Positions 1 to 64,000 of a stretch of 64,000 bases of DNA are shown here, piece after piece; positions within the stretch are counted from its first letter, which is position 1; the number at the start of each line of letters is the position of its first letter. Made by a program: the position numbers and the translations under genes. The notes beneath the pieces are model-generated. The model worked only from the letters and a program-made list of their open reading frames with translations. It had not been told where the DNA came from and ran no database searches. Source of the stretch: an uncultured Pseudomonadota bacterium (GTDB lineage Bacteria; Oederibacteriota; Muellerivitia; Muellerivitales; Muellerivitaceae). The stretch covers positions 64,001-128,000 of the forward strand of contig CAVYRH010000003.1 in NCBI GenBank assembly GCA_963770835.1. Reading direction: 5' to 3'.

Positions 1-1
1 C

Positions 2-364
2 CCAAGCCAGGATTTTGGAAATATCGGGTCGGTTGTCTCTGCCATTCTGGCGATTGTTTTCCTTATAGGTGGTTTCAAATATCCGGGTGCCCTTAAAAAA
101 ATCTCGATTTTCCTCCTGCTTGTTTTTTTGGGAGCGTGCATCCCCGTTTTTCTTTTTCCGGTTGTGGAAATACTGACGGGATTCCAGGTGTATAGCCAGT
201 TGGTATCTAATAATTGGAAGCTTATAAGTGCGATTTTAGGCGCCTTATTTTCCCCTTCCTTTTGGTATTTGTTTCGTCGAATCAACCCGGACTGGAAAAG
301 GTTGGCTGGCGGCATCCTTATATGGACGATTCTTTCCTGCACATGCCTGTCGCAAAAAGGATAG
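2..364 (+). pseudogene. membrane protein fragment, open from window start and truncated by R1
   Basis: Frame 2 open from base 2, hydrophobic; ends in repeat-encoded CTCLSQKG. Confidence 0.6.
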
Positions 365-372
365 TGTGCAAC
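336..372 (+). repeat. 37-bp dispersed direct repeat R1 (CCTGCACATGCCTGTCGCAAAAAGGATAGTGTGCAAC)
   Basis: Identical to 7 other copies; flanks differ immediately on both sides; TGCACA/TGTGCA inverted ends. Confidence 0.97.
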
Positions 373-653
373 ATGGTATGGGTGGAGATTTGGTGTTGAA
401 GCCTGCCCTCAACCTCAACGTTAGTCGGGAACTGATGAACACCCAAGCCCAATACCAAGCCGCACTGGGTGGAGCATCCAATACGTCTTTTGTGGTGATG
501 GGCGTGAATCCGGCTCCCGTCCTGATGGGACTTTCTGGAAATTTGGAGCTTATGGCTGGAAAGAACTTGAGCCTTTTCATCGGATATAGCGGTTATTTCA
601 GTGGAACGGAGACCCTTAATACCTTCTCGGGGGGTGGAAATATTAATTTTTAG
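373..653 (+). pseudogene. C-terminal fragment of autotransporter-like beta-barrel
   Basis: Alternating beta-strand pattern, terminal Phe (GGGNINF); begins at R1. Confidence 0.6.
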
Positions 654-821
654 GTGGTTAATTTTTGGTTCGCGAGCAACCACAACTTGTTGAGGATGGG
701 TTGAGATTAAATTCCTATATGTTGGAGTTGAGAATTTTAATGAGACTGGAGATCTTGTTGAAAAGCGTTGTATTTCAATTAAATTCTTAATTGAATAAGT
801 TTTTCTTCGGAGGACATAAAT

Positions 822-1484
822 TTGAAAAAGTTTGTCTTTGCAATATTGATTTTCTTTTTTGTTGCCAACGAGGGATTTGCGGGGGAACTTGGATTTGGAG
901 TCAATGCTGGTTTGAACGTTGCTAATCAAGGAATTAATAATTCCCCGGGCAATAATTTTAGTTCTCTTATTGGTTTTACTGGTGGCCTATTTACCGATAT
1001 AAAATTGTTTGATTTTTTGTCTCTTCAATCAGAAGCGGATTTTACAATGAAGGGAATTCAAGATGCCGTTCCTTCTTATCCTGACTATGACACAATGGGT
1101 AATCTATTAGGATTCCCCCGATCTGATTTTTCGTTCAAATATGAATATCTTGAAGTTCCCCTACTACTGAAGGGCAATTTTAATTTGACGCCTCAACTAC
1201 AAATTAATTTATTGTCCGGGCCCTCAGTAGCATTTCTTTTAAATGAAACTACTACTTTGTCACAGCCATCTTTCGACAATTCATTGGCTTCTTCGGCAAG
1301 CGTTGACGATACAAAAGATCATTCTGGAATTGATTGGGGAGTGATATTGGGAGCCGGAATAGAATATCAAAAATTATTATTTGAAATTCGCTATGACCTT
1401 GGGTTGGATTCGGTCAATAAACCTACGTTGGGAATTGTTAAAAACAGCGTTCTATCTTTTGTAGTAGGCTACCGAATTTTTTGA
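822..1484 (+). CDS. outer membrane beta-barrel (PorT-like porin family) protein
   Basis: Signal peptide; GVNAGLN, YLEVPLLLK, RYDLGL motifs; terminal GYRIF; GGAGG RBS. Confidence 0.85.
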   Translation: MKKFVFAILIFFFVANEGFAGELGFGVNAGLNVANQGINNSPGNNFSSLIGFTGGLFTDIKLFDFLSLQSEADFTMKGIQDAVPSYPDYDTMGNLLGFPRSDFSFKYEYLEVPLLLKGNFNLTPQLQINLLSGPSVAFLLNETTTLSQPSFDNSLASSASVDDTKDHSGIDWGVILGAGIEYQKLLFEIRYDLGLDSVNKPTLGIVKNSVLSFVVGYRIF

Positions 1485-1805
1485 CTCACTAGGTTTAAAG
1501 AGTATTCCACTTTTGCACTGTTCTCCCTTCAAGCTCTTGATGGTGATTTATGAATTACTTGCTATCAATTGAGATTTATTCATGCCAAAAGTGTAAAAAG
1601 CCGTTAAAACAATGATTTTATCATTTTAGGTCATCATTTGTGCGAATTTTGAACGGAAGTATGCCTTTGTAAGATCTCACAGGCTTTAACCCTAAGCTCT
1701 AAATTGACAAACTACAAGATGGGCAGTAACGTTTTACTTGCCTTTGTTACTTTGCATGTAACTTTTAACAATATCTAATAGAAACATTTTTTGGTGGAGG
1801 GTTGC

Positions 1806-2471
1806 GTGAAGAAGCAAACCTTAATATTTGCAATTGCTTTTTTTGGGACAAGTTCGTTTCTGTTCGCTCAGGGTTTGAGGTTAGGAGTCGAGGCGGGACC
1901 AAGCTTTACTAATTTTGTTGGCCAACAAGGTAAGTCGGTGACTTCAGTAGGTCTTACTTGGGATGGATATCAAATTGACACCGGATTTACAGGCGGCCTT
2001 TTCGTAGATTGGTTTTTGTTTAACAATTTCTCCATTGAACCGGAAGTGTCTTTTGTTCAAAAAGGCTCCAACCCTCAGTCTACCATCAACAATAGTTCGG
2101 TAAATGACACAAGCAGTTCGGTTTACAGTTTGAATTACTTGGAGTTTTCATTGTTCCCAATGTATCATTTTCCTCTATTGGGCTTTACCGCAAATGTTTT
2201 TGGCGGACCATCCATTGGATTTTTGCTCTCCAACCAGATTCATTTTTTCGATTCCCAGAATTCTATAAATGTCACTTTGAATAACTACACCGGTATAAAC
2301 AATCTTGATTATGGTTTGAATCTTGGCTGTGGCGTTGAGCTTGGGCATTTTTTGCTGAATCTAAAATATCAACTGGGATTGGCGAATATTGAGAATCCTA
2401 ATCCTGGAAGTGGCGGGTTGCTTCCGGTTCAAAACCAAATGTTAACCCTTACCGCAGGTTATTACATTTAA
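1806..2471 (+). CDS. outer membrane beta-barrel (PorT-like) protein, paralog of preceding gene
   Basis: GFTGGLF, LNYLEF, KYQLGL motifs; GGAGG RBS before GTG. Confidence 0.85.
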   Translation: MKKQTLIFAIAFFGTSSFLFAQGLRLGVEAGPSFTNFVGQQGKSVTSVGLTWDGYQIDTGFTGGLFVDWFLFNNFSIEPEVSFVQKGSNPQSTINNSSVNDTSSSVYSLNYLEFSLFPMYHFPLLGFTANVFGGPSIGFLLSNQIHFFDSQNSINVTLNNYTGINNLDYGLNLGCGVELGHFLLNLKYQLGLANIENPNPGSGGLLPVQNQMLTLTAGYYI

Positions 2472-2510
2472 TGAAAAAATTTTAGTGTTCGTTTTACGTA
2501 GGAGAATTTT

Positions 2511-2890
2511 ATGAAAGTGATACTTAAAACGATATTATTTTTTTCGTTAGCAACCCTTTGTTGGTCACAGACTATTTTCACTCCTACGAATACTCCAACC
2601 TCCACACCAACTGCAACGACGACCTTGACACCGACAAATACTACAACTCCTACCCCAACTACCACGCCGTTACGTATTCTGTTTCCTCCTACAAATACAT
2701 CGGATTTCACTTCAAATTCAAACATGTATTTCTTGTGGCACTACGATACCTCGACTGGGTGGGCTCAAATCCCATTCATGCCACACCAAGGAAGTGGAAA
2801 TAATGCAGTAGGATTGTTGGCGCCCGTTACTACCTTTAATGGACAATATGCTGTTGTAAAAGGTCAGGCTCTTCCTACTTCGAATTATTT
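2511..2890 (+). pseudogene. N-terminus of secreted Thr/Pro-rich protein truncated by R2
   Basis: Signal peptide plus TPTNTPT linker; runs into repeat. Confidence 0.7.
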
Positions 2891-2927
2891 CCTGCACATG
2901 CCTGTCGCAAAAAGGATAGTGTGCAAC
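2891..2927 (+). repeat. 37-bp repeat R2
   Basis: Exact copy; truncates ORF starting at 2511. Confidence 0.97.
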
Positions 2928-3144
2928 TGAGATGGACGATACGGTGTTTATGGCTTCACCAACTAATTATTTCAACAACGGGAATAGTGATAGTTCCTTG
3001 ATTAATCCACCAGGGAATGCGAACGGATTGGAATTATCTGATACTGCCGAGTTACAAATTAATCCTGATTATGCGCCGCCAGAGATTTGTAACCAATCGA
3101 TAGGACTTGTTTATTGGAGGTTTACCGATGAATTTGGAAACTAA
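2928..3144 (+). pseudogene. C-terminal gene fragment following R2
   Basis: Open frame from the repeat; stop overlaps start of next gene. Confidence 0.45.
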
Positions 3145-4288
3145 GAAAAATCTCGGACGGTTGTTTTTTTGTTTTTCTTTTTTGGGCTGTTTTTTTGTAA
3201 TTCGAATTCTATTGTCTGCGGAGATCCCAAGCGATGGCGTTTTACTTTCCTTTCAAGGTAAGCCAGCCCAATTTACAGCTAAGGATGGTACAAAAGCCGA
3301 GTTATATGCTTCCGGCAAACAGGTGTGGGTTTGTTTTTTCCCCCCAGGAAAGAAAATGTACCTATTTCCTTGTAATCGGTATTTTTTAACCGGAAAGACT
3401 CCTTCCGGTCAGGATCGGGGATTAGTAGATGATCCAACTGGATTTTTTTTCCAGGATAAGGATGAAAAGAAAGCGGAGTTCATTGTCACGACAAAATCGT
3501 ATGGCGGAGAGTCCTTGGATGTGTTCGGTTGGAACGGCTATTTCTTCACACCCCAACCTTTTTGCCCTCCACATTTGCTTTGGGGAGTTAAGAAGGTGGA
3601 ACGCGAGTACTCAGAAACCTTAGGTCAAGATTATTTCTCGCTCGATTTTATTAATGGTCAAAGGGATATCTACTACGTTCATAACCATTATTTGGTACTA
3701 GGAAATGACGCCTTACTAAAAGTCGGTGAAAAACCCCGCACACAAGATTCTGACATCCTGGAATTAAATTCCCGCGTTGCAAAGGGTGATTGGGAAGGAG
3801 CACTGGATTCGGCAAAAAAGAATCGAAGCGCAAAAAAAGTACCGGGTAAACGAGAGATCATAAGCAATCGTATGCTCCAGGCCATTGATATTGAAAAAGG
3901 TAATTATGACGAGGCTGTGAGCGATTACTTTAAAAAGAATGACGGAACATATAACGAAAAAGCCCTTGCACCCGAGAGTTACGCAATGAGTTATGAATCT
4001 CTGGGAGATCAGTTGATCGTCAGTGGAAAGCTCGCGGAAGCAAAAGGATTTTACGAAAAGGCTATTGAGAATTATCAAAGTGAAATTGAAGGACTAAACA
4101 ACATGGAAGCTTCTTTTTTAAGCGTTTATAAGAATCTCAAATCAGTTCCAAATCTAAAACCACAACAACAAATAACCGATGAATACGCGAAACAACAAAA
4201 AGATTCTTTTGCTAAGTCTGTCGAAAAAGAAAATTCAAATATTGATCGGGTGAAACAAAAAACCGAAATGATCGACGAGCAAAAATAG
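3128..4288 (+). CDS. exported TPR-containing hypothetical protein
   Basis: N-terminal TM segment; TPR-like YESLGDQ...EAKGFYEKAI. Confidence 0.7.
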   Translation: MNLETKKNLGRLFFCFSFLGCFFVIRILLSAEIPSDGVLLSFQGKPAQFTAKDGTKAELYASGKQVWVCFFPPGKKMYLFPCNRYFLTGKTPSGQDRGLVDDPTGFFFQDKDEKKAEFIVTTKSYGGESLDVFGWNGYFFTPQPFCPPHLLWGVKKVEREYSETLGQDYFSLDFINGQRDIYYVHNHYLVLGNDALLKVGEKPRTQDSDILELNSRVAKGDWEGALDSAKKNRSAKKVPGKREIISNRMLQAIDIEKGNYDEAVSDYFKKNDGTYNEKALAPESYAMSYESLGDQLIVSGKLAEAKGFYEKAIENYQSEIEGLNNMEASFLSVYKNLKSVPNLKPQQQITDEYAKQQKDSFAKSVEKENSNIDRVKQKTEMIDEQK

Positions 4289-4390
4289 AATTTTTTTGGT
4301 TGAATTAGAAATTTTTACCGAGTTATTGGTCTTGAGCGAGGGTTTGAAATGTGGAGTTTAAAACTATCAGCCCTAAAAGCGGTTATTAAC

Positions 4391-5150
4391 ATGGCAAAAA
4401 AAGTATTCAAATTATTTATGGTTATTTATCTTTTTCAAGGCATTTCGGCCTTGGAGGCGCAGCAGGCTTTTCAGTTCTTACAATTTACCGACAATCCCAC
4501 CTACCAATCCGATTATAATTTACCTTCAACCGACCCGCTTTATGACAGCTTGGCTGGCTTGACAGCGACAAAATTTTTGAGCGATCCAGCCCCTTCTGAA
4601 TGGGCTTCAGTGCCAAGTGTCTTGGTTTGTGATTCATTTGCGAACCGGATAGTTTGGAAAGCCTGGGATACGGCCGCAAATGCATATGGTTTTAATGCTT
4701 ATTCCCATGGTTTTTCAAATCCCCAAGGAATTGCGGCCCGCAGTAACGGCCAAATTTACGTCGTGGACTCGAACAACAACCAAATAGTCCAACTTTCCTA
4801 CAACGCGGGCACCATTAATTTTGTATCCCAGTTTGGGTCGACTGGTCATGCGCCCGGCCAATTTGTTTCTCCCATGGGAATTTCTTTAGATCAAAGCGGA
4901 AATATCTATGTGGCGGATTCTGGAAACAATCGAATTCAAAAATTCGATTCCAACGGGCATCCAATTAATTCATTCATGACTCCTAGCGGCCAAAATCTGC
5001 AATCCGAACCTACAAACTGTATCGGTCCATTTTTTGGGGGGCCGTTTGGAACCCCTCGCGGGATCACGGCTAGTTATTTAGATGGTAGTATTTACGTCGC
5101 CGACACCACTGGGAATATTGCGAAATTCGATTCATCCGGGAACTTGATTA
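4391..5150 (+). pseudogene. secreted NHL-repeat protein N-terminus truncated by R3
   Basis: PxGI...IYVADSGNNRIQKFD repeats. Confidence 0.85.
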
Positions 5151-5187
5151 CCTGCACATGCCTGTCGCAAAAAGGATAGTGTGCAAC
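5151..5187 (+). repeat. 37-bp repeat R3
   Basis: Exact copy; truncates NHL-repeat ORF. Confidence 0.97.
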
Positions 5188-5248
5188 CCCCTACGCCGCC
5201 TAACCCATTTCCTTCACCAACACCGACACATCCATAAGGAGTTTATTT

Positions 5249-5902
5249 TTGAAAACATCCAATCAAAAAAATGAATTCAAATACCTTTATGGTGGCCATT
5301 ATGGGGGTCATCTTTTTCAATTATTCATTAACACTTTGTTCTTTGTTGCGTTCGGGTTAACTCATCACTACGATCACACCTTTTTCCCATTTGCGATAAT
5401 CCTGGGAATTTTTTGGATTGTCTTTGCAGTCCTTTTCTTAAAACGTATCAGTAACTTCCATACTTTGAAAAGGAATACCTATTTAAATGATTATTTAACC
5501 CAAAGATTTTATGAGTTGATGATGTTGGTCTTTGTGCCATTTTTTTTCTACTTTGTCTTTAATAAGGAGATATTTCTGTGGGTCTCTAGTTTGTTAGCAA
5601 TCTTGTATTGTTTTGAACATTTTTACATTAGGTATTCGGCCGAAAAATTAAATTTAAAACACCAAAGTATTTGGGCGGTTCGAATAGTTGTTTTTTCATG
5701 CGTCTTTTTTTATTTGTTTTTGATTTACACTTTTCGAAAATTTTTGCCTGATTTTTCTGGATTGATATGGAATCAGTTTTTTCTGGCTTCGGTGCTGACA
5801 CTGGTAATTGAAAGAATTTTGATGACTGTTTTGGGAGTAAGGGAAGGGAAAAAAATCATTTTTGATTTTTGGCAAAGGGCAACAAGTTTTAAAAAAATCT
5901 GA
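5249..5902 (+). CDS. multi-pass membrane hypothetical protein (possible immunity)
   Basis: About 6 hydrophobic segments; AAGGAG RBS; follows short Pro/Thr C-terminal tail at 5188-5238. Confidence 0.65.
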   Translation: MKTSNQKNEFKYLYGGHYGGHLFQLFINTLFFVAFGLTHHYDHTFFPFAIILGIFWIVFAVLFLKRISNFHTLKRNTYLNDYLTQRFYELMMLVFVPFFFYFVFNKEIFLWVSSLLAILYCFEHFYIRYSAEKLNLKHQSIWAVRIVVFSCVFFYLFLIYTFRKFLPDFSGLIWNQFFLASVLTLVIERILMTVLGVREGKKIIFDFWQRATSFKKI

Positions 5903-5991
5903 TACTCGAAGCCTTAGGGTAAATGCAAAGCAAAAAACATTCTACTTTATTCACATTCGGCTTGTTCTAAGCCAAAACTGGAGGAGATTTA

Positions 5992-6540
5992 ATGCGATTC
6001 AATAAAAAAGAATATTGGGTCTTTGGTTTCTTGGGGGTTTTGTTTGGGAATGTTCCACTTATGGCGCAGGAGATAAAACCAACGCCTTTACTCCAAAAAC
6101 CTATTGTCTGCAAATGGACGACTCTTGGCGGGATGCGTTATTTCTTTGCGGGCAAGCGAATCGAAGGAAAGGACTTGGAACAAACTATTTTTTCCCTAAA
6201 GGATATGGAGGCCACCAAACTTTTGAAACAATCCGAGGATTGTGAAACTCTCGGTTGGTTTGGAATCGGCATCGGGGTTCCTTTGATGGTGGCCGGAGTT
6301 GTTGGGCTAGCGAATACCGCTACGAATAATCCGAACGTGGTTAACCCCCTTTGGGCGAGCACGGGACTTGGCGGGGCAGTGATTGGAGTAGCCGGGTCCT
6401 TTTTGCTGATCCAGGGAAGGACTTCCCAATTTGCCGCAGTGCAGCGTTATAACGCCGTAATCCATGATGAAGGGGATATGTCTTTTAACCCAAGGCCGAA
6501 AACGTCAGTACCTTTGTTGACTCTAAGCGCGAAGTTTTAA
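5992..6540 (+). CDS. exported/membrane hypothetical protein
   Basis: GGAGG RBS, signal peptide, two Gly-rich TM segments. Confidence 0.7.
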   Translation: MRFNKKEYWVFGFLGVLFGNVPLMAQEIKPTPLLQKPIVCKWTTLGGMRYFFAGKRIEGKDLEQTIFSLKDMEATKLLKQSEDCETLGWFGIGIGVPLMVAGVVGLANTATNNPNVVNPLWASTGLGGAVIGVAGSFLLIQGRTSQFAAVQRYNAVIHDEGDMSFNPRPKTSVPLLTLSAKF

Positions 6541-6606
6541 CCTGTTGATTTTGTTTTGAGGGTGGGTTTGTAAAAGCAAGTTTTTAACCAAGTTTTTTGA
6601 AACGCG

Positions 6607-6985
6607 ATGGATATGAAAAAATATTGGATTTTAACCTTATATTTCATTCTCGAGGCCGGGATAGCGTGCGCCCAGACCCCGACCACATGGCCGTTTTTCA
6701 AGAACGACGTTTATCGTTCTTCTGAGCAGACGTTTGATAAAATCGCCATTAATTCCACGAACCTGTCCTTGAAATGGCAGACAACCACCCTAGGGCTGGC
6801 TAATGCTGTCGCTTATTCTTCCCCGGTCATATCCCTTGCAAACGTCTATATTGCTGCCTTGGACGGGAATATTTATGCCTACCAAAACAACCCCGTATTG
6901 GGTTCCTCCACCATCAACCCACCCCTTTGGCATTACAAAACGGACGCGCCAATCTATGGGACGCCTGCTGTTTTTGATATAGGAA
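6607..6985 (+). pseudogene. PQQ-like beta-propeller secreted protein N-terminus truncated by R4
   Basis: WPFFKND, LKWQT, YSSPVI, DGNIYAY, LWHYKT motifs. Confidence 0.8.
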
Positions 6986-7022
6986 CCTGCACATGCCTGT
7001 CGCAAAAAGGATAGTGTGCAAC
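6986..7022 (+). repeat. 37-bp repeat R4
   Basis: Exact copy; truncates PQQ-like ORF. Confidence 0.97.
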
Positions 7023-7395
7023 TTTTTGGGGTCCCGGCTTGCAATACAATGGATCAGGCGATTATGCGACTGCTGGTTACTTCGCAGGAACACCGACATC
7101 AATTGGACAATCAGGAGGAGGTTTTGGTTTGGGTGCTGCCGCGAGTGCAGGGGGTGGTTTTTGGGTTTCTAATGCGAATTCTATTTATGATTTAAACGGG
7201 CCATTTAATCTCTTCAACATTTATTTACCATTTACGACCATCAGCTTTTCGACTGGAACTGGAAGTCAAGGACAGTCGATATGGCAAGCTGGTTTTAGTT
7301 TTGGACCTTTTGGAGGTGTTGGTATTTCAGATTACACAACAACAACAGAAGGCTCGATGAACTCGGTCTCGAGTGGGTGTCCTCATGCACCGTAG
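7023..7395 (+). pseudogene. orphan C-terminal tip of polymorphic (RHS-type) toxin
   Basis: Gly/Ser-rich CT fragment starting at R4; overlaps downstream small gene. Confidence 0.5.
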
Positions 7396-7771
7396 TAATT
7401 TGATCGACCTTTTCATTGTCTTTTTCACTCCGGTTTTTATCGGCGCATTTCTTTTCCAATTTATTTTCAGAAGAAAGGAGCAAATTTTATTCAAGTTTGA
7501 GATTCTGCCAGCGCAGCTGAGGATTCATATTTTCCCGTTTTTTTGGTTGAGCTTCAATTACGACACTTTTGAATCGTTGGAAATCGCTCCATTTGGAAAA
7601 TCCTTCTCGACTATTTTTCGATTTAATATTCGGCTGATGAATGATGGGATTTATATAAAAAGGAATCGGGGGTTAATCCGTGAATTTTTTATCGGCCCCA
7701 ATGATGTCGAAAAATTCTTCCAAAAACTAAATGCGGTGGTTTCCGATTTCAAAACACAAAATGAACGTTAA
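7385..7771 (+). CDS. small membrane protein, putative immunity
   Basis: Overlaps stop of the toxin tip; N-terminal TM. Confidence 0.55.
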   Translation: MHRSNLIDLFIVFFTPVFIGAFLFQFIFRRKEQILFKFEILPAQLRIHIFPFFWLSFNYDTFESLEIAPFGKSFSTIFRFNIRLMNDGIYIKRNRGLIREFFIGPNDVEKFFQKLNAVVSDFKTQNER

Positions 7772-7869
7772 AAATCATGCTGGCTTATACTTTAAAAACG
7801 GTGGAGGATGAGAAGGAAATCAAAGAACTAAATAAAAATTGATCTGGTAATAGATAAAAGGGGGTTTGG

Positions 7870-9631
7870 ATGCTCAAGTCGACGGGAAATCAGGGAAGCT
7901 TTTACGACGCGGATTACGTATGCGAGCAGTTGATCCCGAAGGATAGCTTCTACCGTAAATTCAGGGTAATGGTGTCCCCACTGGTTCAGGATGCTGGTCT
8001 GGATGAGATGTATTGCCAGGACAACGGCCGCCCTCCTATTTCTCCCTCTCTCCTGGCCATGGCGACAATACTTCAATTTTATAGGGGGTTTTCCGACAGG
8101 GATATGGAGAGGGCCTGCATGTTCGACATCGAGATCAAGTACGCCCTTGGGCTTCGGTTGGACGAGCGGCCCTTCGACCATTCTTCCTTAGGCGATTTCA
8201 GGGAACGCCTTCTTCAAAACAGCCGGGAGAAAGAGATTTTCGACACGATACTTGAACACCTGATCGAAAAGGGGTTGGTCAAGAAGGATGAAATCCAACG
8301 CATTGACGCCACCCATGTTTTGGCCGACCTCGCCATCCCCACCATGGTGACCCTGGTGAAGAAAGGGATATTCGAGGTTCTCAAGCCCTTGAGCAAGAAC
8401 AAGGAAGTATATGAGGGATTGGGTAAGGATGTGGATTTGCGCGAATACAACAAGGAAAAGGTCAACGACGAAGGCCCTGGAAGAATGGACCTGGAGAAAA
8501 GGAAACGCAAATTGGTGGAGGTGGTGGGTGACGCCCACAAGGTGCTGGAACACGTAAGAACCCTAAAGACCAACAAAGACCTGAAGGAGCCCATTGAGAT
8601 GCTCAAGACGGATACTCCGGGAGAACATCGAGGAAGACGAAGAAGGTAATCCCAAGGAGAGAGGCTACAAGGAGAAACCAAAGGACATCATGGTTTCTCC
8701 CATTGACCCGGATGCCAGGTTTGGGGCGAAATCCGCCACCAAGCACTTCATGGGTTACAAGGCCAACATCACGGAAAGCGTCGGAAACAACATCATCACC
8801 AACGTCAAGGTCATGCGGGGAAACGCCCATGACGCGACGACCATGGTGGAGGCCATCGTTGAGCAAAAAGAGCAGGGACTTGTTCCGGCCAAGGTTATCG
8901 GTGATGCGGCTTATGGGCGAACGATCAACCGGGAAGAATTGAAGACAAACGGCACGATGGTGGTGGCCCCCATTTACAACAAGAACGACCGAGCCAAGGG
9001 GATATACCCCAAGAGCATGTTCAAATACGACGCGAAAAAGAAGCTTTTGACCTGTCCCCAGGGCGTGACGACCAAGGCGGCCTATTGGGACAAGCTTCAC
9101 CAGCTTTACAACTTCCATTTCCCAATGGCGAAATGCAACGCCTGTCCTGTGCAGAAAGAATGTACCCGTGACGCCGACGGGCGGCGGACGGTGGGAATCA
9201 GCATTAGGCATGAGGAGATGATGGAGGCGGAGACCTATAACAGGTCGTCACAGTACAAAAAAGAAATGAAATTACGCCCGGCTGTTGAAAGAAAGCTTGG
9301 CGGAGTTGGTCCGGTATCACGGCATGAGGCGGGCGAGATACCGGGGATTAAAGAAGTTGGGCCTGCAATGCTTCTTCACGGCGGCGGCGGTGAATATCAA
9401 AAGATGGATCAAGCTGATTTCGGGCGAAAGTCCAGGTCTTTCCTGTGCCGGAATGGCGTGAAAAGGCAAACCAGAAGAGATTTAAAAGGCCAAGCAGAGA
9501 AGAAAAGAAGGGAACCGGAAAAATGACTATGGTAGCCAACGAAAAACCGAGGGAGTTTTGGGTGGATTTGATCTGCCAAGATCAAGTTGTGCCCCATCCC
9601 GAAAACTTAACCTGGGTTTTCCGACGGTCTC
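7870..9631 (+). mobile_element. IS1182-family-like insertion sequence with frameshifted DDE transposase
   Basis: GRPPISP, PFDHSSLGDFRERL, IDATH, DPDARFG, GYKANI, GDAAYG, RPAVER motifs; right end TTTTCCGACGGTCTC at 9631; left end unresolved; frameshifts near 8610 and 9297. Confidence 0.85.
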
Positions 9632-10272
9632 ATGTAAGGAACAATCCTCTAAACACAAGAGACACATTAGGCCTTTATGATTCGAATTCCTTTATAGATA
9701 ACTGGTTGTATAACCCTGATTCTGTATCTGATTTTATCGATCCTGACTATTTTGATTGGTTTACTCCGCAAGTAGCCAATACAGCTGAAAGAGTTGCCCA
9801 AGGGGCTGCGATTGTAGGTGGTACCGTTGTCGGTATTTCCGCACTTGCAGGGGCCGGAACATTGCTCTACTGCGGTCTTGATGTTTTAGCTTCCGGGTCT
9901 TCTGCTTACACTTCATTCGCAATTGGCAATGTACTTACTGGCGCTGCCCAGACGGGTTTGGGTCTGTTCGGGGGAGCACAAATCATAAATCAAGGTTATC
10001 AATTCTTCACCAATCCAAATCCTGCATACAGTGAAGGTCAACCACTTTTCCAACAAAATGCTTTAACGACCGCATTGGATCTCGCAGGTGGCTTTGTAGG
10101 AAGTTCGACGATGGATTTATTAAATGGAGCTGCGAGCGCGACCTCAGATTATTCTGACATGGATCAGCAACAGGAGTCAGGGGACCCGACTAATCAAGCA
10201 ACGGATACTGCCCCAGCTTCAACCGATAACTGGTATTGGCAAGAAATTGATTTAAATCCAGATGGGACATGA
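9632..10272 (+). pseudogene. orphan RHS toxin C-terminal module
   Basis: VRNNPLNTRDTLGL RHS-core terminal motif directly after the IS, followed by variable CT. Confidence 0.75.
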
Positions 10273-10281
10273 CTTTTAGAT

Positions 10282-10836
10282 AAACCCTGCCAGCTAACCC
10301 CAGGCTTCAGCCTGGGGGCGAATGGCAGCCCGGAGGGCCGACTGAGTTTGTCGGCCCGAAGGCAAGGAACTGTGGAATGCTCTGGTCATGGGAAAATATT
10401 GGTCAGGCGCACATACCAGACACCGACTGCAATATCACCTCGTTTGGATACCCAAGTATCGGAAACGAGTCTTGCTTGGCAAAGTTGCCGTCCGCCTGCA
10501 AGAGCTGTTTAGAGAGGCGGCCCACGTCAACCGTTGGGTAATCCACGAATTGAATATTCAGCGAGACCACGTGCATATGCTGATCCAGGTTGAGCCAAAG
10601 GTGAGTGTGGCTAAAGTGGTGCAGGTGCTAAAAGGCGGTACAAGCACCAAGATCAGGCGTGAGTACCCTGAACTTGAGGAGTTTCTCTGGGGGGATAGTT
10701 TTTGGGCGGACGGCTACTTTGCGGAAAGTATAGGCACTGTGCAGGAGGAGATGATCCGCAAATATATCCGCGAGCAACAGCATGACCAGAGTATGCCGAA
10801 AGGTAGAAACCCCGGGCTTTAGCCCGGGGAGATTCA
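10282..10836 (+). mobile_element. IS200-type element (tnpA only)
   Basis: Subterminal hairpins CCCCAGGCTTCAGCCTGGGG (~10297-10316) and CCCCGGGCTTTAGCCCGGGG (~10810-10829); ends approximate. Confidence 0.85.
10388..10822 (+). CDS. tnpA: IS200/IS605 Y1 HUH transposase
   Basis: YHLVWIPKYR, DHVHML, FWADGYF, YIREQ motifs. Confidence 0.95.
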   Translation: MGKYWSGAHTRHRLQYHLVWIPKYRKRVLLGKVAVRLQELFREAAHVNRWVIHELNIQRDHVHMLIQVEPKVSVAKVVQVLKGGTSTKIRREYPELEEFLWGDSFWADGYFAESIGTVQEEMIRKYIREQQHDQSMPKGRNPGL

Positions 10837-10924
10837 TTAGCAAATAAACTAACTTTCTTGAATCGAACCTTTTTGGGGGATAATTACCAAACAAGTTTCT
10901 TGTCCAATAATTTTGGGAGTGAAA

Positions 10925-11206
10925 ATGGCCGATAAGAAAAGAATTATTGTGAATGTTTTTTTTGTGCTGATAGTACTATTGGCGGGAATTGCAGCTCTCT
11001 TTTTATTTTTTTTAATGCCGGTAATACATTCTAAGTTTGCAATTTTCCATGAATATGGATTTTTGTGGCCTCTTTTTTACATTCTTTTTATTGTTTTATA
11101 CTGTTTTGTTTTTTTTAAGTTGATCATTTGGTTATTAATCAAGTTTGTATATATGAAAATTATTGCTTGGATTGACAGAACAGACCCCCAAAGAAAAATC
11201 CCTTGA
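10925..11206 (+). CDS. small two-TM membrane protein (putative immunity)
   Basis: Hydrophobic; downstream of RHS tip. Confidence 0.55.
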   Translation: MADKKRIIVNVFFVLIVLLAGIAALFLFFLMPVIHSKFAIFHEYGFLWPLFYILFIVLYCFVFFKLIIWLLIKFVYMKIIAWIDRTDPQRKIP

Positions 11207-11249
11207 GGGTTCGAGGTTCAAAAACGCTTTTCCAGAGGAAGTTAATTGA

Positions 11250-11286
11250 CCTGCACATGCCTGTCGCAAAAAGGATAGTGTGCAAC
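11250..11286 (+). repeat. 37-bp repeat R5
   Basis: Exact copy; directly followed by an internal piece of the IS3 element. Confidence 0.97.
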
Positions 11287-11825
11287 CCCATACCGCCCGT
11301 ACTGGCAGGCCAGCCGGAGAATGGCGGTCGTCAGGAGGTCCTCATCGGGCAGGATCTGAGGGATATATCGCTGGGTGCTCCGGGGTTGGCCGAGGGCCCG
11401 GCATACGCGCCGCTGGGAGGCTCGGTGGGTTTCACACGCTTCCCGAACCGCTTTTCGGCGCTTTTCCGGGCTTAGGAGTTTCCCCGGGCCAAGTCTTTCA
11501 GGATGCGGTTATCCAGGGAGAGGTCGGCCACCACCCGCTTGAGCTGGGTATTCTCTTTCTCCAATTCCTTTAGGCGTTTGGCCTGGTCCAGCTTGAGACC
11601 GCCGTATTCTTTTCGCCAGCGGTAGTAGGTATGTGGGGTTATTTGAAGCTCACGGCAGACTTCTTCAACAGCACGGCCTTTGGACTGCTCAACCTCGGCC
11701 TGGCGCAACATGGAAATGATCTGCTCGGCGTTGTGTTTCTTCCTTGGCATAAATGCCCCCTTTTTCTTGGCCCATTATAGAAAAGTATGACTTTTCAACT
11801 GGACCAGGTTGAGGGGGGCGGGTCA
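11287..11825 (-). mobile_element. truncated IS3-family (IS407-group-like) copy: left end, orfA (11472-11750) and start of orfB
   Basis: Near-identical to 24216-24753; cut at R5. Confidence 0.95.
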
Positions 11826-12376
11826 AAAGCATCAGAATTTTTAATCCTGACTATCACAAGGTAAGCAAAGGGGAAAAAGTCGGTTATGGAAGTATTACGG
11901 TCGAGCTAACACAGGCTGAAAAAACCAGGATTATTACTACACAGGTCTTTAAAATTTTAATGAAACTAGGAATATCATTAGATTCCAAAGCGAGAGTTTT
12001 AGTTGTTTTCGAGGAAGCTCATTCTTTAATTCCGGAGTGGAATTCCGTGGCTAGTGAAGGGGATAAAAACGCAACAAATGGAACCGCTAAAGTAATTTTA
12101 CAAGGCCGAAAATATGGACTTGGCAGCTTGGTCATCACTCAAAGAACAGCCAACGTTAGTAAAAGTATTTTGAATCAATGCAATACTATATTTGCTCTTA
12201 GAGTATTTGATGACACCGGAAAAAGTTTTCTTGAAAATTATATCGGTGAAGATTATTCGAATACCCTTCCCACCTTAGAAGAACGGCATGCAATAGCTAT
12301 AGGGAAAGGCCTAAAATTAAAGCAACCTGTAATTATTCAATTAAATGACAAGAAATATATAACTCTTACTTCTTGA
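11826..12376 (+). pseudogene. HerA/DUF87-like ATPase C-terminal fragment
   Basis: VVFEEAH Walker B, QGRKYG, ITQR, ILNQCNT; 5' part replaced by IS3. Confidence 0.8.
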
Positions 12377-12386
12377 GCGTACCTAA

Positions 12387-13145
12387 ATGTCCAAATACTA
12401 CACCGGGAAACGAACTCGAAACCTATTTGACCCCAAGAGCAAGGAGCCGTTCCGGCTTTCTCGGTCCAAGATCGATCTCTTTATCTCCTGCCCACGTTGC
12501 TTTTACCAGGACCGCCGCCTTGGGGTTGGCCAGCCTCCCGGGTATCCGTTTAGCCTCAATTCGGCAGTGGATACTCTTCTCAAAAAGGAATTCGACGACT
12601 ATCGGAAGAAAAAACAACCCCATCCTTTAATGACCGCCAACAAGATCGACGCGGTCCCTTTCCAACATGAGAAACTAGACGAGTGGCGGGATTCCCTCCG
12701 GCGGGGAGTTTCCTTCTACCACAAAGCCACCAAATTTATGGTTACGGGCGGAGTGGACGACGTTTGGGTTAAGCCCAATGGGGAACTGATAATCGCCGAT
12801 TACAAGGCCACTTCCAAGACCGGTGAGGTGGGCATCGAGGCAGATTGGCAGGATGGTTACAAGCGCCAGATGGAAGTCTATCAATGGCTTTTCCGGAAGA
12901 ACGGCTTCAAGGTGTCCTCCACCGGCTACTTCGTCTACTGCAACGGGAAAACCGATCGGCCGGCCTTTAATTCCAAGCTCGAATTTGATATCTCAGTCCT
13001 ACCTTATAAGGGGAACGACGATTGGGTCGAACCCACGTTGATTAAAGCGAGAAAATGCCTGGACTCTAAAAAGATCCCGAATGCGGATCCGGACTGCGAC
13101 TTCTGCAGGTATGTAGAGGCTATCAATAATGAAGTTGGAGATTGA
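12387..13145 (+). CDS. PD-(D/E)XK nuclease family protein (RecB/Cas4-like fold with Cys motifs)
   Basis: LSRSKI..CPRCFY, GGVDDVW..IIADYKAT, QMEVY, CDFC. Confidence 0.85.
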   Translation: MSKYYTGKRTRNLFDPKSKEPFRLSRSKIDLFISCPRCFYQDRRLGVGQPPGYPFSLNSAVDTLLKKEFDDYRKKKQPHPLMTANKIDAVPFQHEKLDEWRDSLRRGVSFYHKATKFMVTGGVDDVWVKPNGELIIADYKATSKTGEVGIEADWQDGYKRQMEVYQWLFRKNGFKVSSTGYFVYCNGKTDRPAFNSKLEFDISVLPYKGNDDWVEPTLIKARKCLDSKKIPNADPDCDFCRYVEAINNEVGD

Positions 13146-13147
13146 CC

Positions 13148-13351
13148 ATGGCAGACCCAAAGAAAATTGAAGAAGTTACTCGAAAAATTCAGGATGTTGC
13201 CAAAAAGTTAAAAGACCGCGAAGGGAATATCGATCGAATAGAGCGTCAAAAAGCGGACCAGGACCGTTATTACGATCGTCAAATACAAACTGAAAAGGAA
13301 GAAATAAAAAGGCTTGAGAGGGAAATTGACGGGTTAAAAAGACAGCTATAA
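13148..13351 (+). CDS. small coiled-coil protein
   Basis: Heptad-rich charged ORF with RBS. Confidence 0.6.
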   Translation: MADPKKIEEVTRKIQDVAKKLKDREGNIDRIERQKADQDRYYDRQIQTEKEEIKRLEREIDGLKRQL

Positions 13352-13380
13352 CCGAATAGGTATTTATCTTAGGGGGATAT

Positions 13381-13788
13381 ATGGGAAATGCCACACAGCA
13401 CGTTTGGGAGATCGTTGAAAAAGCCGTCGGCCACTCATGGAGCGTACCAGAATTCCAGAGAGGGTTTGTTTGGAAAACTGTACAGGTTCGCGACCTGGTT
13501 GAATCCCTATGGATGGATTACCCAATAGGGAGTGTCCTTCTTTGGGACACCAAGGGCAATATACAGGAACGGGTGGCCAGGGACGGGAAAGACCAAAAGC
13601 AGTGGGTTGTAGATGGCCAGCAACGAACTACGGCAATGTGCATCCTTTTTGGAAGGAAACCCTACTGGTGGCCATCTGCGGAGGAATGGGAAAAGACTTT
13701 AAAGAAATACGATATTCGTTTCGACATTAACGCCAAAGAGCCCCCTTATTTCTGGACAGCGGACGCATCCATCAAAAGGACTAAAGGA
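13381..13788 (+). pseudogene. DUF262 (GmrS/ParB-like) protein N-terminus truncated by R6
   Basis: PEFQRGFVW, YPIGSVLLW, VDGQQRTT motifs. Confidence 0.85.
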
Positions 13789-13825
13789 CCTGCACATGCC
13801 TGTCGCAAAAAGGATAGTGTGCAAC
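13789..13825 (+). repeat. 37-bp repeat R6
   Basis: Exact copy; joins DUF262 N-terminus in frame to an unrelated FecR-domain region. Confidence 0.97.
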
Positions 13826-13890
13826 AACGCGTCCACGGACATATCGCTTTGACCTCCAAAAATAAGAATGGTTTACAGAAGGCGGGCAGG

Positions 13891-14817
13891 GTGTTTCGTG
13901 GGGGATTCGGGGCTGGACTTTTGATCCTTTCTTCAGCCCTTCCAGCCCTTTCCCTGGGGGCGGGTCTTCCTGAATTAAGCCAAGTCCCTCTTGGCGGTGA
14001 TTCGAGAATCCTCGAGAAACTGCGGGACGATAGGAGCCAATTAGAGGCCAGGAAAGACAAGCTTAAGTCCGATATCGCGGTGAACAAGGCCAAATGCGGC
14101 AACGTTGAGGAAGGGTCGGGGCTGGAAAGGGAATGTCAAAAAGAGGACAAGCGGATCAAAGACCAGTTCGCGGCCCTGCTTGCGGACTATCAGGATTTCA
14201 ATAAAAGGGCCCGATCGGCGAAAAAGACGGTTGGTTCTGGTGCCTTAATGGAGGGATCGAAAAAATCGTCCACCGAACCTTACATTCCCCCGGGACCCTC
14301 CGGCCGGGTGGTCGAGAGTAAGGGGGATTTTTATTTCATCACCAAGGATGGCCGCAAGATCGAGGGGGCCCAGGCCGCCAATGTCCCCTTGGAAGCGGGG
14401 ACAAGATTGAGGACAGGCCCCAACGGCGGTTTGAAGCTGCTCCTTCCCGATGAGACCACTTTCACCATCGGGGCGGACAGCGACCTCGTCATGGACGAAT
14501 TTGTATATGACACAAGATCCACTCCGGGGATATTCGCGGCGCGGATCGCGAAAGGCGCCTTTCACTGGGTGACGGGAAAGATCGCCCATCGTACCGGGAA
14601 TAAAATGGAACTCAAATTCGGTGTGGATGCGGTCGGAATTCGTGGGACCGAGTTCGATCTTTGGGTGAACCAGGATCAGTCCGGCTATATCAAATTGTAT
14701 TCGGGGAAATTGGACATAACCGAGCGGACGGTCCCGAAGTTACTGTTAAAGGGCGGCCAAAGGGTGGATTTTGGGGTGGATGGACGTTTTGAAAAGCCGG
14801 TGGCGCTGGATCAGTAA
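13891..14817 (+). CDS. exported FecR-domain protein (start uncertain)
   Basis: Signal-like segment, coiled coil, LRTGPNG..D.T...GIRGTEF FecR motifs. Confidence 0.75.
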   Translation: MFRGGFGAGLLILSSALPALSLGAGLPELSQVPLGGDSRILEKLRDDRSQLEARKDKLKSDIAVNKAKCGNVEEGSGLERECQKEDKRIKDQFAALLADYQDFNKRARSAKKTVGSGALMEGSKKSSTEPYIPPGPSGRVVESKGDFYFITKDGRKIEGAQAANVPLEAGTRLRTGPNGGLKLLLPDETTFTIGADSDLVMDEFVYDTRSTPGIFAARIAKGAFHWVTGKIAHRTGNKMELKFGVDAVGIRGTEFDLWVNQDQSGYIKLYSGKLDITERTVPKLLLKGGQRVDFGVDGRFEKPVALDQ

Positions 14818-14846
14818 CACTAAAATTTTATTAAAGGGGTGGTGCG

Positions 14847-15827
14847 ATGAAACGAAATATCATTTTGGGATGGAGAACAGCATTCCTTTTACTGATGTTC
14901 GCCCCCATTCCTCCGGCCGGGGCCCAAAGCCTCAAAGCCCAGCTGACCGCTTTGGTCGCCCAGCTTCAAAGCTCGCCCCAGGATCAGGAACTCCGCAAGA
15001 AAATCATCCAAAAGGTGTTGACCTTTTCCAAACAACCGGCGGCCCCGGAGGACCTGGTGGAGTTGATGGGAAAAGCCAAAGCCATCATGAAAGACGCGAA
15101 AAGTCCCGAGGATTACAAAGAGGCGGTCAAGGTTTTTCAACAAGCGTCGCTCCTAGCCCCCTGGCTCGGGGATCTCTATTACAACCTGGGGGTTGTGCAG
15201 GAGAAAGCCGAAGAACCCGAGGACGCCGTCACCAGTTTTAATTATTATCTTTTAGCCAAACCACACGCCAAGGACCGCGAAAGCGTCAAGGAACGGATCG
15301 GGGCCTTGGAATACAAGGCTGAAAAATCCGTAAAACTGAAGCAGGTGAAAGGGCTGATCGAACAACTCCGGGGCCCTTGGTATTGCAGCTTTTGCGGGGA
15401 GCCCGGAGATGATTTCGCCGCCTCCATCAAGCTGGGCTGTACGGCCGCGGAGTTTGACGGGTCCTATTGGGTTGGCGGGGCGCCGTCCGGGCAGACAGCG
15501 CCCGCGCTTCAAATGGAGATCGAAAATGACGGAACCGTGAAATTGATCGGCCAGGTTTGGAACGCCCAAGCCGGGTGTTATGAGGGGCCGGTCTTTGGTG
15601 TTCCCCAGGGAGATTCGTTCAGCTCCATCCGCTGGGAAATCAGGCCGGCCACCGGAGCGCCGCGCCAAATATGGAGCCGGATGAGTCAAGACGGAAATAC
15701 CCTCTGGATCAGTTGTACCCGACCCCTGTCCGGTGGGGACGATACCATTCATTACTCCTACGCATGTTGGTCGAGAACCGCCCCCGTCAGTGACCATCCT
15801 TCAACCCGTCCCCACGGATTTTTTTAA
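14847..15827 (+). CDS. exported TPR protein
   Basis: Signal peptide; APWLGDLYYNLG TPR. Confidence 0.75.
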   Translation: MKRNIILGWRTAFLLLMFAPIPPAGAQSLKAQLTALVAQLQSSPQDQELRKKIIQKVLTFSKQPAAPEDLVELMGKAKAIMKDAKSPEDYKEAVKVFQQASLLAPWLGDLYYNLGVVQEKAEEPEDAVTSFNYYLLAKPHAKDRESVKERIGALEYKAEKSVKLKQVKGLIEQLRGPWYCSFCGEPGDDFAASIKLGCTAAEFDGSYWVGGAPSGQTAPALQMEIENDGTVKLIGQVWNAQAGCYEGPVFGVPQGDSFSSIRWEIRPATGAPRQIWSRMSQDGNTLWISCTRPLSGGDDTIHYSYACWSRTAPVSDHPSTRPHGFF

Positions 15828-15888
15828 GCGGTGGGTTCTTTTAGGTCCGGCGGTTGATCCGGGTTGAAGAAACCTTGAATATCTTACT

Positions 15889-16458
15889 TCACGCTACCAG
15901 CATCAGTAGATCGACGAGGACTAGGCCGACGATCGCGATGCCCGCTAGGCCGTTCAAGAGTCCCGAAACCCAGCCGAGTAATTGGGCCCAAAGGCCGGCG
16001 AGAATCCCCGCCGCGTAACCCGGCAGAATCCCCAGCACTCCGGTGGCAAAGACCAGCAGGCGGGGTTGATGGTTGGCCGAGGCGAGAAAAAGCCCTCCGC
16101 TGAAGCCCAGAAAAACCAAAAAGAAAAAGATACAGATGTGAAAGTCCCCATAGTTGGGTTTGAGACCATTTTGACCGGCGATACTATTCACCAAAATAAA
16201 CAGTATCCCGATGAAACCTAATATCGCCAGTGGCCACCCGATAATGGCATTCGGCCCCAAGGCCATGGGCAAACCCAAGGCTACCAGCGCCATACTTGCG
16301 GCGACCATGGCGGTCAGTCCCATGTTGTGGTTGAAGGAGGTGCCCTGGGGTTCGTTTTTCTTCGGGGAAAGCCGGGACCAGAGCAGCCCGGGAAAGAATA
16401 CGGCATGGAATTCCCAACTCAGGATACTCGGCGGAATAATGGGATTGGTGTTGCTCAT
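15889..16458 (-). CDS. membrane hypothetical protein
   Basis: Multiple Gly-rich TM helices; GAGGAG RBS. Confidence 0.7.
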   Translation of the reverse strand: MSNTNPIIPPSILSWEFHAVFFPGLLWSRLSPKKNEPQGTSFNHNMGLTAMVAASMALVALGLPMALGPNAIIGWPLAILGFIGILFILVNSIAGQNGLKPNYGDFHICIFFFLVFLGFSGGLFLASANHQPRLLVFATGVLGILPGYAAGILAGLWAQLLGWVSGLLNGLAGIAIVGLVLVDLLMLVA

Positions 16459-16555
16459 TCTGGGCTCCTCTCAACGATGATAGGTGTTTTCAAGGGCATT
16501 TGGGCTGATTAATTTCTTTTCCAGTCCCACGTCCATTAAAAGGCTCTGGTAAACT

Positions 16556-16583
16556 TGTCCGCGACGGGGATCCGTCGTGGACA
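16556..16583 (+). repeat. 28-bp cassette site S1 TGTCCGCGACG-GGGATC-CGTCGTGGACA
   Basis: 11-6-11 palindrome. Confidence 0.92.
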
Positions 16584-16686
16584 GAGCGAAAGCATAAAAT
16601 GAATTTGGGCATCGAATGATCGAATGTTGTCCAATCTCTGAGACGCTCGCACTTCGGCGAGCGGATCGGGCAGGGGACAGCTGAGT

Positions 16687-17484
16687 GTGGAAAAAGGTTA
16701 TGATTTGAAAAAAATATTGAAAATATTCATCTTGGGGTGGATAGGGTTAAATCCAGCAAAAGGGATTGCCCTGAGCGCTCAAGAAGTCCCGGTTCTCCGT
16801 TCATTCGGAAATGCCATTACGTTAACAGGCTTGGTGTTAAAAGAGAATAATGATTGGATTTTCAAATTAGACAAACCGGCGCTTGTCCCATGGCCAAGTA
16901 TTTTTCGGCGGGCACAGAATGCCAAGTTGAGGATCGAACGGACGAATTTAAAGTCGGACGTGTATGAAATAAATGATAAATGGTTGAATCAACATTTAGC
17001 CTTCAAATGCCAATTAAGCATCGAGCGAACGGCTACCGCGGTATCGGGGGTGGTCTGTGATCTGAAGGAATTGGTTGGAGAATCTTCCTTAAAAAAGATG
17101 TTCGCGGGCCTGACCACATATCCATTTAATGAAACTATTACCCTATCGGGAGTTTTGTCCTCTAAAACATTTTCCTCTTGGCGTCCAACCAATGGCCCTG
17201 CTACCGCCGCCCACGAAGAAAAAGTGAGGGTTCTCTATCTCGACGAACCCATCAATGTGGCTGCGAAAGAACCCCATGGACCAGCTTATGGAGTAACAAA
17301 GGTTCAATTTGATTCATCGATCTATTTCCCGACGGATAGATTTATGGACAAACATGTTTGGGTATCCGGGAAGTTATCTACCGCCGATGAGTGGTCCCAA
17401 TTCTTGCCTGTTTTGCTCGATGTAAAAGATCAAAATGAAATTTCGTTAACGAAGAAGGCTAAAAATTGGTGGTGGCCTTTTTGA
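16687..17484 (+). CDS. cassette: exported hypothetical protein with duplicated OB-like domain
   Basis: Signal peptide; two ITL(T/S)G...L.LD.P repeats; stop 2 bp before S2. Confidence 0.7.
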   Translation: MEKGYDLKKILKIFILGWIGLNPAKGIALSAQEVPVLRSFGNAITLTGLVLKENNDWIFKLDKPALVPWPSIFRRAQNAKLRIERTNLKSDVYEINDKWLNQHLAFKCQLSIERTATAVSGVVCDLKELVGESSLKKMFAGLTTYPFNETITLSGVLSSKTFSSWRPTNGPATAAHEEKVRVLYLDEPINVAAKEPHGPAYGVTKVQFDSSIYFPTDRFMDKHVWVSGKLSTADEWSQFLPVLLDVKDQNEISLTKKAKNWWWPF

Positions 17485-17486
17485 AT

Positions 17487-17514
17487 CGTCCGCGACGGGG
17501 GCCCGGATTGGACA
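17487..17514 (+). repeat. 28-bp site S2 CGTCCGCGACG-GGGGCC-CGGATTGGACA
   Basis: Degenerate copy. Confidence 0.85.
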
Positions 17515-17560
17515 ATGAAAATTGCGCCGGAAATTGCCCAGTGGGGAAAGGTTGGTTTCA

Positions 17561-17845
17561 ATGACCTATAAGGTAATGGTCGATGATAATTACGACTATA
17601 TGGACCCTGAAAAACGGTATACCCATGGCGAGTTCGAGGCATTGGAAGCGGCCATCGAAGCTTGCAAGAGGATCGTCAACGAGTGGCTGGAGTCCAGTTA
17701 TAAGGCCGGAATGAGCGCCGAGGAACTTTGCAAAAGCTACAAGGGTTTTGGATTGGACCCATGGGTTTTGGGTGCCGAAAAAAAAGTCTTTTCCGCGTGG
17801 GAATATGCCGAACAGCGTTGCGCTGAGATCTGCTCAAAAGGATGA
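17561..17845 (+). CDS. cassette: small hypothetical protein
   Basis: Single ORF between S2 and S3. Confidence 0.7.
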   Translation: MTYKVMVDDNYDYMDPEKRYTHGEFEALEAAIEACKRIVNEWLESSYKAGMSAEELCKSYKGFGLDPWVLGAEKKVFSAWEYAEQRCAEICSKG

Positions 17846-17892
17846 CTCCAAGAAGTGCCTGCCTCAAACAAAACATTTTGTTATGGATGGAT

Positions 17893-17920
17893 TGTCCACG
17901 ACGGGGACCCATCGTGGACA
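17893..17920 (+). repeat. 28-bp site S3 TGTCCACGACG-GGGACC-CATCGTGGACA
   Basis: Consensus copy; IS110 begins at next base. Confidence 0.95.
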
Positions 17921-17994
17921 GGTAACATGATGGCCATTCCACCGCCGGGATTAAACTATTCCCGGTGAGTAGCCACTCATAAGGAGGAATGACC

Positions 17995-19065
17995 ATGAAA
18001 CAGATTAGCAAAAAAGGATTCCAAGGCAAGGAGGTATCCAAGCGGGACGCCGTGTTTGTGGGGCTCGATGTCCACAAACGAAGTATTTACGTAGCAATCA
18101 GGATCAATGGAAAGGAAACCGGAACCAAGTCTGTGCCCGCGGATTGGGAAGCTGTGGTGAAGGTTCTGGAGCCTTACCGAAAAGGGTTAAAAAAGGTCGT
18201 CTACGAGGCAGGACCTACTGGCTTTGGCTTGGCACGTCGCCTTCGGGAAGTGGGATACCCATTGGACGTCATCGCCCCGAACAAAACACCTCGTGTAGCT
18301 CAGTTGGAAACAAAATCCGACCGGTTGGACTGCCGCAAGCTGGCGGAGTACGCCGAAAAGGATCTCTTGCGGGCTGTGGCGATCCCAACCCTCCAGGAAG
18401 AAGCGGATCGGCAAGTGGTGCGTTTGAGAAACGCGATGGTGGAACAAAAACGCAAGGCCAAACAAAGGATCAAAAGCTTTTTCCTCCAATATGGATTCAA
18501 GGAACCTAGAGGGCTGGATTACTGGACCCACGAGGCCATCGGAGTTTTGCGGGATATGGAACTGCCGCCGGCCCTGAGATTCACGTTGGATAGCCTATTG
18601 GAAGATCTCTTTTACTTTGATAGGCAGCTTAAAGACGTGAACATACGTTTGCGGGTCATGATGAAGGACAAGGCCTACGAGAAAAAGGCTAAGATCCTCA
18701 GGTCCCACCCGGGAGTGGGTGAAGTAACGACCCTGCAAATGTTAACGGAGATTTACCAGCCGGAGCGCTTTCAAAACGCCAAACAGGTGGCGGCTTACGT
18801 GGGGTTGGCCCCAAGGATCAGGCAAAGCGGAGAAACTCGAAAGGAAGGCCATTTGCAGAAGGCCGGAAAAGGAACCTTGAGGGCTACCTTAGTTGAAGCT
18901 GCCTGGTCATGGATTCAAAAGGATACCCAGGCCAACCGCGTTTTCCGCCGGTTCGTCCGTAATACGGGGCATGTCAACAAAGCGATTGTGGCAATGGCTC
19001 ACAAGCTTTTGATTCACCTTTGGACTATGTTGGTTCGAAAGGAAGTTTATCGGCCCATGCTCTAA
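17995..19065 (+). CDS. IS110 DEDD recombinase/transposase
   Basis: VGLDVHK, YEAG, KSDRLD, GLAP..RQSG motifs. Confidence 0.95.
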   Translation: MKQISKKGFQGKEVSKRDAVFVGLDVHKRSIYVAIRINGKETGTKSVPADWEAVVKVLEPYRKGLKKVVYEAGPTGFGLARRLREVGYPLDVIAPNKTPRVAQLETKSDRLDCRKLAEYAEKDLLRAVAIPTLQEEADRQVVRLRNAMVEQKRKAKQRIKSFFLQYGFKEPRGLDYWTHEAIGVLRDMELPPALRFTLDSLLEDLFYFDRQLKDVNIRLRVMMKDKAYEKKAKILRSHPGVGEVTTLQMLTEIYQPERFQNAKQVAAYVGLAPRIRQSGETRKEGHLQKAGKGTLRATLVEAAWSWIQKDTQANRVFRRFVRNTGHVNKAIVAMAHKLLIHLWTMLVRKEVYRPML

Positions 19066-19069
19066 AGAG

Positions 19070-19235
19070 GTTTCAGCCTCAGTTTCGTGATTCGACCCCT
19101 TAGGAATGACCACGAGTTTTAGCTGTGCCTTAGGCACGTTGGACAGGTGGTGGCTTCCCTCAGGATTATCGAATTCTTATCTTGTGCCTCGAGCACGAAT
19201 AGCAGCGTGAATCCACGAAACCAAAAGGCTGACCG
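19070..19235 (+). ncRNA. putative bridge/seek RNA of the IS1111 element
   Basis: Two parallel loops with GTGCC..GCAC hairpins followed by TTGGACAG (target-like) and ATAGCAG (IS-end-like). Confidence 0.65.
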
Positions 19236-19312
19236 TAGGAGAAAATTGGACTTGAGGAATGGCCTCATAGCAGGAATGGCCTCATAGCAGCTATATTTGA
19301 TTGGAAGACTCA

Positions 19313-19885
19313 ATGGACAAATTGATTGTAAGAAACATTAACTCTATTGCGGAATTGAAGCGTGCTTGGTCATTGAGCAAAAGATACGCTGGCAATCAAC
19401 AGAGTTTTAGCGAATACAAAGCTGAATTCAAAAAATATCCTGAATTGTTCATTGGATGTTTTAACGGCGGGAAATTAATAGGCGAGGCAAGCGGGAGTCC
19501 CTTTGGGAAATCCCATGTCGGCCTTTACAGCATTTTGGTGGAAGAGGGATACCAAAAAGAAGGGCTTGGCCTAAAGCTCATTCGATTTTTCGAGAAAAAA
19601 GCCGTTAAATATAAATCGCGAGTAACGGTTGCTTCAGGCAAAAAAACGGATGGATTCTATTTGAAGGCGAAATATAGGCCCTTTGAAATTCTCTTTCAGG
19701 TTAGGAATCAAAACCTGCCTGATAACTATTCCGAGTTGGCGGTTATAAGCCACGAACGCAATGTTGGAAAAGACAAATTCTTGTACATTAAAGTAAAAAA
19801 ATATATCCCTCTACTCAGGGATTCTCTTGAAAAGAAATTCCACGCACATGGCGCAAATTTTATTTTTGAACGTGTTTTGAAATGA
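19313..19885 (+). CDS. cassette: GNAT family N-acetyltransferase
   Basis: V.EGYQKEGLGLKL acetyl-CoA motif; FYLK. Confidence 0.85.
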   Translation: MDKLIVRNINSIAELKRAWSLSKRYAGNQQSFSEYKAEFKKYPELFIGCFNGGKLIGEASGSPFGKSHVGLYSILVEEGYQKEGLGLKLIRFFEKKAVKYKSRVTVASGKKTDGFYLKAKYRPFEILFQVRNQNLPDNYSELAVISHERNVGKDKFLYIKVKKYIPLLRDSLEKKFHAHGANFIFERVLK

Positions 19886-19903
19886 CTGATTTTGGTTGAA
19901 GTC

Positions 19904-19931
19904 TGTCCACGACGGGGACCCATCGTGGACA
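19904..19931 (+). repeat. 28-bp site S4
   Basis: TGTCCACGACG-GGGACC-CATCGTGGACA. Confidence 0.95.
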
Positions 19932-19981
19932 CGAAAGAAGCTCTGGTTTTTTTATCAAATGAATTTGGAAATGGTGTTGAA

Positions 19982-20581
19982 ATGAAAGTTGAAACCGAAA
20001 ATCTTGATGAATATCTTGTGTCGGACGAGGTCATCGACTGGCATCACCCGGACATCCAACGGATGGCTAAGGGACTGGTCGGGAATTGTCCCGATCAACT
20101 ATCCAAAATACGAGTGCTCTTTGAATGGGTGAGGGATGAGATCCCCCATACCAAAGACATTGATGAAAGGGTTGTGACATGCAAAGCGAGTGATGTCCTT
20201 CGGCACAGGACCGGGATGTGTTACGCCAAAAGTCATTTACTTGCCGCTCTATTAAGGGCGAATGGTATTCCCGCAGGATTTTGTTACCAGGTACTCGTTC
20301 GTGACGAGCCTTATACCGGGTTGGTATTGCATGGTTTGAATGGGGTCTATCTTGAGGACGTAAAAAGATGGGTCAGGGTGGATTCCAGGGGGAATGTTGG
20401 GAACATCAACGCCCAGTTCGATCCAAACAAAGAACGACTGGCATTTCAAATGGACCCGGCTTTGGGCGAGTTCATCTATGACACCATTTTTAAGGCACCG
20501 GTTCCTGAGGTGACGGAGACATTAAGAAAGTTCACTGACTTGCAGGAGATGTGGCCGCATTTACCAAAAAAACTGGGATAA
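19982..20581 (+). CDS. cassette: transglutaminase-like protein
   Basis: GMCYAKSHLLAALLRA, LHGLN, WVRVD catalytic triad; stop 2 bp before S5. Confidence 0.9.
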   Translation: MKVETENLDEYLVSDEVIDWHHPDIQRMAKGLVGNCPDQLSKIRVLFEWVRDEIPHTKDIDERVVTCKASDVLRHRTGMCYAKSHLLAALLRANGIPAGFCYQVLVRDEPYTGLVLHGLNGVYLEDVKRWVRVDSRGNVGNINAQFDPNKERLAFQMDPALGEFIYDTIFKAPVPEVTETLRKFTDLQEMWPHLPKKLG

Positions 20582-20583
20582 CC

Positions 20584-20611
20584 TGTCCACGACGGGGCCC
20601 ATCGTGGACAT
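20584..20611 (+). repeat. 28-bp site S5
   Basis: TGTCCACGACG-GGGCCC-CATCGTGGACA. Confidence 0.95.
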
Positions 20612-21410
20612 CGTGCCAGAGGAGGGTTTGCAGAGCCAGCAGGTGAGGGAGTAGGCCGATGAGGGTCAACCCAAGTCCTGACCAGGTAATCACCAGAGAG
20701 CCTGGAAGTCAGCCCCCGGCGTAGGATCGAGAGGTCCTGCCCGAAACGGGGTCATAAACCTCATTTAGTGAGGGAACAATCCAGCAGTCCGCAACATCAA
20801 GTGAATCCTGCCGCTTCGTGAATGGGACACCGAAAGGTGCAAGGGGATGCCGAGCCGCGTGTCTACTGGCGAAGGCCACGATCCCGCTGAAGAATCTGGT
20901 AGCAAGCGGGGCAAGTCCTCCGGAGTATGGGGAACGGAATGTTGGAAAGGCTATGCAAGCAAGCTGGGAGATCCTACCCGCCAAAAGACTTGCCGCTATA
21001 AGGCTAAAACCGAAAAGAGGCAAGGGTGGGAGGAAGTCGGAGGGGGTCACAGTACCGATGAAGGGGTGGACAACAAAACCACCCTGAGGGAAGGACCCCT
21101 GCTTCAACCATGTGTCTCAAAGAAGGTAGGCGCTGGAGCATGCCCCAAAAGGGCCAACAACTCTGTAGTACCAAAGCGCGAGGCCTTTGACAACAGGCAC
21201 TATGCCGAGCGGCCAAGGGGGAAGTCGAACCTGTAAAGCCGCCGGAGGAGAGGTTGTCGGAAAGCCGTATGATCGAAAAGGTCACGTACGGTTTGACGAG
21301 GGGGCGCTGGAAACGAAGTGATGAGGGAACCTCGTTGGGGCACGGAACCGGAAACGGGGAAACAGATCAAGGAACCCTCTGCACACCATCGCGCCAGTGC
21401 TCTACTCTGC
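20612..21410 (+). ncRNA. ORF-less group II intron
   Basis: Domain V AAGCCGTATGATCGAAAAGGTCACGTACGGTTT (~21262-21295); domain VI GCGCTGG..CCAGTGCTCTACTC; EBS1-like loop at 20860-20866; no RT ORF. Confidence 0.8.
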
Positions 21411-21444
21411 AAGAAGAACGTAAATTATCTGGAGGGTTGAAAAT

Positions 21445-22005
21445 ATGGAACATGTTCAAACAAAAACAGAATTGCCTATAACTTATCGGCCATCGATTAT
21501 TTATTCGGTCCCTTTTATTTATTTTTTTATCCGATATGGGTTGCCTAGCTATTTAGGGCTTTTTTCACTTAAAGAACATTTCGTTTTAGCATTTTTTTTA
21601 TTTGTGCTTTTTGGTTTACCCACTACTTTTTTAATGTTTGTGATTTTTAATATAAAAATTAAAGCCGTAGAAGATGGCTTGATATATTCAAAAAAAATAA
21701 AAGTGCCATGGACGGAAATTACAAAAATTACAGCCAAATCCGGTTTATTGCCGAACATAAAGATTTATTACCAAACCATGAAACCTTATGTGCCAAAGGG
21801 GATGACAGGCATTTATTCGACAAAATCGATGGTTAATTTCCTGGAGCTTTTAACTATTAAATCTCCTCAAGCGGAATTTGGAGATGGAATCATAGAGTTC
21901 GAAGAAAAATATAAAACATATATTTCTGAATCTTTACGACAAGCCATCAATAACAAAATGACGAAAAAAGATTCAACTCAATTAGTTCAAGTCGAAAAGG
22001 TTTAG
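21445..22005 (+). CDS. cassette: membrane protein with bPH-like C-terminus
   Basis: Two TMs, then DGLIY..KVPWTEITKI. Confidence 0.7.
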   Translation: MEHVQTKTELPITYRPSIIYSVPFIYFFIRYGLPSYLGLFSLKEHFVLAFFLFVLFGLPTTFLMFVIFNIKIKAVEDGLIYSKKIKVPWTEITKITAKSGLLPNIKIYYQTMKPYVPKGMTGIYSTKSMVNFLELLTIKSPQAEFGDGIIEFEEKYKTYISESLRQAINNKMTKKDSTQLVQVEKV

Positions 22006-22013
22006 AGATGCGT

Positions 22014-22041
22014 TGTTCACGACGGGGACCCGGAGTGAACA
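22014..22041 (+). repeat. 28-bp site S6 TGTTCACGACG-GGGACC-CGGAGTGAACA
   Basis: Compensatory C>T / G>A change preserves the palindrome. Confidence 0.9.
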
Positions 22042-22083
22042 ACCAAAAGGACCGTTTTGCGAGTTAAATATAAGGGGTGTCTT

Positions 22084-23241
22084 TTGAAGAATATTTATAA
22101 ATCTTTAATGATTTCAATTTTTATTCCATTGTTCTCATCGGTTTTGGCTCAACCAGTTTCGACACCCCTCTCTACTACAGAATCAGCTCCGATCATTCAA
22201 CCGACACTTGGTGATTTAAAGAGGGACAAACCGGACTTTCCATCGTTTTATGCCAAAAAGGATATAACGAATAAAAACGATCATAATATTTATTTGATTA
22301 CCAAAAAAGAGACACTAACGCAGCAAATCCCAAGGGGGGAAATCAGCATTGATCCAAATGGATGGTTGTTTGAGGAAAGGTGTGGAGAGGGTATAAACAA
22401 AGATTGTTCATCATTCGATGGAAAATGGACTTATTCTGCGGAAAGTGGCCTCTCCGGTTCATTCGCTGTGCGAAATACTTCATCAAAAACAGAGACGGAT
22501 ATCGACAATCCCTCGGACCCCTTTGGTTTGTTTCCTTTAGTGTGGAACCCTTCTAAGGATGTTCTCTATTTTCTTAGTGTTTTAGGTGACTCCACCCAAC
22601 ATACTTTAGTTCTTTTTCAGTTTGACCCTGAAAGTAAAATTTTCATCAAATTCCCTGAGGCGATGGATTTTCTAAAAGTTTTCAATTTAAGCCCTGATGG
22701 GAAATGGATCGTTTGGACCGAAAAAAGTATTCATGTTTATAACGTAGAAAAAAACATCGATTATCCATTGACGGAAGTACCCGATTATTTCCAATTTTAT
22801 AATTGGTGTTATGCCGATAACGAGGATACGAAAACAAGGATCGCTAAATTCATCAACGATGGAAAGCAGTTTTACTTAAAACACCAGTTCGCTGATGCTA
22901 TTCAGGAATATCAAAAAGCGATCGATCTAGATTCTTCGAATTCGCTTGCATATGGGTATATGGGTTATTCTGCTTTTCGCATGGGAGACTTTAAAGATTC
23001 CATTCGAGATCTGGAAAAATCTATTGAATTAGACAAATGGAATAAAATGTCTTATTACAATTTGGCTTTGGTCTATTGGGACAATCATCAAAAGGAACGT
23101 TCGATCGCCTGTTTAGGCTCTATTCCTTACAAAAATGCAAAGCCAAGTTCGGAGTATTTGGATAAAAAACCAATCCAGGATGATCCTCAATTCAAAGAAA
23201 TGTTAGATAGCCCTGAATTTATAAAAGCTTTTGGTCGTTAG
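22084..23241 (+). CDS. cassette: exported beta-propeller plus TPR protein
   Basis: Signal peptide, LSPDGKWI, C-terminal TPRs. Confidence 0.75.
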   Translation: MKNIYKSLMISIFIPLFSSVLAQPVSTPLSTTESAPIIQPTLGDLKRDKPDFPSFYAKKDITNKNDHNIYLITKKETLTQQIPRGEISIDPNGWLFEERCGEGINKDCSSFDGKWTYSAESGLSGSFAVRNTSSKTETDIDNPSDPFGLFPLVWNPSKDVLYFLSVLGDSTQHTLVLFQFDPESKIFIKFPEAMDFLKVFNLSPDGKWIVWTEKSIHVYNVEKNIDYPLTEVPDYFQFYNWCYADNEDTKTRIAKFINDGKQFYLKHQFADAIQEYQKAIDLDSSNSLAYGYMGYSAFRMGDFKDSIRDLEKSIELDKWNKMSYYNLALVYWDNHQKERSIACLGSIPYKNAKPSSEYLDKKPIQDDPQFKEMLDSPEFIKAFGR

Positions 23242-23258
23242 AGTTTTGATTGATTCTT

Positions 23259-23286
23259 TGTCCGCGACGGGGACCCTTCGTGGACA
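23259..23286 (+). repeat. 28-bp site S7 TGTCCGCGACG-GGGACC-CTTCGTGGACA
   Basis: Near-consensus. Confidence 0.93.
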
Positions 23287-23303
23287 GGTCAAAAGAGGGT
23301 AAA

Positions 23304-23487
23304 GTGACAGAACTCAAACCAAGTTGGCCGGAATATTCCGGTGGAAAGAAACTCGAACAAGACACCCTTCTGTCCTCCCCCACAGGCACCACTTTTATCG
23401 CCCCTCAAGGATGGCATGCCGCTTTCCAAAAGGATTCTTGGGTCCTGGAAGACCCGGAGCGGGAATTGATCATCGCCTTGGTGGAGA
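23304..23487 (+). pseudogene. cassette gene 5' fragment truncated by IS3
   Basis: GAGGG RBS plus GTG; reading frame runs into the IS3 IR. Confidence 0.55.
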
Positions 23488-24753
23488 TGACCGGCCCCCC
23501 AAGTTTGTGCCACCAATTAAGTCACTCCCGGAGTAGGAGTTCCTGAGGTCGTCATGGGCAAGGTGTTGCCTTTGGGCCCCATGACGACCGCCTCCGGGGC
23601 AGGCGGTTTATACCCCAGAGAGCTGTGCGGCCGTTTCGTATTGTACTCCTTCCTCCACCTCTCAGCGAGCACTCGGCCTTCCCACACCGTGTCGAGCAGT
23701 TCGCCGTTCAATAGTTCGTCCCTGAATTTGCCGTTGAAGCTTTCGTTATAGCCGTTCTCCCAAGGGCTTCCCGGTTCGATGAAAAGGGTCTTTACTCCCA
23801 CCTTCGGGAGCCAGTCCTTCACCCTCTCCGCTGTGAATTCAGGCCCATTGTCGGAGCGGATGTGCTCCGGCACTCCCCGTTGGACGAACAAGTCCGTCAG
23901 CACTGCCTGCACGTCGTCCGCCGTAAACTTCCGAGCTACCGGCAGGGCCAGGCATTCACGGGTGAACTCATCGATCAGCGTCAGGAACCGAAGAGGCCGT
24001 CCGTCGCTGGTCCTCTCGGCGACGAAGTCATAGCTCCAAACGTGGTTGGGGTGTTCCGCCCTCAACCTGACACAGGAACCATCCGTAAACCACAACCTCC
24101 TTCGTTTCGGCTGTTTTTTCGGTACTTTCAACCCTTCCTGCTTCCAAATCCTTTCCACCCGCTTCTTGTTGACCCTCCAGCCCTCCTCCTGAAGCATCTT
24201 GGTAATCCGCTTATACCCATACCGCCCGTACTGGCAGGCCAGCCGGAGAATGGCGGTCGTCAGGAGGTCCTCATCGGGCAGGATCTGAGGGATATATCGC
24301 TGGGTGCTCCGGGGTTGGCCGAGGGCCCGGCATACGCGCCGCTGGGAGGCTCGGTGGGTTTCACACGCTTCCCGAACCGCTTTTCGGCGCTTTTCCGGGC
24401 TTAGGAGTTTCCCCGGGCCAAGTCTTTCAGGATGCGGTTATCCAGGGAGAGGTCGGCCACCACCCGCTTGAGCTGGGTATTCTCTTTCTCCAATTCCTTT
24501 AGGCGTTTGGCCTGGTCCAGCTTGAGACCGCCGTATTCTTTTCGCCAGCGGTAGTAGGTATGTGGGGTTATTTGAAGCTCACGGCAGACTTCTTCAACAG
24601 CACGGCCTTTGGACTGCTCAACCTCGGCCTGGCGCAACATGGAAATGATCTGCTCGGCGTTGTGTTTCTTCCTTGGCATAAATGCCCCCTTTTCTTGGCC
24701 CATTATAGAAAAGTATGACTTTTCAACTGGACCAGGTTGAGGGGGGCGGGTCA
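23488..24753 (-). mobile_element. complete IS3-family (IS407-group-like) element, orfA 24401-24679 and orfB to 23517
   Basis: TG..CA ends with imperfect IRs; HTH orfA; WSYDF, SDNGPEF, ESFNG DDE motifs; unrelated flanks, no TSD. Confidence 0.95.
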
Positions 24754-25144
24754 GAGGAACCAAGCCTTTTACAACCACGCAACCGACAGCATTACCCTTC
24801 CTTTTAAAGAGGCTTTTAAATCCACCGAAGGATTTTACGAAACGGTTTGCCATGAGCTCATTCACTGGACGGGAGGCCCGGCCCGGCTCAACCGCATTTC
24901 CAAAGCGGCCTTTGGTTCCGAAGAATACGCCGCCGAGGAGCTTGTGGCCGAGTTTGGGGCTTCGATCCTTTGCGCTCATGTCGGAATCCCTTACAAAACC
25001 AACCACGCCGCTTATATCGCCTCATGGATTAAGAAGTTAAAAGACGATCCGAAGGCCCTTTCCACCGCCATCACCCAAGCCCAAAAGGCCGTTGATTTTC
25101 TTTTGAAACCCGCCGCAGACGAAATAATTAAGGAGGTAGCTTAA
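24754..25144 (+). pseudogene. ardC: ArdC-like antirestriction/ssDNA-binding protein C-terminal zincin domain, 5'-truncated
   Basis: AFY....D.I.LP, HELIHWTG...RLNR, YAAEELVAE.GA, HAAYIASW. Confidence 0.85.
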
Positions 25145-25146
25145 CC

Positions 25147-25584
25147 ATGAACAAAAGACACTTAAAAAAACTATTAAAGGTGGCCGACGGGGTTTACCCC
25201 GACGGCCTTATTGAAAGACTACTCAAAGGAGAGGAGGAGGTAGGGGACGGCCTGGCCAAATTCATTTTTAACGAAATGACCGAAACCGCCGAAGGGAAGA
25301 CACCCTGGGAAATTACCGAAAGCGTAATCAAAGCCTTGGAAACGGGCGCTAAGGAACTGGACTGCGTAATCCGGGCTTTGCGCCAGGTCAATACCAAAGG
25401 CCCCAAGAGGGTTGGGCCCAGGAAAAGGCTTAAGGAATTTACCGTTACTTGGGTTCGCAAGGGAATGAAAACCTACAAAGCCACCAGTGAGGAGGCCGCC
25501 GAACAGCAATTTTCCGACGATCCAAACGCGCCAGATGAAGAACAGACAACCGATGTTTACACGCAGGAAGGGGGGATTTTATGA
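25147..25584 (+). CDS. hypothetical MGE protein
   Basis: AAGGAGG RBS; operonic with ardC. Confidence 0.7.
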   Translation: MNKRHLKKLLKVADGVYPDGLIERLLKGEEEVGDGLAKFIFNEMTETAEGKTPWEITESVIKALETGAKELDCVIRALRQVNTKGPKRVGPRKRLKEFTVTWVRKGMKTYKATSEEAAEQQFSDDPNAPDEEQTTDVYTQEGGIL

Positions 25585-25817
25585 AAAAGCCGAAAATTGT
25601 TATTCACTTAGACGGGGGTTTAGTCCAAAGCGTTGTATCCGACCAAGGGGGAATTGATTTTAAGGTTATCGACCATGACATCGAGGGGAGCCAGGAAGGC
25701 GAGAGCCAGGTTGTTGACGGCCAGGAGGTAATCATTACTCAACACGATCGGGCAGAGAAAAACACCCGCCACGTTAAGGAGGTTTTTTCGGCCAAAAGTA
25801 ATTTCTTGGATAGATAG
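25581..25817 (+). CDS. small hypothetical MGE protein
   Basis: IVIHLDGGLVQSV..VIDHD; overlaps previous stop. Confidence 0.7.
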   Translation: MKKPKIVIHLDGGLVQSVVSDQGGIDFKVIDHDIEGSQEGESQVVDGQEVIITQHDRAEKNTRHVKEVFSAKSNFLDR

Positions 25818-25837
25818 CCAACCCCTCCAAGAGCAAC

Positions 25838-25864
25838 GCCCCCGGTTAACGCTGGGGGCTTTTT
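25838..25864 (+). terminator. intrinsic terminator
   Basis: GCCCCCGG-loop-CTGGGGGC followed by TTTTT. Confidence 0.75.
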
Positions 25865-25970
25865 GCTTTCGCAGGGTAGGGAAATGCCCCTCCCCTGGAC
25901 CCCACCCTAGCCCGGGCGGTAGATCCCCCCGGTCGCAAACAGCTTCTTTGCTGTTTGCACAACTTAAGCG

Positions 25971-26007
25971 CCTGCACATGCCTGTCGCAAAAAGGATAGT
26001 GTGCAAC
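25971..26007 (+). repeat. 37-bp repeat R7
   Basis: Exact copy; preceded by structured non-coding DNA, followed by mid-gene malectin/RHS sequence. Confidence 0.97.
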
Positions 26008-29000
26008 CCCTTTATGAGACCTGGCGCGAGGACAACACGGTGGAGTACGACTTCGACGTTCCCCCGGGCCTCTACCAGGTTAACTGCCACTGGGCCGAAA
26101 CCACCTACGATACCCCGGGTGAAAGGGAGTTCAACGTCCTGGCGGACGGCCAAACCCTGGTTTCCCCCGTGGACCTGCTCACCCTGACGCCCGAGGGTAA
26201 CGCCTACAACACGAGTTTCTACGACATAAATGTCCAACTGCCCCAACCTCAATTCCTGGGTTTGGATGGCAACGAAAACCCAATCTACAGCGCGGTGCCT
26301 CCCTATGGGATTCTTGCCCTGAAGTTCGTGAAGACCAAGGGCTCCTTGGGCGGGGCGATGATTTCGGCCCTTGAGGTCATCGGGGAACAGCCCGTGCCCA
26401 CCATCACCCCGACGGGCACTTACACCCCGCCCCCGACCATCACCTTCACCCCAACGCCCAGCCCCACGTCCACGCCCAGCCCCACCCCGGCGGCCGCCGG
26501 GCCTTCTCCGACCTACACCTTCACGCCCAGCCCAACGGGCACCCTGGTGCCTCTTACGAACACCCCAACAGCCACTCCAACTGTATCTCCCACAGCTTCA
26601 TTCACCCCCGTTACCGGAGCCTATACGGCCCGCTTGGAGATGGTTGGGCCCAACGTTGTTTCCCGGGCAACACCTGGACCACGGACCAGGAGTACAGCTA
26701 CGGCGGGGCAGGATGGCTCATCGAGGGCCAGCCCGTTTATACGACCGACCCCATTTCCGGCATAGGCCAGGCCAGCGTTTCGCTTTTCCAGTATTACCGT
26801 GAGGGCCCGGCTCCCCCGTCCGGCTTTGGCCCAGCGCTGGAATACCGCTTCGACGTTCCGAACGGCCAATACCAGGTCACCCTCAACTTCGCCGAGGCAG
26901 AAAACCTCCAAGCCGGGGCGCGAGTATTCAGTGTTTTGGCCCAAGGGCTGACGGTCATTTCCAACCTGGATATTTACAAAACGGTTGGCTTTGAGACGGC
27001 CTTGAGCCAAACCTTCCTTACCACCGTCAACAATGGAACCCTCGACCTCCAGTGGATCGCTTCGGTGGGCAACGCCACCATTTCTTCCATCCAGGTCTTA
27101 GGCCAGCAAGTACTTCAGACCCCGACATCGACCCGCACGCCCGTTTCCGGGGCCCTCGATATCCCGGTGAACGTGGGGGGAACCTCCTTCACCGATTCAA
27201 CCAACAAAACCTGGTTCGCTGACCAAGCTTATACCTCCGGTGGTTATGGTTACGTGAACCCCCAATCGGCCTTCTTCACCAGCGACACGGTGGATGGGGC
27301 GGCTCTCAAGGACCAGCCGCTTTACCAGGATTGGCGGGAAGGCACCAGCCTGGAATACGAATTCACCGTTCCCAACGGCAGCTACCAAGTGAACCTCTAC
27401 TGGAACCAGATCGCGGACACGCCCGGCGAGTATAACTTCAACGTCCTTACCCAGGGCCAGACGGTCGGCTCCAACCTTGACCTTTCCTTCGAGGGCCCTT
27501 ATTTCAGCGCCGTGACCCAGTCCTTCTACGACGCAGCCGTGACCAACGGCATTTTCGACGTCCAACTGGATTCTCCCACGGATTTCGCGGCCTTAGCCGG
27601 CATTGAGGTCATCGGGGAACAGTCCAACCCCACGGCGACCTTCACGCCCACGGCAACTCCCAGTTTGACCCCAACCGGTACACCCACAATAAGTCCCACT
27701 CCCACTGGCACTTGGTACACCTCCACGCCCACCGGAACCCCGACACCCACCGCTGTTCCACCAGCCTTGTTCGCCTCCGTGGATTACGTCCAGGAACTTC
27801 CCCCCAATTCCACCGCGACGGTCACTGCTGATGGCGCCCGGGTGACCACCCGGATCAACATCATCGGAACCGCCAACGGCAACTTCTCCCCCGCGCCGCA
27901 AGGATCGGCATCCAAAGCGGTTGGTTCCTGCTCTACCAGCCCGTCAGCGGGACGGGTACGGCGGTGACCATCGCCACGGGCACCAACCAGGTCAACGAAG
28001 GTGTCTTGGGAACCCTCGACCCGACCCTTCTCTTGAATGGAACCTATAACTTATTGCTTTTGGCCATGCAGCCGGATGGGACCAACACCAACTGGGTTGT
28101 GGCCAACATCAGCATCGACGGCAACCAGAAGGTGGGGAATTTCACCCTTTCCTTCACCGACCTTAACGTGCCCGTTTCAGGCCTCCCGATGCAAGTGGTA
28201 CGAACCTATGACAGCCGAAACCAGAACCAGGGGGATTTTGGCATCGGATGGACCCTGGATATCCACAACGTCCAGGTGGAGGAATCGGGGGTGATGGGCG
28301 ACGGATGGCAATCGGTCATTCAAGCCGGAACCGGATTAGATGGCGCGTTCAGACAAATCTTCATATCCTCCACCCAATCCCATTTCGTGGACATTGTATT
28401 GGGCAACGGAAAGGTTTACTCCTTCGAGCCGCATTTCCTGGATGTCTCAGACAACGACGTGGCGCCCGGAGGGAAGGGGGAACAGGATATATCGGGCGGT
28501 ACTTACGGGGTGTTATTCAAACCCCTGTTCGGAACCGCGCCCAACTGCACCCTGGTACCCATAGGCGGAAATGGCAAGCCTGTGACGGACGTCTCTGCCA
28601 ACAGCTCGCCCGACGTCGTTCCCGATGTGCTTAATTGGTCGGATGCTTCGGACTCGGTGAACGACATTAACGGAAGTTACGATCCACAAAGGTTCCTCTT
28701 CACCGATGAAGCCGGCAACCAGTACATCGTGAACACCTCCACGGGCCTGGAACAGATGACGGCCCTCAATGGGGATATGTTAAAAGTGGACAACGCCGGC
28801 ATCCACTGGGTCAGCGCTTCCCAAGCCGGCCATAAGGACATCCTCTTTACCCGGGATAACTTCGGCCGCATCCAGCAGATCCAGGACCCCGCGGGGAACC
28901 TGTACCACTACAGCTATACCGACGGCAAGGGCAACCTGACGGCCTTCCAGGATCCGGCGGGCGCGGCCAAGAGGGCAAATGGACACTTATACATACAACA

Positions 29001-32000
29001 ATACCCACGGGCTCTTGGCCATCAAGGACCCCCTGCTCCAGACGCCCATCCGAAACGACTACGACGCCAATGGCAGGCTCGTCGACACCTACGACGCGAA
29101 CAACAACAAGATCACCTACAATTACAACCTGGCCGCCAACAGTGAATCGGTGACCGACCGGGCGGACGCGCCCACCAGCTATGTCTACGACGACGAGGGG
29201 AACGTTACCCAGGAAACCGACCCCCTGGGCAATGTGACCCATTACACCTATTCGTCCGACGGGTTCAACAACAAGACCAGCGAGCTTTTGCCGGGCAACT
29301 CGAGGGCCAACACTTATATCTACGGCGACCCCAACAACCCCCGCAGCATCACCGAGCAGGTCGACCCCGATGGCGACAAGACCTTTTACACCTACGACGG
29401 CCAGGGCCATGTACTGACGACGACCGACCCCAACGGCAACGTGGCCACCAATACCTACGACATCCACGGAAATCTTACGTCAAGCAAGGCCGCCCAGGAT
29501 CAGCCGCCTTCCGGCTACCAGTACGACCCCAATAGCAACTTGCTCCAGCAAACCGACCCGGCGGGGATCGTGACAGCCTACGGTTACGATTCCTCGGGCA
29601 ACCAGAATGCGGTGACGGTGGCCTATGGCCGCGCCAAACAGCAGGTCACCACTTACACTTACGATTCCAACGGCAACCGTTTAAGCCAGACGCTAAACAA
29701 CCCATCCGGGTAAGGCAACCAAACAACCCTCTACCAGTACGACGGCAACAACCGGCTGGTCACCACCATCTACCCTGACGGCACCAACACCAGCACCACC
29801 TACGATGCACTGGGCCACACGGTTTCCACGACGGACCAGAAGACAAGGGTGACTTTACATTATTACGATCCCATGGGCCGTGCCACGACCATCCAATACC
29901 CCGACAACCGCAAGAGCGTATACGACTACGACGTCAACGGGAACCGCCAGGACGACACCGAATACGGCACGGATGGAATATCCCGGAATACCCATACGGA
30001 TTACGACCAGGACAACCGGCCCTACGAGGTGGACTATACCATCGGCTCGACCCAGTCAAAATACAACCCTGGCCAAGGGGCGGTAACCCAGTTCGAGGAC
30101 GAAAACAACAACTTCACCTACAAGTATTACGACCAGGCCGGCCGCGCGACGTCCATCCTCGCCGGGGCTGGGGGCATCAACCAGGAAACCCAATACGGCT
30201 ACGACCCGAACGGCAACCAGACGGCAGTTACCGTGGCGAATCAAGTGCAGTCCAACACGGGTTACGACAGCCTCAATCGGGCCGCCACCGTCACCTACCC
30301 CTCCCCAGGGACAAATGTTGCCACCCATCATCACGACCTATGACCCGGATGGGCGGAAACTGAACCAGAACGACCTGGCTGGCAAGGTGACCAACTACGG
30401 CTACGACGGCCTGGGGCGCTTGACGGGCGTAACCCTGGTTTCATCCTCCGGCAACCAGGGCGAAAGCTACACCTACGACCAGGCGGGCGACGAGTTGAGC
30501 CAGACTGACGCCAACGGCCACACCACCCGCTACACCTACGACAACATGAACCGGCGCAAGAGCCGCACCCTTCCGGGCGGCCAAAAACGAGACCTACAAC
30601 AGCTACGACGCCACGGGCAACTTGACGTCCAAGACGACCTTCAACGGCCAGGTAATCGCCTACGCCTATACCCAGCTGGACGATAAACTTCAAACGGAGT
30701 CCCTGCCCGAGTACAACATCACCTTCAATTACGACGACTTCCTTCGCCGCCAGAGCATGACGGACGTGAGCGGGACAACCACCTACAATTACGATTCAAG
30801 GGACAGGATGACGGCCAAACAAGGCCCCGAGGGCACTCTTTCCTACACCTACTACAACCACGGGGAATTGGAGAGCGTTAAATCCTCTCTACCAACGGCA
30901 CTAACGTCAGTTACACATACGACTCCCTGAACCGGCTGACGACGGTGAATGACACCCATTGGACCGGGAATACAAGTTACACCTACGACCCCTTCGGCAA
31001 CCTGGCTTCCGTCAACAAGCCCAACGGCGAATCGGTGACTTACACCTATGACGTTTTGAACCGCCTGAACAGCATGGCGGCCACGGTCAACGGTTCGTCC
31101 ATTCGTTCCTACACCTACACTTTGGGCCCGAATGGCAACAGGACAAATGTGGCCCCGCAGCTCTCCAACCGGGCCGTGACCTACACCTACGACGACTTAT
31201 ATCGTCTCACGGGGGAAATTGTATCGAGTGACCCGGCGACCCAGAATATCGGGGCCATCAGCTACCAGTATGACGCCGTAGGGAACCGCACCAACCGGAC
31301 ATCGGGGATCACGGCCATTTCAAGCCAATCCCCGTCTTATGACGCCGGTGGGGACGACCGCATGACCTCGGACGGAACTTCCAGTTATTCCTATGACGCC
31401 AACGGCTCCACCACCCAAATAGGGCCAAACACTTACGCTTTTGACAGTTTAGGCCGGATGACCCAGGCCACGGTGGGGGACCACAACGACCACTTATGTT
31501 TACGATGGCGACGGGAACAAGATCCAGCAGGTGGTGAACAACGGGACGGGACCAGTGACCACAAGTTACCTAGTGGATTCCACCAACCCCACCGGCTACG
31601 CCCAGGTGCTTGAGGAAAACCAGGGTAGCGGTGTGAATTTGGTTTACACCTATGGTTCCAGCCGGATAAGTGAAGACCAGTACAACGGGACAAGTTGGAA
31701 TTTGAGCTTCTATGGCTATGACGGTCAAGGATCAGTGAGGTATTTGACCGACTCCCGCTTGGAACTAAAACGGATACTTACGATTACGATGCGTTTGGGA
31801 CACTTATTAACCAGACCCAGCCGTGGGTGCGCCCACCCCGAATGAGTTTTTCTTCGATGCCGAGCAATTAGATGGGAATTCAGGTTTCTACAACCTAAGA
31901 GCGCGTTGGATGAATGTTGGAATTGGAAGGTTCCAAACGATGGACAGTTTTGAAGGGCGTCAACAACCCCATTGAGTTTGCATAAATATGAATTTTCAGC

Positions 32001-32620
32001 CAATAATCCGATAAATAACTCCGATTCGAATGGCCATGAGTACGACATGGGAAGCTTGTCTTTTTCAGTAGCGGTGGTTGGGGTTTTATCCTCATTTCCT
32101 ACCATTGCTAACGCTGGAACTCCCCAGGGAAAAGAAGCCGCCATTATTTTGTTGATACAAGATTTCAATAATGCTTCGGCAGATACTGGAATTAACGTAA
32201 ACGTTTTAGGTTCATTGGGATGGTCTGAAAGTCAGAAAATCCAATCAATGCACTTGGTTATTGGGATAGAAATACCCACAATAGTCCAAGGGCGCATGGA
32301 ATAATGCAGTTGTATGATGAAGATGGCAAGCCTGGAGAATATGCGAATTTAAGTGATTCCCAAAATATCGAAAAAGGAGCAAAAATTCTTAAATCAAAAG
32401 TAAGTGATGCGAAGAGAATTCACTCACTCCCTTTATGGACATAATCTAACTCCTGATGAGTTAAATGATCCTTGGTTTATACCAGTAGCTCTTTATAAGG
32501 CTAGCTTGGGACAATAGAAGAGCATGGGAAACGAAAATATACAGTTCTTGGCCCGTATGTAAAAGTCCGCAGGAAACCTCTGCGTTACTGCAAACACTTT
32601 GGAGACAATATGCAAATTAA
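26008..32620 (+). pseudogene. giant malectin-domain RHS/YD-repeat protein, 5'-truncated at R7, multiply frameshifted, with SLT-like C-terminus
   Basis: Malectin repeats (QPLY..WRE), PT linkers, RTYDSR..GDFGIGW, YD repeats, YEFSANNPINNSDSNGH core end. Confidence 0.85.
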
Positions 32621-32641
32621 GCAATCAGAAAGGATGACCTT

Positions 32642-33199
32642 GTGAAATTATCTAAAAATTTAGGTTTAATATTTTTGATTTTTATAGGTTCGGAAACAAG
32701 TTTATTTGCTGGGTCTCAAGATAAAGTTAATGTGACCATCAAGAATTTATCGATGGAAAGCCTATAAATGAATTTATTCATTTTGAGCTCATTATTTATT
32801 CGATGTCCGAAAAAGAAGGGAATAAATGGTTGTTAACCAGAAGAAACCTTTTCGACTATTGAGGATCAGAAGTATACAACCGTAAATTTGTCTCAAACCA
32901 GGTCAAATGATGATTATACGACGCCTTATATTAAAGACGTCAAATGGGTTCCTGGAAAAAAACTGAAATGCACTTATGAACCTTATAACTGTGGAATGGA
33001 TGTTAAGTTGACTGCGAAGAAGGGAAATGGCGGTAAATATGATTGGGATGTTTATTGTGTTGGTTCTTACAAAATAAATGACGTTGGTACGACACATAAA
33101 TGGGAGTTTAAAAGTACGAGAAATACGACACTCGAATTTAATAAATTGCAATTTCAAGCCATATATTACAGAAAAGATGAAAAAGGCGGGTTGAATTGA
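32642..33199 (+). CDS. exported protein, putative immunity (frameshifted)
   Basis: Signal-like start after the RHS tip; 3' ORF 32888-33199. Confidence 0.45.
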
Positions 33200-33307
33200 A
33201 AAGGCAAATTATTAAACTCTTTTCAATCATGCTTGTCATGGGATTGGTTTGCGATACCGCCTTCGCCTCTCCACAGCCTACCGCGGTCAACGTTCACATT
33301 CAGCGTT

Positions 33308-34368
<1,061 letters not shown>

Positions 34369-37246
34369 TACTTCCTATACCGATCCGGCAGGGAGGTCGT
34401 TCAAATACGCTTATGCGGCCAACGGTATCGACCTGACCAGCGTGACGGATAGCCAAGGCGACCAACTTTGGGCCGGGCAGTACAATTCCATGCATCAGCA
34501 AGTGGTAGTTACGAATGTTGCCGGAAAAAGTTGGCACTATTCCTACAATGGCTTTGGACAGCCGACAGGAATTACGGCTCCTTTAGGTGAAACGACAACT
34601 TTAAATTACGACACTAGTAATCAGCTTTCTTCCCTGATCCCACCCCAGTCCGGGGCTGGTGTGACCTTAGGTTACGATACTCTTGGCCGAGTGCAAAATA
34701 TTAGCAGTGCGGACAAAGGAACGGTTAACTACGCTTACGACGACGGGAACCGTTTGACTCAGGCTAATTACCCGGATGGAACCACTGCCGGGTTAGGATA
34801 TACCAACTGGACCCTGACCAGCGCCCAGGATCGCCTGGGCCAGACTACGAGCTTCAGCTACGATTCCAACCAACGGTTAACGAGCTCGAGAACCCCCAAC
34901 CAACAGACCACTCAATACGGTTGGAGCGCGGGGGGAGGGTTAAGCTCTCTAGCCGATCCAGCTGGAAACCAAACAAGTTATCAACGCGACCTAATGGGGA
35001 GGGTGCTGAACAAAGCTTCTTCCGATGGGTCACAATATTCCTATCGTTATGGTTCCAACGGCGGCATGCTTTCGCAAGTGACTGACCCGTTGGGCCAGGT
35101 GACCCAATATTCACACACCGTGGATGGAAAGATTTTGGGGGTTAATTATCAGAACACCCAAAACCCCACCCCTGGTACTACCTACCAATATGATTCAGTC
35201 TTGGGCAGGGTGGCAACAATGGTGGATGGAACCGGTTATACGACCTATTCCTACAACCCTGTGGGCCAGGTTGGTGGTGGATTGTTGAAATCGGTTGCAA
35301 GCCCCGTTGGCCAAACCACAGCTTTCACCACTTATGCCTACGACAGCGACGGAAGAGTGGTGCAAAGGGCCATTGACGGCGTCCCGGAGACCTATACCTA
35401 TAATTCCCAAGGCCAATTGGTGGAAGTGACCAACCCCCTGGGGGACCCCAAGTTGAGTTATGACTCAAACACGGGAAGGCTGGTTTCGGTGGCCGACAGC
35501 ACAACGGGACAAGCGACCCAATACGAATATTATAATCCTACTGATCCAAACGGGGCTTCAGGACGTTTGAAAAGCATTACCAACTTGAATAAGAGCAACC
35601 AGGCCGTTTCGTCCTTTAATTACTCCTATGACCAGCTTGGACGAATCACCAATTGGGGCCAGAGCCAAGGTGGGACGTCAAAAACCTATGCCGTTGGCTA
35701 CAATCCCGCAAACCAATTGAAGGGGGTGACGATGGTTTCGGGCACCAATGGATTCGATGGCCTCACAGCGGGCCAGGTCGTAAGTTATCAGTACGATAGG
35801 GCGGGAAATCGGGTGTCCGAAAATACTCCCACTTACCAAAATGGTTTTGGCACACCTAACAATCTTAACCAATTGAATCAAGTATCCTCAAACCCCCTGT
35901 CGATGAGCTTGATTACGGATAATTCGCCCGGTGAAGCGGCCCAGATCAATGGCCGGATGGCCCCGATTTCTGGTAATGGCACGGTAGCCTCCAGTATTGT
36001 GCCCAGCGCGAGTAGCACGACAACCAGCGCCGAGGTGGTGCTGACGGAACCCAACGGGGCCACCACCGCTGTGGGTGTAACCCTCCTCAACAAACAGCCC
36101 GTAAGTTTCGATGCCAATGGTAACTGCACTTCTGACAATCAGTACAGTTACGTGAGTGATGGGGTGAACCGGCCCATTGCTATCAATAACGGAAATGTCC
36201 TGCCCGGCGGTACGGCAGACACATTGGTTATGAAATACGACGGTAAAGGGAGGCGGGTGGGACTCACGGCCTTAAATTTGGGTGGGCCGGTGACGAACTT
36301 AAATCAACTTTCAGGTGCAGCCACGGTCTCGGGCAAGACTTATGTGTGGTGTGGGAACAGGATTTGTGAGGAAAGAGACGCAACAGGCAAACAGGTACTC
36401 AAAAGGTTCTTTTCCAACGGCGAGCAAGACAATGGACAAAACCTGTACTATACAAAGGACCATCTGGGAAGTGTTCGTGAGGTGATGGATGCTTCCGGAA
36501 ACATCCAAGGTCAGTTTGATTATGATCCGTGGGGCAGGCAGACCCAAATAGCCGGAACTATGCAGCCTTCGTTTGGCTACACTGGTCATTTTCAGGAACC
36601 GACGACAGGGTTACTGCTTTCCAAATATCGTGTCTATAACGCGGATATGGGAAGGTGGACATCGGGAGACCCAAAAGGGCAGGTCGCGGGAGCAAACATT
36701 TATTCTTATGTCAGGAATAATCCGCTTGGTAAGATTGATCAACTTGGGTTAGATGGTGATGATTACGAATCGTCTGATAACACATCGGATGAAGATACTA
36801 GTGACAATACTGTGGCTGTGGCTGGTGGAATTTTAAAATCATTTGCTGGGGTGGTTGATTTTGTTTATGGAGCGGGTGAAGTTGCTTTGTCATTAGCAGA
36901 TGAGGGAACTACAGCCCCACTTGGTGTTCTTACAATGGGCACGGGTTTTTATGATATGGTGACCGGAGCAATTCAAACGGGCGTCGATCTTGCTGGGAAT
37001 AATTATGTAGTCGATCCGGCAAGTCAACTTTTGGAACAAAAAGGATTTAGAGATTTGGGTCCAATGTTGTGGACCAGTCAGGTAGGGCTAGATGCTCTCC
37101 AAGGTACTACTGGAAATATTATTGGAGGTCTTTTAGATTTTGGAGGAATCAGTTGCGACTATGTGGCATTGCAAACTGGAGCTCAATATTATTGTCCTTT
37201 TTTGGGAACAAGCACCCCTGAAAAAAATCCATGGTATAGACACTAA
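34369..37246 (+). CDS. RHS/YD-repeat protein with RHS core and variable C-terminal tip (5' part hidden by artefact)
   Basis: YD repeats; DHLGSVR, YDPWG, FGYTGH, RVYNADMGRWTSGDP, NIYSYVRNNPLGKIDQLGL. Confidence 0.9.
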
Positions 37247-37261
37247 CAGCTAGGAGGAGAA

Positions 37262-37991
37262 ATGAATTCTCAGAGATTTTTAAAAGATCTGCTACTTTTA
37301 ATAATCATTCCAGGGAGTATCGGCGCAATAATGTTTTTTTTTAATGAAACAATTGTGAATGCTAGCATGAAATTTGCTTTTTTAATTGACAAGGATAAAA
37401 GAGAACAACATGGGAAAATGCTAAAATTGACTTATAAAAGTGTTGGGTTGGTTTGCATGTGTTTTTCGCTATTGATTCTTTTAATTGTGATTTTCTTGCT
37501 TAAAAAAAATTGATTTAACCCGTAATGAAAATTGAATTAAAGGGACGGAAATTTGAATGATTTAACGGCATATTTATTCATATCCATTATTTTAATGGCT
37601 TTGGGTATTTTTGTTTTTTTTGCAACGCGTTTTGTTTTAGATGAAGTTGGGGAAAAATTTAAGAAAAATTCAAAATTAGCAATTGGTCTCACGAATATAG
37701 GAAGTTTTTTACTGGTCTTTTTGGGAGTTTTGTTTTTGCTTAAATATTTTAATCGCATTTGATTTTAATGAACTACAACGGACTATTGGATAGAAGCATA
37801 GTAGTGATAATTTTTTCAGGTGTCTTGGGGGGGTTATTGTTTTTTATTGCCGAGCCAATGGCGAACTTTGGAAAAAGCTTCTTATTTTTTGATAGATAAG
37901 GAAAAAGAGAAGCGCGTGCAAAAAAATTAGTCAGGGTCACGAAATTCACGGGATTGTTTTTTATGTTTATTTCGTTAATGGATTTTATTTT
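37262..37991 (+). CDS. three tandem small two-TM immunity-like genes (37262-37513, 37553-37762, 37768-37991 with internal stop)
   Basis: Similar TM-basic loop-TM layout; third one abuts R8. Confidence 0.6.
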
Positions 37992-38028
37992 CCTGCACAT
38001 GCCTGTCGCAAAAAGGATAGTGTGCAAC
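37992..38028 (+). repeat. 37-bp repeat R8
   Basis: Exact copy; last in window. Confidence 0.97.
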
Positions 38029-38199
38029 TAAAGTTATGGTTCCCAATAGGAGATAGCCTGGAAAGCCGGTTGAGTGCGGAATTCCACCGGTATATAAGGC
38101 GGATAAAAGATCCCCGCAATCACCAAAGTAAACGGTTGGTGCGGCATGGACGAGGAAAAAAAGAAATACAAGAAGGAAGAATAAAGAAGAAAAGCGCAA
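38029..38199 (-). pseudogene. DUF2723-like membrane glycosyltransferase N-terminal fragment truncated at R8
   Basis: APTVYFGDCGDLLSALYTGGIPHSTGFPGYLLLG motif. Confidence 0.65.
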
Positions 38200-38587
38200 A
38201 CTCGGCTCCGATTTAAGTGAATAAAAACAACAGCTTCTTCATTTTAACAGCTTCATTATGTAGGCGTGTTCCTTGGTTTGGAGGGGTAATAAAATACAAA
38301 AGCGGTTAGGCGTTTAAACCTGACCGCTTTTAAGTGTGAAAAGTTTTGTAATTAGTTAGAAGAACCCGGAGTTTCGCCGAGAAGGTTAGAATTTTTGTCC
38401 AGCGATTGGTTGAGTTGGCTGATCTGGTCGGGTGTCAGTGAATGGCTCTTGTTCTGTTTGAAAAAAGTAAATTCCTGTAAACGGATATTCCTCAAGCTGG
38501 CCCTAACGCTTTGGGCTTGTTCCTTGGAGAATTTTCCGGATTTTACCCCCGTCTGGGTTAATTTCATTTGCGTTTTGACCCGTTGGT

Positions 38588-39117
38588 TTTTTGTTCCACC
38601 ATCGCGTTTCTCAAACGCACCACTTGCCGATCCGCTTCTTCCTGGAGGGTTGGGATCGCCACAGCCCGCAAGAGATCCTTTTCGGCGTACTCCGCCAGCT
38701 TGCGGCAGTCCAACCGGTCGGATTTTGTTTCCAACTGAGCTACACGAGGTGTTTTGTTCGGGGCGATGACGTCCAATGGGTATCCCACTTCCCGAAGGCG
38801 ACGTGCCAAGCCAAAGCCAGTAGGTCCTGCCTCGTAGACGACCTTTTTTAACCCTTTTCGGTAAGGCTCCAGAACCTTCACCACAGCTTCCCAATCCGCG
38901 GGCACAGACTTGGTTCCGGTTTCCTTTCCATTGATCCTGATTGCTACGTAAATACTTCGTTTGTGGACATCGAGCCCCACAAACACGGCGTCCCGCTTGG
39001 ATACCTCCTTGCCTTGGAATCCTTTTTTGCTAATCTGTTTCATGGTCATTCCTCCTTATGAGTGGCTACTCACCGGGAATAGTTTAATCCCGGCGGTGGA
39101 ATGGCCATCATGTTACC
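38588..39117 (-). mobile_element. truncated second copy of the IS1111-type element
   Basis: Reverse complement of ~17921-18450; left end abuts S8. Confidence 0.93.
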
Positions 39118-39145
39118 TGTCCACGACGGGGACCCGTCGTGGACA
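39118..39145 (+). repeat. 28-bp site S8 TGTCCACGACG-GGGACC-CGTCGTGGACA
   Basis: Perfect 11-bp arms. Confidence 0.95.
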
Positions 39146-39215
39146 GGGGGAGAAGTAAAGAATTGTTCACCGTGTGTAAAAAAGAGGATTTGATGACCTA
39201 TTTGGATTTAAAACA

Positions 39216-39740
39216 TTGAAAGCATTTATCATCGTTTTGATGGCTCTATTGGCTGTCAGTGTATTTTGGGAAGTTGCATCGGGGTTCTCTAAAAAACTTT
39301 TGACCAAAGATATGAATAGGATCATACAGTCTGGTTTACGCGTAAATCGCAGTTGGTTCCACCGATTGGAAAGGTTGTTAAATATACCAATCCTTTTTTC
39401 GATATATATTATTCAAATGGAATCGGTCTGGTTCCTTCGTGGGACCATCTACCCCAACCCAATGTCACTCTACCAATGGATTTGGAAACTGGTTACCAGT
39501 CCACCGGATAATCACTCGACCTTAATAGCTTTCTTGATCGCTGTTCCGGCCTTGTTTTCTTCGATCCCCCTTTCAATGGTACTTTTTAATCTGATGGAAT
39601 GGTGTATTCCGCCCCTTCGGAGATTATCTGACGCAAAAACCGGCTTTACCTTTTTGGAAGTCATGTCCCCCATGATCGCTTTAACCCTTTTGATTGTCCC
39701 TGTTTGTTTATTTTTTCAACTGCTAGGCGCTTTGGTTTAA
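39216..39740 (+). CDS. cassette: membrane hypothetical protein
   Basis: Four hydrophobic segments; between S8 and S9. Confidence 0.65.
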   Translation: MKAFIIVLMALLAVSVFWEVASGFSKKLLTKDMNRIIQSGLRVNRSWFHRLERLLNIPILFSIYIIQMESVWFLRGTIYPNPMSLYQWIWKLVTSPPDNHSTLIAFLIAVPALFSSIPLSMVLFNLMEWCIPPLRRLSDAKTGFTFLEVMSPMIALTLLIVPVCLFFQLLGALV

Positions 39741-39768
39741 AGATTTAAAATCTGAGGACGAAAAGACT

Positions 39769-39796
39769 TGTCCACGACGGGGACCCATCGTGGACA
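39769..39796 (+). repeat. 28-bp site S9
   Basis: Consensus copy. Confidence 0.95.
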
Positions 39797-40033
39797 GGAA
39801 AAAGATTGCAGAAGGCAATTAAATACGAGGAGGGCGGGGGCCAGCAAAGAAACTTTTACGGAGCTTCATTTTGCGGGCCTAGAATCAGAAAATTCGAGAT
39901 TGTGATGGAAGAAGCCGGGGTGCATTGTAAAATGAGAGACAAGTTACCCAGCAACGTTGCCGGAAAAGGTTATCTGGGAAACTCTGGTTAATCCAACTAG
40001 AGTATTTAGAATCCAAATTGAGGGGGTAATTAA

Positions 40034-40393
40034 ATGCGTTATTTGATAAGCATTGTTTTGTTAATTGCAACGACCGGGTGCGGCACCCTATTTAATAGAA
40101 ATCTAAAACCCGTAATGTTGGATTCTGATCCTCAAGGTGCCGATGTCTATGTAGATGGTAATCGTGTCGGTAAAACCCCAATAAATGTCGAGATGGAAAA
40201 AAAGCATTCTGCAAATTTAACTTTTAAAAAAGAAGGGTATGAAGAAAAAACTGCAATAATTCAATCTCAATTAGTGCCAGGTTTATTGATTCTTGATCTC
40301 TTTGGATTAGTTCCTTTAGTGGTTGATGCTGCAACGTCAAATTGGAATGATCTTGATAAAGGAAATCTCAAAGTTTTGCTGGACAAAAAATAG
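40034..40393 (+). CDS. cassette: PEGA-domain lipoprotein
   Basis: Lipobox TTGC; SDPQGADVYVDG..GKTP; KKEGYE. Confidence 0.85.
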   Translation: MRYLISIVLLIATTGCGTLFNRNLKPVMLDSDPQGADVYVDGNRVGKTPINVEMEKKHSANLTFKKEGYEEKTAIIQSQLVPGLLILDLFGLVPLVVDAATSNWNDLDKGNLKVLLDKK

Positions 40394-40460
40394 TTTTGAT
40401 AACAAAGAGTCGAACCTTAAGAAGAACAAACAGGGTTAGACACTTTCCATTTTGTCCGTA

Positions 40461-40502
40461 ACAAAAGAACCCGACTTGGGGATAAGTCGGGTTCTTTTGT
40501 TT
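40461..40502. terminator. bidirectional-type terminator hairpin
   Basis: ACAAAAGAACCCGACTT-loop-AAGTCGGGTTCTTTTGT. Confidence 0.75.
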
Positions 40503-40533
40503 TACCGTCTTTTTGAAAAACCTATAAATTAGT

Positions 40534-40561
40534 TGTCCACGACAGGGACCCGCCGTGGACA
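40534..40561 (+). repeat. 28-bp site S10 TGTCCACGACA-GGGACC-CGCCGTGGACA
   Basis: Near-consensus. Confidence 0.93.
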
Positions 40562-40676
40562 AAGCAAAATGGATTAGGGTGGCCTGAACCCGATTTTTAA
40601 TAACGATAAGGTAACTTTGCCGGCTGTGTAAGCCGAGTAGATAAATAAAGTTGATAGAATTCAATTGAGGCTGGAA

Positions 40677-41993
40677 ATGGAATCCCCACAGACAAACGCG
40701 CATCCGAAAGCACTCCTGTTTTCGGTCAGGACGCCCAAGGTGACTGATACCGAAGCGATGGAATCAATGATCGAGCTCGAACGGCTGGTGACGACCTTGG
40801 GTTACGAGGTGACCGGAACTATGTCCCAGCGGCAACCCAGCACAAAAGGGGTCACTGTGGTGGGTGAGGGAAAACTGATGGAACTCGCCCAACTCACCGG
40901 TGGAAAGGGCTACCGGGATAGGGTTAAGGGGAACTCCGAAGCGCCAAAACAGGCGCAAGTCCCGGCCTCGACTCCCGATGGACCCGCGATGGTTGTTTTT
41001 GACTGTGATTTGAGCCCGTCCCAGATTCGTAACGTCGAAGAGGCTTTGGGGGTTCCGGTGCTCGATCGAACCGGGGTGATTATCGAAATCTTCAACCGCC
41101 ACGCGAAGACCCGGGCGGCGCGGCTCCAGGTCGATATCGCGCGCCAAACCTATCAGGCTCCCCGTCTCAGGGATATGGGGGTGGGCAAGGAACGCCAGTC
41201 CGGCCGAGGATCCGGGGAAACCGTCATCGAGACGGAAAAGCGCAAAGTCCGCGACCGCCTGGCTGAGCTGAGGCACGAGTTACAAGCGGTTCAAAGGGAA
41301 GAGGAGCAACGCCGGATGAAACGCGCGGAACTGCTCGGCGCCGTGCTCGTGGGCTACACGAATGCCGGAAAATCATCCCTCATGCGGGCGCTGACCGGCA
41401 GCGACGTCCTGGTGGAGGACAAGCTCTTCGCGACCCTGGATACGACGATACGCGCCCTACAACCAGAGACCCAGCCGAGAATCCTGATCACCGATACGGT
41501 GGGTTTTATCCACAAGCTTCCGCACGACCTGGTGGCGTCCTTCCGCTCCACGCTGGATGAGGCCCGCGGCGCCGCCCTGCTTCTTTACGTGGTGGATGCC
41601 GCTGATCGCAACTTTCGTTCCCAGCTCGCGGTGGTTCGGGAAGTTTTGGGTGATATTGGCGCCGACAAAACGCCATATCTTCTCATTCTCAATAAGGCCG
41701 ACTGCTTGAGCGAATGGCAGAAGCAGGTTCTCAGGGCGGAGTATCCGGACGCGGTTTTAACCTCGACCCGCAGTCCCGAGGACATGCGGGGCGTTAGTGA
41801 ACGCATTATTCATTTTTTCGAGAAAGACATGATTGAAAAGGAGATTCTCGTTCCCTATAAAGCCCAAGGCGTCATCAGCGAAATGCGTTTGAATATGAAA
41901 ATCTTGAGGGAGAGTTTTGTTGAAGAAGGCGTTCTGCTTCTTGTTCGCGCCCGTCCGATTGACCTTCAGCGCTTGAGTAAAATGATGAAATAG
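40677..41993 (+). CDS. hflX: cassette: ribosome-splitting GTPase HflX
   Basis: LSPSQIRN, DRTGVI.EIF..HA, GYTNAGKS, LFATLDTT, DTVGF, NKAD. Confidence 0.95.
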   Translation: MESPQTNAHPKALLFSVRTPKVTDTEAMESMIELERLVTTLGYEVTGTMSQRQPSTKGVTVVGEGKLMELAQLTGGKGYRDRVKGNSEAPKQAQVPASTPDGPAMVVFDCDLSPSQIRNVEEALGVPVLDRTGVIIEIFNRHAKTRAARLQVDIARQTYQAPRLRDMGVGKERQSGRGSGETVIETEKRKVRDRLAELRHELQAVQREEEQRRMKRAELLGAVLVGYTNAGKSSLMRALTGSDVLVEDKLFATLDTTIRALQPETQPRILITDTVGFIHKLPHDLVASFRSTLDEARGAALLLYVVDAADRNFRSQLAVVREVLGDIGADKTPYLLILNKADCLSEWQKQVLRAEYPDAVLTSTRSPEDMRGVSERIIHFFEKDMIEKEILVPYKAQGVISEMRLNMKILRESFVEEGVLLLVRARPIDLQRLSKMMK

Positions 41994-42054
41994 TGCCCTG
42001 CGGTGTGTCCCGGACGGGCCCGCAAGCTCGGCCGATAAGAAATTGTCCACGACG

Positions 42055-43995
42055 GTGCGTCCAGAAAAGGCAGGTGTGTTCAGCAAGAGATAGTCTTGCA
42101 TGGGTAATAGCCAAAGCCCATTAGCTAGGATGGCAGGCAAGCGGGAAACCAAATGCCTGAAGCCCATCAACAAAGCCATCGAAAGGATGGTGAGCGAGTC
42201 GTCGGGCCGTAACGAAAGTAAATGCACAGGTGGCCCCGAAAACACTTGCCTCGGAGGCTGAGTCCGCCGTCGTGGGACGAAAGCATCATGGGACAGCGCG
42301 GAGAAATGGCTGAAGCGCTGGAACACTCCGACGGGGTGATAGCAACGGCACGAAGACAAGGACACGCCAAGCAACTGGAGAAACCCTCCTTGCCCCAGGC
42401 AGAAATGCTTGGAGAAAGGTAGGCCGTATAACCGTGACGCGGGAAAACGGTCGAAGGTGAGAGGGTTTAGGATGGGTTCATGGTAGCGATGAAGCGGGGT
42501 AATGCCCGTGGAGCGAAGGAACCCTGCTGTTGTTAAGTCCCTCGACAAAACGGAAGGCAGTGACGGTATGAAAAAGACGTCAATTAACCTGCAAGACCTG
42601 AGACGAGAGATATACGTCAAAGCGAAGGCTGAAAAGAACTGGAGTTTCTGGGGACTGTACACCCATGTTTGCAAGATGGAAACGCTTCAACAGGCTTACC
42701 GAATGGCTAAGGTAAATAACGGAGCCCCTGGAATAGATGGGGTGACGTTTGATGCCATTGAGGAGGCCGGAGTGGAGTCGTTTCTGGAAAGCATCCGGGG
42801 TGAATTAGTTCAAGGCACGTATAAGCCCGTTCGAAACCGGAAGAAGGAAATACCCAAGGGAAATGGGAAGGTAAGAGTCCTTGGGATACCCAACATTCGG
42901 GATAGAGTAGTCCAGGGAGCACTGAAGTTTATTCTGGAACCGATTTTTGAGGCCGATTTTCAAGAAGGGTCCTATGGGTATCGACCCAAGCGGACCGCTC
43001 ATGCGGCTGTGAACAGGGTAGCATCGGCAATCGTCTGTAGAAAAACCCGAGTCATTGATGTAGACCTCAAGGCATATTTCGACACGGTAAGGCACGACCT
43101 TCTGATGAAGAAAGTTGCCCGAAGGGTTGAGGATGAAACGGTGTTGAGATTGTTGAGGATGATCCTGAAGGCCAGCGGCAAAAGAGGAGTCCCGCAGGGA
43201 GGGGTTATTTCCCCTCTTCTGGCTAATCTCTACCTCAACGAGGTGGATAAGATGCTGGAAAAGGCAAAAGAAGTGACTCGGCAAGGGAAGAACAACTATA
43301 TCGAATATGCGAGGTTCGCTGACGATATGGTGATCCTTGTTAATGGATATCCGCAATGGGAATGGTTGGCAAAGGCTGCCTACCGAAGGTTACTTGAAGA
43401 ATTGACCAAGCTCGACTTGCAAATCAACACGGACAAGACGCGGATAGCAGACTTAACGAAAGGTGAAAGTTTCGGGTTTCTGGGGTTTGACTTTCGACAG
43501 GTGAAAACCCGTCGAGGGAAATGGGGGGTGAAGTTCACGCCGAAAATGAAGGCGCGAGCAACACTTCTGGGTAAGCTCAAGGAAACATTTGGAAGCTTCC
43601 AATCTCAGCCGGTGCAGAGGGTGATTGAGATTATCAATCCCAAACTGCGTGGGTGGGTGAATTACTTTCGGATAGGGAATTCTAGGCGCTGTTTTAACTA
43701 CGTGGAAAGATGGGTCGAGAATAAAATCAGACGGCATATGATGCGTGCGAAGAAGCTCGACGGTTTTGGGCGGGATAGGTGGAGTAGGGAGTGGATATAT
43801 AAGTATCTGGGGTTGTACAGAAGCTACCAAATACGATATTACCAAGAACCGAAAGCGCTACCCGTCTGATAGGTCACATAAACTTTGACAGGAAAGCAAC
43901 AGGTGAGCGTAGTGCGGGAAATCCGCACGCTACGTTCGAGGAGGCGGGGACTGGAAACGGAGCCAGAAGGCCACCGCACCAGTCCTCGACCCTAC
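42055..43995 (+). mobile_element. group II intron with RT/maturase
   Basis: 5' GTGCG, 3' CCCTAC, domain V GAGCGTAGTGCGGGAAATCCGCACGCTACGTTC (~43905-43937). Confidence 0.95.
42568..43869 (+). CDS. ltrA: group II intron reverse transcriptase/maturase without endonuclease domain
   Basis: APGIDG, R.LGIP..RDRVVQ, GVPQGGVISPLLAN.YL, RFADD, LRGWVNYF. Confidence 0.95.
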   Translation: MKKTSINLQDLRREIYVKAKAEKNWSFWGLYTHVCKMETLQQAYRMAKVNNGAPGIDGVTFDAIEEAGVESFLESIRGELVQGTYKPVRNRKKEIPKGNGKVRVLGIPNIRDRVVQGALKFILEPIFEADFQEGSYGYRPKRTAHAAVNRVASAIVCRKTRVIDVDLKAYFDTVRHDLLMKKVARRVEDETVLRLLRMILKASGKRGVPQGGVISPLLANLYLNEVDKMLEKAKEVTRQGKNNYIEYARFADDMVILVNGYPQWEWLAKAAYRRLLEELTKLDLQINTDKTRIADLTKGESFGFLGFDFRQVKTRRGKWGVKFTPKMKARATLLGKLKETFGSFQSQPVQRVIEIINPKLRGWVNYFRIGNSRRCFNYVERWVENKIRRHMMRAKKLDGFGRDRWSREWIYKYLGLYRSYQIRYYQEPKALPV

Positions 43996-44053
43996 GGGAC
44001 CTGTCGTGGACAAAAAAATAAGGCGGAAGATACTATTCAAGTGGAGGAAGGGA

Positions 44054-46234
44054 ATGATGATGATCGGATTCAGATTACTCATGGATATGGCAAAGGGACA
44101 CCGGTATTGGATGTCCGCGGCGGCCCTTTTCGGCCTCGTGCCGCCCTTAGGGGCCGCGACCTACTATGTCTCCCCTTCCGGGAATGATGCCGGTCCCGGA
44201 AGCCAAACCCAACCCTTCGCCTCCCCGCAAACCGCCGTCACTCACCTGGCGCCCGGCGACACCCTGGTGTTCCGGCAAGGGACTTACTACGGTTCCATTA
44301 TTGTCCCCCAATCCGGATCAGCCGCATCCCCCATCACCCTGGAAGCCTATCCGGGTGAAACGCCGCTACTCGACGGCGCCGGTCCCGTCACCGGTGCTTG
44401 GAGCCATTACCAGAGTTCCATTTACCGCGCCCCTTGGGCTTCCCAGCCCGCCCAGGTTTTCTGTGACGGCCACCTTCTGAATGAAGCCCGCTGGCCCGCC
44501 GCCGAGGTGGAGGGCCTCAGCCACCAACCCGTGGCCCTCGCTGACTCGGGGTCGGCCAGCCAGGTCACCTGCGCCAATCTTCCCCGGGTGGACCTGACCG
44601 GCGCCCTCATCCAGCTCATGGCGGGCCAATCCTGGTGCTCCTATACCCGTACCATCGTTTCCCATGACCGGCCTAGGGGCTCCCTGGTTTTTGATTCCCC
44701 GGTGAGCGAAATGGCAGCCTTGGTGCCGCGCCGGGGAACCCGTTTCTACGTCTTCGGCAAACTCAACCTCTTAACCGCGCCGGGGGAGTGGTATTGGGAC
44801 CCGCAAAAAAAAGAACTTTACGCCTGGACCCCGGATGGCGCCCCGCCCCAAGGCCGCGTGGAGGCCGGGGACGCTTCCCCGGTCCTGTCCCTGGACGGAC
44901 AGTCTTATATCACGGTCAAGGGGCTGCAGGCCCGGGGCGGATGGTTTTCCCTTTCCAACAGTTCCCATTGCACCGTCCAGGATTGCCGCCTTATCGCCCC
45001 CAATTGGACGAGAATGATGAATGGTTACGTCACCAAACCCGCGACCCTGGGCGGCATCGACATTTCCGGCGCCGACAACCAATGCCTGGGCGGGTCGGTG
45101 GTCTTCGCGGGGCGCAGCGGCGTCGATCTTTCCGGCGGAAGCGGCCACCTGGTCAAGGGCATGAACGTGGAGGATTGCGGCTGGAACTGGGGCAATGACG
45201 GGGGCATCCACGTGATCCACGCCGACCAGTGCGTTGTCCAATCCTGTACCGTCCGGCGGGTGGCCCGGGTGGGCATCTTCGACTATTACTCCACCTCCTG
45301 CCGGTTCCTCAACAACCTAGTCGAGGACGTCTGCCTTTACAGCGACGACGTGGGCAATTTCGACTCTTGGGGCACGGACGGCAAGGGCAGTGAAATCGCC
45401 TACAACCTCATGCGCGGCAACCGCGGCATGTGGGGCGCGGGCATCTACCTGGACGACAACGCCAAGGGCTTCAATGTCCACGACAACGTGGTCGAGGATT
45501 GCGCCTGGTACGGCTTTAAATTCAGCGATGTGGATAGGCTCGAAAACAACACCGCGTTAGGTCCGGGCCACGGGGCCCTTTACTGCTCCCAGCCCGCGAG
45601 CAAGGACCTGACCGGCTCCAAGGTGGCCCATAACCGGTTCCGGGAAACCTTCCCGGTGCGGGTCAACTTCAACCAGGCCTCGGTCACCGATTATGGTTAC
45701 TACGGGGGCTACGCCTACCTGGGCGCCCCCGGCCGCGTGGAGGTGGATTGGGGCCAATTGGAACAGCCTTGGTGGGCGGTAAAGGTTCCGCTCGACTTAA
45801 CCCAGATCCCTACCATCGCCTTCAGCATTGAATGCCTGGCCGACTCCTTTACCTTCACGGTGGCCAATTTGCGGCTCCTGCCCAAGGGCCTAAAGGGGGA
45901 TGACGGCGCCGTGACCCTGGCGGGAAACTGGTTTTCCTACGCCGGGCAGGGCGCTACCTCCACCTTGAGCCTTTCGGGTCCGGCGACCTGGGGCGCGACC
46001 GGAAAAACCGTCGTGGGCGGCTGGAACTCCACCGGCCTTCCCCTCACCGGCAGCCAGAGGGACCTGACCGCCTACCGGGGACTCGCCTTTGAGATCGGCG
46101 GAACCGCCGTGATGAAATACAACCTGAATGGATGCGTCGACGAGGATAACGGCCCCGATCCCAAGCCGGGCCGGGGCGCCAGCCTGCCCATCACCGTGGG
46201 GGCCGAAGGGTTAAGGGTCGGGCCGGTCCCCTAA
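44054..46234 (+). CDS. cassette: secreted right-handed parallel beta-helix (carbohydrate-active-like) protein
   Basis: TYYVSPSGND..PG, PGDT..R.GTY, EARWP, GIYLDD motifs. Confidence 0.85.
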   Translation: MMMIGFRLLMDMAKGHRYWMSAAALFGLVPPLGAATYYVSPSGNDAGPGSQTQPFASPQTAVTHLAPGDTLVFRQGTYYGSIIVPQSGSAASPITLEAYPGETPLLDGAGPVTGAWSHYQSSIYRAPWASQPAQVFCDGHLLNEARWPAAEVEGLSHQPVALADSGSASQVTCANLPRVDLTGALIQLMAGQSWCSYTRTIVSHDRPRGSLVFDSPVSEMAALVPRRGTRFYVFGKLNLLTAPGEWYWDPQKKELYAWTPDGAPPQGRVEAGDASPVLSLDGQSYITVKGLQARGGWFSLSNSSHCTVQDCRLIAPNWTRMMNGYVTKPATLGGIDISGADNQCLGGSVVFAGRSGVDLSGGSGHLVKGMNVEDCGWNWGNDGGIHVIHADQCVVQSCTVRRVARVGIFDYYSTSCRFLNNLVEDVCLYSDDVGNFDSWGTDGKGSEIAYNLMRGNRGMWGAGIYLDDNAKGFNVHDNVVEDCAWYGFKFSDVDRLENNTALGPGHGALYCSQPASKDLTGSKVAHNRFRETFPVRVNFNQASVTDYGYYGGYAYLGAPGRVEVDWGQLEQPWWAVKVPLDLTQIPTIAFSIECLADSFTFTVANLRLLPKGLKGDDGAVTLAGNWFSYAGQGATSTLSLSGPATWGATGKTVVGGWNSTGLPLTGSQRDLTAYRGLAFEIGGTAVMKYNLNGCVDEDNGPDPKPGRGASLPITVGAEGLRVGPVP

Positions 46235-46337
46235 ACGGTTCTTTTCAAATAGCTGGCATATCCTCTTTCAATGAGCCCCCTCAATTCCAAGGGAGTTTGA
46301 GGAGAACTAGGGGGGAAGGCTGGCAGCCAATTTGGCT

Positions 46338-46365
46338 TGTCCACGACGGGGACCCGCATTGGACA
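46338..46365 (+). repeat. 28-bp site S12 TGTCCACGACG-GGGACC-CGCATTGGACA
   Basis: Degenerate right arm. Confidence 0.9.
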
Positions 46366-46415
46366 AAGAAAAAGGCTCAATAACACCACCCAATATGAAA
46401 GGGATTATTTTGTGA

Positions 46416-46820
46416 ATGAAGTATTTAAAAAAATATAAAAAATACCTCCTAAATTCGATGGAATTTCTTATGCCGTTAATAGAATTTGGCGATTTTATTA
46501 CAGCCGCCGACCAGGATGGTTTCGCTATCAGCGCTATCGAAGGAAGGGAAAAAGCCTTGTTTAGTAAAAAACATCATTTTCGATCTGACATGTATATTAT
46601 TTTTTTGCCTAAGAAAAAGAACCCAGGTTGGGAGAACTTCAAGAACCATTGCAATATAAATGCGGAGAGATGGTATTCGAAGATGATAAAGAAAAGATTT
46701 ATTTTGGGTAATCCCCTACCGATAAATGCAACAAAACGAATTTTAATTTGTTCGTGTTTAGTGGATAAAGCGCAATGGATGAAGGATTATCGAAAGAAAC
46801 GCATTAAGACAATAACTTGA
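46416..46820 (+). CDS. cassette: AT-rich hypothetical protein
   Basis: Single ORF between S12 and S13. Confidence 0.6.
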   Translation: MKYLKKYKKYLLNSMEFLMPLIEFGDFITAADQDGFAISAIEGREKALFSKKHHFRSDMYIIFLPKKKNPGWENFKNHCNINAERWYSKMIKKRFILGNPLPINATKRILICSCLVDKAQWMKDYRKKRIKTIT

Positions 46821-46838
46821 GAACTGATAGCGAACTGT

Positions 46839-46866
46839 TGTCCACGATGGGGAGCCGCCGTGGACA
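46839..46866 (+). repeat. 28-bp site S13 TGTCCACGATG-GGGAGC-CGCCGTGGACA (last site)
   Basis: Abuts the core envelope locus. Confidence 0.88.
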
Positions 46867-46892
46867 AGTGAAAAAAAGGTTTATTAGGCGGG

Positions 46893-48257
46893 CTATTTCC
46901 GGGTTAAAAGGCGGATGCAAAAAAAGAAGATGAGCCAATAGTCCAATCGCGGGAATGTGGAAGTGAAGTTCATGCTGACGATGAAATGGGCGGCCAGGGC
47001 TGCGGCCGCCGCCACAACCATGTCGGCGTTCTGGCACCGGCTGAACGAAACTTGAAGTGTCCTGGTGATCGCGAAACAAAAGGACAAGAAGCCCAGCATG
47101 CCCGCTTCCACCCCCACTTCCAGCCACATGCTTTCGGAACTTTGGCCCATTCCCTGGAGCACCCTGCCCCCGGAGGGGGAGGGAATGGCCCCCATGCCCA
47201 GCAAGGGATGTTGTCTCCAAAGCTTCAGGCTGTTCAGGACGTTTTCCAGGCGCCATCCCTCGCTGGTGCCCGAATCCTGCACCCGGCTGATCACCGCCCG
47301 GGGTCCCAGCGGCCCCAGCACGAAACCGATGTAGGCCCGGGTGCCCGGAGAAAAGGCCAATAATCCCACCAGGATCACGGACACCAGCATGACCTGGGAA
47401 ACGGTTTTTAATAGGCTCTTGCGCTTTTTCCAGGCGCCGGCGGCCAGGAGGACCAGTAAGGACAGGGTCGTTCCCAGCATGGCGCTGCGCGAGCTGGTCA
47501 TCCAAGCCGCGGTGAATACCAGGGCAGGGACGAAGACCCGCCTCCAAAAACCGCCCGCGCTGGAAAGTCCGAAGGCCAGGCAAAGGGGGAAAGCGAAGGT
47601 CAGGGCACAGCCGGCGTAGGAGGGCTCGTAAAAAAAGGCATGGGGGCGGTGGATCAGGATGCCGTTGTAGGTGCCGGCATCCTGGGTATAGCCCAGGAAG
47701 ATTCCTCCGAGATGGATGGACGGAAACTCGCCCGGCGCCGAGGGGGCAACGGTGACCCAATCCCCCAGCAAGTAAAGGGCGGTGAATTGGACCCAAATCA
47801 TTAGGGCAATGGCCAGGATTCCGAGGAAGAACCCTTTTTCGAGGTTCTCCCCCCGCTCTTTTTCCAAGCAGACCAGGGCGGCCCCGCCGATGTTGAAAAG
47901 GGCCCAAACCCACTTCAGCAGCGTGTGGGGAACGTCTTGCGCGGTGAGGGCGGCCACGGCGTAAACGCCGAGAAAGGGAATCCAGGCTTGAAGGACGTCG
48001 GTCAAGATACCGGTCCCGGGCCGGACATGGCCAAAGGACCGGAAAAAAGAAAGCAAGTAAGGGAAGACCGCGGCCAACAGCAGGAACTGGCCGAACCGCA
48101 AATTGAGGTCGTGGATGCGGACGGCGAAAAAAAGGTCAGCGCTGCATAAAAAGAAAAGGGCGGCAAAAAAGGATACCGACAAGAAGTTCCGTGATTTTTC
48201 TGAAAGGAACCGAAATGGCGCGGGGGAGGAGACCGGATGGATTGGGGTCGAAGGCAT
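46893..48257 (-). CDS. O-antigen ligase/polymerase family membrane protein
   Basis: R..AFFYEPSY, TSSRSA, HPLLGMG, E.G..G motifs. Confidence 0.85.
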   Translation of the reverse strand: MPSTPIHPVSSPAPFRFLSEKSRNFLSVSFFAALFFLCSADLFFAVRIHDLNLRFGQFLLLAAVFPYLLSFFRSFGHVRPGTGILTDVLQAWIPFLGVYAVAALTAQDVPHTLLKWVWALFNIGGAALVCLEKERGENLEKGFFLGILAIALMIWVQFTALYLLGDWVTVAPSAPGEFPSIHLGGIFLGYTQDAGTYNGILIHRPHAFFYEPSYAGCALTFAFPLCLAFGLSSAGGFWRRVFVPALVFTAAWMTSSRSAMLGTTLSLLVLLAAGAWKKRKSLLKTVSQVMLVSVILVGLLAFSPGTRAYIGFVLGPLGPRAVISRVQDSGTSEGWRLENVLNSLKLWRQHPLLGMGAIPSPSGGRVLQGMGQSSESMWLEVGVEAGMLGFLSFCFAITRTLQVSFSRCQNADMVVAAAAALAAHFIVSMNFTSTFPRLDYWLIFFFCIRLLTRK

Positions 48258-48349
48258 GTGAAACCTTATCACGTAGTTCCGTCTTTAAAACTTCCGGAGC
48301 GCCTGTATACTACCAAAACCTCGGCGTTCATTGAAATTTTCTCGAAAGG

Positions 48350-49501
48350 GTGTCTGTGATTATCGGCATTGACGGGACCTGCCTGCAGGGCGTCCGCACG
48401 GGGGCGGGATGGTACCTGACCCACCTTTTGGAAGCCCTGTCCCACGTGCTGGAGGAAGACAAGGTTTACGTTTGGATGAACAACCCCACGCCCGAGGAGC
48501 GGGCCCGGGTCAATGAAAACCGCTTCATCGTGGTCAGCGCCACCCATTACCCCTCCGCCGCCCTGAAGCTCACCTGGAACACCCTGGGGACGCCCTCCAT
48601 CGAGAGCCTGATCGGCCGCCCGGCGGACGTTTGTTTTTACCCCAATTACCTGCCCGTTCCCCAGAAACAGGGTAAAAAAGTCCTTTTCGTGCACGACCTG
48701 ACCTTCCTGACGAATCCGGATTTGGCGTCCGAGGAGGCGGTAAAAACGCTGGGGCCCCACCTGGAAAAACAGGGGGAGAAGGCCGATTTGATACTGACCT
48801 GCTCGGAATACAACCGCAAGGAAATGCTGAGGCTCTTCCAGCAGATCCCGGAGAACAAGATCCGGGTCATCCCCCACGGGCTGCCGGAACCCTTCCACAA
48901 ACCCGCCGGCCCCGAAAAAATAAAGGCCATGCGGGAGCATTACGGCCTCCCGCACCCCTATTTTCTTTTCGTCGGGCAGTTGGAGCCGCGCAAGAACCTC
49001 CTGAGGCTGGTCCACGCCTTCCTGCTATTCCAACAGCAAACCCAGGCCCGGCACCAGCTGGTGCTGGCCGGCGCCCGGGGCTGGATCGGGGAGGAATTTA
49101 TGCAATTCATCCTCTCCCCCCAATTGGCGGACAAGGTGCATTGGCTGAATGCCGTGAAGGACGAGGACATGCCCGCCCTTTACAGCGGCGCCGAGGCTTT
49201 TGTTTTCCCCTCCCTGAAGGAGGGTTTTGGGGTTCCGCTGTTGGAGGCGATGGGCTGTGGGGCGCCCGTGATTTGCTCCAACGCCGCGGCAATCCCGGAA
49301 GTGGTGGGGGACGGGGCTTGGATGATCGCGCCCGCCAAAGTGGACGAATGGACCAAGGCCATGGCGCGGATCGCCGGCGAACCCGCCTTCGGCCAGCTCC
49401 TGAGGGAAAAGGGGAAGGCCCGGGTCGGGTTGTTTCACATGGAAAACACCGCCAAGCAAACCCTGGCGGCGTTCAAGATGACCGTCCAGACCCATGGCTA
49501 A
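48350..49501 (+). CDS. glycosyltransferase family 4
   Basis: VHDL, FVGQLEPRKN, FPSLKEGFGVPLLEAM. Confidence 0.92.
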   Translation: MSVIIGIDGTCLQGVRTGAGWYLTHLLEALSHVLEEDKVYVWMNNPTPEERARVNENRFIVVSATHYPSAALKLTWNTLGTPSIESLIGRPADVCFYPNYLPVPQKQGKKVLFVHDLTFLTNPDLASEEAVKTLGPHLEKQGEKADLILTCSEYNRKEMLRLFQQIPENKIRVIPHGLPEPFHKPAGPEKIKAMREHYGLPHPYFLFVGQLEPRKNLLRLVHAFLLFQQQTQARHQLVLAGARGWIGEEFMQFILSPQLADKVHWLNAVKDEDMPALYSGAEAFVFPSLKEGFGVPLLEAMGCGAPVICSNAAAIPEVVGDGAWMIAPAKVDEWTKAMARIAGEPAFGQLLREKGKARVGLFHMENTAKQTLAAFKMTVQTHG

Positions 49502-50690
49502 AAACCGGGGAAAAACATCCAAGCCGCCCTTGCCTGTTCCCCCGGCGCTGCCTTCCAAAACCCCGAAAAAAACACTGGCTTTGAAATCCCCCTTGGGGAT
49601 GGGCCCGAAAAACCTTTTTGATTCCCGCGAATCGCCGTTACGGGAATTGAAACGAAAATTTGAGATGGGCCTTTCCCGCCCGAAGGTGTCGGTGGTCATC
49701 GCCAACCACAACAACGTCGACGCCTTGTGGCACTGCCTGTTCGCGCTCAAGACCCAGACCTTCCCGCCCCACGAAATCATCCTGGTGGACAACGCCTCGG
49801 AGGATGCCAGCGTCTCCTTCGTGAGGGCCAACTATCCCCAGGTGGAAATCCTGGAATGCCAGGAGAATTTCGGGCCGGCCATGGGCCGCAACCTGGGGAT
49901 TAAAACGGCGACGGGCCACTTGATAGCCCTGGTGGACCCGGAAACGGTGGTCACGCCCGACGGGCTGGGGCGCATGGTCAAGGATTTCCAAAAAAGCTGG
50001 CCGAGGTTCGGCGTCCTGGCGGCGCCGGTGCGGATGGACCGGGAAGGGAAAGAGGATTACCGGGCCCTCAACATCCTGGGGAACCCGGTGGAAGGTTTTT
50101 TGCCCGACCCCTTGGAACTTTTTTGCCCCGGGCAGGGGGTGGTCCTTTTTCCGCGGTTCCTGGCGCCCGACGGGCCTTTTGACGCGGATTCTTATTCGTG
50201 CCGGAAGGACGCCTACCTGGGCTGGAAGTTCCGCCTCGCCAACCAGGCAACCGGGAAATCCCCCGGCGCGAAGGTTTTCGAAAAGACGGACGAATCAAAC
50301 CCCAGCTTCCCCGAATGGAAGCTTATTTATTATGAGACCCGGAACCGGTGGCTGAACCTCCTGCTCTTTTATGAAAGGGGAAATCTCCTCAAAGTCCTGC
50401 CTTTGGCCCTGGGGGAAGGGCTCTTGCGATGGCTCAAAAGCCTCACCATCGGGTTTGGGGCATTTTGGGGAACCTCCTGCGCCGTGATTTGGATCGCACT
50501 GCATCCCCTCCTGATTTATAAAAAACGCCGGATGATCCAGGAAAAGCGGAAGGTTTCCGACCGGGAGATCCTGAAACACTTAAGCGGGCGCGTGGCCCGC
50601 GACGGGGGAATGGTTTCCAGGGCCCTCAACCTTTTCTCGCTGGCTTACTGCCGGCTGGTGGGGTTGGAAGTGCTGGAATCGCAGGAATAG
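49494..50690 (+). CDS. glycosyltransferase family 2
   Basis: VSVVI, ILVDNASED, ENFGPA.GRN. Confidence 0.85.
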   Translation: MAKNRGKTSKPPLPVPPALPSKTPKKTLALKSPLGMGPKNLFDSRESPLRELKRKFEMGLSRPKVSVVIANHNNVDALWHCLFALKTQTFPPHEIILVDNASEDASVSFVRANYPQVEILECQENFGPAMGRNLGIKTATGHLIALVDPETVVTPDGLGRMVKDFQKSWPRFGVLAAPVRMDREGKEDYRALNILGNPVEGFLPDPLELFCPGQGVVLFPRFLAPDGPFDADSYSCRKDAYLGWKFRLANQATGKSPGAKVFEKTDESNPSFPEWKLIYYETRNRWLNLLLFYERGNLLKVLPLALGEGLLRWLKSLTIGFGAFWGTSCAVIWIALHPLLIYKKRRMIQEKRKVSDREILKHLSGRVARDGGMVSRALNLFSLAYCRLVGLEVLESQE

Positions 50691-50753
50691 GCAGTTCGCA
50701 GTCCACAGCTCACAGTCGACAGTAAGGCCTTTACGGCACGGATGGACAACGTC

Positions 50754-50901
50754 TCAGTTTGAAAGAAAATGTTGCTCCACCCTCACCCCGCCCTCTCCCT
50801 CAAGGGAGAGGGGGAAACAGCTCTTAAAACCCTCGCCCCTTGGGGGAGAGGGTAGGGTGAGGGGTGCCTTAAGGTCGTCCAACTCAAACTGATGCACTAC
50901 C
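50754..50901. repeat. REP/MITE-like palindromic intergenic element, copy 1
   Basis: TCAGTTTGA..TCAAACTGA ends; internal CCCTCACCC..GGGTGAGGG hairpins; second copy at 60126. Confidence 0.8.
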
Positions 50902-50991
50902 CACGGATGGAACCGCTTTTCATTATTGCCCTTTCCGGTTAAACTCATGCCTCCCAGACGCCTTTAGCCTATTTATGGAAGGATTAGGAAA

Positions 50992-51327
50992 TTGATCAAG
51001 AACGGGAAAAAAGACTCAAACCTTATCGACGGTTCCCAGCGGTGTGAGATTTGCGGGACGACCCTCACCCTTTATCCCAAGGATTTCACCGCCTGCCCCC
51101 ATTGCCACCGGCAGGTCTGCCGCCAATGCTGGGGCGATGTATGGGCCGGCAAATCCTTCGCCGCCGAGAGCTGTTCCCATATCACGGAAAACGACGGAAG
51201 AACCATGAGCTCGGTAGGCGATGTCCGCAAAAGACTGGATTGGGATTGGCCAAAGGCCCTCATTGTCCTCGTTTTGGGAGGATTGGCTATCGGCATCCTG
51301 TTTTTCCTCTTCAACCTCTTTAGCTGA
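50992..51327 (+). CDS. Zn-finger membrane hypothetical protein
   Basis: Three CxxC motifs, C-terminal TM. Confidence 0.7.
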   Translation: MIKNGKKDSNLIDGSQRCEICGTTLTLYPKDFTACPHCHRQVCRQCWGDVWAGKSFAAESCSHITENDGRTMSSVGDVRKRLDWDWPKALIVLVLGGLAIGILFFLFNLFS

Positions 51328-51334
51328 TTCCCGC

Positions 51335-52510
51335 CTAGGGCGATTTCAATAACCGTAGGCATTCCTTCAGCACGGTTTCCACCTCGATGGATTCCATGCA
51401 GCTCCGGAAGGGGCATCCGTACTCAAAACCCAGGTTCAGGCAAGGGCTGCAGAGCAAATCGGATCGCACCACCCGCGTTTCCGAGCCTTCCGCCGAAGGC
51501 TGGGGACCCCATTTAGCCGGGTCCGTAGGCCCGTGCAAGGCGACAAGGGGTCTGCCCAACCCCACGGCTAAATGCATGATTCCCGTATTTCCACAAACCA
51601 CAAGATCCATTTGGCGCAAAAGGTCGGCCAAATCAGGGAGGCTTAATTGCCCGCACCGGTTTTCGATGGCACCCCCTGAAAGCTTCAGGATTTCCCCGGC
51701 CAAGCCCTCTTCGCGCGGCCCGGAGCCGGTCAGGCTGATTTGGATATCCAGGGAACGGCCCAGTTCCCGGGCGAGCTGGGAATAGGATTCCACCGGCCAT
51801 TCCCGTTGCCATCCGGAGGCCCCGCAACCAGGATGAAAGTGAACGCGGAAAGTCCCCTCTTTGCGGGGTGGGACGGGCTGGTTTCCCCGGTAAAGCCCTT
51901 CCTTCTCCAGGAAACCGTTGAAGTTTTCGATGGTGGAAGGTTCAACGCCCGCTAAGGCGGCCAGGGAGGCGAATTGCTCCGCTTCATGCGACCCTTTTCC
52001 ATTCGGGGAGGTTTGGGAATAAAGAAAATGGCGGTATTGCCCCGGAGTTTTGAATCCCAAACGGCGCGGAGCACCGGAGAGAAAACAAAGCAAAGGTGAA
52101 ATGCGAAGCCACTGGTCGAAATCCAGGGAAAGGGAGGGCTTGAAGGCCCGCAGGCGTCGCAGGAAGCGCCAAAAGGCCAGGGGGTTTTTGAGGAAAAGCC
52201 CGAAATCCAAGAAAAAGACTTCGTCCACATAGGGAGTTTTTTCCACGGCGGCCCGGTTGATCGAAGTGGCCAACATGACGAGGCGGCCCTCTTTGCCGAC
52301 CTTTTGATGCAGGGTTTTCAAGAGGGGAAGGAGGAGGAGGGTGTCGCCCAAGGCGGAAAGCTTGACGACCAGAATTCGGTCACCCGGCGAAAGGGGTTTT
52401 CGAGCGGGGCGGGTGACCAGGTCCAGCAGCCGGCAAAAAAGGCCGGCCATCAGGACCAGGGGAACACCCAAGTAGTAATCAATTTTCCTAAAGTTCTTGT
52501 TGCCCTTCAT
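51335..52510 (-). CDS. glycosyltransferase family 9 (LPS heptosyltransferase-like)
   Basis: KLSALGD, HPG, REWP, NTGIMHLA, LHGPTDP.KWGP. Confidence 0.9.
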   Translation of the reverse strand: MKGNKNFRKIDYYLGVPLVLMAGLFCRLLDLVTRPARKPLSPGDRILVVKLSALGDTLLLLPLLKTLHQKVGKEGRLVMLATSINRAAVEKTPYVDEVFFLDFGLFLKNPLAFWRFLRRLRAFKPSLSLDFDQWLRISPLLCFLSGAPRRLGFKTPGQYRHFLYSQTSPNGKGSHEAEQFASLAALAGVEPSTIENFNGFLEKEGLYRGNQPVPPRKEGTFRVHFHPGCGASGWQREWPVESYSQLARELGRSLDIQISLTGSGPREEGLAGEILKLSGGAIENRCGQLSLPDLADLLRQMDLVVCGNTGIMHLAVGLGRPLVALHGPTDPAKWGPQPSAEGSETRVVRSDLLCSPCLNLGFEYGCPFRSCMESIEVETVLKECLRLLKSP

Positions 52511-52745
52511 GATGGTCCCCGGAAAAAAAGTGGATCAGCCAACCCAGCCATTTAGCCATAAATGAACGTCCGTGTCCCAAAATTCATTAAGTTTTATCCT
52601 TGGTTTTTGGGGGACTATACCGGTCTCCATAACATAAATAAATGAAATTTGGTTTGAGTAAAGTACGGCCTATGAATGGATTTTTTTGGAAAATCGCAAT
52701 TTCAGGGGTTAAACTCCCCTTCGGGTTTCCCCAGGGGAGGGGTTT

Positions 52746-53375
52746 TTGAGAATTGCCTTGGTGCATGATTGGCTGGTGGAATCGGGTGAAAAGGAGAAAG
52801 TTCTTTTCGCGATGATGGAGCTTTTTCCCGATGCGGAGATTTTCATCCTGGTTTACCGGCCGGAACAGTTCGGCGACCGGTTCCGGAACCGGCATTTGAC
52901 GGCCTCTCGACTGCAACGGCTGCCTTTCGGAAAGACGTTCTTTCCCTACTATCTACCCCTTTTTTGGGGAATGATGAGGGGGTTCGATCTCTCCCCCTAT
53001 GACCTGATTGTTTCCACCGGCTCGGCCTGCGCCAAATGGGTGCGGCCCCCCCAAAAAGCCCTGCACATCCATTACTGCTTGGGCCTTCCGGGAAAGATAT
53101 GGGAAGAGGGCGGAGAAAACGGTATCGGGATTTTTCCCCGTTGGGAAGAGAGCCTTTTCCGGGATTACCTGCGCAAATGCGACCTCCAATCCAACGAAGG
53201 GGTGACCCATTTTCTGGTGGTCTCGGAGGAAATGAAGGGCCTAGTCCACCGGCTGTATGGCCGGGAGGCAGAGGTCATCGCCGCCCCCGTTGACGCCAAG
53301 TTCCTGTTTCGCAGCCAAGTCTATTTCCGGAAGCTTTTTGGGATACCCACCATCCCCGGCAATGACCGCTTTTAA
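52746..53375 (+). CDS. GT4 N-terminal-domain-only protein
   Basis: MRIALVHDWL, FDLSPYDLIVS; lacks the C-terminal domain. Confidence 0.7.
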   Translation: MRIALVHDWLVESGEKEKVLFAMMELFPDAEIFILVYRPEQFGDRFRNRHLTASRLQRLPFGKTFFPYYLPLFWGMMRGFDLSPYDLIVSTGSACAKWVRPPQKALHIHYCLGLPGKIWEEGGENGIGIFPRWEESLFRDYLRKCDLQSNEGVTHFLVVSEEMKGLVHRLYGREAEVIAAPVDAKFLFRSQVYFRKLFGIPTIPGNDRF

Positions 53376-53468
53376 GGAAGCCCGTCACGGTCGACAGGCG
53401 GGGAATGGCGGCTATAATCGAACGGTGCTTGGCCTGAAAATCAGCCCTTCCGGCTTTTTAGGGAATTT

Positions 53469-54856
53469 ATGAAACCAAGAATCCCCTCTGTTTTTTCAGC
53501 CGTCAGTTTCATCGGTGACGGCTTGGTTGTCGCCAGTTCCTTCCTTTTGGCCAACTGGATCAGGTTCAATTCGGGGCTCCTGAAAACCGGGGGGGCGCCA
53601 CCTATCCCCATTACCGGTCCTTCATTCTTTTTTTCGTCGTCGTCAACCTGGTCATTTTCAAATACATCGGCCTGTACCGCAAACGGCGCGGCATTTCGGG
53701 GGTCGACGAGCTTTCTAAAGTTATCCAATCCGTCATTATTTCCTCGGTCCTTATTTCGGCGTCCACTTTTCTCGCGAAGTTTTTCGCTTTCTCCCGGTTG
53801 GTGATCGGTTTTTCGGCGGTTTTGGTGGTCGTCGGCGTTTGGTTGGAAAGGATTCTCTTAAGGCGCTTTCAAATCATCCTTCGCCGAAGGGGATTTGGCG
53901 TCACCCGCATATTCGTGGTCGGCGCGGGTGAAACGGCCAGGATTTTGATCCAGCGCATCAAACATAATCCGGGATTAGGTTACCGGATCATCGGTATCGT
54001 TTCGGAGGGTAAGTCTTCCGGGGAGATTGAAGGATTCAAGATTGTGGGAACCCTGGCCCAGTTCATCCCTCTCCTCAAAAAGCACGGCCCCGATGAGGTG
54101 ATCTTCGCCCTTCCGGCTTCCGCCCACGGGCAGCTCATTCCCATGCTGGTCTCCCTGCAGGACACGCGGGTGAAGTACAAGATTGTCTCGGACTTGTTCG
54201 GCCTCATCACCAGCCCCCTGGAAAGCGACGTCCTATTGGATATGCCCATCTTCGAAATGAAGGAAGCGCCTCTGAGTTCGTGGCACAACCGCGCCATCAA
54301 GCGGACATTTGATTTTTTGTTCGCATTGGTAGGAATCCTGCTGTTAAGCCCGGTTTGGATTCTCGTTGCCATCGGCGTCAAACTTTCCTCGCCCGGCCCC
54401 ATTTTGTTCCACCAGAAAAGGGTGGGGAGGGATGGGCGGGTTTTCCATATGAGAAAGTTCCGCACCATGAGAGTGGGCACGGAAACCGTGGCCTTTACGG
54501 CCAAAAACGACCCTCGGGTGACCCCCTTGGGGGCCTTTCTCCGTAAAACCAGCCTGGACGAACTGCCCCAGCTTTTGAATGTAGTAACGGGCCGCATGAG
54601 CCTGGTAGGCCCCCGCCCTGAGGTGCCGGGACTGGTGGAGAAGTTCCAGAAGGAAATTCCGCGCTATTTCGAGCGGCACCAGGTGAAATCCGGCATTACT
54701 GGTTGGGCCCAAGTGAACGGTTTCAGGGGCAATACTTCCTTGGAAGAGCGGATCAAATACGATATTTACTACATCGAGAATTGGAGTCTTTTGTTTGATA
54801 TCAAGATTATCTTAAGGACGGTTTTGGATATTTTGGAACATGAGCATGCTTATTAG
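53469..54856 (+). CDS. undecaprenyl-phosphate glucose phosphotransferase (apparent frameshift near G-run at ~53590)
   Basis: VVGAG, KRTFD, KFRTM, DELPQL.NV..G.MSLVGPRPE, GITGWAQVNG. Confidence 0.9.
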
Positions 54857-54941
54857 GGCAGGTGGCAGTTCGCAGTCGACAGTCGGCAGGTAAGGCGGGT
54901 TCGAGTCCGACGCGGGGAGCGTTCAAAATTAGGAGAAGGCG

Positions 54942-55247
54942 ATGATATTTCAGGAAAGATTAAGAAAACAAATATTCTTGCAACGCTTATTCATGTTTAT
55001 TGGAATAGGAATAGCAGCATTGGGAGTGTTAATTGGTGGTGGGCATTACGGTTTAATGCCATGGATCACTGTTTTGGGATTATTCGTTTTCATGGGTTCG
55101 ATTATTTTTCTGTGGAATGCCGCTCATTGCCCGAAATGCAAAGCATTTATTGATTATTCTTTTCATCGGTATATTGGTTGGAAATCAGAAAAAATAAAGC
55201 ATTGTTCTCATTGTGGCGTTTCCTTTGAAATGGAAATGAAACACTGA
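54942..55247 (+). CDS. small membrane Zn-ribbon protein
   Basis: Two TMs, CPKC..CSHCG. Confidence 0.65.
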   Translation: MIFQERLRKQIFLQRLFMFIGIGIAALGVLIGGGHYGLMPWITVLGLFVFMGSIIFLWNAAHCPKCKAFIDYSFHRYIGWKSEKIKHCSHCGVSFEMEMKH

Positions 55248-55377
55248 AATAAGGTGGTCTAACAAATGTCCACTACGAAAGGGGCTAGGCTCTAAATAAA
55301 TCAAATTTGATCTTTCGCAAATCCCCCTACGCTAAAGCTTCGGGGGACAGGTCGTACGGAATGGGGAATTGATTTAA

Positions 55378-56295
55378 ATGAAAATTCTTGTAACTGGCGG
55401 GGCGGGGTTCATCGGCAGCCACGTGGTGGACGCTTATTTGGAAGCGGGCCACCAGGTGGTGATCGTCGATGACCTTTCCACGGGCAAAAAAGAAAACCTA
55501 AACCCAAAAGCCAAGTTCTACCAGATGGACATCCTCGACGATAAGCTTCAACACTTGATGCAGGACGAACATATCGAGGTCGTCAACCACCACGCGGCCC
55601 AAATCAAGGTCAAAGCCTCCTTGGAAGACCCTTATTTCGACGTCAAAGTGAACGTGTTGGGATCGGTGCTGCTCTTGGACCTCTGCCGCAGGGCGGGCGT
55701 CAAAAAGGTCATCTATGCGTCCTCTGGCGGCGCCCAATACGGCGAAATGCAGAAAGAACCTTTCCCTGAGACCCATTCTTCAAGGCCCTTTTCGGTTTAT
55801 GGGGCCAGCAAGTATTCTGTGGAGCTTTACACGGATGTTTTCGCCCAGAACTTCGGATTGGAATATGTCATCTTGCGCTATGCCAACGTCTATGGCCCCC
55901 GGCAGGACGCCCTGGGGGAAGGGGGTGTGGTGGCGATCTTCACCCATTGCATGCTCCACGGCGGGGACTTTGTCATTTTCGGGGACGGCTACAACGTCCG
56001 GGATTATGTGTACGTCAAGGACGTGGCACGGGCCAGCATGCTGGCTTTGGATTACCCCCACAATGACGTTTTCAACATCGGAACAGGCGTGGGAACCACG
56101 ACCAACCAGCTTTTTGAGATCCTGGCGAAAGCTACGGGTTACCAACAGCCTCCCAAAAGGATAGTGGCCCGCCTGGGGGACCTGCAAAAGAGTGTTTTGG
56201 ATGCGTCTAAAGCGAAGAAACTTTTGAAGTGGGAACCGCAGTTCGATTTGAAAAAGGGTTTGGAAGAAACTATCAGCTATTATAAAAAAAGTTAA
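55378..56295 (+). CDS. NAD-dependent epimerase/dehydratase (UDP-glucose 4-epimerase-like)
   Basis: TGGAGFIG, YGASK, RYANVYGPRQ. Confidence 0.93.
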   Translation: MKILVTGGAGFIGSHVVDAYLEAGHQVVIVDDLSTGKKENLNPKAKFYQMDILDDKLQHLMQDEHIEVVNHHAAQIKVKASLEDPYFDVKVNVLGSVLLLDLCRRAGVKKVIYASSGGAQYGEMQKEPFPETHSSRPFSVYGASKYSVELYTDVFAQNFGLEYVILRYANVYGPRQDALGEGGVVAIFTHCMLHGGDFVIFGDGYNVRDYVYVKDVARASMLALDYPHNDVFNIGTGVGTTTNQLFEILAKATGYQQPPKRIVARLGDLQKSVLDASKAKKLLKWEPQFDLKKGLEETISYYKKS

Positions 56296-56296
56296 A

Positions 56297-56442
56297 CTGT
56301 CATTGCGAGGAGTGACCGCTGGATAAGCGGTCGATTACGACGAAGCAACCCAAGTTTAAATACGCTTTTTACAAGGCAACCGGCAAAAACCACACATGAA
56401 CTGAGGTTGCTTCATCACAAAGTTCGTTCCTCGCAATGACAG
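56297..56442. repeat. REP-like inverted-repeat element
   Basis: CTGTCATTGCGAGGA ... TCCTCGCAATGACAG. Confidence 0.75.
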
Positions 56443-56468
56443 CAATTTTGTTTATTAATGGAGATTAA

Positions 56469-57509
56469 ATGAAAGCTATCATCCTTGTCGGCGGGCAGGG
56501 TACCCGCATGCGGCCACTGACCGACCACCTTCCCAAGAATATCGTGCCGCTGTGCGGCGTGCCGTTTCTTACCTATCAAATTGAATTCCTGAAAAAAGCC
56601 GGCATTAAAGAAATTGTTTTCTCGTTGGGCTATCGGCCGACCGATATCCAAAAGGTCTACGGCGATGGACGCCGGTTGAAAGTGAAGATCCACTACGTGG
56701 TCGAAAAAGAGCCTTTGGGGACCGGGGGCGCCGTCAAAAACGCGGAGAAATTCGCCAAGGGTTCGCCGGTTGTCGTCTTAAACGGCGACATCCTGACCGA
56801 TATTCCCCTGAAAAAGATGATCGCCTACCATCACAAAAGTAAAAACACCGCGACCTTGGGGCTGGTCCGGGTGGAAGACCCCACGATTTATGGTTTGGTT
56901 TTATTGAACAAGCAGGGCCAAATCACCCGTTTCCTTGAAAAACCGGCCCCGGAAGAAGTGGTGACCGACACCATCAACGCGGGTGTTTATGTATTCGAAC
57001 CCCGGGTTTTCCGCCTGCTCCCCGAAGGAGAAAATTATTCCTCGGAGCGGGGCTTGTTTCCCGCCCTATTGACGATCAAAGAACGCTTCGGGGGGTTTGT
57101 TTGGAAGGGCTATTGGCAGGATATCGGCACGCCGCGGAAATACCTGACGACCCATTGGGATGTATTGGACGGGGCCTTCAAAATACCAAGGGCATCCGGA
57201 ACGCGAAAGAACAAGGTTTACTTGGGCAAAGGGGTGAAGATCGGGAAGGGAGTCCTCCTGAAGGGGCCGGCTTTGGTGGAGGATGGGTGCGTTATCGGAG
57301 AGGGCGCCCGAATCCTGCCCTATGCCGTTCTCGGCAAGAAATGCAGTGTTGGGAAAAACACTTCGGTGTCCAAAAGCGTTTTGTGGGATGGGGTAAAGGT
57401 CGGCGATGGAGTTGGCCTGGACGAGGTCATCCTCGGGCGCCGGTGCCATGTACCTTCCCATTCCCAAGTCGCGCCAGGCAGCGTTCTCGGCGACGATTCA
57501 AAGCTTTAA
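56469..57509 (+). CDS. NDP-sugar synthase (mannose-1-phosphate guanylyltransferase-like)
   Basis: GGQGTRMRPLT..PK, PLGTGG, NGD, WQDIGTP, hexapeptide tail. Confidence 0.92.
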   Translation: MKAIILVGGQGTRMRPLTDHLPKNIVPLCGVPFLTYQIEFLKKAGIKEIVFSLGYRPTDIQKVYGDGRRLKVKIHYVVEKEPLGTGGAVKNAEKFAKGSPVVVLNGDILTDIPLKKMIAYHHKSKNTATLGLVRVEDPTIYGLVLLNKQGQITRFLEKPAPEEVVTDTINAGVYVFEPRVFRLLPEGENYSSERGLFPALLTIKERFGGFVWKGYWQDIGTPRKYLTTHWDVLDGAFKIPRASGTRKNKVYLGKGVKIGKGVLLKGPALVEDGCVIGEGARILPYAVLGKKCSVGKNTSVSKSVLWDGVKVGDGVGLDEVILGRRCHVPSHSQVAPGSVLGDDSKL

Positions 57510-57565
57510 AGTTCGAAGTTCGTAGTTCGAAGTGCGAAGTTGAAAGTCCTTTAGGAAGAACCGGG

Positions 57566-57928
57566 ATGTCCAAAAGTATTGTCCAAGAAAAGAGTTTCAA
57601 ATTTGCCCTCAAAATCATCGGGTTTTTTGGCCATCTTCGAAAAGGCAATGAATACATACTTTCAAAGCAATTACTTCGGAGTGGAACGAGCATTGGAGCC
57701 AATGTTGAAGAAGCTTTGGCTGCCCAAACCCGGAGGGATTTTCATTCCAAAATGACAATTGCCTCAAAAGAGGCAAGGGAAACACGCTATTGGCTTCGGC
57801 TGCTCCAGGAGTCACAAGTGGTTAAGGCGGATTTGAGCGAATATCTTAAAATGGTCGAGGAACTGGTTAAAATGCTGACTGCCATTACTAAAACAGCTTG
57901 GCGAAACATAAATGAAAACAACAAATGA
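57566..57928 (+). CDS. four-helix-bundle protein (23S rRNA IVP-like) flanked by heptamer repeats
   Basis: QLLRSGTSIGANVEEA, KEARET.YWL; AAGTTCG-type repeats upstream, inverse repeats downstream. Confidence 0.9.
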   Translation: MSKSIVQEKSFKFALKIIGFFGHLRKGNEYILSKQLLRSGTSIGANVEEALAAQTRRDFHSKMTIASKEARETRYWLRLLQESQVVKADLSEYLKMVEELVKMLTAITKTAWRNINENNK

Positions 57929-57994
57929 ACTTTATTTTTCGGCAAAGCCGAAAAATTTCAATAACTTCGACCTTCGCACTTCGAACTTCAAACT

Positions 57995-58309
57995 ATGATC
58001 CCCGTTGGCTATCAAAAAGCCCTAGATTTGGACGGTCTAGTAGATGGTACAACTAAGGAGGTCGAGGTCGGCCCCCTTCCCATTTTTCTTCACCGCCGGG
58101 GAGACAAGGTTTTCGCCACCGGCGTTTATTGCCCCCACCAGGACTTCCGGCTGTATCCCTTCAACTGTTCCGGGGACACCATCCTTTGCACCGCCCATGG
58201 CTACCGCATGAATATCCAAACCGGAGCCTGCTCCAACGAGCCCGATCTTTTCCTGGCGACCTACTTAACCCTGGTGGAAAACGGGGAGGTCTGGGTGAAG
58301 TTGTATTGA
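57995..58309 (+). CDS. Rieske 2Fe-2S ferredoxin
   Basis: CPH...CTAHG. Confidence 0.85.
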   Translation: MIPVGYQKALDLDGLVDGTTKEVEVGPLPIFLHRRGDKVFATGVYCPHQDFRLYPFNCSGDTILCTAHGYRMNIQTGACSNEPDLFLATYLTLVENGEVWVKLY

Positions 58310-58357
58310 ATAGATGTTAAAATCGGTCTCATTCTCATCAGTGGAAAGGGACGATTC

Positions 58358-60007
58358 ATGAGCCGGTTCAATAACCTTGTTTGCGCTTCCTTTGTGATAT
58401 TCCTCCTGGCCTTTTCTCCATCCTGGGCCGATTCAATCGCCACCAGCGTCCTTCGCCCCAAGCCTTTTGAACTTTGGCCGGCCACCAATGACGCCGCCCC
58501 CACGACTTTCACCAAGGCCGCGCCGGCCTACCCGGCCAAGGGCAAGCCCTGGAAGTTCGCTTATGGTTCCAAGGTCCAGGTGAAAATCGACGCTACCCAG
58601 GTTCTCCACAACGTCACTCCCTACCAATTCGGCAACAACGCCGACTGGTGGGACGGCAAAGATTGGTTCATGGACCCGGATCGTATTGAAAAAGTTAAGG
58701 AAGCCGGCATCCGGTTCTGGCGCTGGCCCGGCGGCAGTTCCTCCGATAATTATTTCTGGGACGGGAATTACCAGGGGCACACCAAGGACCATGACGGCGG
58801 GGATCCCACCAACATGACCCAGTCCTGGGCGGTCTCAACGGACGACTTCATCGATTTTTGCCGCAAAACGGGGTCCGAAGCGATTTTCACCGTTAATTAC
58901 GCCGCCGCCCGCTACGGAAGCGTGAAGGAAGCGGCGGACCTGGCCGCCAGCTGGGTCAAACATTGCAACGTCGACATGAAGTACAAGGTGCGGTATTGGG
59001 AAATCGGCAACGAGGTTTATGGTCCCTGGGAAGAGGGCAACAAGATGGACGGAAAGCCCCAGTTGACGGGGGACGTTTACGGCAAGGACCTGCAGGTGAT
59101 CGTCGCGGCCATGAAGAAAGTTGATCCGGATATTTACGTCGGCGCCGTTGCCGTGGATACGGACGACGGCGGGGACTGGACGGGATACCATTGGTGGATG
59201 CGGGACCTTTTGCCCCAATTGCAGGGAAAAACGGATTACCTCATCCTCCACCAGTATTTTATGTGGCCCTTCACGGGGGACACCTACTCCAATCCCTCCA
59301 ACGAAGTCCTTTTCGGGAACCTTCATAAAATGGGGGATGCCTTTGGCGCTGCGGGCCAGATGGAGGACAAATACGCGCCCTCGGAGAAAGGGATTCCGGT
59401 CGCCCTGACCGAATACAACCTGGTGAATGCCGCACCCCCCCAAACCATCGAGCTCATCAACGGCCTTTTCACCGCCGAGGTATTGGGGGAGGGCATCAAG
59501 ACGGGGTATGTCGCCTCCAATTATTGGGATTTGAAAAACGGCTTGGACAAGAAATTGGGTGGAAGTATGGCTATCCTGGCTTCCGATGACAATTCCGTCC
59601 CCGATGCCACGCCCAGGCCTTCTTACTATGCCTTCGCCCTTTACAACCAAGCCTTCGGTGACAAAATGGTCGCCGCCGACAGCTCCGACCCAACCGTGAA
59701 GGTTTACGCCAGCCGGTTTTCAGGCGGGGAATTGGGATTGGTGGTCGTCAACCAGAATGATACGAACCAGACCCTGAACTTCGATTTCACGGGCTTCACC
59801 CCCCAGGGCAAGCTCATGGGCTGGGTCTTGACGGGCAAGGGGCTCAACGAAAAACAGGTTTCCTGGAACGGGGAAGAAGGGCCTTTGGGAGGCGGAGGGC
59901 CATTCCCCATTAACACCATCCAACCCTACCGGGCGACCTTCAAGACCGACAAGCCCCTTCAATTGCCAATCCAGGCCCACTCGGTTACCGGGATTATTCT
60001 TTACTAA
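58358..60007 (+). CDS. secreted clan GH-A glycoside hydrolase (alpha-L-arabinofuranosidase-like)
   Basis: RWPGGS, YWEIGNE, LTEYN. Confidence 0.85.
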   Translation: MSRFNNLVCASFVIFLLAFSPSWADSIATSVLRPKPFELWPATNDAAPTTFTKAAPAYPAKGKPWKFAYGSKVQVKIDATQVLHNVTPYQFGNNADWWDGKDWFMDPDRIEKVKEAGIRFWRWPGGSSSDNYFWDGNYQGHTKDHDGGDPTNMTQSWAVSTDDFIDFCRKTGSEAIFTVNYAAARYGSVKEAADLAASWVKHCNVDMKYKVRYWEIGNEVYGPWEEGNKMDGKPQLTGDVYGKDLQVIVAAMKKVDPDIYVGAVAVDTDDGGDWTGYHWWMRDLLPQLQGKTDYLILHQYFMWPFTGDTYSNPSNEVLFGNLHKMGDAFGAAGQMEDKYAPSEKGIPVALTEYNLVNAAPPQTIELINGLFTAEVLGEGIKTGYVASNYWDLKNGLDKKLGGSMAILASDDNSVPDATPRPSYYAFALYNQAFGDKMVAADSSDPTVKVYASRFSGGELGLVVVNQNDTNQTLNFDFTGFTPQGKLMGWVLTGKGLNEKQVSWNGEEGPLGGGGPFPINTIQPYRATFKTDKPLQLPIQAHSVTGIILY

Positions 60008-60125
60008 GAAATCTTCCCATAAACTTCTTTCTCTATCGGCTCCAACATGATTTTTCTTGAAATCATGTTGGAGCCGGGCGGGGCAGTGAGATCCCTTCAT
60101 TCAAATGAAGGGCTTCGTGCTTCTT

Positions 60126-60284
60126 GGTAATGCATCAGTTTGAAAAGAAAATGTTACTCCACCCTCACCCCGCCCTCTCCCCTCAAGGGAGAGGGGGAAA
60201 CAGCATTAAAAACCCTCGCCCCTTGGGGGAGAGGGTAGGGTGAGGGGTGCCTTAAGGTCGTACAACTCAAACTGATGCACTACC
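60126..60284. repeat. REP/MITE-like element, copy 2
   Basis: GGTAATGCATCAGTTTGA ... TCAAACTGATGCACTACC. Confidence 0.8.
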
Positions 60285-60372
60285 TGCTTCTTTTGTACGT
60301 TGACGGCGTATGGCCCCTCCCCTAAAATCGATAATTCCTGCTGCACCGGCTTAACTATTCCAAGGAGCCAGG

Positions 60373-61665
60373 ATGTCTTTTTCCGCAAAATTTTTCCTCA
60401 AGCTCACCCCCTTTCTTTTGTTACTTCCACTGTCCTTGCTCGCCGACGATCAAACCGGGCAGTATTACCTGGATAAGGGCAACGTCTATGAAAAGGAAAA
60501 GCGCTCCGAAACCGCCATCCAATATTACCAGGAGGCCGTGGAGCGGAACCCTTACAACGCCGAGGCCCACAATAATCTCGGCGAGCTTTACGCCAAGAAA
60601 AACATGCTCGACGACGCCATGGACCAGTTCAATAAGGCCCTCCAGATACAGCCTAACTATACGGAGGCCCTTTCCAATAAGGCTTATGTCCTTGTCCAAA
60701 AGAGGGATTTTCCCGAGGCGATCCGCTTCGCGAAGAAAGCCATCCAGGCCGATCCCGGTTTGGGTTCAGCCCATTACAACTTGGGGATGGCGTATTTCCA
60801 ACAAAAGCAATACCAAGCGGCCGTCCCGGAGTTCAAGCTGGCGGTAAGGGCCTTCCCGGACAATGCGGATGTCTATGAACGCCTGGGGGACTCCCTCGTG
60901 GCCCAATCCCGCGATGAGGAGGCCCGGGCCTACTATTGGCAGGCCGTCCAGACCGATCCCATGGATGCCACCGCGCGCACCAAGCTGGGGGATACATACC
61001 TCGCCATGGGGAATGAGAAAAAGGCCATTGAACAATTCAAGGCGTCGGAAGACCTGGACCCCGCCAGCCTATCCGCCCATTACAAAATGGCCGACCATTA
61101 CGAAGACATCCGGGACTGGGACAATGCCCGCAGGGAATACCTCGTGATCCTATCCATCGACGACGAACAGGGCCCCGCCCACAAACAGGTCGCCCTTATT
61201 TACGAACGGGACGACGAAATGGGCCTGGCCCTCTACCATTGGGACAAATACCTGGAAATTGTCCCGAACGACCCCGAGGCCCAGCAGCACATGATCGACA
61301 TCCGGAAGCCCCTCCTCACCAAGAAGCAGAAAGAGGAAATGGACAAGCTCAACCAAAAGCTTCATCCAACCGGACCCCTCACGCCGATATCCACACCGAA
61401 TGCGCCGCCTTCAGCCCCGGTGGTTCAGGCGCAGGAAAACCCGGCCCCCAATAGTAATGGAATGCCCCCTTTAACTTCACCCGCCGGCAACGGCCAAACG
61501 GCCCCGGCGGTTATCCCCCCCGATAACAACCCGGCGGCCACCTCCGCCCCCTTGGCGCCTCCCCCCGTGGAGTCCATTCCTACGCCCACTCCCGCCACGC
61601 AGTTGGTGCCTGTGGATCTGGCACAGGCTTCCCCCACCCCTGAAATCGCGACGCTTCCTAAATAA
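60373..61665 (+). CDS. exported TPR protein with Pro-rich tail
   Basis: Signal peptide; multiple AHNNLG/AHYNLG TPRs. Confidence 0.88.
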   Translation: MSFSAKFFLKLTPFLLLLPLSLLADDQTGQYYLDKGNVYEKEKRSETAIQYYQEAVERNPYNAEAHNNLGELYAKKNMLDDAMDQFNKALQIQPNYTEALSNKAYVLVQKRDFPEAIRFAKKAIQADPGLGSAHYNLGMAYFQQKQYQAAVPEFKLAVRAFPDNADVYERLGDSLVAQSRDEEARAYYWQAVQTDPMDATARTKLGDTYLAMGNEKKAIEQFKASEDLDPASLSAHYKMADHYEDIRDWDNARREYLVILSIDDEQGPAHKQVALIYERDDEMGLALYHWDKYLEIVPNDPEAQQHMIDIRKPLLTKKQKEEMDKLNQKLHPTGPLTPISTPNAPPSAPVVQAQENPAPNSNGMPPLTSPAGNGQTAPAVIPPDNNPAATSAPLAPPPVESIPTPTPATQLVPVDLAQASPTPEIATLPK

Positions 61666-61782
61666 GATTTTTCCATGGATTTGAAGGGTGACAGGTGTTC
61701 GGAAGTAAATATTCCGCTTGGCTTGAAATTGTCCGATAAGACTCATAGTTTGTTGAAACTATAATAAAGGAACCATCCACCG

Positions 61783-62520
61783 ATGAGATTCGCCGTTATT
61801 CTTCCCGTTTACAACGAAGCCGCCACCCTGGAAAGGGTTGTGCGCAAGCTTTCCCAGTTTAAGGAAGCCGATGTGGTCATCGTGGATGACGGGTCCACCG
61901 ACGCCACCCCCTCCATCCTGGAACGCCTGACGGTCGCGGCCATCATCCGCCACCCGGAAAACGCGGGGTACGGCAAATCCCTCATGGACGGTTTTGATTT
62001 CGCCAAGGCCCATGATTACCGCCACTGCGTCACCATGGACGCGGATGAACAGCACGAGCCGGGCTTTATTCCCTGTCTCCTCGAGAAACTAGCGGATTTC
62101 GACATTGTTTCGGGGAGCCGTTATTTAAACCCGATTCTTTCCCCCGACGCGCCCCCGCCCGAACGCCTGGAAGTGAACCATATCATCACCGAAAAACTCC
62201 GCCCCCTTACCGGGTACGACCTCACCGACAGCTTTTGCGGCTTCAAGGGCTACCGTGTGGAGGCTTTAAGGAAACTTCAACTGACGGAAACCAACTACGG
62301 TTTTCCCATCCAGGTCTGGCTGCAGGCGGCCAAGGCGGGGTTGACCGTGACTGAATGCGCCGTCCCCCTGATTTACAAGGACCACAGCCGGAACTTCAAC
62401 AACCAGTTCGCGAACCGGGATGAGCGTTTGAGCCATTATTTAGAGGTGATGGAAAGGGAAGCCTTGAAACTCGGCCTTCCCTCCAACGCCATCGGCTCCC
62501 CAAAAATAATAAAGAAATAG
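61783..62520 (+). CDS. glycosyltransferase family 2 (DPM synthase-like)
   Basis: PVYNE, VDDGSTD, MDADEQH, GSRY. Confidence 0.9.
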   Translation: MRFAVILPVYNEAATLERVVRKLSQFKEADVVIVDDGSTDATPSILERLTVAAIIRHPENAGYGKSLMDGFDFAKAHDYRHCVTMDADEQHEPGFIPCLLEKLADFDIVSGSRYLNPILSPDAPPPERLEVNHIITEKLRPLTGYDLTDSFCGFKGYRVEALRKLQLTETNYGFPIQVWLQAAKAGLTVTECAVPLIYKDHSRNFNNQFANRDERLSHYLEVMEREALKLGLPSNAIGSPKIIKK

Positions 62521-62659
62521 CCTGGTTGCCGGCTCCCACCGGCGGTGGAACCCTAAAATCATTTACTTTGAAACCGGAAATAACGGGTAAAATGGATTGT
62601 CTTAACATCGCCTGAAGCTGACGATTGTCATCCGATGACTTCTTTTAAAGGCTTGGCCC

Positions 62660-64000
62660 ATGACCGCGCCGACCGATATGACTCCAAAACATCACGGCGA
62701 ATTTTATTTCGACCCGCCCCTTCCCCAGTGGAAGGAAGAAGCCCTCCACAACCGGGAAAGGCTGGTCAAGGAGACCTTTTGGGGACAGTCGGCCCTCAAG
62801 GTCCGGGCCGAGTTGAAGCTTCCCACCCAATATCCCCTGATTCTCTCCGGGCACCAGCCGGTTTTCTTCCATCCCGGCCTTTGGGCCAAATGCCTGGCCG
62901 CCAGTACTTTGGCGGAGTCGGTCCAAGGCGTGGCCTGCCATAAGGTGACGGATACGGGATTGGTGCCGGAGCATCTCCATTACATGCCCGAGGTGGAGGA
63001 AAACGGCCACGCCCGCAAGAAAATCCTGGAGTTTTATACCAGCAAGGACCTGAAACAACAGGAAAGGACCACTCCCTATTGCTTCCTTCCCGCGCCCGAC
63101 CATTCGGCCCTTGAGCAGATTCTCAAGGACGCCGAGGTTTACGCCCCGGCCATGGTTAAAACCAACATCAAGGCCTATGCGGACAAGCTGCTGAAGGAGC
63201 TCAAAAAGGAAGCCACTTGGAACGACTTCCACCTTTCCATGGTCAAGATCTTGGACGAATTATGCGGCACGCGCCGCTATTACCTGGAGGGCCACAAAAT
63301 CTGGGGGACTCAGCCCTTTTACCACTTTGTCAGCCAATGGCTGCTGAACCTGCCAGAACTGAACGACGATTACAACCAATCCTTGAACGAATACCGCAAG
63401 AAATACGGCATCACCCATGACTTGTCCCCCATGCCGAACCTGAAGTTCGAGGATTGGTGGTTTGAGATCCCCTTCTGGGGGGTGTCCCGGAACCAACGGC
63501 AGTCCCTCTGGGCTAAAAACGACGGCAAACACATCATCTTGAAGATCAAGGGCGGGGGGGAAGGCACTTATTCCCTCGCGGTCGGCGATTTGGAGCAGGA
63601 ACTCAGCGTCCTCAACCTTTCCGTTTGGCCCAAGGCCATTCCCCAGACCCTTTTCTGCCGCATGTACCTCTGTGATTTCTTTGTCCACGGCACCGGCGGG
63701 GCTGTTTACGAGGAAGTGGGCGATATGTTGTTCACCAAATATTTCAAGCTCAAACCCCTTTCCTACGGCGTGGCTACCGCCACTTACCTGGTGGACCCCG
63801 AGGGCAGCCGGGGCCTGGAGGCGGTCGCGAGCCATGAGGAAAAGATCCTCTGGTGGGAAAGGGCCTTAGCCAAGAATCCCGAATACCTTTTCACCAAAAA
63901 AGAGGCGTGGGTCAAGGAACTGCCGTCCTTCATGCACCCCGCCTTCAAGAAATGCCTGAACAATGCCTACCTTCGTGTTTTGGCGGAGTCCAAGGGGAAA
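62660..64000 (+). CDS. conserved hypothetical protein, possibly BshC-like; runs off window end
   Basis: Open frame from ATG 62660; LSGHQPVFFHPGLWAK and FVHGTGGAVY motifs. Confidence 0.6.
   Translation, partial: MTAPTDMTPKHHGEFYFDPPLPQWKEEALHNRERLVKETFWGQSALKVRAELKLPTQYPLILSGHQPVFFHPGLWAKCLAASTLAESVQGVACHKVTDTGLVPEHLHYMPEVEENGHARKKILEFYTSKDLKQQERTTPYCFLPAPDHSALEQILKDAEVYAPAMVKTNIKAYADKLLKELKKEATWNDFHLSMVKILDELCGTRRYYLEGHKIWGTQPFYHFVSQWLLNLPELNDDYNQSLNEYRKKYGITHDLSPMPNLKFEDWWFEIPFWGVSRNQRQSLWAKNDGKHIILKIKGGGEGTYSLAVGDLEQELSVLNLSVWPKAIPQTLFCRMYLCDFFVHGTGGAVYEEVGDMLFTKYFKLKPLSYGVATATYLVDPEGSRGLEAVASHEEKILWWERALAKNPEYLFTKKEAWVKELPSFMHPAFKKCLNNAYLRVLAESKGK

Follow-up and report, generated by a model that had tools for sequence, protein, structure and literature searches.

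That spacers have a fixed length is basic to CRISPR adaptation. Integrons and CALINs gather accessory genes at a fixed site, mostly in one orientation, by means of a tyrosine recombinase and of cassettes that each carry their own attC. Casposases act without Cas2 on the ends of their own element, with a target of about 14 bp (PMC6977970), and a type II-A Cas1-Cas2 is reported to integrate untrimmed substrates in vitro on its own (PMC8034620). Among the titles and abstract openings searched, a set with few subscription papers, kilobase spacers are described nowhere. The locus presented here, a stand-alone recording half of CRISPR (Cas1, Cas2 and a 37-base repeat) with gene-sized intervals, points to a natural enzyme writing long DNA into a fixed site.

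Repeats and intervals of array A

The window, a stretch of 64,000 nucleotides from the genome of an uncultured soil bacterium (G000), carries eight copies of a 37-bp repeat, 100% identical and co-oriented, that correspond to copies 4-11 of array A (Table 1). The complete array counts 11 repeats and starts upstream of the window, and the genome holds 27 copies of the 37-mer. The eight positions given in an earlier note were re-found by sequence search, for which the reversed pattern served as control and gave 0 matches, and its seven interval lengths were measured again with the same result. As it had also stated, identity ends sharply at both repeat edges: the joints are clean at both borders and the flanking DNA diverges at once on both sides of all eight copies. 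No two of the genome copies compared have the same right flank. At the repeat, Rfam gave neither a CRISPR nor any other family, the only matches being group II intron pieces, and a 20-mer periodicity scan of the genome revealed no ordinary CRISPR array. The proposal to read the repeat on the reverse strand, from GTTGCAC, had to be abandoned, the array reading on the + strand with its leader on the cas2 side.

Table 1. Features of array A within the window (positions counted from the first base of the window).
Feature	Position	Strand	Remarks
Interval A3, 3' end	1..335	+	A3 (2460 bp) comes first behind the upstream cas2; its DNA recurs in part of array B
Repeat, copy 4 of 11	336..372	+	left flank uninterrupted at C3:394696
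Interval A4, 2518 bp	373..2890	+	two OMP beta-barrel genes
Repeat, copy 5	2891..2927	+	
Interval A5, 2223 bp	2928..5150	+	TPR-like gene; NHL gene (4349-) cut at 3' end
Repeat, copy 6	5151..5187	+	interrupts NHL-repeat gene
Interval A6, 1798 bp	5188..6985	+	cut beta-propeller-like gene at its end
Repeat, copy 7	6986..7022	+	both flanks uninterrupted and unrelated in public runs
Interval A7, 4227 bp	7023..11249	+	DDE IS, IS200
DDE IS within A7	about 7860-9633		
IS200 within A7	about 10280-10831		
Repeat, copy 8	11250..11286	+	right flank begins within IS3
Interval A8, 2502 bp	11287..13788	+	IS3 piece, PD-(D/E)XK gene, 3'-cut GmrSD_N (DUF262) gene (13381-)
Frame of 478 aa	13381..14817	+	GmrSD_N, through repeat copy 9, into FecR-domain gene
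Repeat, copy 9	13789..13825	+	in-frame read-through
Interval A9, 12145 bp	13826..25970	+	piece of 28-bp-site cassette array; IS110, group II intron fragment, IS3
Six co-oriented 28-bp palindromic (11-6-11) cassette sites in A9	16556..23286 (16556, 17893, 19904, 20584, 22014, 23259)	+	
Repeat, copy 10	25971..26007	+	
Interval A10, 11984 bp	26008..37991	+	malectin/RHS gene pieces, poly-T run
Poly-T run, 971 nt	33310..34280	.	in A10
Repeat, copy 11, final one	37992..38028	+	right-flank homologue uninterrupted on C9

Pfam supports the cut NHL, DUF262 (GmrSD_N) and RHS genes (NHL, GmrSD_N and malectin-RHS models), and the 5' truncation of IS3 is shown through identity to intact copies. The gene called PQQ has just a weak beta-propeller match, below the cut-off; an 'autotransporter' piece could not be confirmed, and the two genes next to each other there are OMP beta-barrels. 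The two insertion sequences that reduce A7 to about 1.9 kb without them were located there, and its last 1622 bp share 99.6% identity with part of A3. The 37-bp repeat is open in two of three frames, and the frame that runs through copy 9 could be due to chance. The poly-T run, the sole homopolymer of at least 60 nt in the genome, is probably a sequencing or read artefact.

The cas1-cas2 module and related loci

The earlier note recognised no cas gene, which holds for the window and fails just outside it, where a cas2 stop lies 2,185 bp before the first base. Inspection of the array end revealed a cas1-cas2 pair upstream, with the repeat of array A beginning 22 nt behind it. The genome encodes four such modules, two of them intact, and the first piece behind each is different. 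The unit of about 1.5 kb (shared unit 1504 bp) comprises a 28-bp site, cas1, cas2, a 22-nt leader and the repeat, with cas1 preceding cas2 in all full-length loci. It lies as a cassette in a second, 28-bp-site array and starts at such a site; for a tyrosine recombinase as candidate enzyme of these sites, 12 matches were obtained, one of them near such sites. A promoter scan around the module gave nothing exceeding shuffles.

Cas1 is recognised by PF01867 (3e-68) and TIGR00287 (251 bits for a cut-off of 72), with no Cas1 subtype model above its own cut-off; its nearest solved structures are PDB 4n06 (E 1e-34) and 7cr6 (E 6e-33), and it aligns with known Cas1 at the acidic/His motifs, which we take to be catalytic. 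Cas2 matches PF09827 below the cut-off (E 0.021), and its structural model (pLDDT 76) has the ferredoxin order, with top Foldseek matches mostly titled Cas2 or Cas1-Cas2 complexes. In the genome, which is 96% complete, searches for RAMP, Cas4, Cas12f/TnpB, Cas9 and Cas3-HD returned no match; Cas3 is present in G014 and G048, on other contigs or far off. One cas1 copy of array A has a stop and the other is 5'-truncated, so that Cas1-Cas2 is probably now supplied to this array in trans.

A related repeat lies 2-45 nt past the cas2 stop in 16/16 loci examined (FCPU426, Patescibacteria and metagenomes), 9 of which hold a single repeat copy within the DNA examined. Cas1 of the array A type occurs in 4/7 family genomes with the repeat and in 0/23 without it, and the repeat is found without a matching Cas1 in 3/7 genomes (of an 86-96% complete set). 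This Cas1 clade was found neither in viral contigs nor among plasmids, where the 158 records matched were all below 60%, the best at about 33%. Intervals across seven genomes (n=68) range from 30 to 26097 bp with a median of 1802 bp, 2/68 being of 50 bp or less. The repeat variant is mostly uniform inside an array and differs among loci (8/8 in L015, 3/3 in L018, 3/3 in L085), as expected if the resident repeat gets copied. Three arrays have mixed variants, and in G048:C27 two leader-type repeats enclose 10.5 kb with a pair of repeats of a different variant inside. In G000, arrays B and D begin without a leader, and the repeat at C16:37439 has no second copy within 26.7 kb. A broken chromosome end was considered for the head of array B and rejected: the tandem DNA in front of it is found beside a repeat of G049 as well and is thus probably mobile. 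Among the intervals compared there are no orthologous arrays with common older pieces from which a polarity at the leader end could be read. By a crude ORF rule applied to pieces that are not independent, the genes of 64 FCPU426-family intervals are co-oriented in 38, opposite in 9 and unclear in 17.

Donor DNA and fragment ends

An uninterrupted donor was found for 6 of the 16 flanks, at 4/8 window repeats, and its continuation never matched the opposite flank wherever the two were compared, which argues against the plain insertion that the earlier note had named as its refutation. Donors stop precisely at the repeat borders, both in the genome and in public runs X1-X3; for copy 7, the loose ends are in X1 behind L049:11985 and in X2 before L049:12023. 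A further run, X4, contributed no sequence and parts of L049 are without coverage, to which no weight is given. No copy or half-copy of the repeat is present at donor cut points, no target duplication apart from the repeat was seen, and no PAM was evident beside the cut points in about 17 donor junctions read by eye. Among the genome flanks, none of the left ones is contiguous with any right one in a donor, nor was a reciprocal join found.

Several pieces could be followed individually. A piece of 885 bp recurs with 100% identity within an interval of G004, where it runs the other way and has different ends, the two owners belonging to different genera; it was the sole interval compared with a phage collection, where it had no match. 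A 559-bp interval of G048 shares 100% identity with the central part of an IS gene that is intact in G000, D1 is a queA-tgt region on the opposite strand, only 70% like the genome's own copy, and whole operons, such as a 7.8-kb norB operon, also occur among the pieces. The seven intervals of 110 bp or less have no match elsewhere in the DNA compared. We infer that the donors are mostly conjugative-element, IS and cassette DNA, together with some chromosome of relatives.

Both fragment ends have a weak signature in common, with A at -5, few G at -4 and few C at -3, counted from the joined 3' end. It is alike on left (69) and right (90) ends; in these 159 ends, -5 is A in 78, -4 is G in 15, -3 is C in 8 and -7 is T in 63, for a baseline at random positions of 27%, 23%, 23% and 28%, respectively. 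The signature was replicated in 63 held-out ends (-5 A 27, p = 0.01; -4 G 6, p = 0.01; -3 C 4, p = 0.002; -7 T 25, p = 0.048) and gives biochemistry a direct prediction.

Interpretation and comparison with known systems

The explanation that we prefer, with a probability of about 75%, is a stand-alone Cas1-Cas2 adaptation module without fixed spacer length that has the 37-mer as its CRISPR-type repeat and whose integrase inserts long DNA with duplication of this repeat. It agrees with the first reading of the earlier note, an undescribed multi-kb integration with repeat duplication, which fits the evidence with cas1-cas2 just outside the window. In the chemistry that we envisage, Cas1-Cas2 would bind a single long linear DNA by its two free 3' ends, favouring A/T-rich ones, and join both to the two borders of the leader-proximal repeat, which repair would then duplicate. 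Repeat-containing pieces, once captured, could yield nested and orphan arrays. The least sure step is that selection for read-through from the cas operon may account for the excess of co-oriented genes, in which case the array would store genes in the manner of an integron instead of serving as immune memory. The many repeats that are lone or without a cas gene count against the preferred explanation, and the 38/9 strand bias counts against random two-ended capture, which predicts none. A broader proposal, that we hold tentatively and at somewhat less than even odds, is that a CRISPR integrase was exapted as general gene capture, writing tens of bases to tens of kb, whole operons too, into a repeat that read-through from the cas operon reaches; the module would spread between genera as a cassette of a serine-recombinase-type array, be exchanged with Patescibacteria and fuse gene halves through the repeat.

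The same enzyme could also act differently, on one end at a time: it would join a lone end of the chromosome or of an island to one side of a repeat, and the arrays would be scars of local deletions, circles and re-insertions in cassette islands. The intervals would then not correspond to single captures, and rearrangement would be what the module does, selfishly or as a by-product. The strong co-orientation of the intervals suits such events, as do the several donors within arrays or their islands, the lone, orphan and inverted repeats, the structure of A2 (a 5'-cut cas1-cas2 ending exactly at the leader) and that of B2 (repeat, 23 bp of cas1, IS3, variant repeat). One repeat copy, at C3:400869, is inverted; its origin by inversion was rejected when the test with C3:400723 failed, a failure that also weighs against local rearrangement. 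Local rearrangement is further opposed by the right flanks that all differ and are contiguous with no left flank in a donor, by opposite-strand pieces such as D1, by the piece found inverted in another genus and by the compact uniform arrays of Patescibacteria-type loci (L015), and we consider it unlikely.

In a further explanation, which we regard as quite improbable, a different recombinase (that of the 28-bp sites, or the transposase of an IS) would use the 37-mer for crossover or leave it as a MITE-like scar, with cas1-cas2 as a mere passenger. The module does sit in a recombinase-type cassette array rich in ISs, the two ends of the repeat pair over a short stretch (z about -2), and the repeat occurs without this Cas1 in three genomes; yet donors have no repeat copy or half-copy at their cut points, the repeat is the sole target duplication between flanks never contiguous where compared, and it is kept 2-45 nt behind cas2 even though Cas2 falls to 23-53% identity in the non-FCPU426 loci. 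Least probable of all, at a level that we consider very low, is an assembly or library artefact, in which long reads would have been fused into chimeras at an adapter or collapsed at a repeat. The poly-T run and the frameshifted RHS pieces do mark low-quality stretches in the contig, and no listed public contig spans a whole junction of this window. However, the same layout with diverged repeats recurs in many independent records, the 37-mer lies behind cas2 in independent assemblies and runs and so behaves unlike the adapter or barcode that the earlier note had feared, X2 and X3 contigs have a contiguous cas2-leader-repeat, X3 reproduces a junction of this genome, from the repeat into the beginning of D1, and a symmetric end signature is unexpected for chimeras.

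If the preferred explanation is true, a natural Cas1-Cas2 puts DNA of kilobase size at a single defined 37-bp site and makes almost no demand on the sequence of the ends. It would show how length control can be lost, bridge casposases and spacer integrases, and offer, in two genes and 1.5 kb, a candidate for inserting DNA site-specifically or recording long fragments of it; soil bacteria would thereby keep the DNA of mobile elements and relatives without homology.

Among known systems, a MITE or IS end differs from the repeat in that, at 4/8 window repeats, the donor continuation is not the other flank. Integrons and CALINs resemble array A in the accessory genes gathered at a fixed site, mostly co-oriented, whereas the pieces here are cut arbitrarily, often inside genes, and lack their own attC, and the enzyme does not belong to the tyrosine recombinases. 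Type II-A Cas1-Cas2 without Cas9 likewise takes unprocessed longer substrates when it has no trimming partner, in vitro on designed oligonucleotide prespacers and with in vivo spacers of 30-31 bp (PMC8034620), unlike the gene-sized genomic pieces of this locus. In casposons, a Cas1-family enzyme also inserts the two ends of a long DNA with target duplication (PMC6977970). Here, in contrast, Cas1 is accompanied by Cas2, 37 bp are duplicated and the DNA ends are arbitrary; casposons, moreover, are self-synthesizing elements with PolB and terminal inverted repeats, and a 1.5-kb module limited to cas1, cas2, leader and repeat could not accommodate their polymerase gene. Compared with a CRISPR adaptation module, the intervals of 30 bp to 26 kb are not short near-constant spacers, the leader is only 2-45 nt, a symmetric internal end signature takes the place of a PAM at donor sites, and neither Cas4 nor an effector was found among the families searched; nevertheless, the locus shares with it a Cas1 with aligned acidic/His motifs, a Cas2 fold, a 37-bp repeat with paired ends, exact borders and a first repeat adjoining the cas genes.

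Repeat arrays and their cas1-cas2 module

The eight exact copies of the 37-bp CRISPR-type direct repeat reported in the window by the earlier note, together with their coordinates and the seven intervals between them, were all borne out by direct re-check. A genome-wide search of the studied genome (G000) retrieved 25 copies at no more than one mismatch and two with five mismatches, falling into four clusters (arrays A to D, see table). In G000 coordinates the window is C3:64001-128000. Upstream DNA is common to four of the copies: a 1504-bp unit occurs at three places with 99.7–99.9% identity, and the fourth copy is 5'-truncated. This unit codes for Cas1 and for a 111-amino-acid protein that scores under the cut-off of the Pfam Cas2 profile and is predicted to have a Cas2 fold. 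The repeat starts 22 nt after the cas2 stop codon. The first cas1 gene of array A has an internal TAG and the second is missing its 5' portion; on C15 and C16 both copies are intact. The genome has no Cas1 match beyond these four. Searches of G000 (96% complete) for RAMP, Cas4, Cas12f/TnpB, Cas9 and Cas3-HD gave no match, and no ordinary CRISPR array was found in it.

The 68 intervals between consecutive same-strand repeats in seven genomes span 30 to 26097 bp with a median of 1802 bp, some being inflated by later IS, intron or cassette insertions and others split by nested arrays (two of at most 50 bp, five of 51–200 bp, 17 of 201–1000 bp, 30 of 1–5 kb and 14 above 5 kb; lone repeats, opposite-strand pairs and pairs more than ~30 kb apart excluded). 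The two shortest, from genome G023, match nothing else in the DNA compared.

Repeat arrays and associated features (contigs are those of G000 unless another genome is named)
Feature	Location	Remarks
Array A	C3:48634-102028	11 repeats, copies 4-11 inside the window
Array B	C3:383301-400905	8 repeats + 1 inverted
Array C	C15	4 repeats
Array D	C16	3 repeats
28-bp cassette sites	window 16556-23286 and 39118-46866	co-oriented
Group II intron copy	window 20592-21411	internally deleted, ~820 bp; recurs at many cassette sites
Group II intron copy	window 42081-43869	RT-encoding; past the array
Open frame	window 13381-14817	cut GmrSD_N (DUF262) gene, repeat, FecR-domain gene
Poly-T	window 33310-34280	971 nt, then A/T blocks, within RHS gene of last window interval
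Facing repeats	C3:400723-400905	109 bp apart; simple inversion rejected
Facing repeats	G049:C170:52252-52469	~144 bp apart
norB/hemerythrin/Crp/ScdA region	L003:7301-15105 (C3:385301-393105)	nitric-oxide-handling; flanked by variant repeats
ICE-like islands	C12, C17, C3:400900-420503	TraG/VirD4, ArdC, RadC, toxin-antitoxin pair; overlap cassette + repeat arrays
ATACC-rich degenerate tandem DNA	C3:383050-383300; L083 before 8199	before repeat, two genera, cut at differing points
Resolvase-type recombinase	C17:12078-12905	only match in G000; 15 bp from 28-bp site
Spacer-sized intervals	L021:2426-2455, 3607-3644 (G023:C12)	30 and 38 bp, among kilobase ones
Mini-cassette	L023:3917-4000 (G023:C23)	28-bp site, ~40 nt cas2 end + leader, repeat; no cas genes

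The poly-T tract is the sole homopolymer of at least 60 nt in the genome and is probably a read artefact.

Origin and ends of the stored DNA

GC content between the first and last window repeats is 47.8%, against 54.5% for the genome, and the window intervals hold surface genes and genes of the RHS type, along with ISs and a piece of a cassette array. Elsewhere, interval A1 contains methyltransferase, SRAP and UmuC genes, B3 an apparently whole norB-hemerythrin-Crp-ScdA region and D1 a spoIID-queA-tgt region that is 70% similar to its counterpart in the genome itself; D2 matches C12, a contig with a TraG/VirD4 gene, and the ICE-like islands may supply donor DNA. Two pieces are common to different genera at 100% identity, which shared mobile DNA and mis-binning could both explain.

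Several flanks match other places in G000 at 83–100%, where the DNA is continuous without the repeat. Among the uninterrupted donors are an RHS gene, cas1 (cut at nt 387 and nt 711), an IS3 cut at two different points and 6.2 kb of C12. The donor could be read for 6 of the 16 window flanks, at four of the eight repeats, and in no case continues as the flank on the other side of the repeat. At these four repeats, plain insertion is excluded. In Logan contigs from three soil runs (X1–X3; two studies, library type unrecorded, X1 possibly not independent), loose ends fall exactly on repeat borders, both for uninterrupted donors and for the repeat with other flanks. An X3 contig reads from the repeat into the start of interval D1, and X2 and X3 each hold cas2, leader and complete repeat on a single contig; among the contigs listed, none bridges a whole window junction.

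Pooled, de-duplicated flanks (15 leader-like left flanks removed) were read in the direction of their repeat-joined 3' end. A is enriched at -5 (39/69 left and 39/90 right ends; background 0.26) and T at -7 (29/69 and 34/90; 0.28), with C depleted at -3 (3/69 and 5/90; 0.23) and G at -4 (6/69 and 9/90; 0.23). Random positions within intervals have no such bias. In later loci (30 left and 33 right ends, all new) the signature was replicated with pooled p values of 0.01 (-5 A), 0.002 (-3 C), 0.01 (-4 G) and 0.048 (-7 T), the sides taken singly being mostly just borderline. Since left and right ends bear alike, replicated signatures, the same enzyme site appears to select both. Binding of a short frayed 3' end by Cas1 would account for the A/T preference there.

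The repeat variant is mostly constant within each array, and the repeat itself seems to behave as a target duplication. In mixed-variant arrays (array B; G048:C27) repeats of the outer type enclose an inner block: in array B, two variants separated by 7805 bp stand between outer-type repeats, 1061 bp from the one before and 213 bp from the one after. This order fits capture of DNA already holding another array, which would also account for the truncated cas1-cas2 of interval A2 and for orphan arrays.

Of 64 FCPU426-family intervals, 38 have genes running in the direction of the array, 9 have them against it and 17 gave no clear orientation; the corresponding Patescibacteria-type counts are 2, 2 and 4 of 8. 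Local rearrangement could produce such co-orientation; read-through from the cas operon combined with selection is tentatively preferred, the leader being just a few bases long. The 37-bp repeat is open in two of its three frames.

Distribution and mobility of the module

Scanning with the G000 Cas1 matched 12 loci in genomes and 13 in metagenomes, at 96–100% amino-acid identity in candidate division FCPU426 and 62–71% in Patescibacteria. A related 37-mer lies 2–45 nt past the cas2 stop in all 16 loci where the cas2 end was read; in the DNA retrieved, seven have at least two copies and nine a single one, some at contig ends. Start-to-start spacings in one locus (L015) are 250, 2563, 181, 616, 4044, 423 and 177 bp. 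A FastTree phylogeny was built from 61 Cas1 proteins (15 from the loci and 46 library representatives of 300–370 amino acids, among the best 60). The 15 belong to a 17-member clade (support 0.86), itself part of a long-branched group with 25 members (0.997); the FCPU426 pair has a nested position.

The repeat is present in 7 of 30 other genomes of the family and in none of the three of the same genus; G000-type Cas1 occurs in four of the seven versus 0/23 without the repeat. The identity of 97–100% across four genera points to recent horizontal spread. All three full modules start at a 28-bp 11-6-11 palindrome, a site that bounds co-oriented gene cassettes at ~70 places in G000, with IS110 insertions and copies of a group II intron lying directly behind such sites. 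The G023 mini-cassette would be a non-autonomous capture site.

Comparison with known systems

Taken together, we consider Cas1-Cas2 integration without length control the best explanation of the locus (probability about 0.75); that it constitutes a new gene-capture system is a tentative proposal. No earlier description of such arrays was found in the openly available literature searched. The G000 locus combines donor DNA at 100% identity, nested arrays, cassette-borne mobility and a replicated symmetric end signature in a non-Patescibacteria host with a 4.6-Mb genome. It is neither an integron nor a casposon, and its repeat, judged at the four window copies with a readable donor, is not a MITE; its mode of working resembles that of CRISPR adaptation, whereas it differs from CRISPR-Cas systems in spacer length and in having no effector among the families searched.

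Follow-up and report, generated by a model that had tools for sequence, protein, structure and literature searches.

Tandem gene-cassette arrays on symmetric 28-bp sites in an FCPU426-type bacterial family, with a short serine recombinase as candidate enzyme

Positions 16556 to 46866 of the window (the whole 64,000-nucleotide stretch of DNA that was analysed, from the genome of an uncultured soil bacterium, G000) hold a succession of mostly single genes separated by recurrent short sites, which raises the question of whether these genes form an array of mobile cassettes and, if so, which enzyme moves them. The textbook means by which single genes are collected and shuffled is the integron, which detection tools find through IntI and attC. 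The arrays described here lack both, and integron-finding tools therefore probably miss them.

The window array and the form of its sites

A sequence-only reading of the window had located 13 sites in this interval, all of which proved to be right (Table 1). It had described them as 11-bp inverted arms around a 6-bp spacer, a pattern that the symmetric 28-mer does fit (with up to 3 mismatches, 9 of the 13 window sites match, against 0 in 100 shuffles); the inverted repeat is nevertheless really 13 bp long with a 2-bp centre, TGTCCACGACGGG-GA-CCCGTCGTGGACA (13-GA-13, 28 bp), with a weak 14th arm position, Y before and R after. Among 408 sites collected with the centre left free, the core is GA in 391 and the spacer reads GGGACC in 343. 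Arm positions 9-11 are conserved on both sides, positions 4-7 of the right arm are variable, and the consensus at site positions 19-22 reaches merely 57-74%.

The expectation of one + strand gene per interval holds for 11 of the 12 intervals once IS and intron sequence is removed, but fails for the 15.9-kb interval 23259-39118, which contains an IS3, an ardC fragment, Rhs pieces, a poly-T run and a partial IS110. The ardC fragment is a probable remnant of the recombinase-bearing backbone described below. Stop codons had been said to lie often 2-20 bp before the next site, which is true within 20 bp for 6 of the 11 measurable sites (distances of 2, 47, 18, 2, 8, 17, 28, 140, 50, 103 and 18 bp). 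The end of the O-antigen ligase gene that bounds the array bears no site in the relatives G004 and G020.

Table 1. Features of the window array, in window coordinates
Feature	Position	Strand	Remarks
Site	16556..16583	+	28 bp, core GA; first found in array
Cassette gene	16687..17484	+	265 aa, no Pfam match
Degenerate site	17487..17514	+	5 arm mismatches, core GG; recombination with GA sites predicted to fail
Cassette gene	17522..17845	+	at most 107 aa, no Pfam match
Site	17893..17920	+	28 bp
IS110-family element	17921..19290	+	touches outer end of site; transposase 17989-19065
Cassette gene	19301..19885	+	GNAT acetyltransferase
Site	19904..19931	+	28 bp
Cassette gene	19982..20581	+	transglutaminase-like; ORF call from 19892, ATG 19982 the probable start
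Site	20584..20610	+	27 bp, without central A; predicted inactive
Group II intron derivative	20611..21410	+	800 nt, no RT gene, at site's right end
Cassette gene	21445..22005	+	186 aa, no Pfam match
Site	22014..22041	+	28 bp, 4 arm mismatches
Cassette gene	22057..23241	+	TPR protein
Site	23259..23286	+	28 bp
IS, rve integrase core (IS3-like)	23488..24754	-	truncates cassette starting 23287; approximate ends
ardC 3' fragment	24755..25144	+	52% identity to recombinase-adjoining ardC on contig C17
Partial IS110 copy	38588..39117	-	inverse orientation; touches left end of site 39118
Site	39118..39145	+	28 bp, perfect consensus
Cassette gene	39216..39740	+	174 aa, no Pfam match
Site	39769..39796	+	28 bp
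Cassette gene	40034..40393	+	PEGA domain
Site	40534..40561	+	28 bp, A at position 11
Cassette gene	40665..41993	+	HflX-type GTPase
Split site, left 11 bp	42044..42054	+	interrupted by the intron below, completed at 43996
Group II intron	42055..43995	+	1941 nt; RT/maturase 42502-43869; inserted at site position 11/12
Split site, right 17 bp	43996..44012	+
Cassette gene	44006..46234	+	beta-helix protein; true start probably further in
Site	46338..46365	+	28 bp
Cassette gene	46416..46820	+	134 aa, no Pfam match
Last site	46839..46866	+	26 bp from stop of convergent O-antigen ligase gene

This array is one of about 20 site clusters counted across the contigs of G000, which carries 88 intact sites. 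Of these, 73 lie less than 3 kb from another (random mean 9.3), and adjacent sites share their orientation in 58 of 58 pairs. The REP-like scatter in random orientation that had been raised as a counter-pattern is thus absent: unlike REP/BIME repeats, which are dispersed in mixed orientation among conserved genes, the sites are clustered and co-oriented. Cassette units have a median size of 931 bp, a stop codon lies 2-60 bp ahead of 62 of the 88 sites against 8.6 at random, and no more than one or two genes, in the same orientation, occupy 65 of 77 short intervals. Sites were recovered in 21 of 24 genomes of the same family (FCPU426-titled records); in a half-site search of 99 genomes of the phylum, counts of about 3 or fewer correspond to chance and were not taken as presence. 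One genome of that search, G028, shows 12 one-mismatch half-sites. The array loci are numerous and mostly away from tRNAs, and their cargo, carried between genera, comprises toxin-antitoxin pairs, cas1, transporters and many genes of unknown function, alongside acetyltransferases. A search of viral contigs gave 0 matches, a crude -10 scan of 385 site flanks gave no clear promoter peak, and derivation of the site from a tRNA end found no support (best match among 54 tRNAs, 4 mismatches in 15).

Exchange of cassettes and the position of the crossover

Cassette order, when compared as the sequence-only reading had suggested, differs both within and between genomes. Identical cassettes recur between different neighbours in G000, where duplicated cassettes could partly represent mixed strains (3.65% contamination). 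The final 557 bp of the PEGA cassette, up to and including the next site, match G004 at 99.6% identity, with a different neighbour thereafter; the cassette of the HflX-type GTPase is found there site-to-site at 92% identity between other neighbours, and has homologues in three further genomes. At the level of sequence, these comparisons demonstrate that cassettes have been swapped as units. Where the assembled contigs of four of 12 read runs were aligned to 15000-25500, they matched mostly copies of the IS and the intron, with cover of the cassettes too low to bear on free circles; neither a circle nor a joint at a site was observed.

The same comparisons locate the crossover. Site variants at positions 8, 10 and 11 stay with the upstream flank, as does the A at position 11 of site 40534, which moves with its upstream cassette; those at 16-25 stay with the downstream flank, a single cassette pair being informative for 16-17. 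At one-armed junctions likeness to the consensus stops after position 15, and not at 11/12 or 17/18: G14 is kept in 11 of 12 and A15 in 11 of 12, C16 in just 3 of 12 (36, 33 and 14 of 40, respectively, in a relaxed set). Position 16 of the relaxed set is G in 21 of 40 junctions, a departure from randomness that counts against the model proposed below. Moreover, one cassette is joined to the spacers GGGACC and GGGAGG in two genomes. The inherited variants hence fix the crossover within site positions 12-15, ending directly after the central GA. A cassette is right arm, gene(s), then left arm plus GA and, the crossover being central, each site therefore takes one half from each neighbour.

Mobile introns and insertion sequences also recognize these sites: an RT/maturase group II intron lies inside a site in 10 of 12 genome copies, the 800-nt group II intron derivative directly after a site in 16 of 18, and an IS110-family element touches a site in 4 of 5. 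As such elements are reported to target integron arrays too (PMC7923331, PMC11187229), and as a perfect hairpin can form from the consensus, the palindrome could be conceived as an attC- or REP-like single-stranded hairpin for an IntI- or HUH-type enzyme (G000 has two weak Y1_Tnp genes of 320 aa), or as a repeat spread passively by the introns and IS110. We give this reading hardly any credence. Compensatory changes between the arms are not in excess, for which reason hairpin covariation is rejected; at pair 10/19, for instance, complementarity is kept in 21 of 39 double changes, close to the number that column frequencies give by a hand estimate. The arms of one site come from different cassettes, whereas nearly the whole of an attC stems from a single cassette; neither Y1_Tnp gene is near a site, and most sites are free of intron or IS. 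A search of G000 for IntI (TIGR02249) returned 44.6 bits at best against a cut-off of 265, and Rfam detected group II intron domains only. The description of a non-attC, integron-like system of directly repeated sites with its enzyme encoded elsewhere is in these respects borne out, the candidate enzyme being encoded on another contig.

A short serine recombinase linked to the sites

This candidate, P0001, is a 275-aa serine recombinase (contig C17:12078-12905) and the sole gene of G000 with a PF00239 or PF07508 match. It unites the catalytic and recombinase domains (PF00239 and PF07508) without a zinc ribbon or coiled coil, its catalytic domain shows YxRVS and DRLxR motifs, and S18 is presumably the nucleophile. 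The short recombinase forms 19 clusters, all of 275-283 aa with PF00239 and PF07508 and no PF13408, and all 19 end ahead of the zinc-binding cysteines. In a quick, unbootstrapped tree the 19-member clade (SH-aLRT 100) is nested among full-length serine integrases; the catalytic and recombinase domains are 55% identical to full-length relatives from the same bacterial family, and a structure model (pLDDT 78) has serine integrases as its best fold matches. Another pair of truncated proteins, P0031 and P0058 (289 aa), suggests that truncation may have had more than one origin.

Among the listed protein clusters near sites, the short recombinase is the one with fixed position and orientation. In all 11 copies that protein or Pfam searches recovered and whose contig continues beyond the gene, a site lies 8-36 bp past the gene end, one of these sites being intron-split; seven remnant-plus-site loci found via the site, and hence not independent, were excluded from this count. 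None of 30 full-length relatives has an adjoining site. The enzyme-adjacent site is distinct from the other sites and bears an additional 15-bp palindrome. The gene is antisense at the downstream end of the array, beside a backbone of the ardC/radC type that in G043 also includes a TraG/VirB4-type ATPase gene. From this linkage P0001 is likely to be the driver of the arrays.

An alternative view of this linkage takes the sites as the attachment points of an integrative element that encodes its own serine recombinase, and the arrays as SCC-like stacks left by repeated integration and deletion rather than by a dedicated single-gene capture system. In G000 the recombinase, ardC, a toxin-antitoxin pair and radC indeed form a 7-kb unit between two sites, 5'-truncated recombinase copies stand at the ends of several arrays, and the parent family integrates at tRNA ends. 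Yet the gene-sized units with their closely placed stop codons, the one or two co-oriented genes per short interval, the reappearance of exact cassettes in new order and the many loci away from tRNAs all argue against it, and the stretches read of G004, G020, G024 and G043 revealed no closing site on the far side of the backbone. We regard this view as unlikely.

Of 31 genomes of the family, just 7 contain the recombinase as a whole, broken or contig-edge copy. PF00239 finds no match in five site-rich genomes (89-99% complete); of these, G002 and G023 keep a 3' remnant beside a site and the other three none. Such arrays would be accounted for by a tyrosine recombinase, Xer-like or otherwise, acting on 11-6-11 sites as in pdif modules, since each of the 5 genomes examined has an Xer-like gene. 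The spacer and the symmetry of the 28-mer are compatible with such sites, and one group II intron inserts exactly at 11/12. The sequence-only reading had taken the sites for tyrosine-type dif/lox sites served by a tyrosine recombinase encoded elsewhere, and had remarked that their arms are unlike dif. The tyrosine reading is not supported: Xer, a single-copy gene in G000, has a dif-like 11-6-11 site of its own, which lies directly ahead of the gene in each of 5 genomes and agrees with the array site at 6 of 22 arm positions. Xer was set aside as the enzyme on account of this unrelated site. The other tyrosine recombinases examined are tRNA-island integrases: of the 6 PNVHGLP-type integrases of G000, 5 are immediately followed by a tRNA gene or a sequence resembling a tRNA end, and a contig end interrupts the sixth. 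On contig C26 one integrase of this type stands about 0.8 kb past a site, and another is found inside a site cluster of G006. The break at 15/16, the joining of two spacers to one cassette and the serine nature of the site-linked recombinase further oppose this alternative. Sites of pdif modules also alternate in orientation, whereas array sites do not. We accordingly hold a tyrosine recombinase to be very unlikely.

A proposed mechanism and its place among known systems

We propose that P0001 derives from a large serine recombinase through loss of the zinc-ribbon and coiled-coil part. Each site would be occupied by a dimer whose recombinase domains contact the 13-bp arms; cleavage would fall around the central GA, and the strands would be exchanged by rotation of the subunits. 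Because the GA core is asymmetric, two sites would have to align in parallel, and direct repeats would thus be excised as circles; each circle would carry one rebuilt site and could re-enter at any other. Since neither an attP/attB distinction nor a directionality factor would be involved, each junction would be reusable. As the recombinase gene adjoins an ardC/radC-type backbone, an integrative element is the probable carrier of the platform, and frequent decay of this platform would leave enzyme-less arrays, including that of the window, possibly served in trans.

According to PMC3783163, the recombinase domain of large serine integrases covers 13 bp and contacts bases at half-site positions 9-11, which are also conserved in both arms here, and the linker touches position 14. 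There, deletion of the coiled coil gives promiscuous excision without intermolecular integration, and engineered removal of the zinc domain weakens binding about 25-fold; insertion by P0001 would therefore need something extra. Large serine integrases (LI/A118, SPbeta, Bxb1, phiC31 and tRNA-targeting relatives) share with the present system the catalytic and recombinase domains, the dinucleotide core and, per PMC3783163, the 13-bp footprint. They differ in their zinc ribbon and coiled coil, absent here from 19 of 19 clusters, and in using attP and attB of 40-50 bp, in contrast to one symmetric site of 28-30 bp that occurs as a single class, dozens per genome, reused at internal junctions. SCC and SCCmec elements (CcrAB, CcrC), as described in PMC12648241, likewise have a serine recombinase, stacked units and ccr-less units, but are multi-gene islands at one locus (rlmH) with full-length Ccr, as against gene-sized units at many loci and a 275-aa enzyme.

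The pdif (XerC/D) modules of Acinetobacter are gene-sized, often toxin-antitoxin, and like the present cassettes are mobile units bounded by 28-bp sites. The sites here, however, are unlike the host dif-like site, are all direct repeats, and the evidence on their crossover is of serine type. Integrons and CALINs likewise have tandem, co-oriented cassettes of one or two genes in changing order. Further likenesses (PMC8618304) are toxin-antitoxin pairs, acetyltransferases and genes of unknown function as cargo, enzyme-less arrays, and sites targeted by group II introns and IS110-family elements. The differences are that the present arrays have no IntI, as judged from G000, and a fixed 28-bp sequence in place of a folded attC, that the crossover is central and not at the 3' end as in attC, and that the candidate serine recombinase is convergent at the downstream end, with no Pc-like promoter identified.

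We found no description of a comparable system in open-access PMC and bioRxiv. Taken as a whole, the account of gene-cassette arrays of the FCPU426-type family with P0001 as their enzyme appears likely to us. If it is true, a natural 275-aa enzyme acting on a symmetric 28-bp site would test what the zinc ribbon and coiled coil do, and may be a compact engineering tool. Somewhat more guardedly, we favour a serine-recombinase integron, in which an ex-integrase of 275 aa that has lost its directionality module would excise and insert single-gene cassettes at symmetric 28-bp sites, by a convergent route to integron-like capture. In this family, the arrays look like an integron made of wholly different parts.

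The 28-bp site and its cassettes

All 13 sites proposed for the window by the sequence-only reading were recovered where it had placed them, nine with at most three mismatches (0/100 in shuffled controls), the remaining four being two more degenerate copies, one short by a base and one split by an intron. The 11-6-11 layout proposed there gives way to 13-GA-13, which describes the repeat better. Across 440 distinct sites from the source genome (G000) and its relatives, conservation is mostly 89-100% at positions 1-15 and 23-28 (79% at position 10) and positions 19-22 are variable, with a pyrimidine before the 28-mer in 92% and a purine after it in 89%. Once an IS110, a group II intron that encodes a reverse transcriptase (RT intron) and an intron derivative of 800 nt are discounted, the claim of one plus-strand gene per interval holds for 11 of the 12; the exception, 23259-39118, is occupied by an IS3-like element and part of an IS110, together with a fragment of ardC, Rhs pieces and a poly-T run.

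In G000 the intact sites number 88 and fall into about 20 clusters by a 25-kb gap rule (some may join, as they were counted across 26 separate contigs). Another site lies within 3 kb of 73/88 (random mean 9.3, maximum 27 in 1000 draws), and, with two sites lacking the GA core set aside, orientation is common to both members of all 58 neighbouring pairs at most 10 kb apart; the sites are not the scattered, randomly oriented repeats that would have told against the proposal. A co-oriented ORF of at least 80 aa stops within 60 bp before 62/88 sites (other strand, 11; random, 8.6), and the median length of site-to-site intervals no longer than 2.6 kb is 931 bp, their GC content being 46% versus 54% genome-wide. 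In 77 intervals of up to 3 kb from G000 and G004, a relative from another genus, one co-oriented ORF occurs in 53 and two in 12. A Pfam scan of 92 of their 101 ORFs gave no match for 43, and toxin-antitoxin families occur in 11 intervals. The cas1 gene, which starts 45 bp past a site at three places in G000 and has homologues adjoining sites in G004 and G014, is cassette cargo.

An 863-bp cassette is present in G000 in four copies, identical from site to site with differing neighbours, and two copies exist of a pair measuring 963 + 766 bp; part of this duplication could reflect strain mixing in the metagenome bin. Shared cassettes stand beside other neighbours in G004: the HflX cassette of the window recurs there site to site (92% DNA identity) and the 3' part of its PEGA cassette is 99.6% identical, while the O-antigen ligase flanking the window array shows only 39% protein identity, and the ligase end in G004 and G020 bears no site. 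By these comparisons the cassettes move as units. The full site was present in 21/24 genomes of the same family, the one genome of the same order and 0/15 other phylum members; among 80 matches listed in an all-species scan most were titled candidate division FCPU426. It is very likely that these are genuine mobile cassette arrays. A left-arm one-base variant found three times in G028, of a more distant family, with two of the copies 1.3 kb apart, is possibly a related site class.

The site is itself a target: 10/12 RT intron copies lie at position 11|12, 16/18 copies of a second intron family at its right end, and 4/5 IS110 copies abut either outer end. The 800-nt derivative has unusual ends and exists in numerous identical copies; among its longer relatives are ones that carry an RT gene. 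Separately, 41-57 bp repeats at broken-gene junctions in the window are perhaps the ends of another mobile element.

Coordinates of features in the window, elsewhere in G000 and in a relative
Feature	Location	Remark
Group II intron derivative, 800 nt, no RT gene	window 20611-21410	first bases TCGTGCC; last bases CTCTGC, followed by A
RT intron (group II)	window 42055-43995	splits one site
Poly-T + poly-A, ~1 kb	window about 33300-34370	within Rhs-like genes; probably assembly artefact
41-57 bp repeats	window 329-372, 2884-2928, 5139-5194, 11237-11293, 37984-38029	at broken-gene junctions
Same repeat class	window 13780-13825, 25962-26007	
cas1	L233:16146-17186, C3:47167, C16:35972	G000
Dif-like palindrome	C11:156013-156040 (in L002)	G000; upstream of Xer-like gene
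Second, similar dif-like site	C12 about 15228-15255 (in L019)	G000; near tRNA-Ala
GTCAGTA-N-TACTGAC palindrome	L232:12906-12919	overlaps recombinase stop codon, before site
Left-arm variants	C51:700, C51:1957, C87:6343	G028

Crossover position and candidate recombinases

Site pairs with a common upstream flank share variants at positions 8, 10 and 11 (one case each) and mostly differ at 16-28, and those with a common downstream flank often share variants at 18-25. When sites are sought with the centre unconstrained, GA occupies 14-15 in 391/408 and C position 16 in 363/408, with a single directly informative pair for 16-17. Junctions with only the left arm intact retain G14 in 11/12, A15 in 11/12 and C16 in 3/12 (36/40, 33/40 and 14/40 in a relaxed set), G being over-represented at position 16. 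Serine recombinases break directly after the central dinucleotide, and for a tyrosine enzyme the break would be expected at 11|12 or 17|18; the likeness ending after the central GA is of the serine-recombinase type.

The candidates examined for the tyrosine recombinase initially proposed as driver failed, and none of the 12 PF00589 genes of G000 is an IntI. The single Xer-like gene has its own dif-like 11-6-11 palindrome directly upstream in 5/5 genomes examined, possibly forming a single-Xer system with a linked dif, and was rejected for having this site of its own, which matches the array site at only 6/22 arm positions. Six paralogous integrases (C1, C2, two on C5, C10, C26), with a conserved N-terminus and multi-copy across the family, were rejected as tRNA-island enzymes; a three-gene cluster on C10 and genes on C2 and C7 do not adjoin sites.

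Clustering of 1835 ORFs from 144 site-bearing regions yielded, among 60 listed clusters, one family in a fixed position, antisense and ending 9-35 bp past a site in five genomes. Its G000 member, the 275-aa serine recombinase P0001 (contig C17), is the sole PF00239 or PF07508 gene of the genome; its predicted structure (pLDDT 78) resembles those of serine integrases. P0001 heads 19 clusters of 275-283 aa (68-100% identity), separated by a gap from their next relatives (at most 59%), many with a zinc ribbon; these 19 clusters make up a single branch among full-length enzymes (SH-aLRT 100, in a quick tree of the first 330 residues, no bootstrap). In all 11 copies from protein or Pfam searches with DNA past the gene end (G000, G004, G020, G021, G024, G046, L276 and four in G043) a site lies 8-36 bp beyond the gene, that of G020 split by an RT intron; beside full-length relatives it was found in 0/30 (best, 8 mismatches of 21). 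Beyond the recombinase lie ardC (G000, G020, G043; the window retains a fragment), radC (G000, G020), a toxin-antitoxin pair (G000) and a TraG/VirB4-type ATPase gene (G043); the G004 locus has no ardC/radC-type backbone. The short serine recombinase is likely to be the enzyme of the arrays. P0031 and P0058, 289-aa serine recombinases ending after the recombinase domain, fall on a separate branch, their truncation being possibly independent.

Fit to serine integrases and to integrons

In PMC3783163, the LI integrase recombinase domain makes contact over 13 bp and recognizes half-site positions 9-11, with the linker contacting position 14 and the zinc domain recognizing 16-24; the arm seen by a protein that lacks the zinc domain would accordingly span 13-14 bp, matching the array site. 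The same source reports that zinc-domain deletion weakens binding about 25-fold and that coiled-coil deletion permits excision of any site pair, with no integration; these findings are the main objection to a short recombinase. A long stem branch leads to the natural short enzymes, and our guess is that compensating changes on it may meet this objection, or alternatively that the enzyme may use an extra 15-bp palindrome, GTCAGTA-N-TACTGAC, which one subgroup carries ahead of the site, after the gene, and which is a possible accessory site. A similar palindrome opens some toxin-antitoxin cassettes.

Only 7/31 family genomes have the short recombinase gene, whole or broken, and five site-rich genomes gave no resolvase domain. 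A 3' remnant lies beside a site in two of these five and in G014; G003 has a remnant with no clear site, and G041, G012, G018 and G044 have none. Site-rich genomes of this kind resemble CALINs, integron-type arrays without integrase, which arise through integrase loss or action in trans (PMC8618304), and leave room for another enzyme.

Unit size and spread distinguish the arrays from SCC islands, and their site and its orientation distinguish them from pdif modules; their candidate enzyme has the parts of serine integrases without the directional module. The open-access literature searched yielded no description of such a system. The arrays work like integrons and CALINs, yet fail the IntI and attC tests. 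With somewhat less assurance than its assignment to the arrays, we favor the view that the short serine recombinase both excises and inserts cassettes, which would make the system a true integron analogue.

Follow-up and report, generated by a model that had tools for sequence, protein, structure and literature searches.

A putative RNA-guided IS1111-type element on a 28-bp palindromic site in the gene arrays of an uncultured soil bacterium

Introduction

The locus described here raises the question of how an IS1111-type element comes to lie against one arm of a 28-bp palindrome that recurs in the genome of its host, an uncultured soil bacterium (G000). The window analysed comprises 64,000 nucleotides of that genome (G000:C3:64001-128000), and a first-pass annotation made from its letters alone had proposed that a bridge RNA in the 3' non-coding end of the element is programmed against this site. 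From comparisons among genome copies and homologues, we consider it highly likely that the element picks its landing site by means of an RNA from that end, whose left guide corresponds to the palindrome's outer arm. The proposal thus applies to the left guide (TGGACAG), but not to the right guide, which reads the variable flank. The sequence itself establishes to which family the protein belongs, where the element's ends and junctions lie, that guides covary with targets and that copies cluster at the site.

Results

The element, its transposase and its ends

Profile searches assign the transposase of the element (Table 1) to PF01548 and PF02371 and place it well above the cut-off of NF033542 (239.8 bits vs 140), and in its C-terminal domain GLAP at 272 and S280 form the serine motif GL-P----SG. 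Its relatives in the PDB are IS621 and ISCro4, and its plasmid relatives are distant (best 37.7% identity, most about 30%). The right inverted repeat lies 3 bases from the element's right end. Inverted repeats of about 14 bp with one bulged base are present in all nine element types compared, and the conserved bases end 7 bases outside the left repeat and 3 outside the right one in 9/9 types; subterminal inverted repeats with extensions of 7 bp on the left and 3 bp on the right are described for IS1111 elements (PMC11187229). The non-coding regions of the element measure 222-223 nt at the 3' end and 69 nt at the 5' end.

Table 1. Features of the window, in order of position.
Feature	Position	Strand	Remarks
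28-bp palindromic site (13-2-13)	17893..17920	+	right arm TGGAC|A = insertion point; element's first A restores last base
Complete IS1111-type element	17920..19288	+	1369 bp; ends by 7/3 rule; AG core ambiguity 1-2 bases
-10-like hexamer TAACAT	17923-17928	+	in left end
Left subterminal inverted repeat	17927..17941	+	7 bases from left end
IS110-family DEDD transposase/recombinase	17989..19065	+	358 aa; D27, E73, D111, D114, S280
Predicted bridge/seek RNA scaffold	19074..19232	+	nested stems around two hairpin modules; limits approximate
Right-target guide side of module 1	19114..19124	+	TTTTAGCT (19117-19124) pairs with top strand AG-CTAAAA; hypervariable among homologues
Hairpin between two target guides	19125..19137	+	GTG...CAC invariant in 7 aligned sequences
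Left-target guide TGGACAG	19140..19146	+	equals palindrome arm plus core
Module 2, likely donor loop	19174..19205	+	TTATCT, invariant hairpin, ATAGCAG (19199-19205)
-35-like hexamer TTGAGG	19252..19257	+	predicted circle-junction promoter
Duplicated right end	19255..19288	+	17-nt tandem repeat (19255-19271, 19272-19288) with right inverted repeat and 3-nt extension
Right half of target AG-CTATAT	19289..19296	+	start of downstream GNAT cassette
Group II intron B, without RT gene	20613..21410	+	starts 2 nt past right arm of 27-bp site variant (20584-20610)
Truncated second copy	38583..39118	-	left end and 160 codons (fragment 38583-39117), without non-coding end; at left arm of site 39118-39145, facing away from array
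Group II intron A	42055..43995	+	splits site after base 11 (left arm 42044-42054, remainder 43996-44012); RT 42502-43869

The 17-nt duplication of the right end is carried by all four full copies in the genome (the C8 copy minus its last bases) and is absent from the eight other element types. Joining the ends in silico produces TTG-type and TAnnAT hexamers at a spacing of 17 nt in 9/9 types, provided that the inner right end is taken for the window element; with its outer right end, the -35 and -10 hexamers are 34 nt apart. It is the flank following the outer end that fits the guide, and the genome contains no lone 17-nt footprint, so the outer end is likely the one used, in which case the predicted circle-junction promoter of the window element, with its -35 hexamer out of register, is likely weakened. 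A promoter scan of the linear element returned nothing above chance, and the circle joint was not seen in four low-depth public soil contig sets, a data type that drops rare forms.

A predicted guide RNA in the 3' non-coding end

All strings quoted by the first-pass annotation lie where it had placed them (junctions at 17920/17921 and 39118/39117, module 1 at 19120-19146, ATAGCAG at 19199-19205). Its match of the right guide to the right flank also stands, and the guide runs on further than quoted, over TTTTAGCT (19117-19124). In module 2, TTATCT faces the left end of the element with one G-U wobble, and ATAGCAG equals the right end plus the core. An alignment of homologues shows a fixed scaffold within which the loops of module 1 vary freely, module 2 being the most conserved part. 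The top-strand match precedes the bottom-strand match in the RNA and varies with the target, and the top-strand match also comes first in the RNAs of IS1111 elements (PMC11187229).

The consensus fold of the region contains 37 pairs, 18 of them with two-sided changes, a number that 0/500 shuffles reach, and slid controls drop to 26-47% paired; this fold was derived from the same seven sequences on which it was scored, two of which represent the same element. Folded as a single sequence, the region pairs the two guides together and does not differ significantly from expectation (z -1.35). Neither the donor hairpin nor the 28-bp site had a match in viral contigs.

Guides follow targets among homologues

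Homologues were drawn from GTDB genomes (5 loci), from genomes of the host family and from a pattern scan of metagenomes, in which 6/22 matches were real elements and the 16 without a transposase were dropped. The usable set comprises nine element types at 18 loci with protein identities of 41-100%, after exclusion from the covariation analysis of L014, whose non-coding region is degenerate, and of L015, a fragment. Across this set, right guides match their cognate targets at 6.93 of 8 positions vs 2.24 for non-cognate targets, a difference reached in 2 of 362,880 permutations (6.26, and 4 of 362,880 permutations, without the one-base shift allowed for L013). For left guides, the values are 3.18 of 5 vs 1.68 (824 of 362,880 permutations). 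These figures include kin that are not independent and registers set by eye on the same sequences; with close kin merged to seven types, 1 (right guide) and 95 (left guide) of 5040 permutations do as well. The covariation of loops with targets, which the annotation had put forward as a check, is thus strong.

Individual types illustrate both ends of this range. All nine right flanks of the G067 element read AGAG(G/T)(C/T)TCT, and the six that retain the complete loop reach 7-8 of 8, and homologues whose proteins are 63-65% identical use unrelated plain targets with near-perfect guide matches. Left-guide fits are weak for L055 (1 of 5) and for G067 and L013 (2 of 5), as is the right-guide fit of G048 (4.5 of 8). 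A homologue in G052 (L018, L024, L027) inserts into short GGAATTAG-type repeats, which its loops match.

The comparison also revises the core. The annotation had deduced CAG from the window element, but in 7/9 types AG is preceded by T or G on the target side, and 2/9 types share only A; because AG, or just A, is what both junctions have in common across types, the core is better given as AG.

Copies and landing sites

The genome contains four near-identical full copies of the element, one 5' fragment and one diverged right end at a contig break. The two copies in the window had been described as joined to the site identically: this is true of the junction strings (TGGACA|GGTAACATG at 17920/17921, and its minus-strand equivalent at 39118/39117), but the second copy is the 5' fragment and occupies the opposite arm of its palindrome. 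Landing away from TGGACAG was to count against the annotation's reading, and four of the five left junctions in the genome do lie at TGGACAG on a 28-bp palindrome, following TGGAC, with two copies on the right arm in array direction and two on the left arm facing away. The fifth lies at TAAGACAG, where it follows TAAGAC, away from any site and with no palindrome present, and this copy interrupts a TetR-like helix-turn-helix frame (a family recognised by eye). Its right flank, AG-CTAAAA, is a perfect match to the right guide, so that even this insertion fits guidance by RNA, and the presence of its flanks in three public soil contig sets makes an assembly error unlikely.

A sister element in a relative from the same family (92% amino acid identity) lies on the site at all three of its junctions, two on left arms and one on a right arm, and one further on-site left junction, together with a new right flank (AG-GTAAAA), came from the public soil sets. 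No exact empty allele of the window insertion was found, and the four soil contig sets showed no empty-site joint either; in G055, the start of a homologous downstream cassette stands directly behind the site with no element between (DNA 87% identical over 63 bases). The differing flanks of the on-site copies indicate that they arose by separate insertions and not from one copied cassette.

How far the guide explains the site preference

The target implied by the guides is TGGAC|AG-CTAAAA, from which the three complete insertions differ at 2, 1 and 2 positions. Among empty genome positions, site arms account for 10/126 within two mismatches of this 13-nt target, for 53/1436 within three, and for 44/482 exact occurrences of TGGACAG. 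With positions restricted to those outside ORFs, the arms account for 10/39 (two mismatches or fewer) and 53/269 (three or fewer), a correction for coding sequence that raises the share expected on the site from 4-8% to 20-26%. The probability of finding at least four in five on the site is then 0.017 (10/39) or 0.006 (53/269). The guide therefore appears to be needed, yet on its own it would predict less clustering at the site than is seen. The excess is likely due to the loss of harmful off-site insertions, perhaps together with hairpin formation at the site.

Alternatively, the element might be guided by RNA and still have no special aim, its target being an ordinary 13-nt word, with off-site insertions purged and cassettes carrying the on-site copies around. 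The raised expectation is in keeping with this account, as are the off-site copy, which combines the best right-guide match with a broken TetR-like gene, and the right guide itself, which does not read the site. We nevertheless regard it as somewhat unlikely. Four of five copies on the site remain improbable after the correction, the sister element is on the site in every case, and the differing flanks of on-site copies speak for separate insertions. Moreover, the left guide TGGACAG is identical in the sister elements and a C15 variant, while 6/11 bases on the right side differ between the sisters. Such guides are confined to the clade of the two sister elements in a tree of local homologues, which resolves just the grouping of the window element with G048/L052 (support 100/99).

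Another alternative is that the structure of the site assists targeting, in that the palindrome must form a hairpin or cruciform, or be opened by the cassette recombinase, so that 6-7 bases of the arm suffice. The 28-bp site folds as a strong hairpin (z -3.3), flank matches of on-site copies are loose (1-2 mismatches; 4.5 of 8 in G048), intron B starts 2 nt past the stem, and ISKpn4 and ISPa11 also lie in potentially folded targets (PMC11187229). A general need for structure is, however, rather unlikely given the off-site copy, which has no palindrome, and the homologues with 63-65% identical proteins, which use plain targets.

Of the two guides, the left one alone reads sequence conserved in the site, and the bases beyond the arm are variable. 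The right guide of the sister element starts with ACC, the commonest left-arm flank (12/76 left vs 2/68 right), and the two of its insertions whose right flank is known both occupy left arms. A preference of the window element's right guide for right-arm flanks found no support, its first three bases occurring at 6/76 left-arm vs 1/68 right-arm flanks.

The second module and chance matches

A further alternative concerns the extent of the working RNA: module 1 alone could act as a short seekRNA, with the protein recognising the ends via the inverted repeats and module 2 being structural or vestigial. An 82-nt seekRNA with target matches alone supported movement of ISEc11 (PMC11187229), and one side of module 2 matches the left end in full only in L013, the other 8/9 types showing wobbles or mismatches. 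Against this stand the conservation of module 2, the highest in the region, and its behaviour where the ends change. Its loop equals the right end plus the core in 9/9 types and changes jointly with the right end in L064 (ATAGC to ATAAC), and its other side follows the left end in L013 and L055, although these events are few. We hold a purely structural module 2 to be doubtful, and the donor module appears less well supported than the target module.

That the matches are fortuitous and the target is chosen by the protein is very improbable: one 7-mer match in the 3' non-coding region is expected by chance at about 1.4% (0.014) and is weak alone, and no Rfam family matches this region, but the comparison of homologues goes beyond chance, as loops follow targets across nine types with 41-100% protein identity, including 63-65% identical proteins with unrelated targets.

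The 28-bp site and its array

The genome holds 88 copies of the site within seven mismatches. Neighbouring copies form direct repeats in 57/59 pairs, and the longest ORF between them is co-oriented in 53/55. The same flank occurs with different partners in six groups unrelated to the element or to intron B, and arm variants of the site travel with the flank on their own side. Sites are found in 24/30 other genomes of the family, in 1/1 of the sister family and in 0/67 others in the phylum. Integron attC sites vary in length and have GTTRRRY ends; the 28-bp site, a fixed palindrome with a GA centre, has neither property. The literature searched holds no description of such 28-bp cassette arrays.

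A short serine recombinase is the candidate enzyme, and it may work the sites. The only serine recombinase of the genome (275 aa; G000:C17:12078-12902, L094 1471-2298) ends 16 nt from a site; short frames of this kind abut the site in 8/11 matches (own included), and long homologues have it in their locus in 0/5 cases. At E 1e-40, several genomes rich in sites yielded no match to the short gene. The frame upstream of it, on the other strand, is presumably ArdC-like or of zincin type. Reading the site as a Xer/dif motif (11-6-11) found no support: a Xer-like gene is present in 29/30 family genomes and sites are present at 0/25 of the loci, with none within 13 kb around the host's own Xer-like gene. 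Noise in the GC skew of the contigs prevented the placing of a terminus.

A Pfam search detected 12 tyrosine recombinases in the genome, of which the Xer-like one, alone scored against TIGR02249, reached 76.6 bits vs a cut-off of 265. Six closely related tyrosine integrases of 356-371 aa were observed (G000:C1:7328, C2:210367, C5:233290, C5:241383, C10:70284, C26:882158), of which the one at C26:882158 has a lone 28-bp site about 700 bp away, at the end of a contig, and G000:C10:6765-10013 contains three tandem tyrosine recombinases, which we take to be RIT-like.

Other mobile elements on the site and in the window

The annotation had counted the element as the third parasite to converge on the 28-bp site, and this is borne out by two group II introns, whose domains Rfam confirms in the window. 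In 10/12 copies, intron A interrupts the site after its base 11; intron B begins 2 nt outside the right arm of the same palindrome in 16/18 cases, the other two following arm-like words. A hairpin loop of intron A predicted near 42266-42273 falls in a segment that is complementary to the arm before the intron and may represent its exon-binding element.

Further mobile sequences were noted in passing. A second IS110-family element, 30% identical, is present in six copies (G000:C2:198713, C3:41392, C11:95865, C20:121, C26:618682, C26:879965); the copies inspected lie inside intron-B-type sequence, three of them directly against RT frames, as a nested parasite. The window also contains eight copies of an identical 37-nt element (336-372, 2891, 5151, 6986, 11250, 13789, 25971, 37992), some at gene ends or within frames, which is perhaps the end of an IS1182-type element (7870-9526) or a small mobile repeat. 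There are two occurrences of an IS3-family element, one of them partial (11287-11843, 24216-24771), and an IS200-type transposase (10388-10822). An RHS gene (27964-31845) is split over several frames, and about 1 kb of poly-T followed by poly-A between RHS-repeat frames (33300-34370) is probably a sequencing or assembly artefact.

Discussion

The steps that we propose, from excision to recombination at the AG core, are inferred from ISEc11, ISKpn4 and IS621. The element would excise as a circle whose joined ends form a promoter, from which the transposase and the RNA would then be made; module 1 would pair with both strands of TGGAC|AG-CTAAAA, module 2 would likely pair with the joined ends, and insertion of the element would follow from recombination at the AG core. 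The palindromic form of the site makes either arm usable, and because insertion restores the last base of the site, the site stays intact and no gene is broken; the inserted element would then belong to the cassette next to it. The right guide, which reads the variable outside flank and has drifted between the sisters, would thereby select a subset of arms.

A broader view, which we offer as a speculative possibility, is that these arrays constitute a non-integron cassette system, built on 28-bp palindromes with a shortened serine recombinase as their likely enzyme, that is old and active enough for three separate RNA-programmed parasites to have tuned their guides to three positions of its site. 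The left guide of the element would then be locked on the arm and the right guide would be drifting to pick left-arm or right-arm flanks; a folded or recombinase-opened site would be needed, and the element would ride as a cassette passenger.

The mechanism itself is already established, and the element alone is thus not a discovery. Natural programming of such bridge recombinases, which the annotation inferred, is the rule in the family (PMC11187229, PMC11208160) and no surprise. Known beforehand were the bridge/seekRNA mechanism and IS1111-attC elements; new, as far as the literature searched extends, is the class of target. The convergence gives independent support to the 28-bp palindromes as working cassette sites, and both classes of parasite known from integron attC sites, IS1111 elements and group II introns, are found on this unrelated site. 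In the nine natural variants, one compact scaffold, whose target and donor modules can be read, has been reprogrammed in a clean series. These variants bear on the dispute over whether IS1111 elements use a seekRNA (target only) or a bridge RNA (target plus donor), and on how specificity for palindromes arises with only 6-7 fixed bases.

Comparison with known systems

Closest in mechanism are the IS1111 elements with a seekRNA or bridge RNA (ISEc11, ISPa11, ISXne4; PMC11187229, PMC11208160), with which the window element shares the DEDD transposase, the 7/3 repeats, a long 3' non-coding region, the order of the guides, a predicted junction promoter and natural re-direction among relatives. It differs from them in its distant protein and its duplicated right end. 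Four probe strings from the scaffold and right end are absent from six supplement files of PMC11187229, of which a further picture PDF may hold related RNAs.

In its niche, the element resembles the IS1111-attC group (ISKpn4, ISPst6, ISPa25; PMC11187229), which likewise inserts under RNA guidance at one end of a cassette site, and attC sites also attract group II introns, both group IIC-attC (PMC3001079) and IIB introns (PMC7923331). Unlike that group, the window element targets a fixed, near-perfect palindrome of 28 bp, lands on both of its arms with opposite orientations, and reads the site with one guide only. The element is not a member of the IS1111-attC group because its target is not attC. 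The accessible parts of the literature searched, including 10.1101/2024.01.24.577089, PMC13626964 and 10.64898/2026.08.14.744561, hold no description of this target class.

A guide aimed at a repeated extragenic palindrome is shared with the REP-targeting IS110 elements (IS621, ISPa11, ISPpu9; PMC11208160, PMC12288879). REP targets are dispersed, whereas here the palindromes share one orientation and bound gene units whose neighbours have been reshuffled. A parallel outside the family is the ISAba32 subgroup of the IS1202 family at XerCD xrs sites (10.1101/2022.12.17.520857), in which an insertion sequence also abuts module-bounding sites and leaves them undestroyed. That subgroup belongs to another IS family, has terminal repeats and 5-bp target duplications, lies 5 bp from its site, and is described in the accessible part of that source with no mention of an RNA guide.

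Follow-up and report, generated by a model that had tools for sequence, protein, structure and literature searches.

An ORF-less group II intron with U1 and G(-2) termini behind a repeated palindrome, probably copied in trans by the reverse transcriptases of related introns

What is the non-coding stretch of about 800 nt that begins immediately behind one copy of a repeated palindrome, how does it come to sit at such a site without breaking it, and which enzyme could have copied it? These questions were taken up for a window of 64,000 nucleotides, the window being the whole stretch of DNA that was analysed (G000:C3:64001-128000, where G000 is the genome of this stretch). The initial annotation had described an ~800-nt non-coding element with domains V and VI and had read it as a group II intron, and searches with group II intron models bore this out, as both Rfam models passed their gathering scores: RF02003 (group II D1-D4) matched 20667-20799 with 57.8 bits against a gathering score of 49, and RF00029 (domains V and VI) matched 21260-21410 with 41.0 bits against 40. 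The element is thus an ORF-less group II intron of 800 nt on the plus strand, 20611-21410, reading 5'-UCGUG ... CUCUGC-3', and it does begin, as had been annotated, right behind the 27-nt palindrome copy at 20584-20610. There is no RT ORF inside it, and the longest of its internal ORFs, of 132 aa on the minus strand, had no Pfam match in a scan that covered ORFs longer than 129 aa. A chance origin of the element is excluded, because 14 copies in the genome have identical ends. Its parts and its immediate surroundings, in window coordinates, are as follows.

20584-20610, plus strand: palindrome copy, a 27-nt copy of the 28-nt palindrome (TGTCCACGACGGGG[A]CCCATCGTGGACA), whole in the 5' exon.
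20598-20602, plus strand: predicted IBS2, CCCAT (-13 to -9), pairing with EBS2 AUGGG; the variants AAGGG/CCCUU and ACACC/GGUGU covary with their targets.
20604-20610, plus strand: IBS1, GTGGACA (-7 to -1), which covaries with EBS1.
20611-21410, plus strand: ORF-less group II intron, 800 nt, placed by Rfam, copy comparison and GH43 orthologues.
20667-20799, plus strand: part of domain I matched by RF02003 (57.8 bits, gathering score 49).
20822-20826, plus strand: predicted EBS2, AUGGG, from its pairing with IBS2.
20860-20866, plus strand: EBS1 loop, UGUCUAC, from its pairing with IBS1.
21140-21185, plus strand: domain IV remnant, with the ATG (21140) that was once the RT start and about 13 codon equivalents, which are frameshifted.
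21260-21296, plus strand: domain V (AGC triad), identical in nine of 11 aligned relatives, the other two having a 2-nt gap in the 3' strand.
21299-21410, plus strand: long domain VI, whose bulged A at 21404 is the seventh base from the 3' end, from RF00029 and the alignment.
21411, plus strand: first base of the 3' exon (+1), an A and likely IBS3; 17 of the 18 family 3' junctions of this genome have A here.

A secondary-structure model, which the initial annotation had proposed as a check, was built for the 5' 552 nt (domains I-III and the 5' strand of domain IV) from 12 distinct sequences of the family. It holds 148 consensus pairs, whose cells are paired in 98.8% of cases against 91.4% in shuffles (none of 500 shuffles was as high), and 39 of these pairs have changed on both sides, where shuffles give 25.7 and controls with slid partners 4-7. 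The fold of this 5' part is therefore maintained by compensatory changes. At the other end of the molecule, domain VI is a long stem with its bulged A at -7, and domain V is the same in most of the relatives aligned.

The 14 copies of the ORF-less intron in the genome are 98-100% identical, lie in flanks that are all different, and all carry the same ORF deletion. Ten are complete, uninterrupted and 100% identical over 800 nt, two are complete but interrupted by an insertion sequence (IS), and two run off contig ends, one of these also being IS-interrupted. A search for an intron-free allele of the window's copy found neither flank (19940-20610, 21411-22012) in the 30 other genomes of the bacterial family. 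In sequencing runs of DNA, contigs with intron pieces end at 20609 and at 21411/21412, and no contig joining across the intron was found in seven sequencing runs, in which the flanks are hardly covered. Intron-internal pieces were recovered from three metatranscriptome runs of three studies, where DNA carry-over is possible, and one metatranscriptome contig of 775 nt (depth 27.8, 27 differences) spans the ORF-deletion junction.

The same genome contains six RT-encoding relatives, three with a 444-aa ORF, one with 469 aa and two with 476 aa, whose 5' 550 nt are 92-93%, 79% and 73% identical to the element, respectively. In a Pfam scan of the 444-aa and the 469-aa ORFs, both score RVT_1 and GIIM, without an endonuclease domain (HNH); the 476-aa ORF reads as a close homologue. 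Among the solved structures compared, which cover only IIA, IIB(CL) and IIC RTs, the nearest to the family RT is the GsI-IIC RT (1.6e-68). What the element itself retains of the ORF is the RT start codon (21140) and, with a frameshift, about 13 codon equivalents; the rest is gone. The initial annotation had raised the possibility of a decayed remnant from which the RT had been deleted: an RT-deleted derivative it is, as the start codon and the codon equivalents show, but a decayed one it is not.

Its history can be followed beyond this genome. Of 31 genomes from the bacterial family, 11 contained the intron family when searched with the 800-nt query (E <= 1e-10), and of 99 from the phylum, nine did with the 552-nt query (E <= 1e-20). 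One and the same domain IV break point is seen in the ORF-less elements of G000, G043 (798 nt), G010 (782 nt), G020 (783 nt) and G002 (773 nt). Their 3' modules, each consisting of the domain IV remnant with domains V and VI, are 83-95% alike in four of these five genomes, the window's type (designated B) being 95% like that of G010, 93% like that of G020 and 87% like that of G043; the ORF-less element of G002 has a different 3' module, 73% to B and 75-77% to the RT-bearing ones. Compared with any RT-bearing relative, the window's element reaches only 66-76% likeness in its 3' module, and its 5' module groups with the 444-aa introns and with the ORF-less copy of G043 (98%). Because ORF-less relatives with the same deletion exist in four other genomes, an old, separate non-autonomous lineage that would have recombined with RT-bearing partners is supported, with the caveat that the 3' module of G002 differs, and this agrees with the independent, non-autonomous lineage that had been proposed at the outset. 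In a separate observation, the 204-nt 3' module of an RT-bearing intron of G043 (L070) proved identical in sequence to the one carried by the copy at C3:39444 of G000 (L027:1466-1669), and since G043 belongs to a different genus, this suggests a recent exchange between genera.

How, then, were the copies made? The RNA gene at 20611-21410 is probably copied to new sites in trans by the RTs of related introns. Mobilisation in trans had been offered as a possibility in the initial annotation, and it is favoured by the 14 copies of 98-100% identity at different sites, by their good EBS/IBS pairing and by the intact RTs in related introns of this genome. An alternative that we regard as unlikely holds that the copies are left over from a past burst, and that the element is now immobile or non-splicing, stranded by the breakage of its cognate RT genes. 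This draws on the finding that all three of the closest RT-bearing relatives are IS-interrupted near the RT start, and that three of the 14 ORF-less copies (C11, C26, C20) carry the same IS, with the C24 copy reaching a contig end before the site. The IS in question is an IS110-family element of 1523 bp with a 387-aa transposase on the strand opposite to the intron. Its six copies (G000:C11:94464-95986, C26:878564-880086, C26:617281-618803, C3:39991-41513, C2:198592-200114 and C20:1-1522) are 100% identical and all lie at the same domain IV position, between ...CCAACAACT and C..., at about codon 8 of the RT gene, which corresponds to a point after the equivalent of window position 21162; no copy was found in the genome outside this intron family. 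The three RT-bearing copies whose domain IVa is most like that of the element are all interrupted there, and because all three of these closest relatives carry the IS in the RT gene, the RT of the likely cognate driver may be inactive now, the intact RTs belonging to more distant relatives (73-79% over the 5' RNA part). However, ten copies are 100% identical over 800 nt, so any such burst must have been very recent, three intact family RT genes remain (one of them scanned against Pfam), and one copy lies in sense in a GH43 gene with the frame open on both sides. Copying in trans by related RTs is accordingly kept as the preferred reading. Two longer, otherwise 100%-identical copies (C11:93912-96235 and C26:878013-880335) were also considered as RT-bearing parents and were rejected, as their extra 1523 bp is the IS110-family element.

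Another part of the question concerns the recognition of the site. The initial annotation had paired the loop at 20860-20866 with the exon end GTGGACA, allowing for one G-U, and this pairing stands: EBS1 TGTCTAC faces 20604-20610 over seven positions, and the loop changes together with the target across 26 distinct family insertions, 24 of which have seven of seven pairs and two of which have six of seven. The EBS1 variants track their targets, as in UGUCCAA/UUGGACA, UGUCUAU/AUGGGCA and UGUCUUA/UAUGACA. Beyond what had been annotated, a pairing of EBS2 AUGGG (20822-20826) with CCCAU (20598-20602, positions -13 to -9) is predicted. This second pairing is perfect in ten of the 18 insertions that have a B-type 5' module, has one G-U in five and one mismatch in three, and four EBS2 variants each fit their own target, with AAGGG, ACACC and ACGGA found at CCCUU, GGUGU and CCCGU; the same register gave no EBS2 pairing in the eight insertions with another 5' module.

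Read from these pairings, the predicted target is the right half of the palindrome together with the A at +1, and the left arm is not needed. A target of this kind would explain why the site is left whole, the entire palindrome staying in the 5' exon, just as the initial annotation had it when it spoke of insertion without breaking the site. It would likewise explain why two copies occupy non-palindromic look-alike sites matching EBS1/EBS2, and why others lie behind four half-sites that have the left arm 1.9 kb away, on the far side of another, loop-inserting intron. With two non-palindromic sites and four half-sites occupied, there is no sign of a requirement for an upstream hairpin. The mode of recognition appears IIB-like and not IIC, in that a 7-nt EBS1 and a covarying 5-nt EBS2 were found in place of the short EBS1 without EBS2 that is a trait of IIC. 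The same evidence bears on a further explanation, that the copies spread as DNA in gene cassettes by recombination at the palindromes and not by retrohoming. Nearly all copies do adjoin a palindrome, but the downstream sequence differs from the second base past the 3' end in every copy, two copies sit in non-palindromic sites that match EBS1/EBS2, and the EBS variants covary with their targets, which makes such a spread very improbable.

The palindrome (with up to three mismatches) occurs at seven further places in the window, as against none expected by chance, and it is used by more than this one intron. The RT-bearing intron at 42055-43995 (GTGCG...CCCTAC, with a 455-aa RVT_1+GIIM ORF and 12 genome copies) sits in the palindrome loop (TGTCCACGACG, intron, GGGACC.GTCGTGGACA). 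That the element differs from it in sequence, as had been claimed, was seen in a genome search with that intron, which gave no nucleotide match to the element. At four places the ORF-less intron directly follows the loop-inserting one, behind the right half-site. Other intron lineages (L077 and L084 of G014:C4, and L068 of G014:C7) end ...TTTACTCTAC right before tcgtggaca, their 3' ends thus lying inside the palindrome, ahead of its right arm, and at L068 the 5' end of another intron comes immediately behind one of the loop-inserting type.

Several further observations were made around these palindromes. All G000 copies that abut a palindrome or a half-site are in forward orientation, and RT-bearing relatives in G043 (L070, L079) are also found behind palindromes in reverse orientation (loop GGGTCCCC). 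At G000:C12:25930-25957, C15:2910-2937, C25:29803-29830 and C3:411995-412022 the palindrome is followed by an identical run of 14 letters (GCTTGGATGTCGAC), which may represent another element or a repeated cassette that uses the same edge. The letters GGTAACA follow the palindrome three times in a both-strand tally of the genome, and are the same as those behind the palindrome at 17893-17920 of the window; right behind that palindrome, in 17893-19300, lies an IS110-family transposase gene (17989-19062, DEDD_Tnp_IS110 and Transposase_20). The window also contains an IS200-like Y1 transposase gene of 144 aa (10388-10819) and, on the minus strand, an IS3-type pair (23520-25006, HTH_Tnp_1 and rve).

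It remained to fix the ends of the intron to the base. All 14 copies start with TCGTGCC right behind ...GTGGACA or a close variant of it, and their 3' ends read ...CTCTACTCTGC and then A, with flanks diverging from the next base on; by itself, this comparison leaves it ambiguous whether the A at 21411 is intron or exon. The ambiguity is removed by the copy at G000:C4:389639-390439, which lies in sense inside the GH43 gene and divides it. Orthologues of the gene that are uninterrupted have GGGAAGGACC and GGCAAGGACC (Gly-Lys-Asp) in G021 and G014 and GGGAAGAGCC (Gly-Lys-Ser) in G001, and the G000 junction (GGGCA, element, AGGACC) has a sole parse that restores both the frame and the Lys codon. 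Because only the TCGTG...CTCTGC parse restores the GH43 frame, the intron is 20611-21410 with the A at +1 (21411), and the termini TCGTG... and ...CTCTGC are exactly those that the initial annotation had named. A 3' end behind the A at 21411, which copy comparison alone would have allowed, is ruled out by the orthologous junction. The genome has 61 well-oriented palindromes, of which 10 are occupied by this intron family and 51 are unoccupied. A 5' splice site placed two bases further downstream, with UC being exon or a 2-nt leader, is hardly credible: GUGCC does look like GUGYG, but the orthologous GH43 junction lacks the TC, none of the 51 unoccupied oriented palindromes has TC next to it, and relatives start GUGUG, GCGUG or GCGCG at the same aligned position, so that this reading is already contradicted at the DNA level.

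The ends thus depart from the GUGYG and AY rule, with UCGUG at the 5' end and GC at the 3' end, where those relatives have AC at the 3' end. Since the relatives start as they do at the aligned position, a U1/C2 variant of GUGYG is a better reading of the 5' start than a displaced splice site; the description of the ends as non-canonical holds for the termini as they had been stated, with this refinement of how the first of them is to be read. U1 occurs together with G(-2) in eight distinct elements and G1 with A(-2) in six, with no exception among the 14, although these 14 come down to no more than about three independent switches. In trees from which these positions were left out, the terminal state changes at least five times (5' module) or three times (3' module), and the three independent pairs on well-supported branches all agree, a number that cannot reach significance (sign test, p 0.25). 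According to published accounts, the intron's first nucleotide and its penultimate one are in contact ahead of the second step of splicing (PMC4238363, PMC3669008), and a penultimate G impaired that step in RmInt1 (PMC4238363). No natural U1/G(-2) pair came up in a limited literature search.

Taken together, a plausible course of events can be outlined. The intron would be transcribed in the sense direction with its flanking genes and then spliced out; the excised RNA, bound by the RT of a related intron, would reverse-splice into CCCAU-N-GUGGACA followed by A, which are IBS2, IBS1 and +1 and make up the right half of the palindrome; and the inserted intron would be copied to DNA, presumably with priming at the replication fork because the family RTs lack an endonuclease domain. 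U1 is likely to be accommodated by the matching penultimate G, which would stand in for the G1/A contact that is usual at the second splicing step. A wider picture may be put forward tentatively, as one that could well be true but that we would not yet call likely. It is of an enzyme-less lineage lasting across genera of an uncultured soil phylum, which has its own 3' catalytic module and has exchanged 5' targeting modules with partners that encode an RT, homes to palindromes at the junctions of gene-cassette-like arrays, carries a natural U1/G(-2) in place of the near-universal G1/A(-2), compensatory for the second splicing step, and serves as the sole landing site in the genome for an IS110-family element.

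To our knowledge, the sole well-studied case of proliferation of ORF-less introns is that in a thermophilic cyanobacterium. The present element offers a second natural system, with a 13-nt target readable from covariation, and its matched break of the GUGYG...AY rule makes the contact of the first and penultimate nucleotides testable by simple swap mutants. The layered parasitism, in which a palindrome is followed by an intron and the intron by an IS, is traceable in metagenomes. It also bears on the upkeep of palindrome-bounded arrays in the phylum, in that the palindrome survives the insertion of the ORF-less intron undivided, whereas it is cut in two by the RT-bearing intron at 42055-43995.

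Among known introns, several classes share traits with the element. No class mapping for RF02003 was found in the literature. The two relatives' ORFs that were scanned have RT and X/maturase domains only, a trait of the endonuclease-less IIB-like classes D, E and F, and the nearest solved RT to that of the family, the GsI-IIC RT, is a likeness to IIC. IIC-attC introns lie antisense. As described for IIC and IIC-attC introns (PMC4424553, PMC3753933), these share with the element an insertion beside an intergenic DNA hairpin and an endonuclease-less RT; IIC introns are characterised as having no EBS2 and as lacking part of EBS1 (PMC3753933), whereas the element has a 7-nt EBS1 and a 5-nt EBS2, has no need of the left arm and lies in sense to the flanking genes. 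The IIE and IIF introns, compared here by their description in PMC3753933, resemble it in having EBS1 and EBS2 in domain I and an endonuclease-less RT; their ribozymes are small, given there as 450-700 nt without the IEP, and that of the element's family comes to an estimated ~600-700 nt (element minus ORF length). The IIB introns reported at integron attC sites and CALINs (Sonbol and Siam 2021, PMC7923331) share with the element the IIB type and a place at the junctions of gene-cassette arrays, but in that account they lie at integron attC sites and are RT-bearing or truncated, while the element lies at a 28-nt non-attC palindrome and is intact, ORF-less and present in 14 copies. RmInt1 of Sinorhizobium meliloti (PMC4238363) is likewise an endonuclease-less, IIB-type intron with a non-consensus 3' end, CC in its case, which is discussed in that source through the contact of the first and penultimate nucleotides. 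The account consulted mentions no compensating change for RmInt1; in the element both partners have changed (U1, and G at -2), and they switch together.

The closest precedent, to judge from its description in PMC2882425, is that of the TeI3/TeI4 introns of Thermosynechococcus elongatus, where mobilisation of TeI3 in trans was established by assay, while for the present element it is inferred. As portrayed there, TeI3 and the element are alike in having one ancestral ORF deletion in all copies, with remnants of the ORF ends and a frameshifting extra base, in being represented by more ORF-less than ORF-bearing copies, and in occupying sites with good EBS/IBS pairing. They are also alike in having RT-encoding relatives in the same genome, one of them with an IS in its ORF, and in forming tandem or nested introns. 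By the same account, the element is unlike TeI3 in that the RTs of its family lack the endonuclease domain, its target is a repeated palindrome and its termini are U1...G(-2), and further in that its ORF-less lineage is found in several genera, with 5' and 3' modules that appear to differ in their history.

Follow-up and report, generated by a model that had tools for sequence, protein, structure and literature searches.

How does a group II intron come to lie inside the short repeated site that separates two gene cassettes, what places it at one particular base of that site, and what does its presence do to the cassettes on either side? These questions are raised by a locus of an uncultured soil bacterium (genome G000), which we analysed in a window of 64,000 nucleotides (contig CAVYRH010000003.1, positions 64,001 to 128,000). 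All coordinates refer to this window.

The 28-bp site and its arrays

The site has the consensus TGTCCACGACGGG-GA-CCCGTCGTGGACA, a perfect 13-2-13 palindrome around GA. This layout replaces the 11-6-11 arrangement given in the preliminary description of the locus. Nine intact sites are present in the window at up to three mismatches, compared to 0.01 expected by chance, and 88 sites were counted in G000 at up to seven mismatches. The strict site pattern was found in 24 of 30 other genomes of the family and in none of 30 genomes outside it. Two arrays and the cassettes flanking the intron are described by the following features.

39118–46866, + strand: cassette array around the intron, with intact sites at 39118, 39769, 40534, 46338 and 46839
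40562–42043, + strand: upstream cassette with hflX (ORF 40665–41993), with a counterpart at an uninvaded site in G004
44013–46337, + strand: downstream cassette encoding a beta-helix protein (ORF ends at 46234), putatively fused to the hflX cassette
16556–23286, + strand: second array, with sites at 16556, 17487, 17893, 19904, 20584 (27-bp variant), 22014 and 23259

The arrays consist of single genes or toxin-antitoxin-like pairs, co-oriented and placed between direct-repeat sites. Identical cassettes turn up next to different neighbours, which holds for either side of the site; cassettes are exchanged across it. Hairpin extrusion was considered as a conserved feature of the site and rejected due to uncompensated variation at bases 19–22. 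Two long HTH-like proteins are encoded upstream of two arrays; they gave no informative Pfam match and their placement is inconsistent.

Boundaries and class of the intron

42055–43995, + strand: group II intron (IIB ribozyme, group g2 / class F sensu lato), 1,941 nt
42568–43869, + strand: RT/maturase ORF of 433 aa with FADD motif and without endonuclease domain (profile and tree)
43903–43995, + strand: domains V and VI, with an Rfam match at 43903–43979

The intron starts with GTGCG and ends with CCTAC. Excision of 42055–43995, exactly the coordinates of the preliminary description, rebuilds TGTCCACGACG joined to GGGACCTGTCGTGGACA, a 28-bp site one base off the consensus. Shifting both ends by one base yields the identical product, and GTGCG...AY ends are kept only in the chosen register. 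The insertion point lies between bases 11 and 12 of the site, written 11/12 in the following. An identical register was observed in all ten site-borne copies of G000. In G004 the upstream hflX cassette is present with 94% identity and is followed by an intact, uninvaded site, after which the downstream neighbour differs from that in the window. One DNA contig (run X6) joins 42054 to 43996, with a short side of 29 letters and a depth of 3.8 that make it weak evidence alone. RNA run X17, in which the locus is barely covered (share of words 0.08), contained no spliced joint at 42054/43996. In runs X1 and X2, reads cover the intron several-fold deeper than its flanks.

The element is characterised as a group II intron by GUGYG...AY ends, by domains I and V/VI and by an RT/maturase ORF. 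The Rfam match to domain I (42081–42217) scored 121 bits and that to domains V and VI 39.9 bits, just below the gathering score of 40. The ORF, for which an in-frame ATG is also found upstream at 42502, was identified as a group II RT/maturase (TIGR04416, 378 bits) with RVT_1 and GIIM domains, and no match to an endonuclease domain was obtained with Pfam. In RT5 the enzyme carries FADD, the motif reported for endonuclease-less group g2 in PMC3552965. It is 50% identical to B.th.I3 (g2) and forms a clade with it at 100/100, apart from the g1 and g3 references, in a tree that holds one g2 reference only and none of classes C, D, E and g4. Class E was dropped as a candidate after the tree and the FADD motif. 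The intron belongs to the endonuclease-less IIB introns, in group g2 (class F sensu lato), and not to the IIC-attC introns.

Exon-binding sites

42232–42267, + strand: delta' (42232) / delta (42267) pair in IIB configuration, Watson-Crick in 58 of the 58 rows with a base there
42242–42245, + strand: EBS2 (ACAC)
42268–42274, + strand: EBS1 (CGTCGT, 42268–42273) and a seventh pairing base, from co-variation with shuffle control
42339, + strand: EBS3 (A), mismatching the G of the site and matching the T of the IS5 target
42044–42054, + strand: left 11 bases of the split site, with IBS1 (42049–42054) and most of IBS2 (42043–42046)
43996–44012, + strand: right 17 bases of the split site, with IBS3 at 43996 and the central GA (43998–43999) as predicted serine crossover

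EBS1 is displayed in the hairpin GTCC-GCCGTCGTG-GGAC (42262–42278). As this hairpin was not formed in the minimum free energy fold of the first 506 nt (z −3.3, significant), co-variation was used for the assignment. Exclusion of cut or unalignable 5' ends left 72 introns with a usable 5' end, corresponding to 59 distinct rows; five of these (L013, L047, L104, L114 and L115) are off-register or misaligned and were kept, which lowers the score. Exon positions −1 to −7 found their best partners in columns 42268–42274 and positions −10 to −12 in columns 42243–42245. The best partner of exon position +1 is 42339, pairing in 74% of 54 rows, with the EBS3 of the G000 copy itself being mismatched. Mean EBS1-IBS1 pairing amounts to 5.19 of 6 in comparison to 3.50 with shuffled exons (maximum 3.95 in 2,000 shuffles), a statistic over 59 introns with 21 EBS1 variants whose rows are related and not independent. 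At least eight clearly different EBS1/IBS1 pairs match at all six positions. Thus the assignment of EBS1, EBS2, EBS3 and delta-delta' is established by co-variation, and the loop that had been proposed as EBS1 from its complementarity to the exon end is confirmed. A IIA-type pairing of delta with the exon was rejected since delta pairs with 42232. An EBS1-IBS1 pairing of about 6 bp, an EBS2-IBS2 pairing, an EBS3 that reads the 3' exon and an intron-internal delta/delta' pair correspond to the IIB scheme described in PMC7923331 and PMC4424553.

At the site, the G000 copy pairs with 6 of 6 bases in EBS1 and the seventh base, with 3 of 4 bases in EBS2, and is mismatched in EBS3. At the IS5 target it reaches 5 of 6 in EBS1, 4 of 4 in EBS2 and a match in EBS3. 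The mismatch of EBS3 (A) to the G of the site extends across the G000/G020/G021 clade. Relatives with 82–84% identity possess EBS2 ACAA and EBS3 C and fit the site fully; the G000 clade has hence drifted from the site optimum. Counting both strands, G000 holds 123 instances of the combined IBS2 and IBS1 motif, with 88 of these in sites; IBS1 alone occurs 2,457 times.

Copies and insertion targets

G000 contains 12 full copies of the intron, 11 identical and one with a 1-nt insertion, and this near-identity indicates a recent spread. Ten copies are located at 11/12 on the top strand and two in an IS5-like gene. Since the copies at C3:1721 and C24 have 847 nt upstream in common and may be one locus, and the left flank of the C11 copy comprises merely 10 nt, at least eight distinct insertions at 11/12, with at least eight distinct left flanks, can be counted in G000. 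The two IS5 copies lie antisense in the IS5-like transposase, of which six uninvaded copies remain in the genome.

A DNA match to the intron was obtained in 10 of the 30 other family genomes. Relatives with a 5' junction at 11/12 were found in five other genomes: the introns of G020 (95% identity) and G021 (94%), relatives without an ORF in G002 and G030, and a tandem fragment in G014 with its 5' end. Close homologues and their ORF-less or broken relatives are therefore flanked by the same site at the same base, as the preliminary description had asked for as a check. Other relatives behave differently. A truncated copy in G027 is joined after site base 15, a relative with the same EBS1 is located off-site in G024, and two sister introns in G030 carry other EBS1 loops. 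As read from their flanks, relatives with 57–79% identity mostly have domain V of another group II intron as their target. The earlier proposal of an intron specialised for the cassette site is only partly supported, in view of the copies in the IS5-like gene (2 of 12), the EBS3 mismatch, the off-site copy in G024 and the differing loops of the G030 sisters.

All 13 distinct insertions at 11/12 (eight in G000, five in other genomes) are in sense orientation on the top strand. With 40 bottom-strand targets available beside 72 on the top strand, the chance of an all-sense outcome for eight events is 0.03. Fork direction, protein recognition of the 3' exon or selection could be the cause.

Other elements at the site

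17921–19290, + strand: IS110 element that immediately follows a site, with an approximate right end
20611–21410, + strand: intron without ORF, from an unrelated lineage (B), located at a site's right edge (28/+1), with non-canonical ends TCGTG...CTGC and an EBS1-like loop TGTCTA

Introns of lineage B were found at 28/+1 in G000, G027 and G002, the position being fixed by an uninvaded allele in G004. A further lineage (C) occupies 19/20 in G004 and G014. The EBS1-like loop of lineage B is complementary to the site end, and lineage C shows TGGGTC in the matching region (by inspection only). The RTs of lineages B and C and of the g2 intron are 36–46% identical pairwise. As two unrelated lineages enter the same site at 19/20 and 28/+1, landing points appear to follow base pairing; and with introns entering at three different bases, the match of one entry point to a hypothetical tyrosine cut carries little weight.

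Position of the cut

Variation was analysed in 439 sites, comprising those of G000 and of regions fetched around known sites of its relatives. Bases 12–15 vary in 9, 6, 9 and 6 sites, base 16 in 60. The central dinucleotide is strongly conserved, with G14 in 430 and A15 in 433 sites. Variation at base 16 is linked to bases 17, 18, 21 and 22 and not to base 10. Among shared cassettes, variation at base 11 follows the cassette upstream of the site, and variation at bases 16/17 the cassette downstream of it, which places the exchange between 11/12 and 15/16, no finer.

Orphan arms gave a further indication. Thirty arms without intron were found, 12 of which stop after base 15, nine after 11–13 (eight of them at 11–12) and seven after 18–19, with two reverse readings; none stops at 14, 16 or 17. 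Shuffled sequence yielded 0–5 chance arms, and several stops at 18–19 coincide with hairpin insertions. The 12 arms that stop at 15 include one G027 intron fragment and one hairpin insertion, and ten have G at base 16, the commonest variant there. Some of them may be decayed sites rather than breaks.

Symmetric arms, a conserved asymmetric GA and breaks after base 15 correspond to a serine crossover site. The variable base 16 and breaks that cluster after 15 and are absent after 17 do not fit an Xer/dif-type site, whose 6-bp spacer needs homology and is cut at its edges. The 12 tyrosine-recombinase matches in G000 are 1.4 kb (one) or at least 9.7 kb (nine) from the nearest site or lie on contigs where no site was detected (two). 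A single Xer-like gene, whose gene context is shared by G000, G004 and G006, is 44 kb from a site, and multi-copy island integrases of about 370 aa, considered as candidates, are mostly far from sites. Judged from sequence, the likely place at which a shortened serine recombinase cuts the site is the central GA and not the intron entry point. The coincidence of the intron with a tyrosine-recombinase cleavage position, as suggested earlier, is not supported by this evidence, nor by the introns that enter at 19/20 and 28/+1.

A short serine recombinase

The only resolvase-family gene of G000 (C17:12078–12905) encodes 275 aa with Resolvase and Recombinase domains. It is located between two sites and ends 14 nt from a reversed site. 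Its 19 best homologues (68–100% identity) are all 275–283 aa long and lack the zinc ribbon, and the next 101 have mostly 450–570 aa. The C-terminal zinc ribbon and coiled coil of large serine integrases are absent in all 19 members of the short clade. The 14 3' ends of the short clade that we examined in genomes of the family (five from whole genes, nine from remnants) all abut a reversed site, one of these sites being intron-split. At nine loci of full-length or other relatives no abutting site was found. In metagenomes, the stop codon is immediately followed by a site or half-site at three of four short-clade loci; at the fourth, L160, the site lies at a distance of about 150 nt and is oriented the other way. 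A weak site-like match was seen at one full-length metagenome locus.

The linkage of the short recombinase to the sites is tight, and from this linkage it would be the catalyst of recombination there. A complete gene is present in only 5 of 25 site-bearing genomes, and no match was found in the site-rich G023, G025, G018 and G012. According to PMC3783163, the recombinase domain of the LI integrase has a 13-bp contact area, loss of the zinc ribbon weakens binding about 25-fold, and an enzyme deleted for the coiled coil acts in cis on all four pairs of sites and fails in intermolecular integration. These properties suit the geometry of the 28-bp site and do not account for cassette integration.

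Mechanism and alternatives

We consider it probable that the g2 IIB intron retrohomes by RNA-DNA pairing of EBS1 and EBS2 with bases 1–11 of the site, and that the site is cut at GA by the short serine recombinase. The intron would reverse splice into DNA exposed at the replication fork, along an endonuclease-less pathway; retrohoming of this type, primed at the fork, is described in PMC4424553. Its entry position 11/12 would be set by the end of EBS1 and not by the recombinase. As the intron would splice out of cassette transcripts, a sense insertion may be nearly harmless at the RNA level. At the DNA level, one 13-bp binding arm would be lost, the site weakened or silenced and the hflX cassette fused to the next. 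Of the 13 left-arm bases, 3 remain in the right remnant, and GA is missing from the left one, on which we base the presumed loss of function. Inactivation of the site by the intron is predicted, and fusion of the cassettes likely. The orphan half-sites suggest that one good arm and GA can still recombine and that the split site may not be fully dead.

The intron might instead be a two-target generalist that accumulates in EBS1-matching repeats, its fit to the site reflecting saturation of an abundant target and not specialisation. The two copies in the IS5-like gene, where EBS2 and EBS3 fit better than at the site, are in line with this, as are sister introns at 78–81% identity with different EBS1 loops and the 57–79% relatives in domain V of other introns. 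We regard this reading as unlikely: the same EBS1 is kept over introns with 82–100% identity in eight genomes, the more diverged of these members also have the site-matching EBS2 and EBS3, and the oriented insertions at 11/12 are all on the top strand despite the 40 bottom-strand targets.

The remaining alternatives concern the site itself. Quite improbable is an 11-6-11 tyrosine site of the Xer/dif-module type with the intron entering the top-strand scissile bond. Base 16 would lie within the supposed homology spacer and still varies, the largest class of breaks follows base 15, the tyrosine-recombinase genes are mostly distant, and the sites are direct repeats. EBS pairing explains the register even with a cut at that bond, while other introns use 19/20 and 28/+1. 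For a tyrosine site speak the length of 28 bp, which is that of dif, the single Xer-like gene, which could act in trans in genomes without the serine enzyme, and a top-strand cut at 11/12, with which the shared-cassette variants and the eight orphan arms ending at 11–12 are compatible. Very improbable, in our view, is that the palindrome represents a transcription hairpin or a repeat of REP-like or regulatory nature, into which the element of the recombinase merely inserts and where no cassette is fused. The recombinase adjoins ArdC/RadC-type cargo, is missing from many site-rich genomes and is found between two sites in G000, all of which would suit such a repeat. Its hairpin would be broken by the uncompensated variants at bases 19–22 in about a third of the sites, and neither the identical cassettes with different neighbours on both sides nor the co-orientation of sites with single genes or toxin-antitoxin-like pairs would be expected. 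RAYT at cut-off was found in none of the five proteins scanned.

Taking homing by base pairing and a serine cut at GA together, it is moderately probable that the family runs an integron made of different parts: a truncated serine recombinase with a 13-GA-13 site, three intron lineages with their own guides (11/12, 19/20 and 28/+1), all in sense, and IS110. The g2 intron would then represent a DNA-level cassette lock that leaves expression intact. The site, if this is true, is an old and safe landing pad for introns that splice out. Introns that parasitise cassette sites are known mainly from integrons, in the form of IIC-attC introns. In the present case, a IIB intron would parasitise by plain base pairing in a system apparently without integron parts, and the habit would have arisen by convergence, at a single 28-bp site at least three times. 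From the homologue series, a natural EBS1/EBS2/EBS3 code for g2 introns is obtained that is of use where an intron without endonuclease is to be retargeted. Should the 275-aa recombinase act on identical 28-bp sites, it would represent in natural form the truncation that cripples LI integrase, and be a compact recombination tool.

The literature covered, which for the most part lay outside subscription journals and bioRxiv supplements, yielded IIC-attC introns, IS elements that target pdif and isolated IIB introns within attC arrays, and nowhere described the site, the intron or the clade of short recombinases. The cassette system is probably undescribed and serine-driven, and the homing mechanism aimed at its sites probably an ordinary one, the homing chemistry itself being ordinary.

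Comparison with known systems

The g2 introns without endonuclease domain in Toro & Martinez-Abarca 2013 (PMC3552965; B.th.I3, Mx.xa.I1, W.e.I5) share with our intron the FADD motif, an RT-X protein of about 435 aa, the missing endonuclease and a IIB ribozyme of 1.9–2.0 kb. Their targets, as given in Table S2 of that source, are transposases, a hypothetical gene and non-coding DNA, with no cassette-array recombination site in this table. IIC-attC introns (S.ma.I2, Ge.s.I1) likewise parasitise sites that separate gene cassettes, according to PMC7923331 and PMC4424553, but recognise an IBS1 of 3–4 bp and a DNA stem-loop without EBS2 and insert antisense in attC. The G000 intron has an EBS1 of 6–7 bp and an EBS2, all its oriented insertions are sense, and its site is not an attC. 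The analogy to attC introns drawn in the preliminary description therefore stands as a functional likeness and fails for a sense-strand IIB intron. Closer in class are the IIB introns UHB.I2 (CL1/IIB1) and H.ha.F1/F2 (class E), which lie within cassette arrays, with UHB.I2 also in sense. In PMC7923331 these are single or fragmented copies beside attC, and the exons adjoining UHB.I2 are not conserved, whereas the G000 intron and its relatives target one fixed base in six genomes with co-varying EBS.

Integrons and CALINs resemble the arrays in their co-oriented one-gene cassettes, toxin-antitoxin-like pairs, direct-repeat sites and many arrays without nearby recombinase, and rearrangement of cassettes at the sites is common to both. 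In contrast to integrons, G000 has no IntI integrase at cut-off (best 44.6 of 265 bits). A consensus comparison revealed neither the attC cores RYYYAAC/GTTRRRY nor their variable length, the site being a fixed 28-bp consensus of 13-2-13 layout, and the serine enzyme is convergent at the downstream end. Acinetobacter dif modules with the pdif-targeting IS1202 are alike in site-bounded modules and in elements that land at a fixed distance and orientation; according to PMC10132070, they differ in being a XerC/XerD tyrosine system whose parasites are IS elements and not introns. The large serine integrases LI/A118 and TP901-1 (PMC3783163) share with the short clade the resolvase and recombinase domains, the catalytic Ser motif, a central dinucleotide and the 13-bp footprint of the recombinase domain. 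Unlike these, the short clade is naturally devoid of zinc ribbon and coiled coil, and its partner sites are near-identical repeats instead of attP and attB.

Two copies of the group IIB intron lie outside the cassette sites in the genome of the window (contig C26 at 594362 and contig C5 at 342182), each inserted antisense in an IS5-like transposase. Compared with the cassette site, this IS5-like target shows the better fit to EBS2 and EBS3 of the intron of this strain. In another genome of the family (G014, contig C7, locus L016) the intron without ORF occurs twice, head to tail, and the first copy, beginning with GCGCG, is found at position 11|12 of a site. A single event was observed on the reverse strand of locus L260 (G027, contig C3, 167001–176000), where an intron fragment of approximately nt 2–1497 separates site bases 1–15 from 16–28, i.e. 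at the predicted cut of the serine recombinase.

Unrelated group II introns, lineage B, enter the right edge of the site and were found at the following loci:

Lineage B intron loci
Window 20611–21410
Same genome, contig C11, 107.4k
Same genome, contig C3, 39.4k
Same genome, contig C2, 200.6k

Their ends are non-canonical, with TCGTG or GCGTG at the 5' and CTGC at the 3' end, and A is the first base of the 3' flank in all insertions seen. About ten copies of 800 nt without ORF are present in this genome, together with several carrying the RT. A related intron (80% RT identity) occurs at C2:233k and C19:426k, where no recognisable site is present and the preceding exon ends with TGACA.

Further elements within or adjoining sites are listed below; the small hairpins are located after base 10 or near bases 16–19.

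Insertions in or next to sites
Window 17921–19290, IS110, directly 3' of one site
Window ~38200–39117, IS110, inverted truncated copy, directly 5' of another site
Hairpin in site, same genome: C5:308118, C5:317908, C11:105383, C11:115068
Hairpin in site, further loci: L028:831, L282, L285, L295

On a metagenome contig (L161), a palindrome variant with differing arms and the central GA kept lies directly 3' of a gene for a short serine recombinase. One divergent Xer-like gene (L118:4054–5118, contig C11 of the genome of the window) has a neighbourhood that is conserved family-wide.

Between two arrays (window 25600–37300), RHS/YD-repeat genes are split into several pieces. In this RHS-type region, an uninterrupted stretch of approximately 970 T leads into A/T runs (33310–34380), and this sequence is likely an artefact of assembly or sequencing. 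The cassette cargo hflX (40665–41993) is present in genomes G004 and G023 as well. Two sites upstream of it, the first 70 residues of a 119-aa ORF (40034–40393) are identical to those at the start of a G004 ORF.
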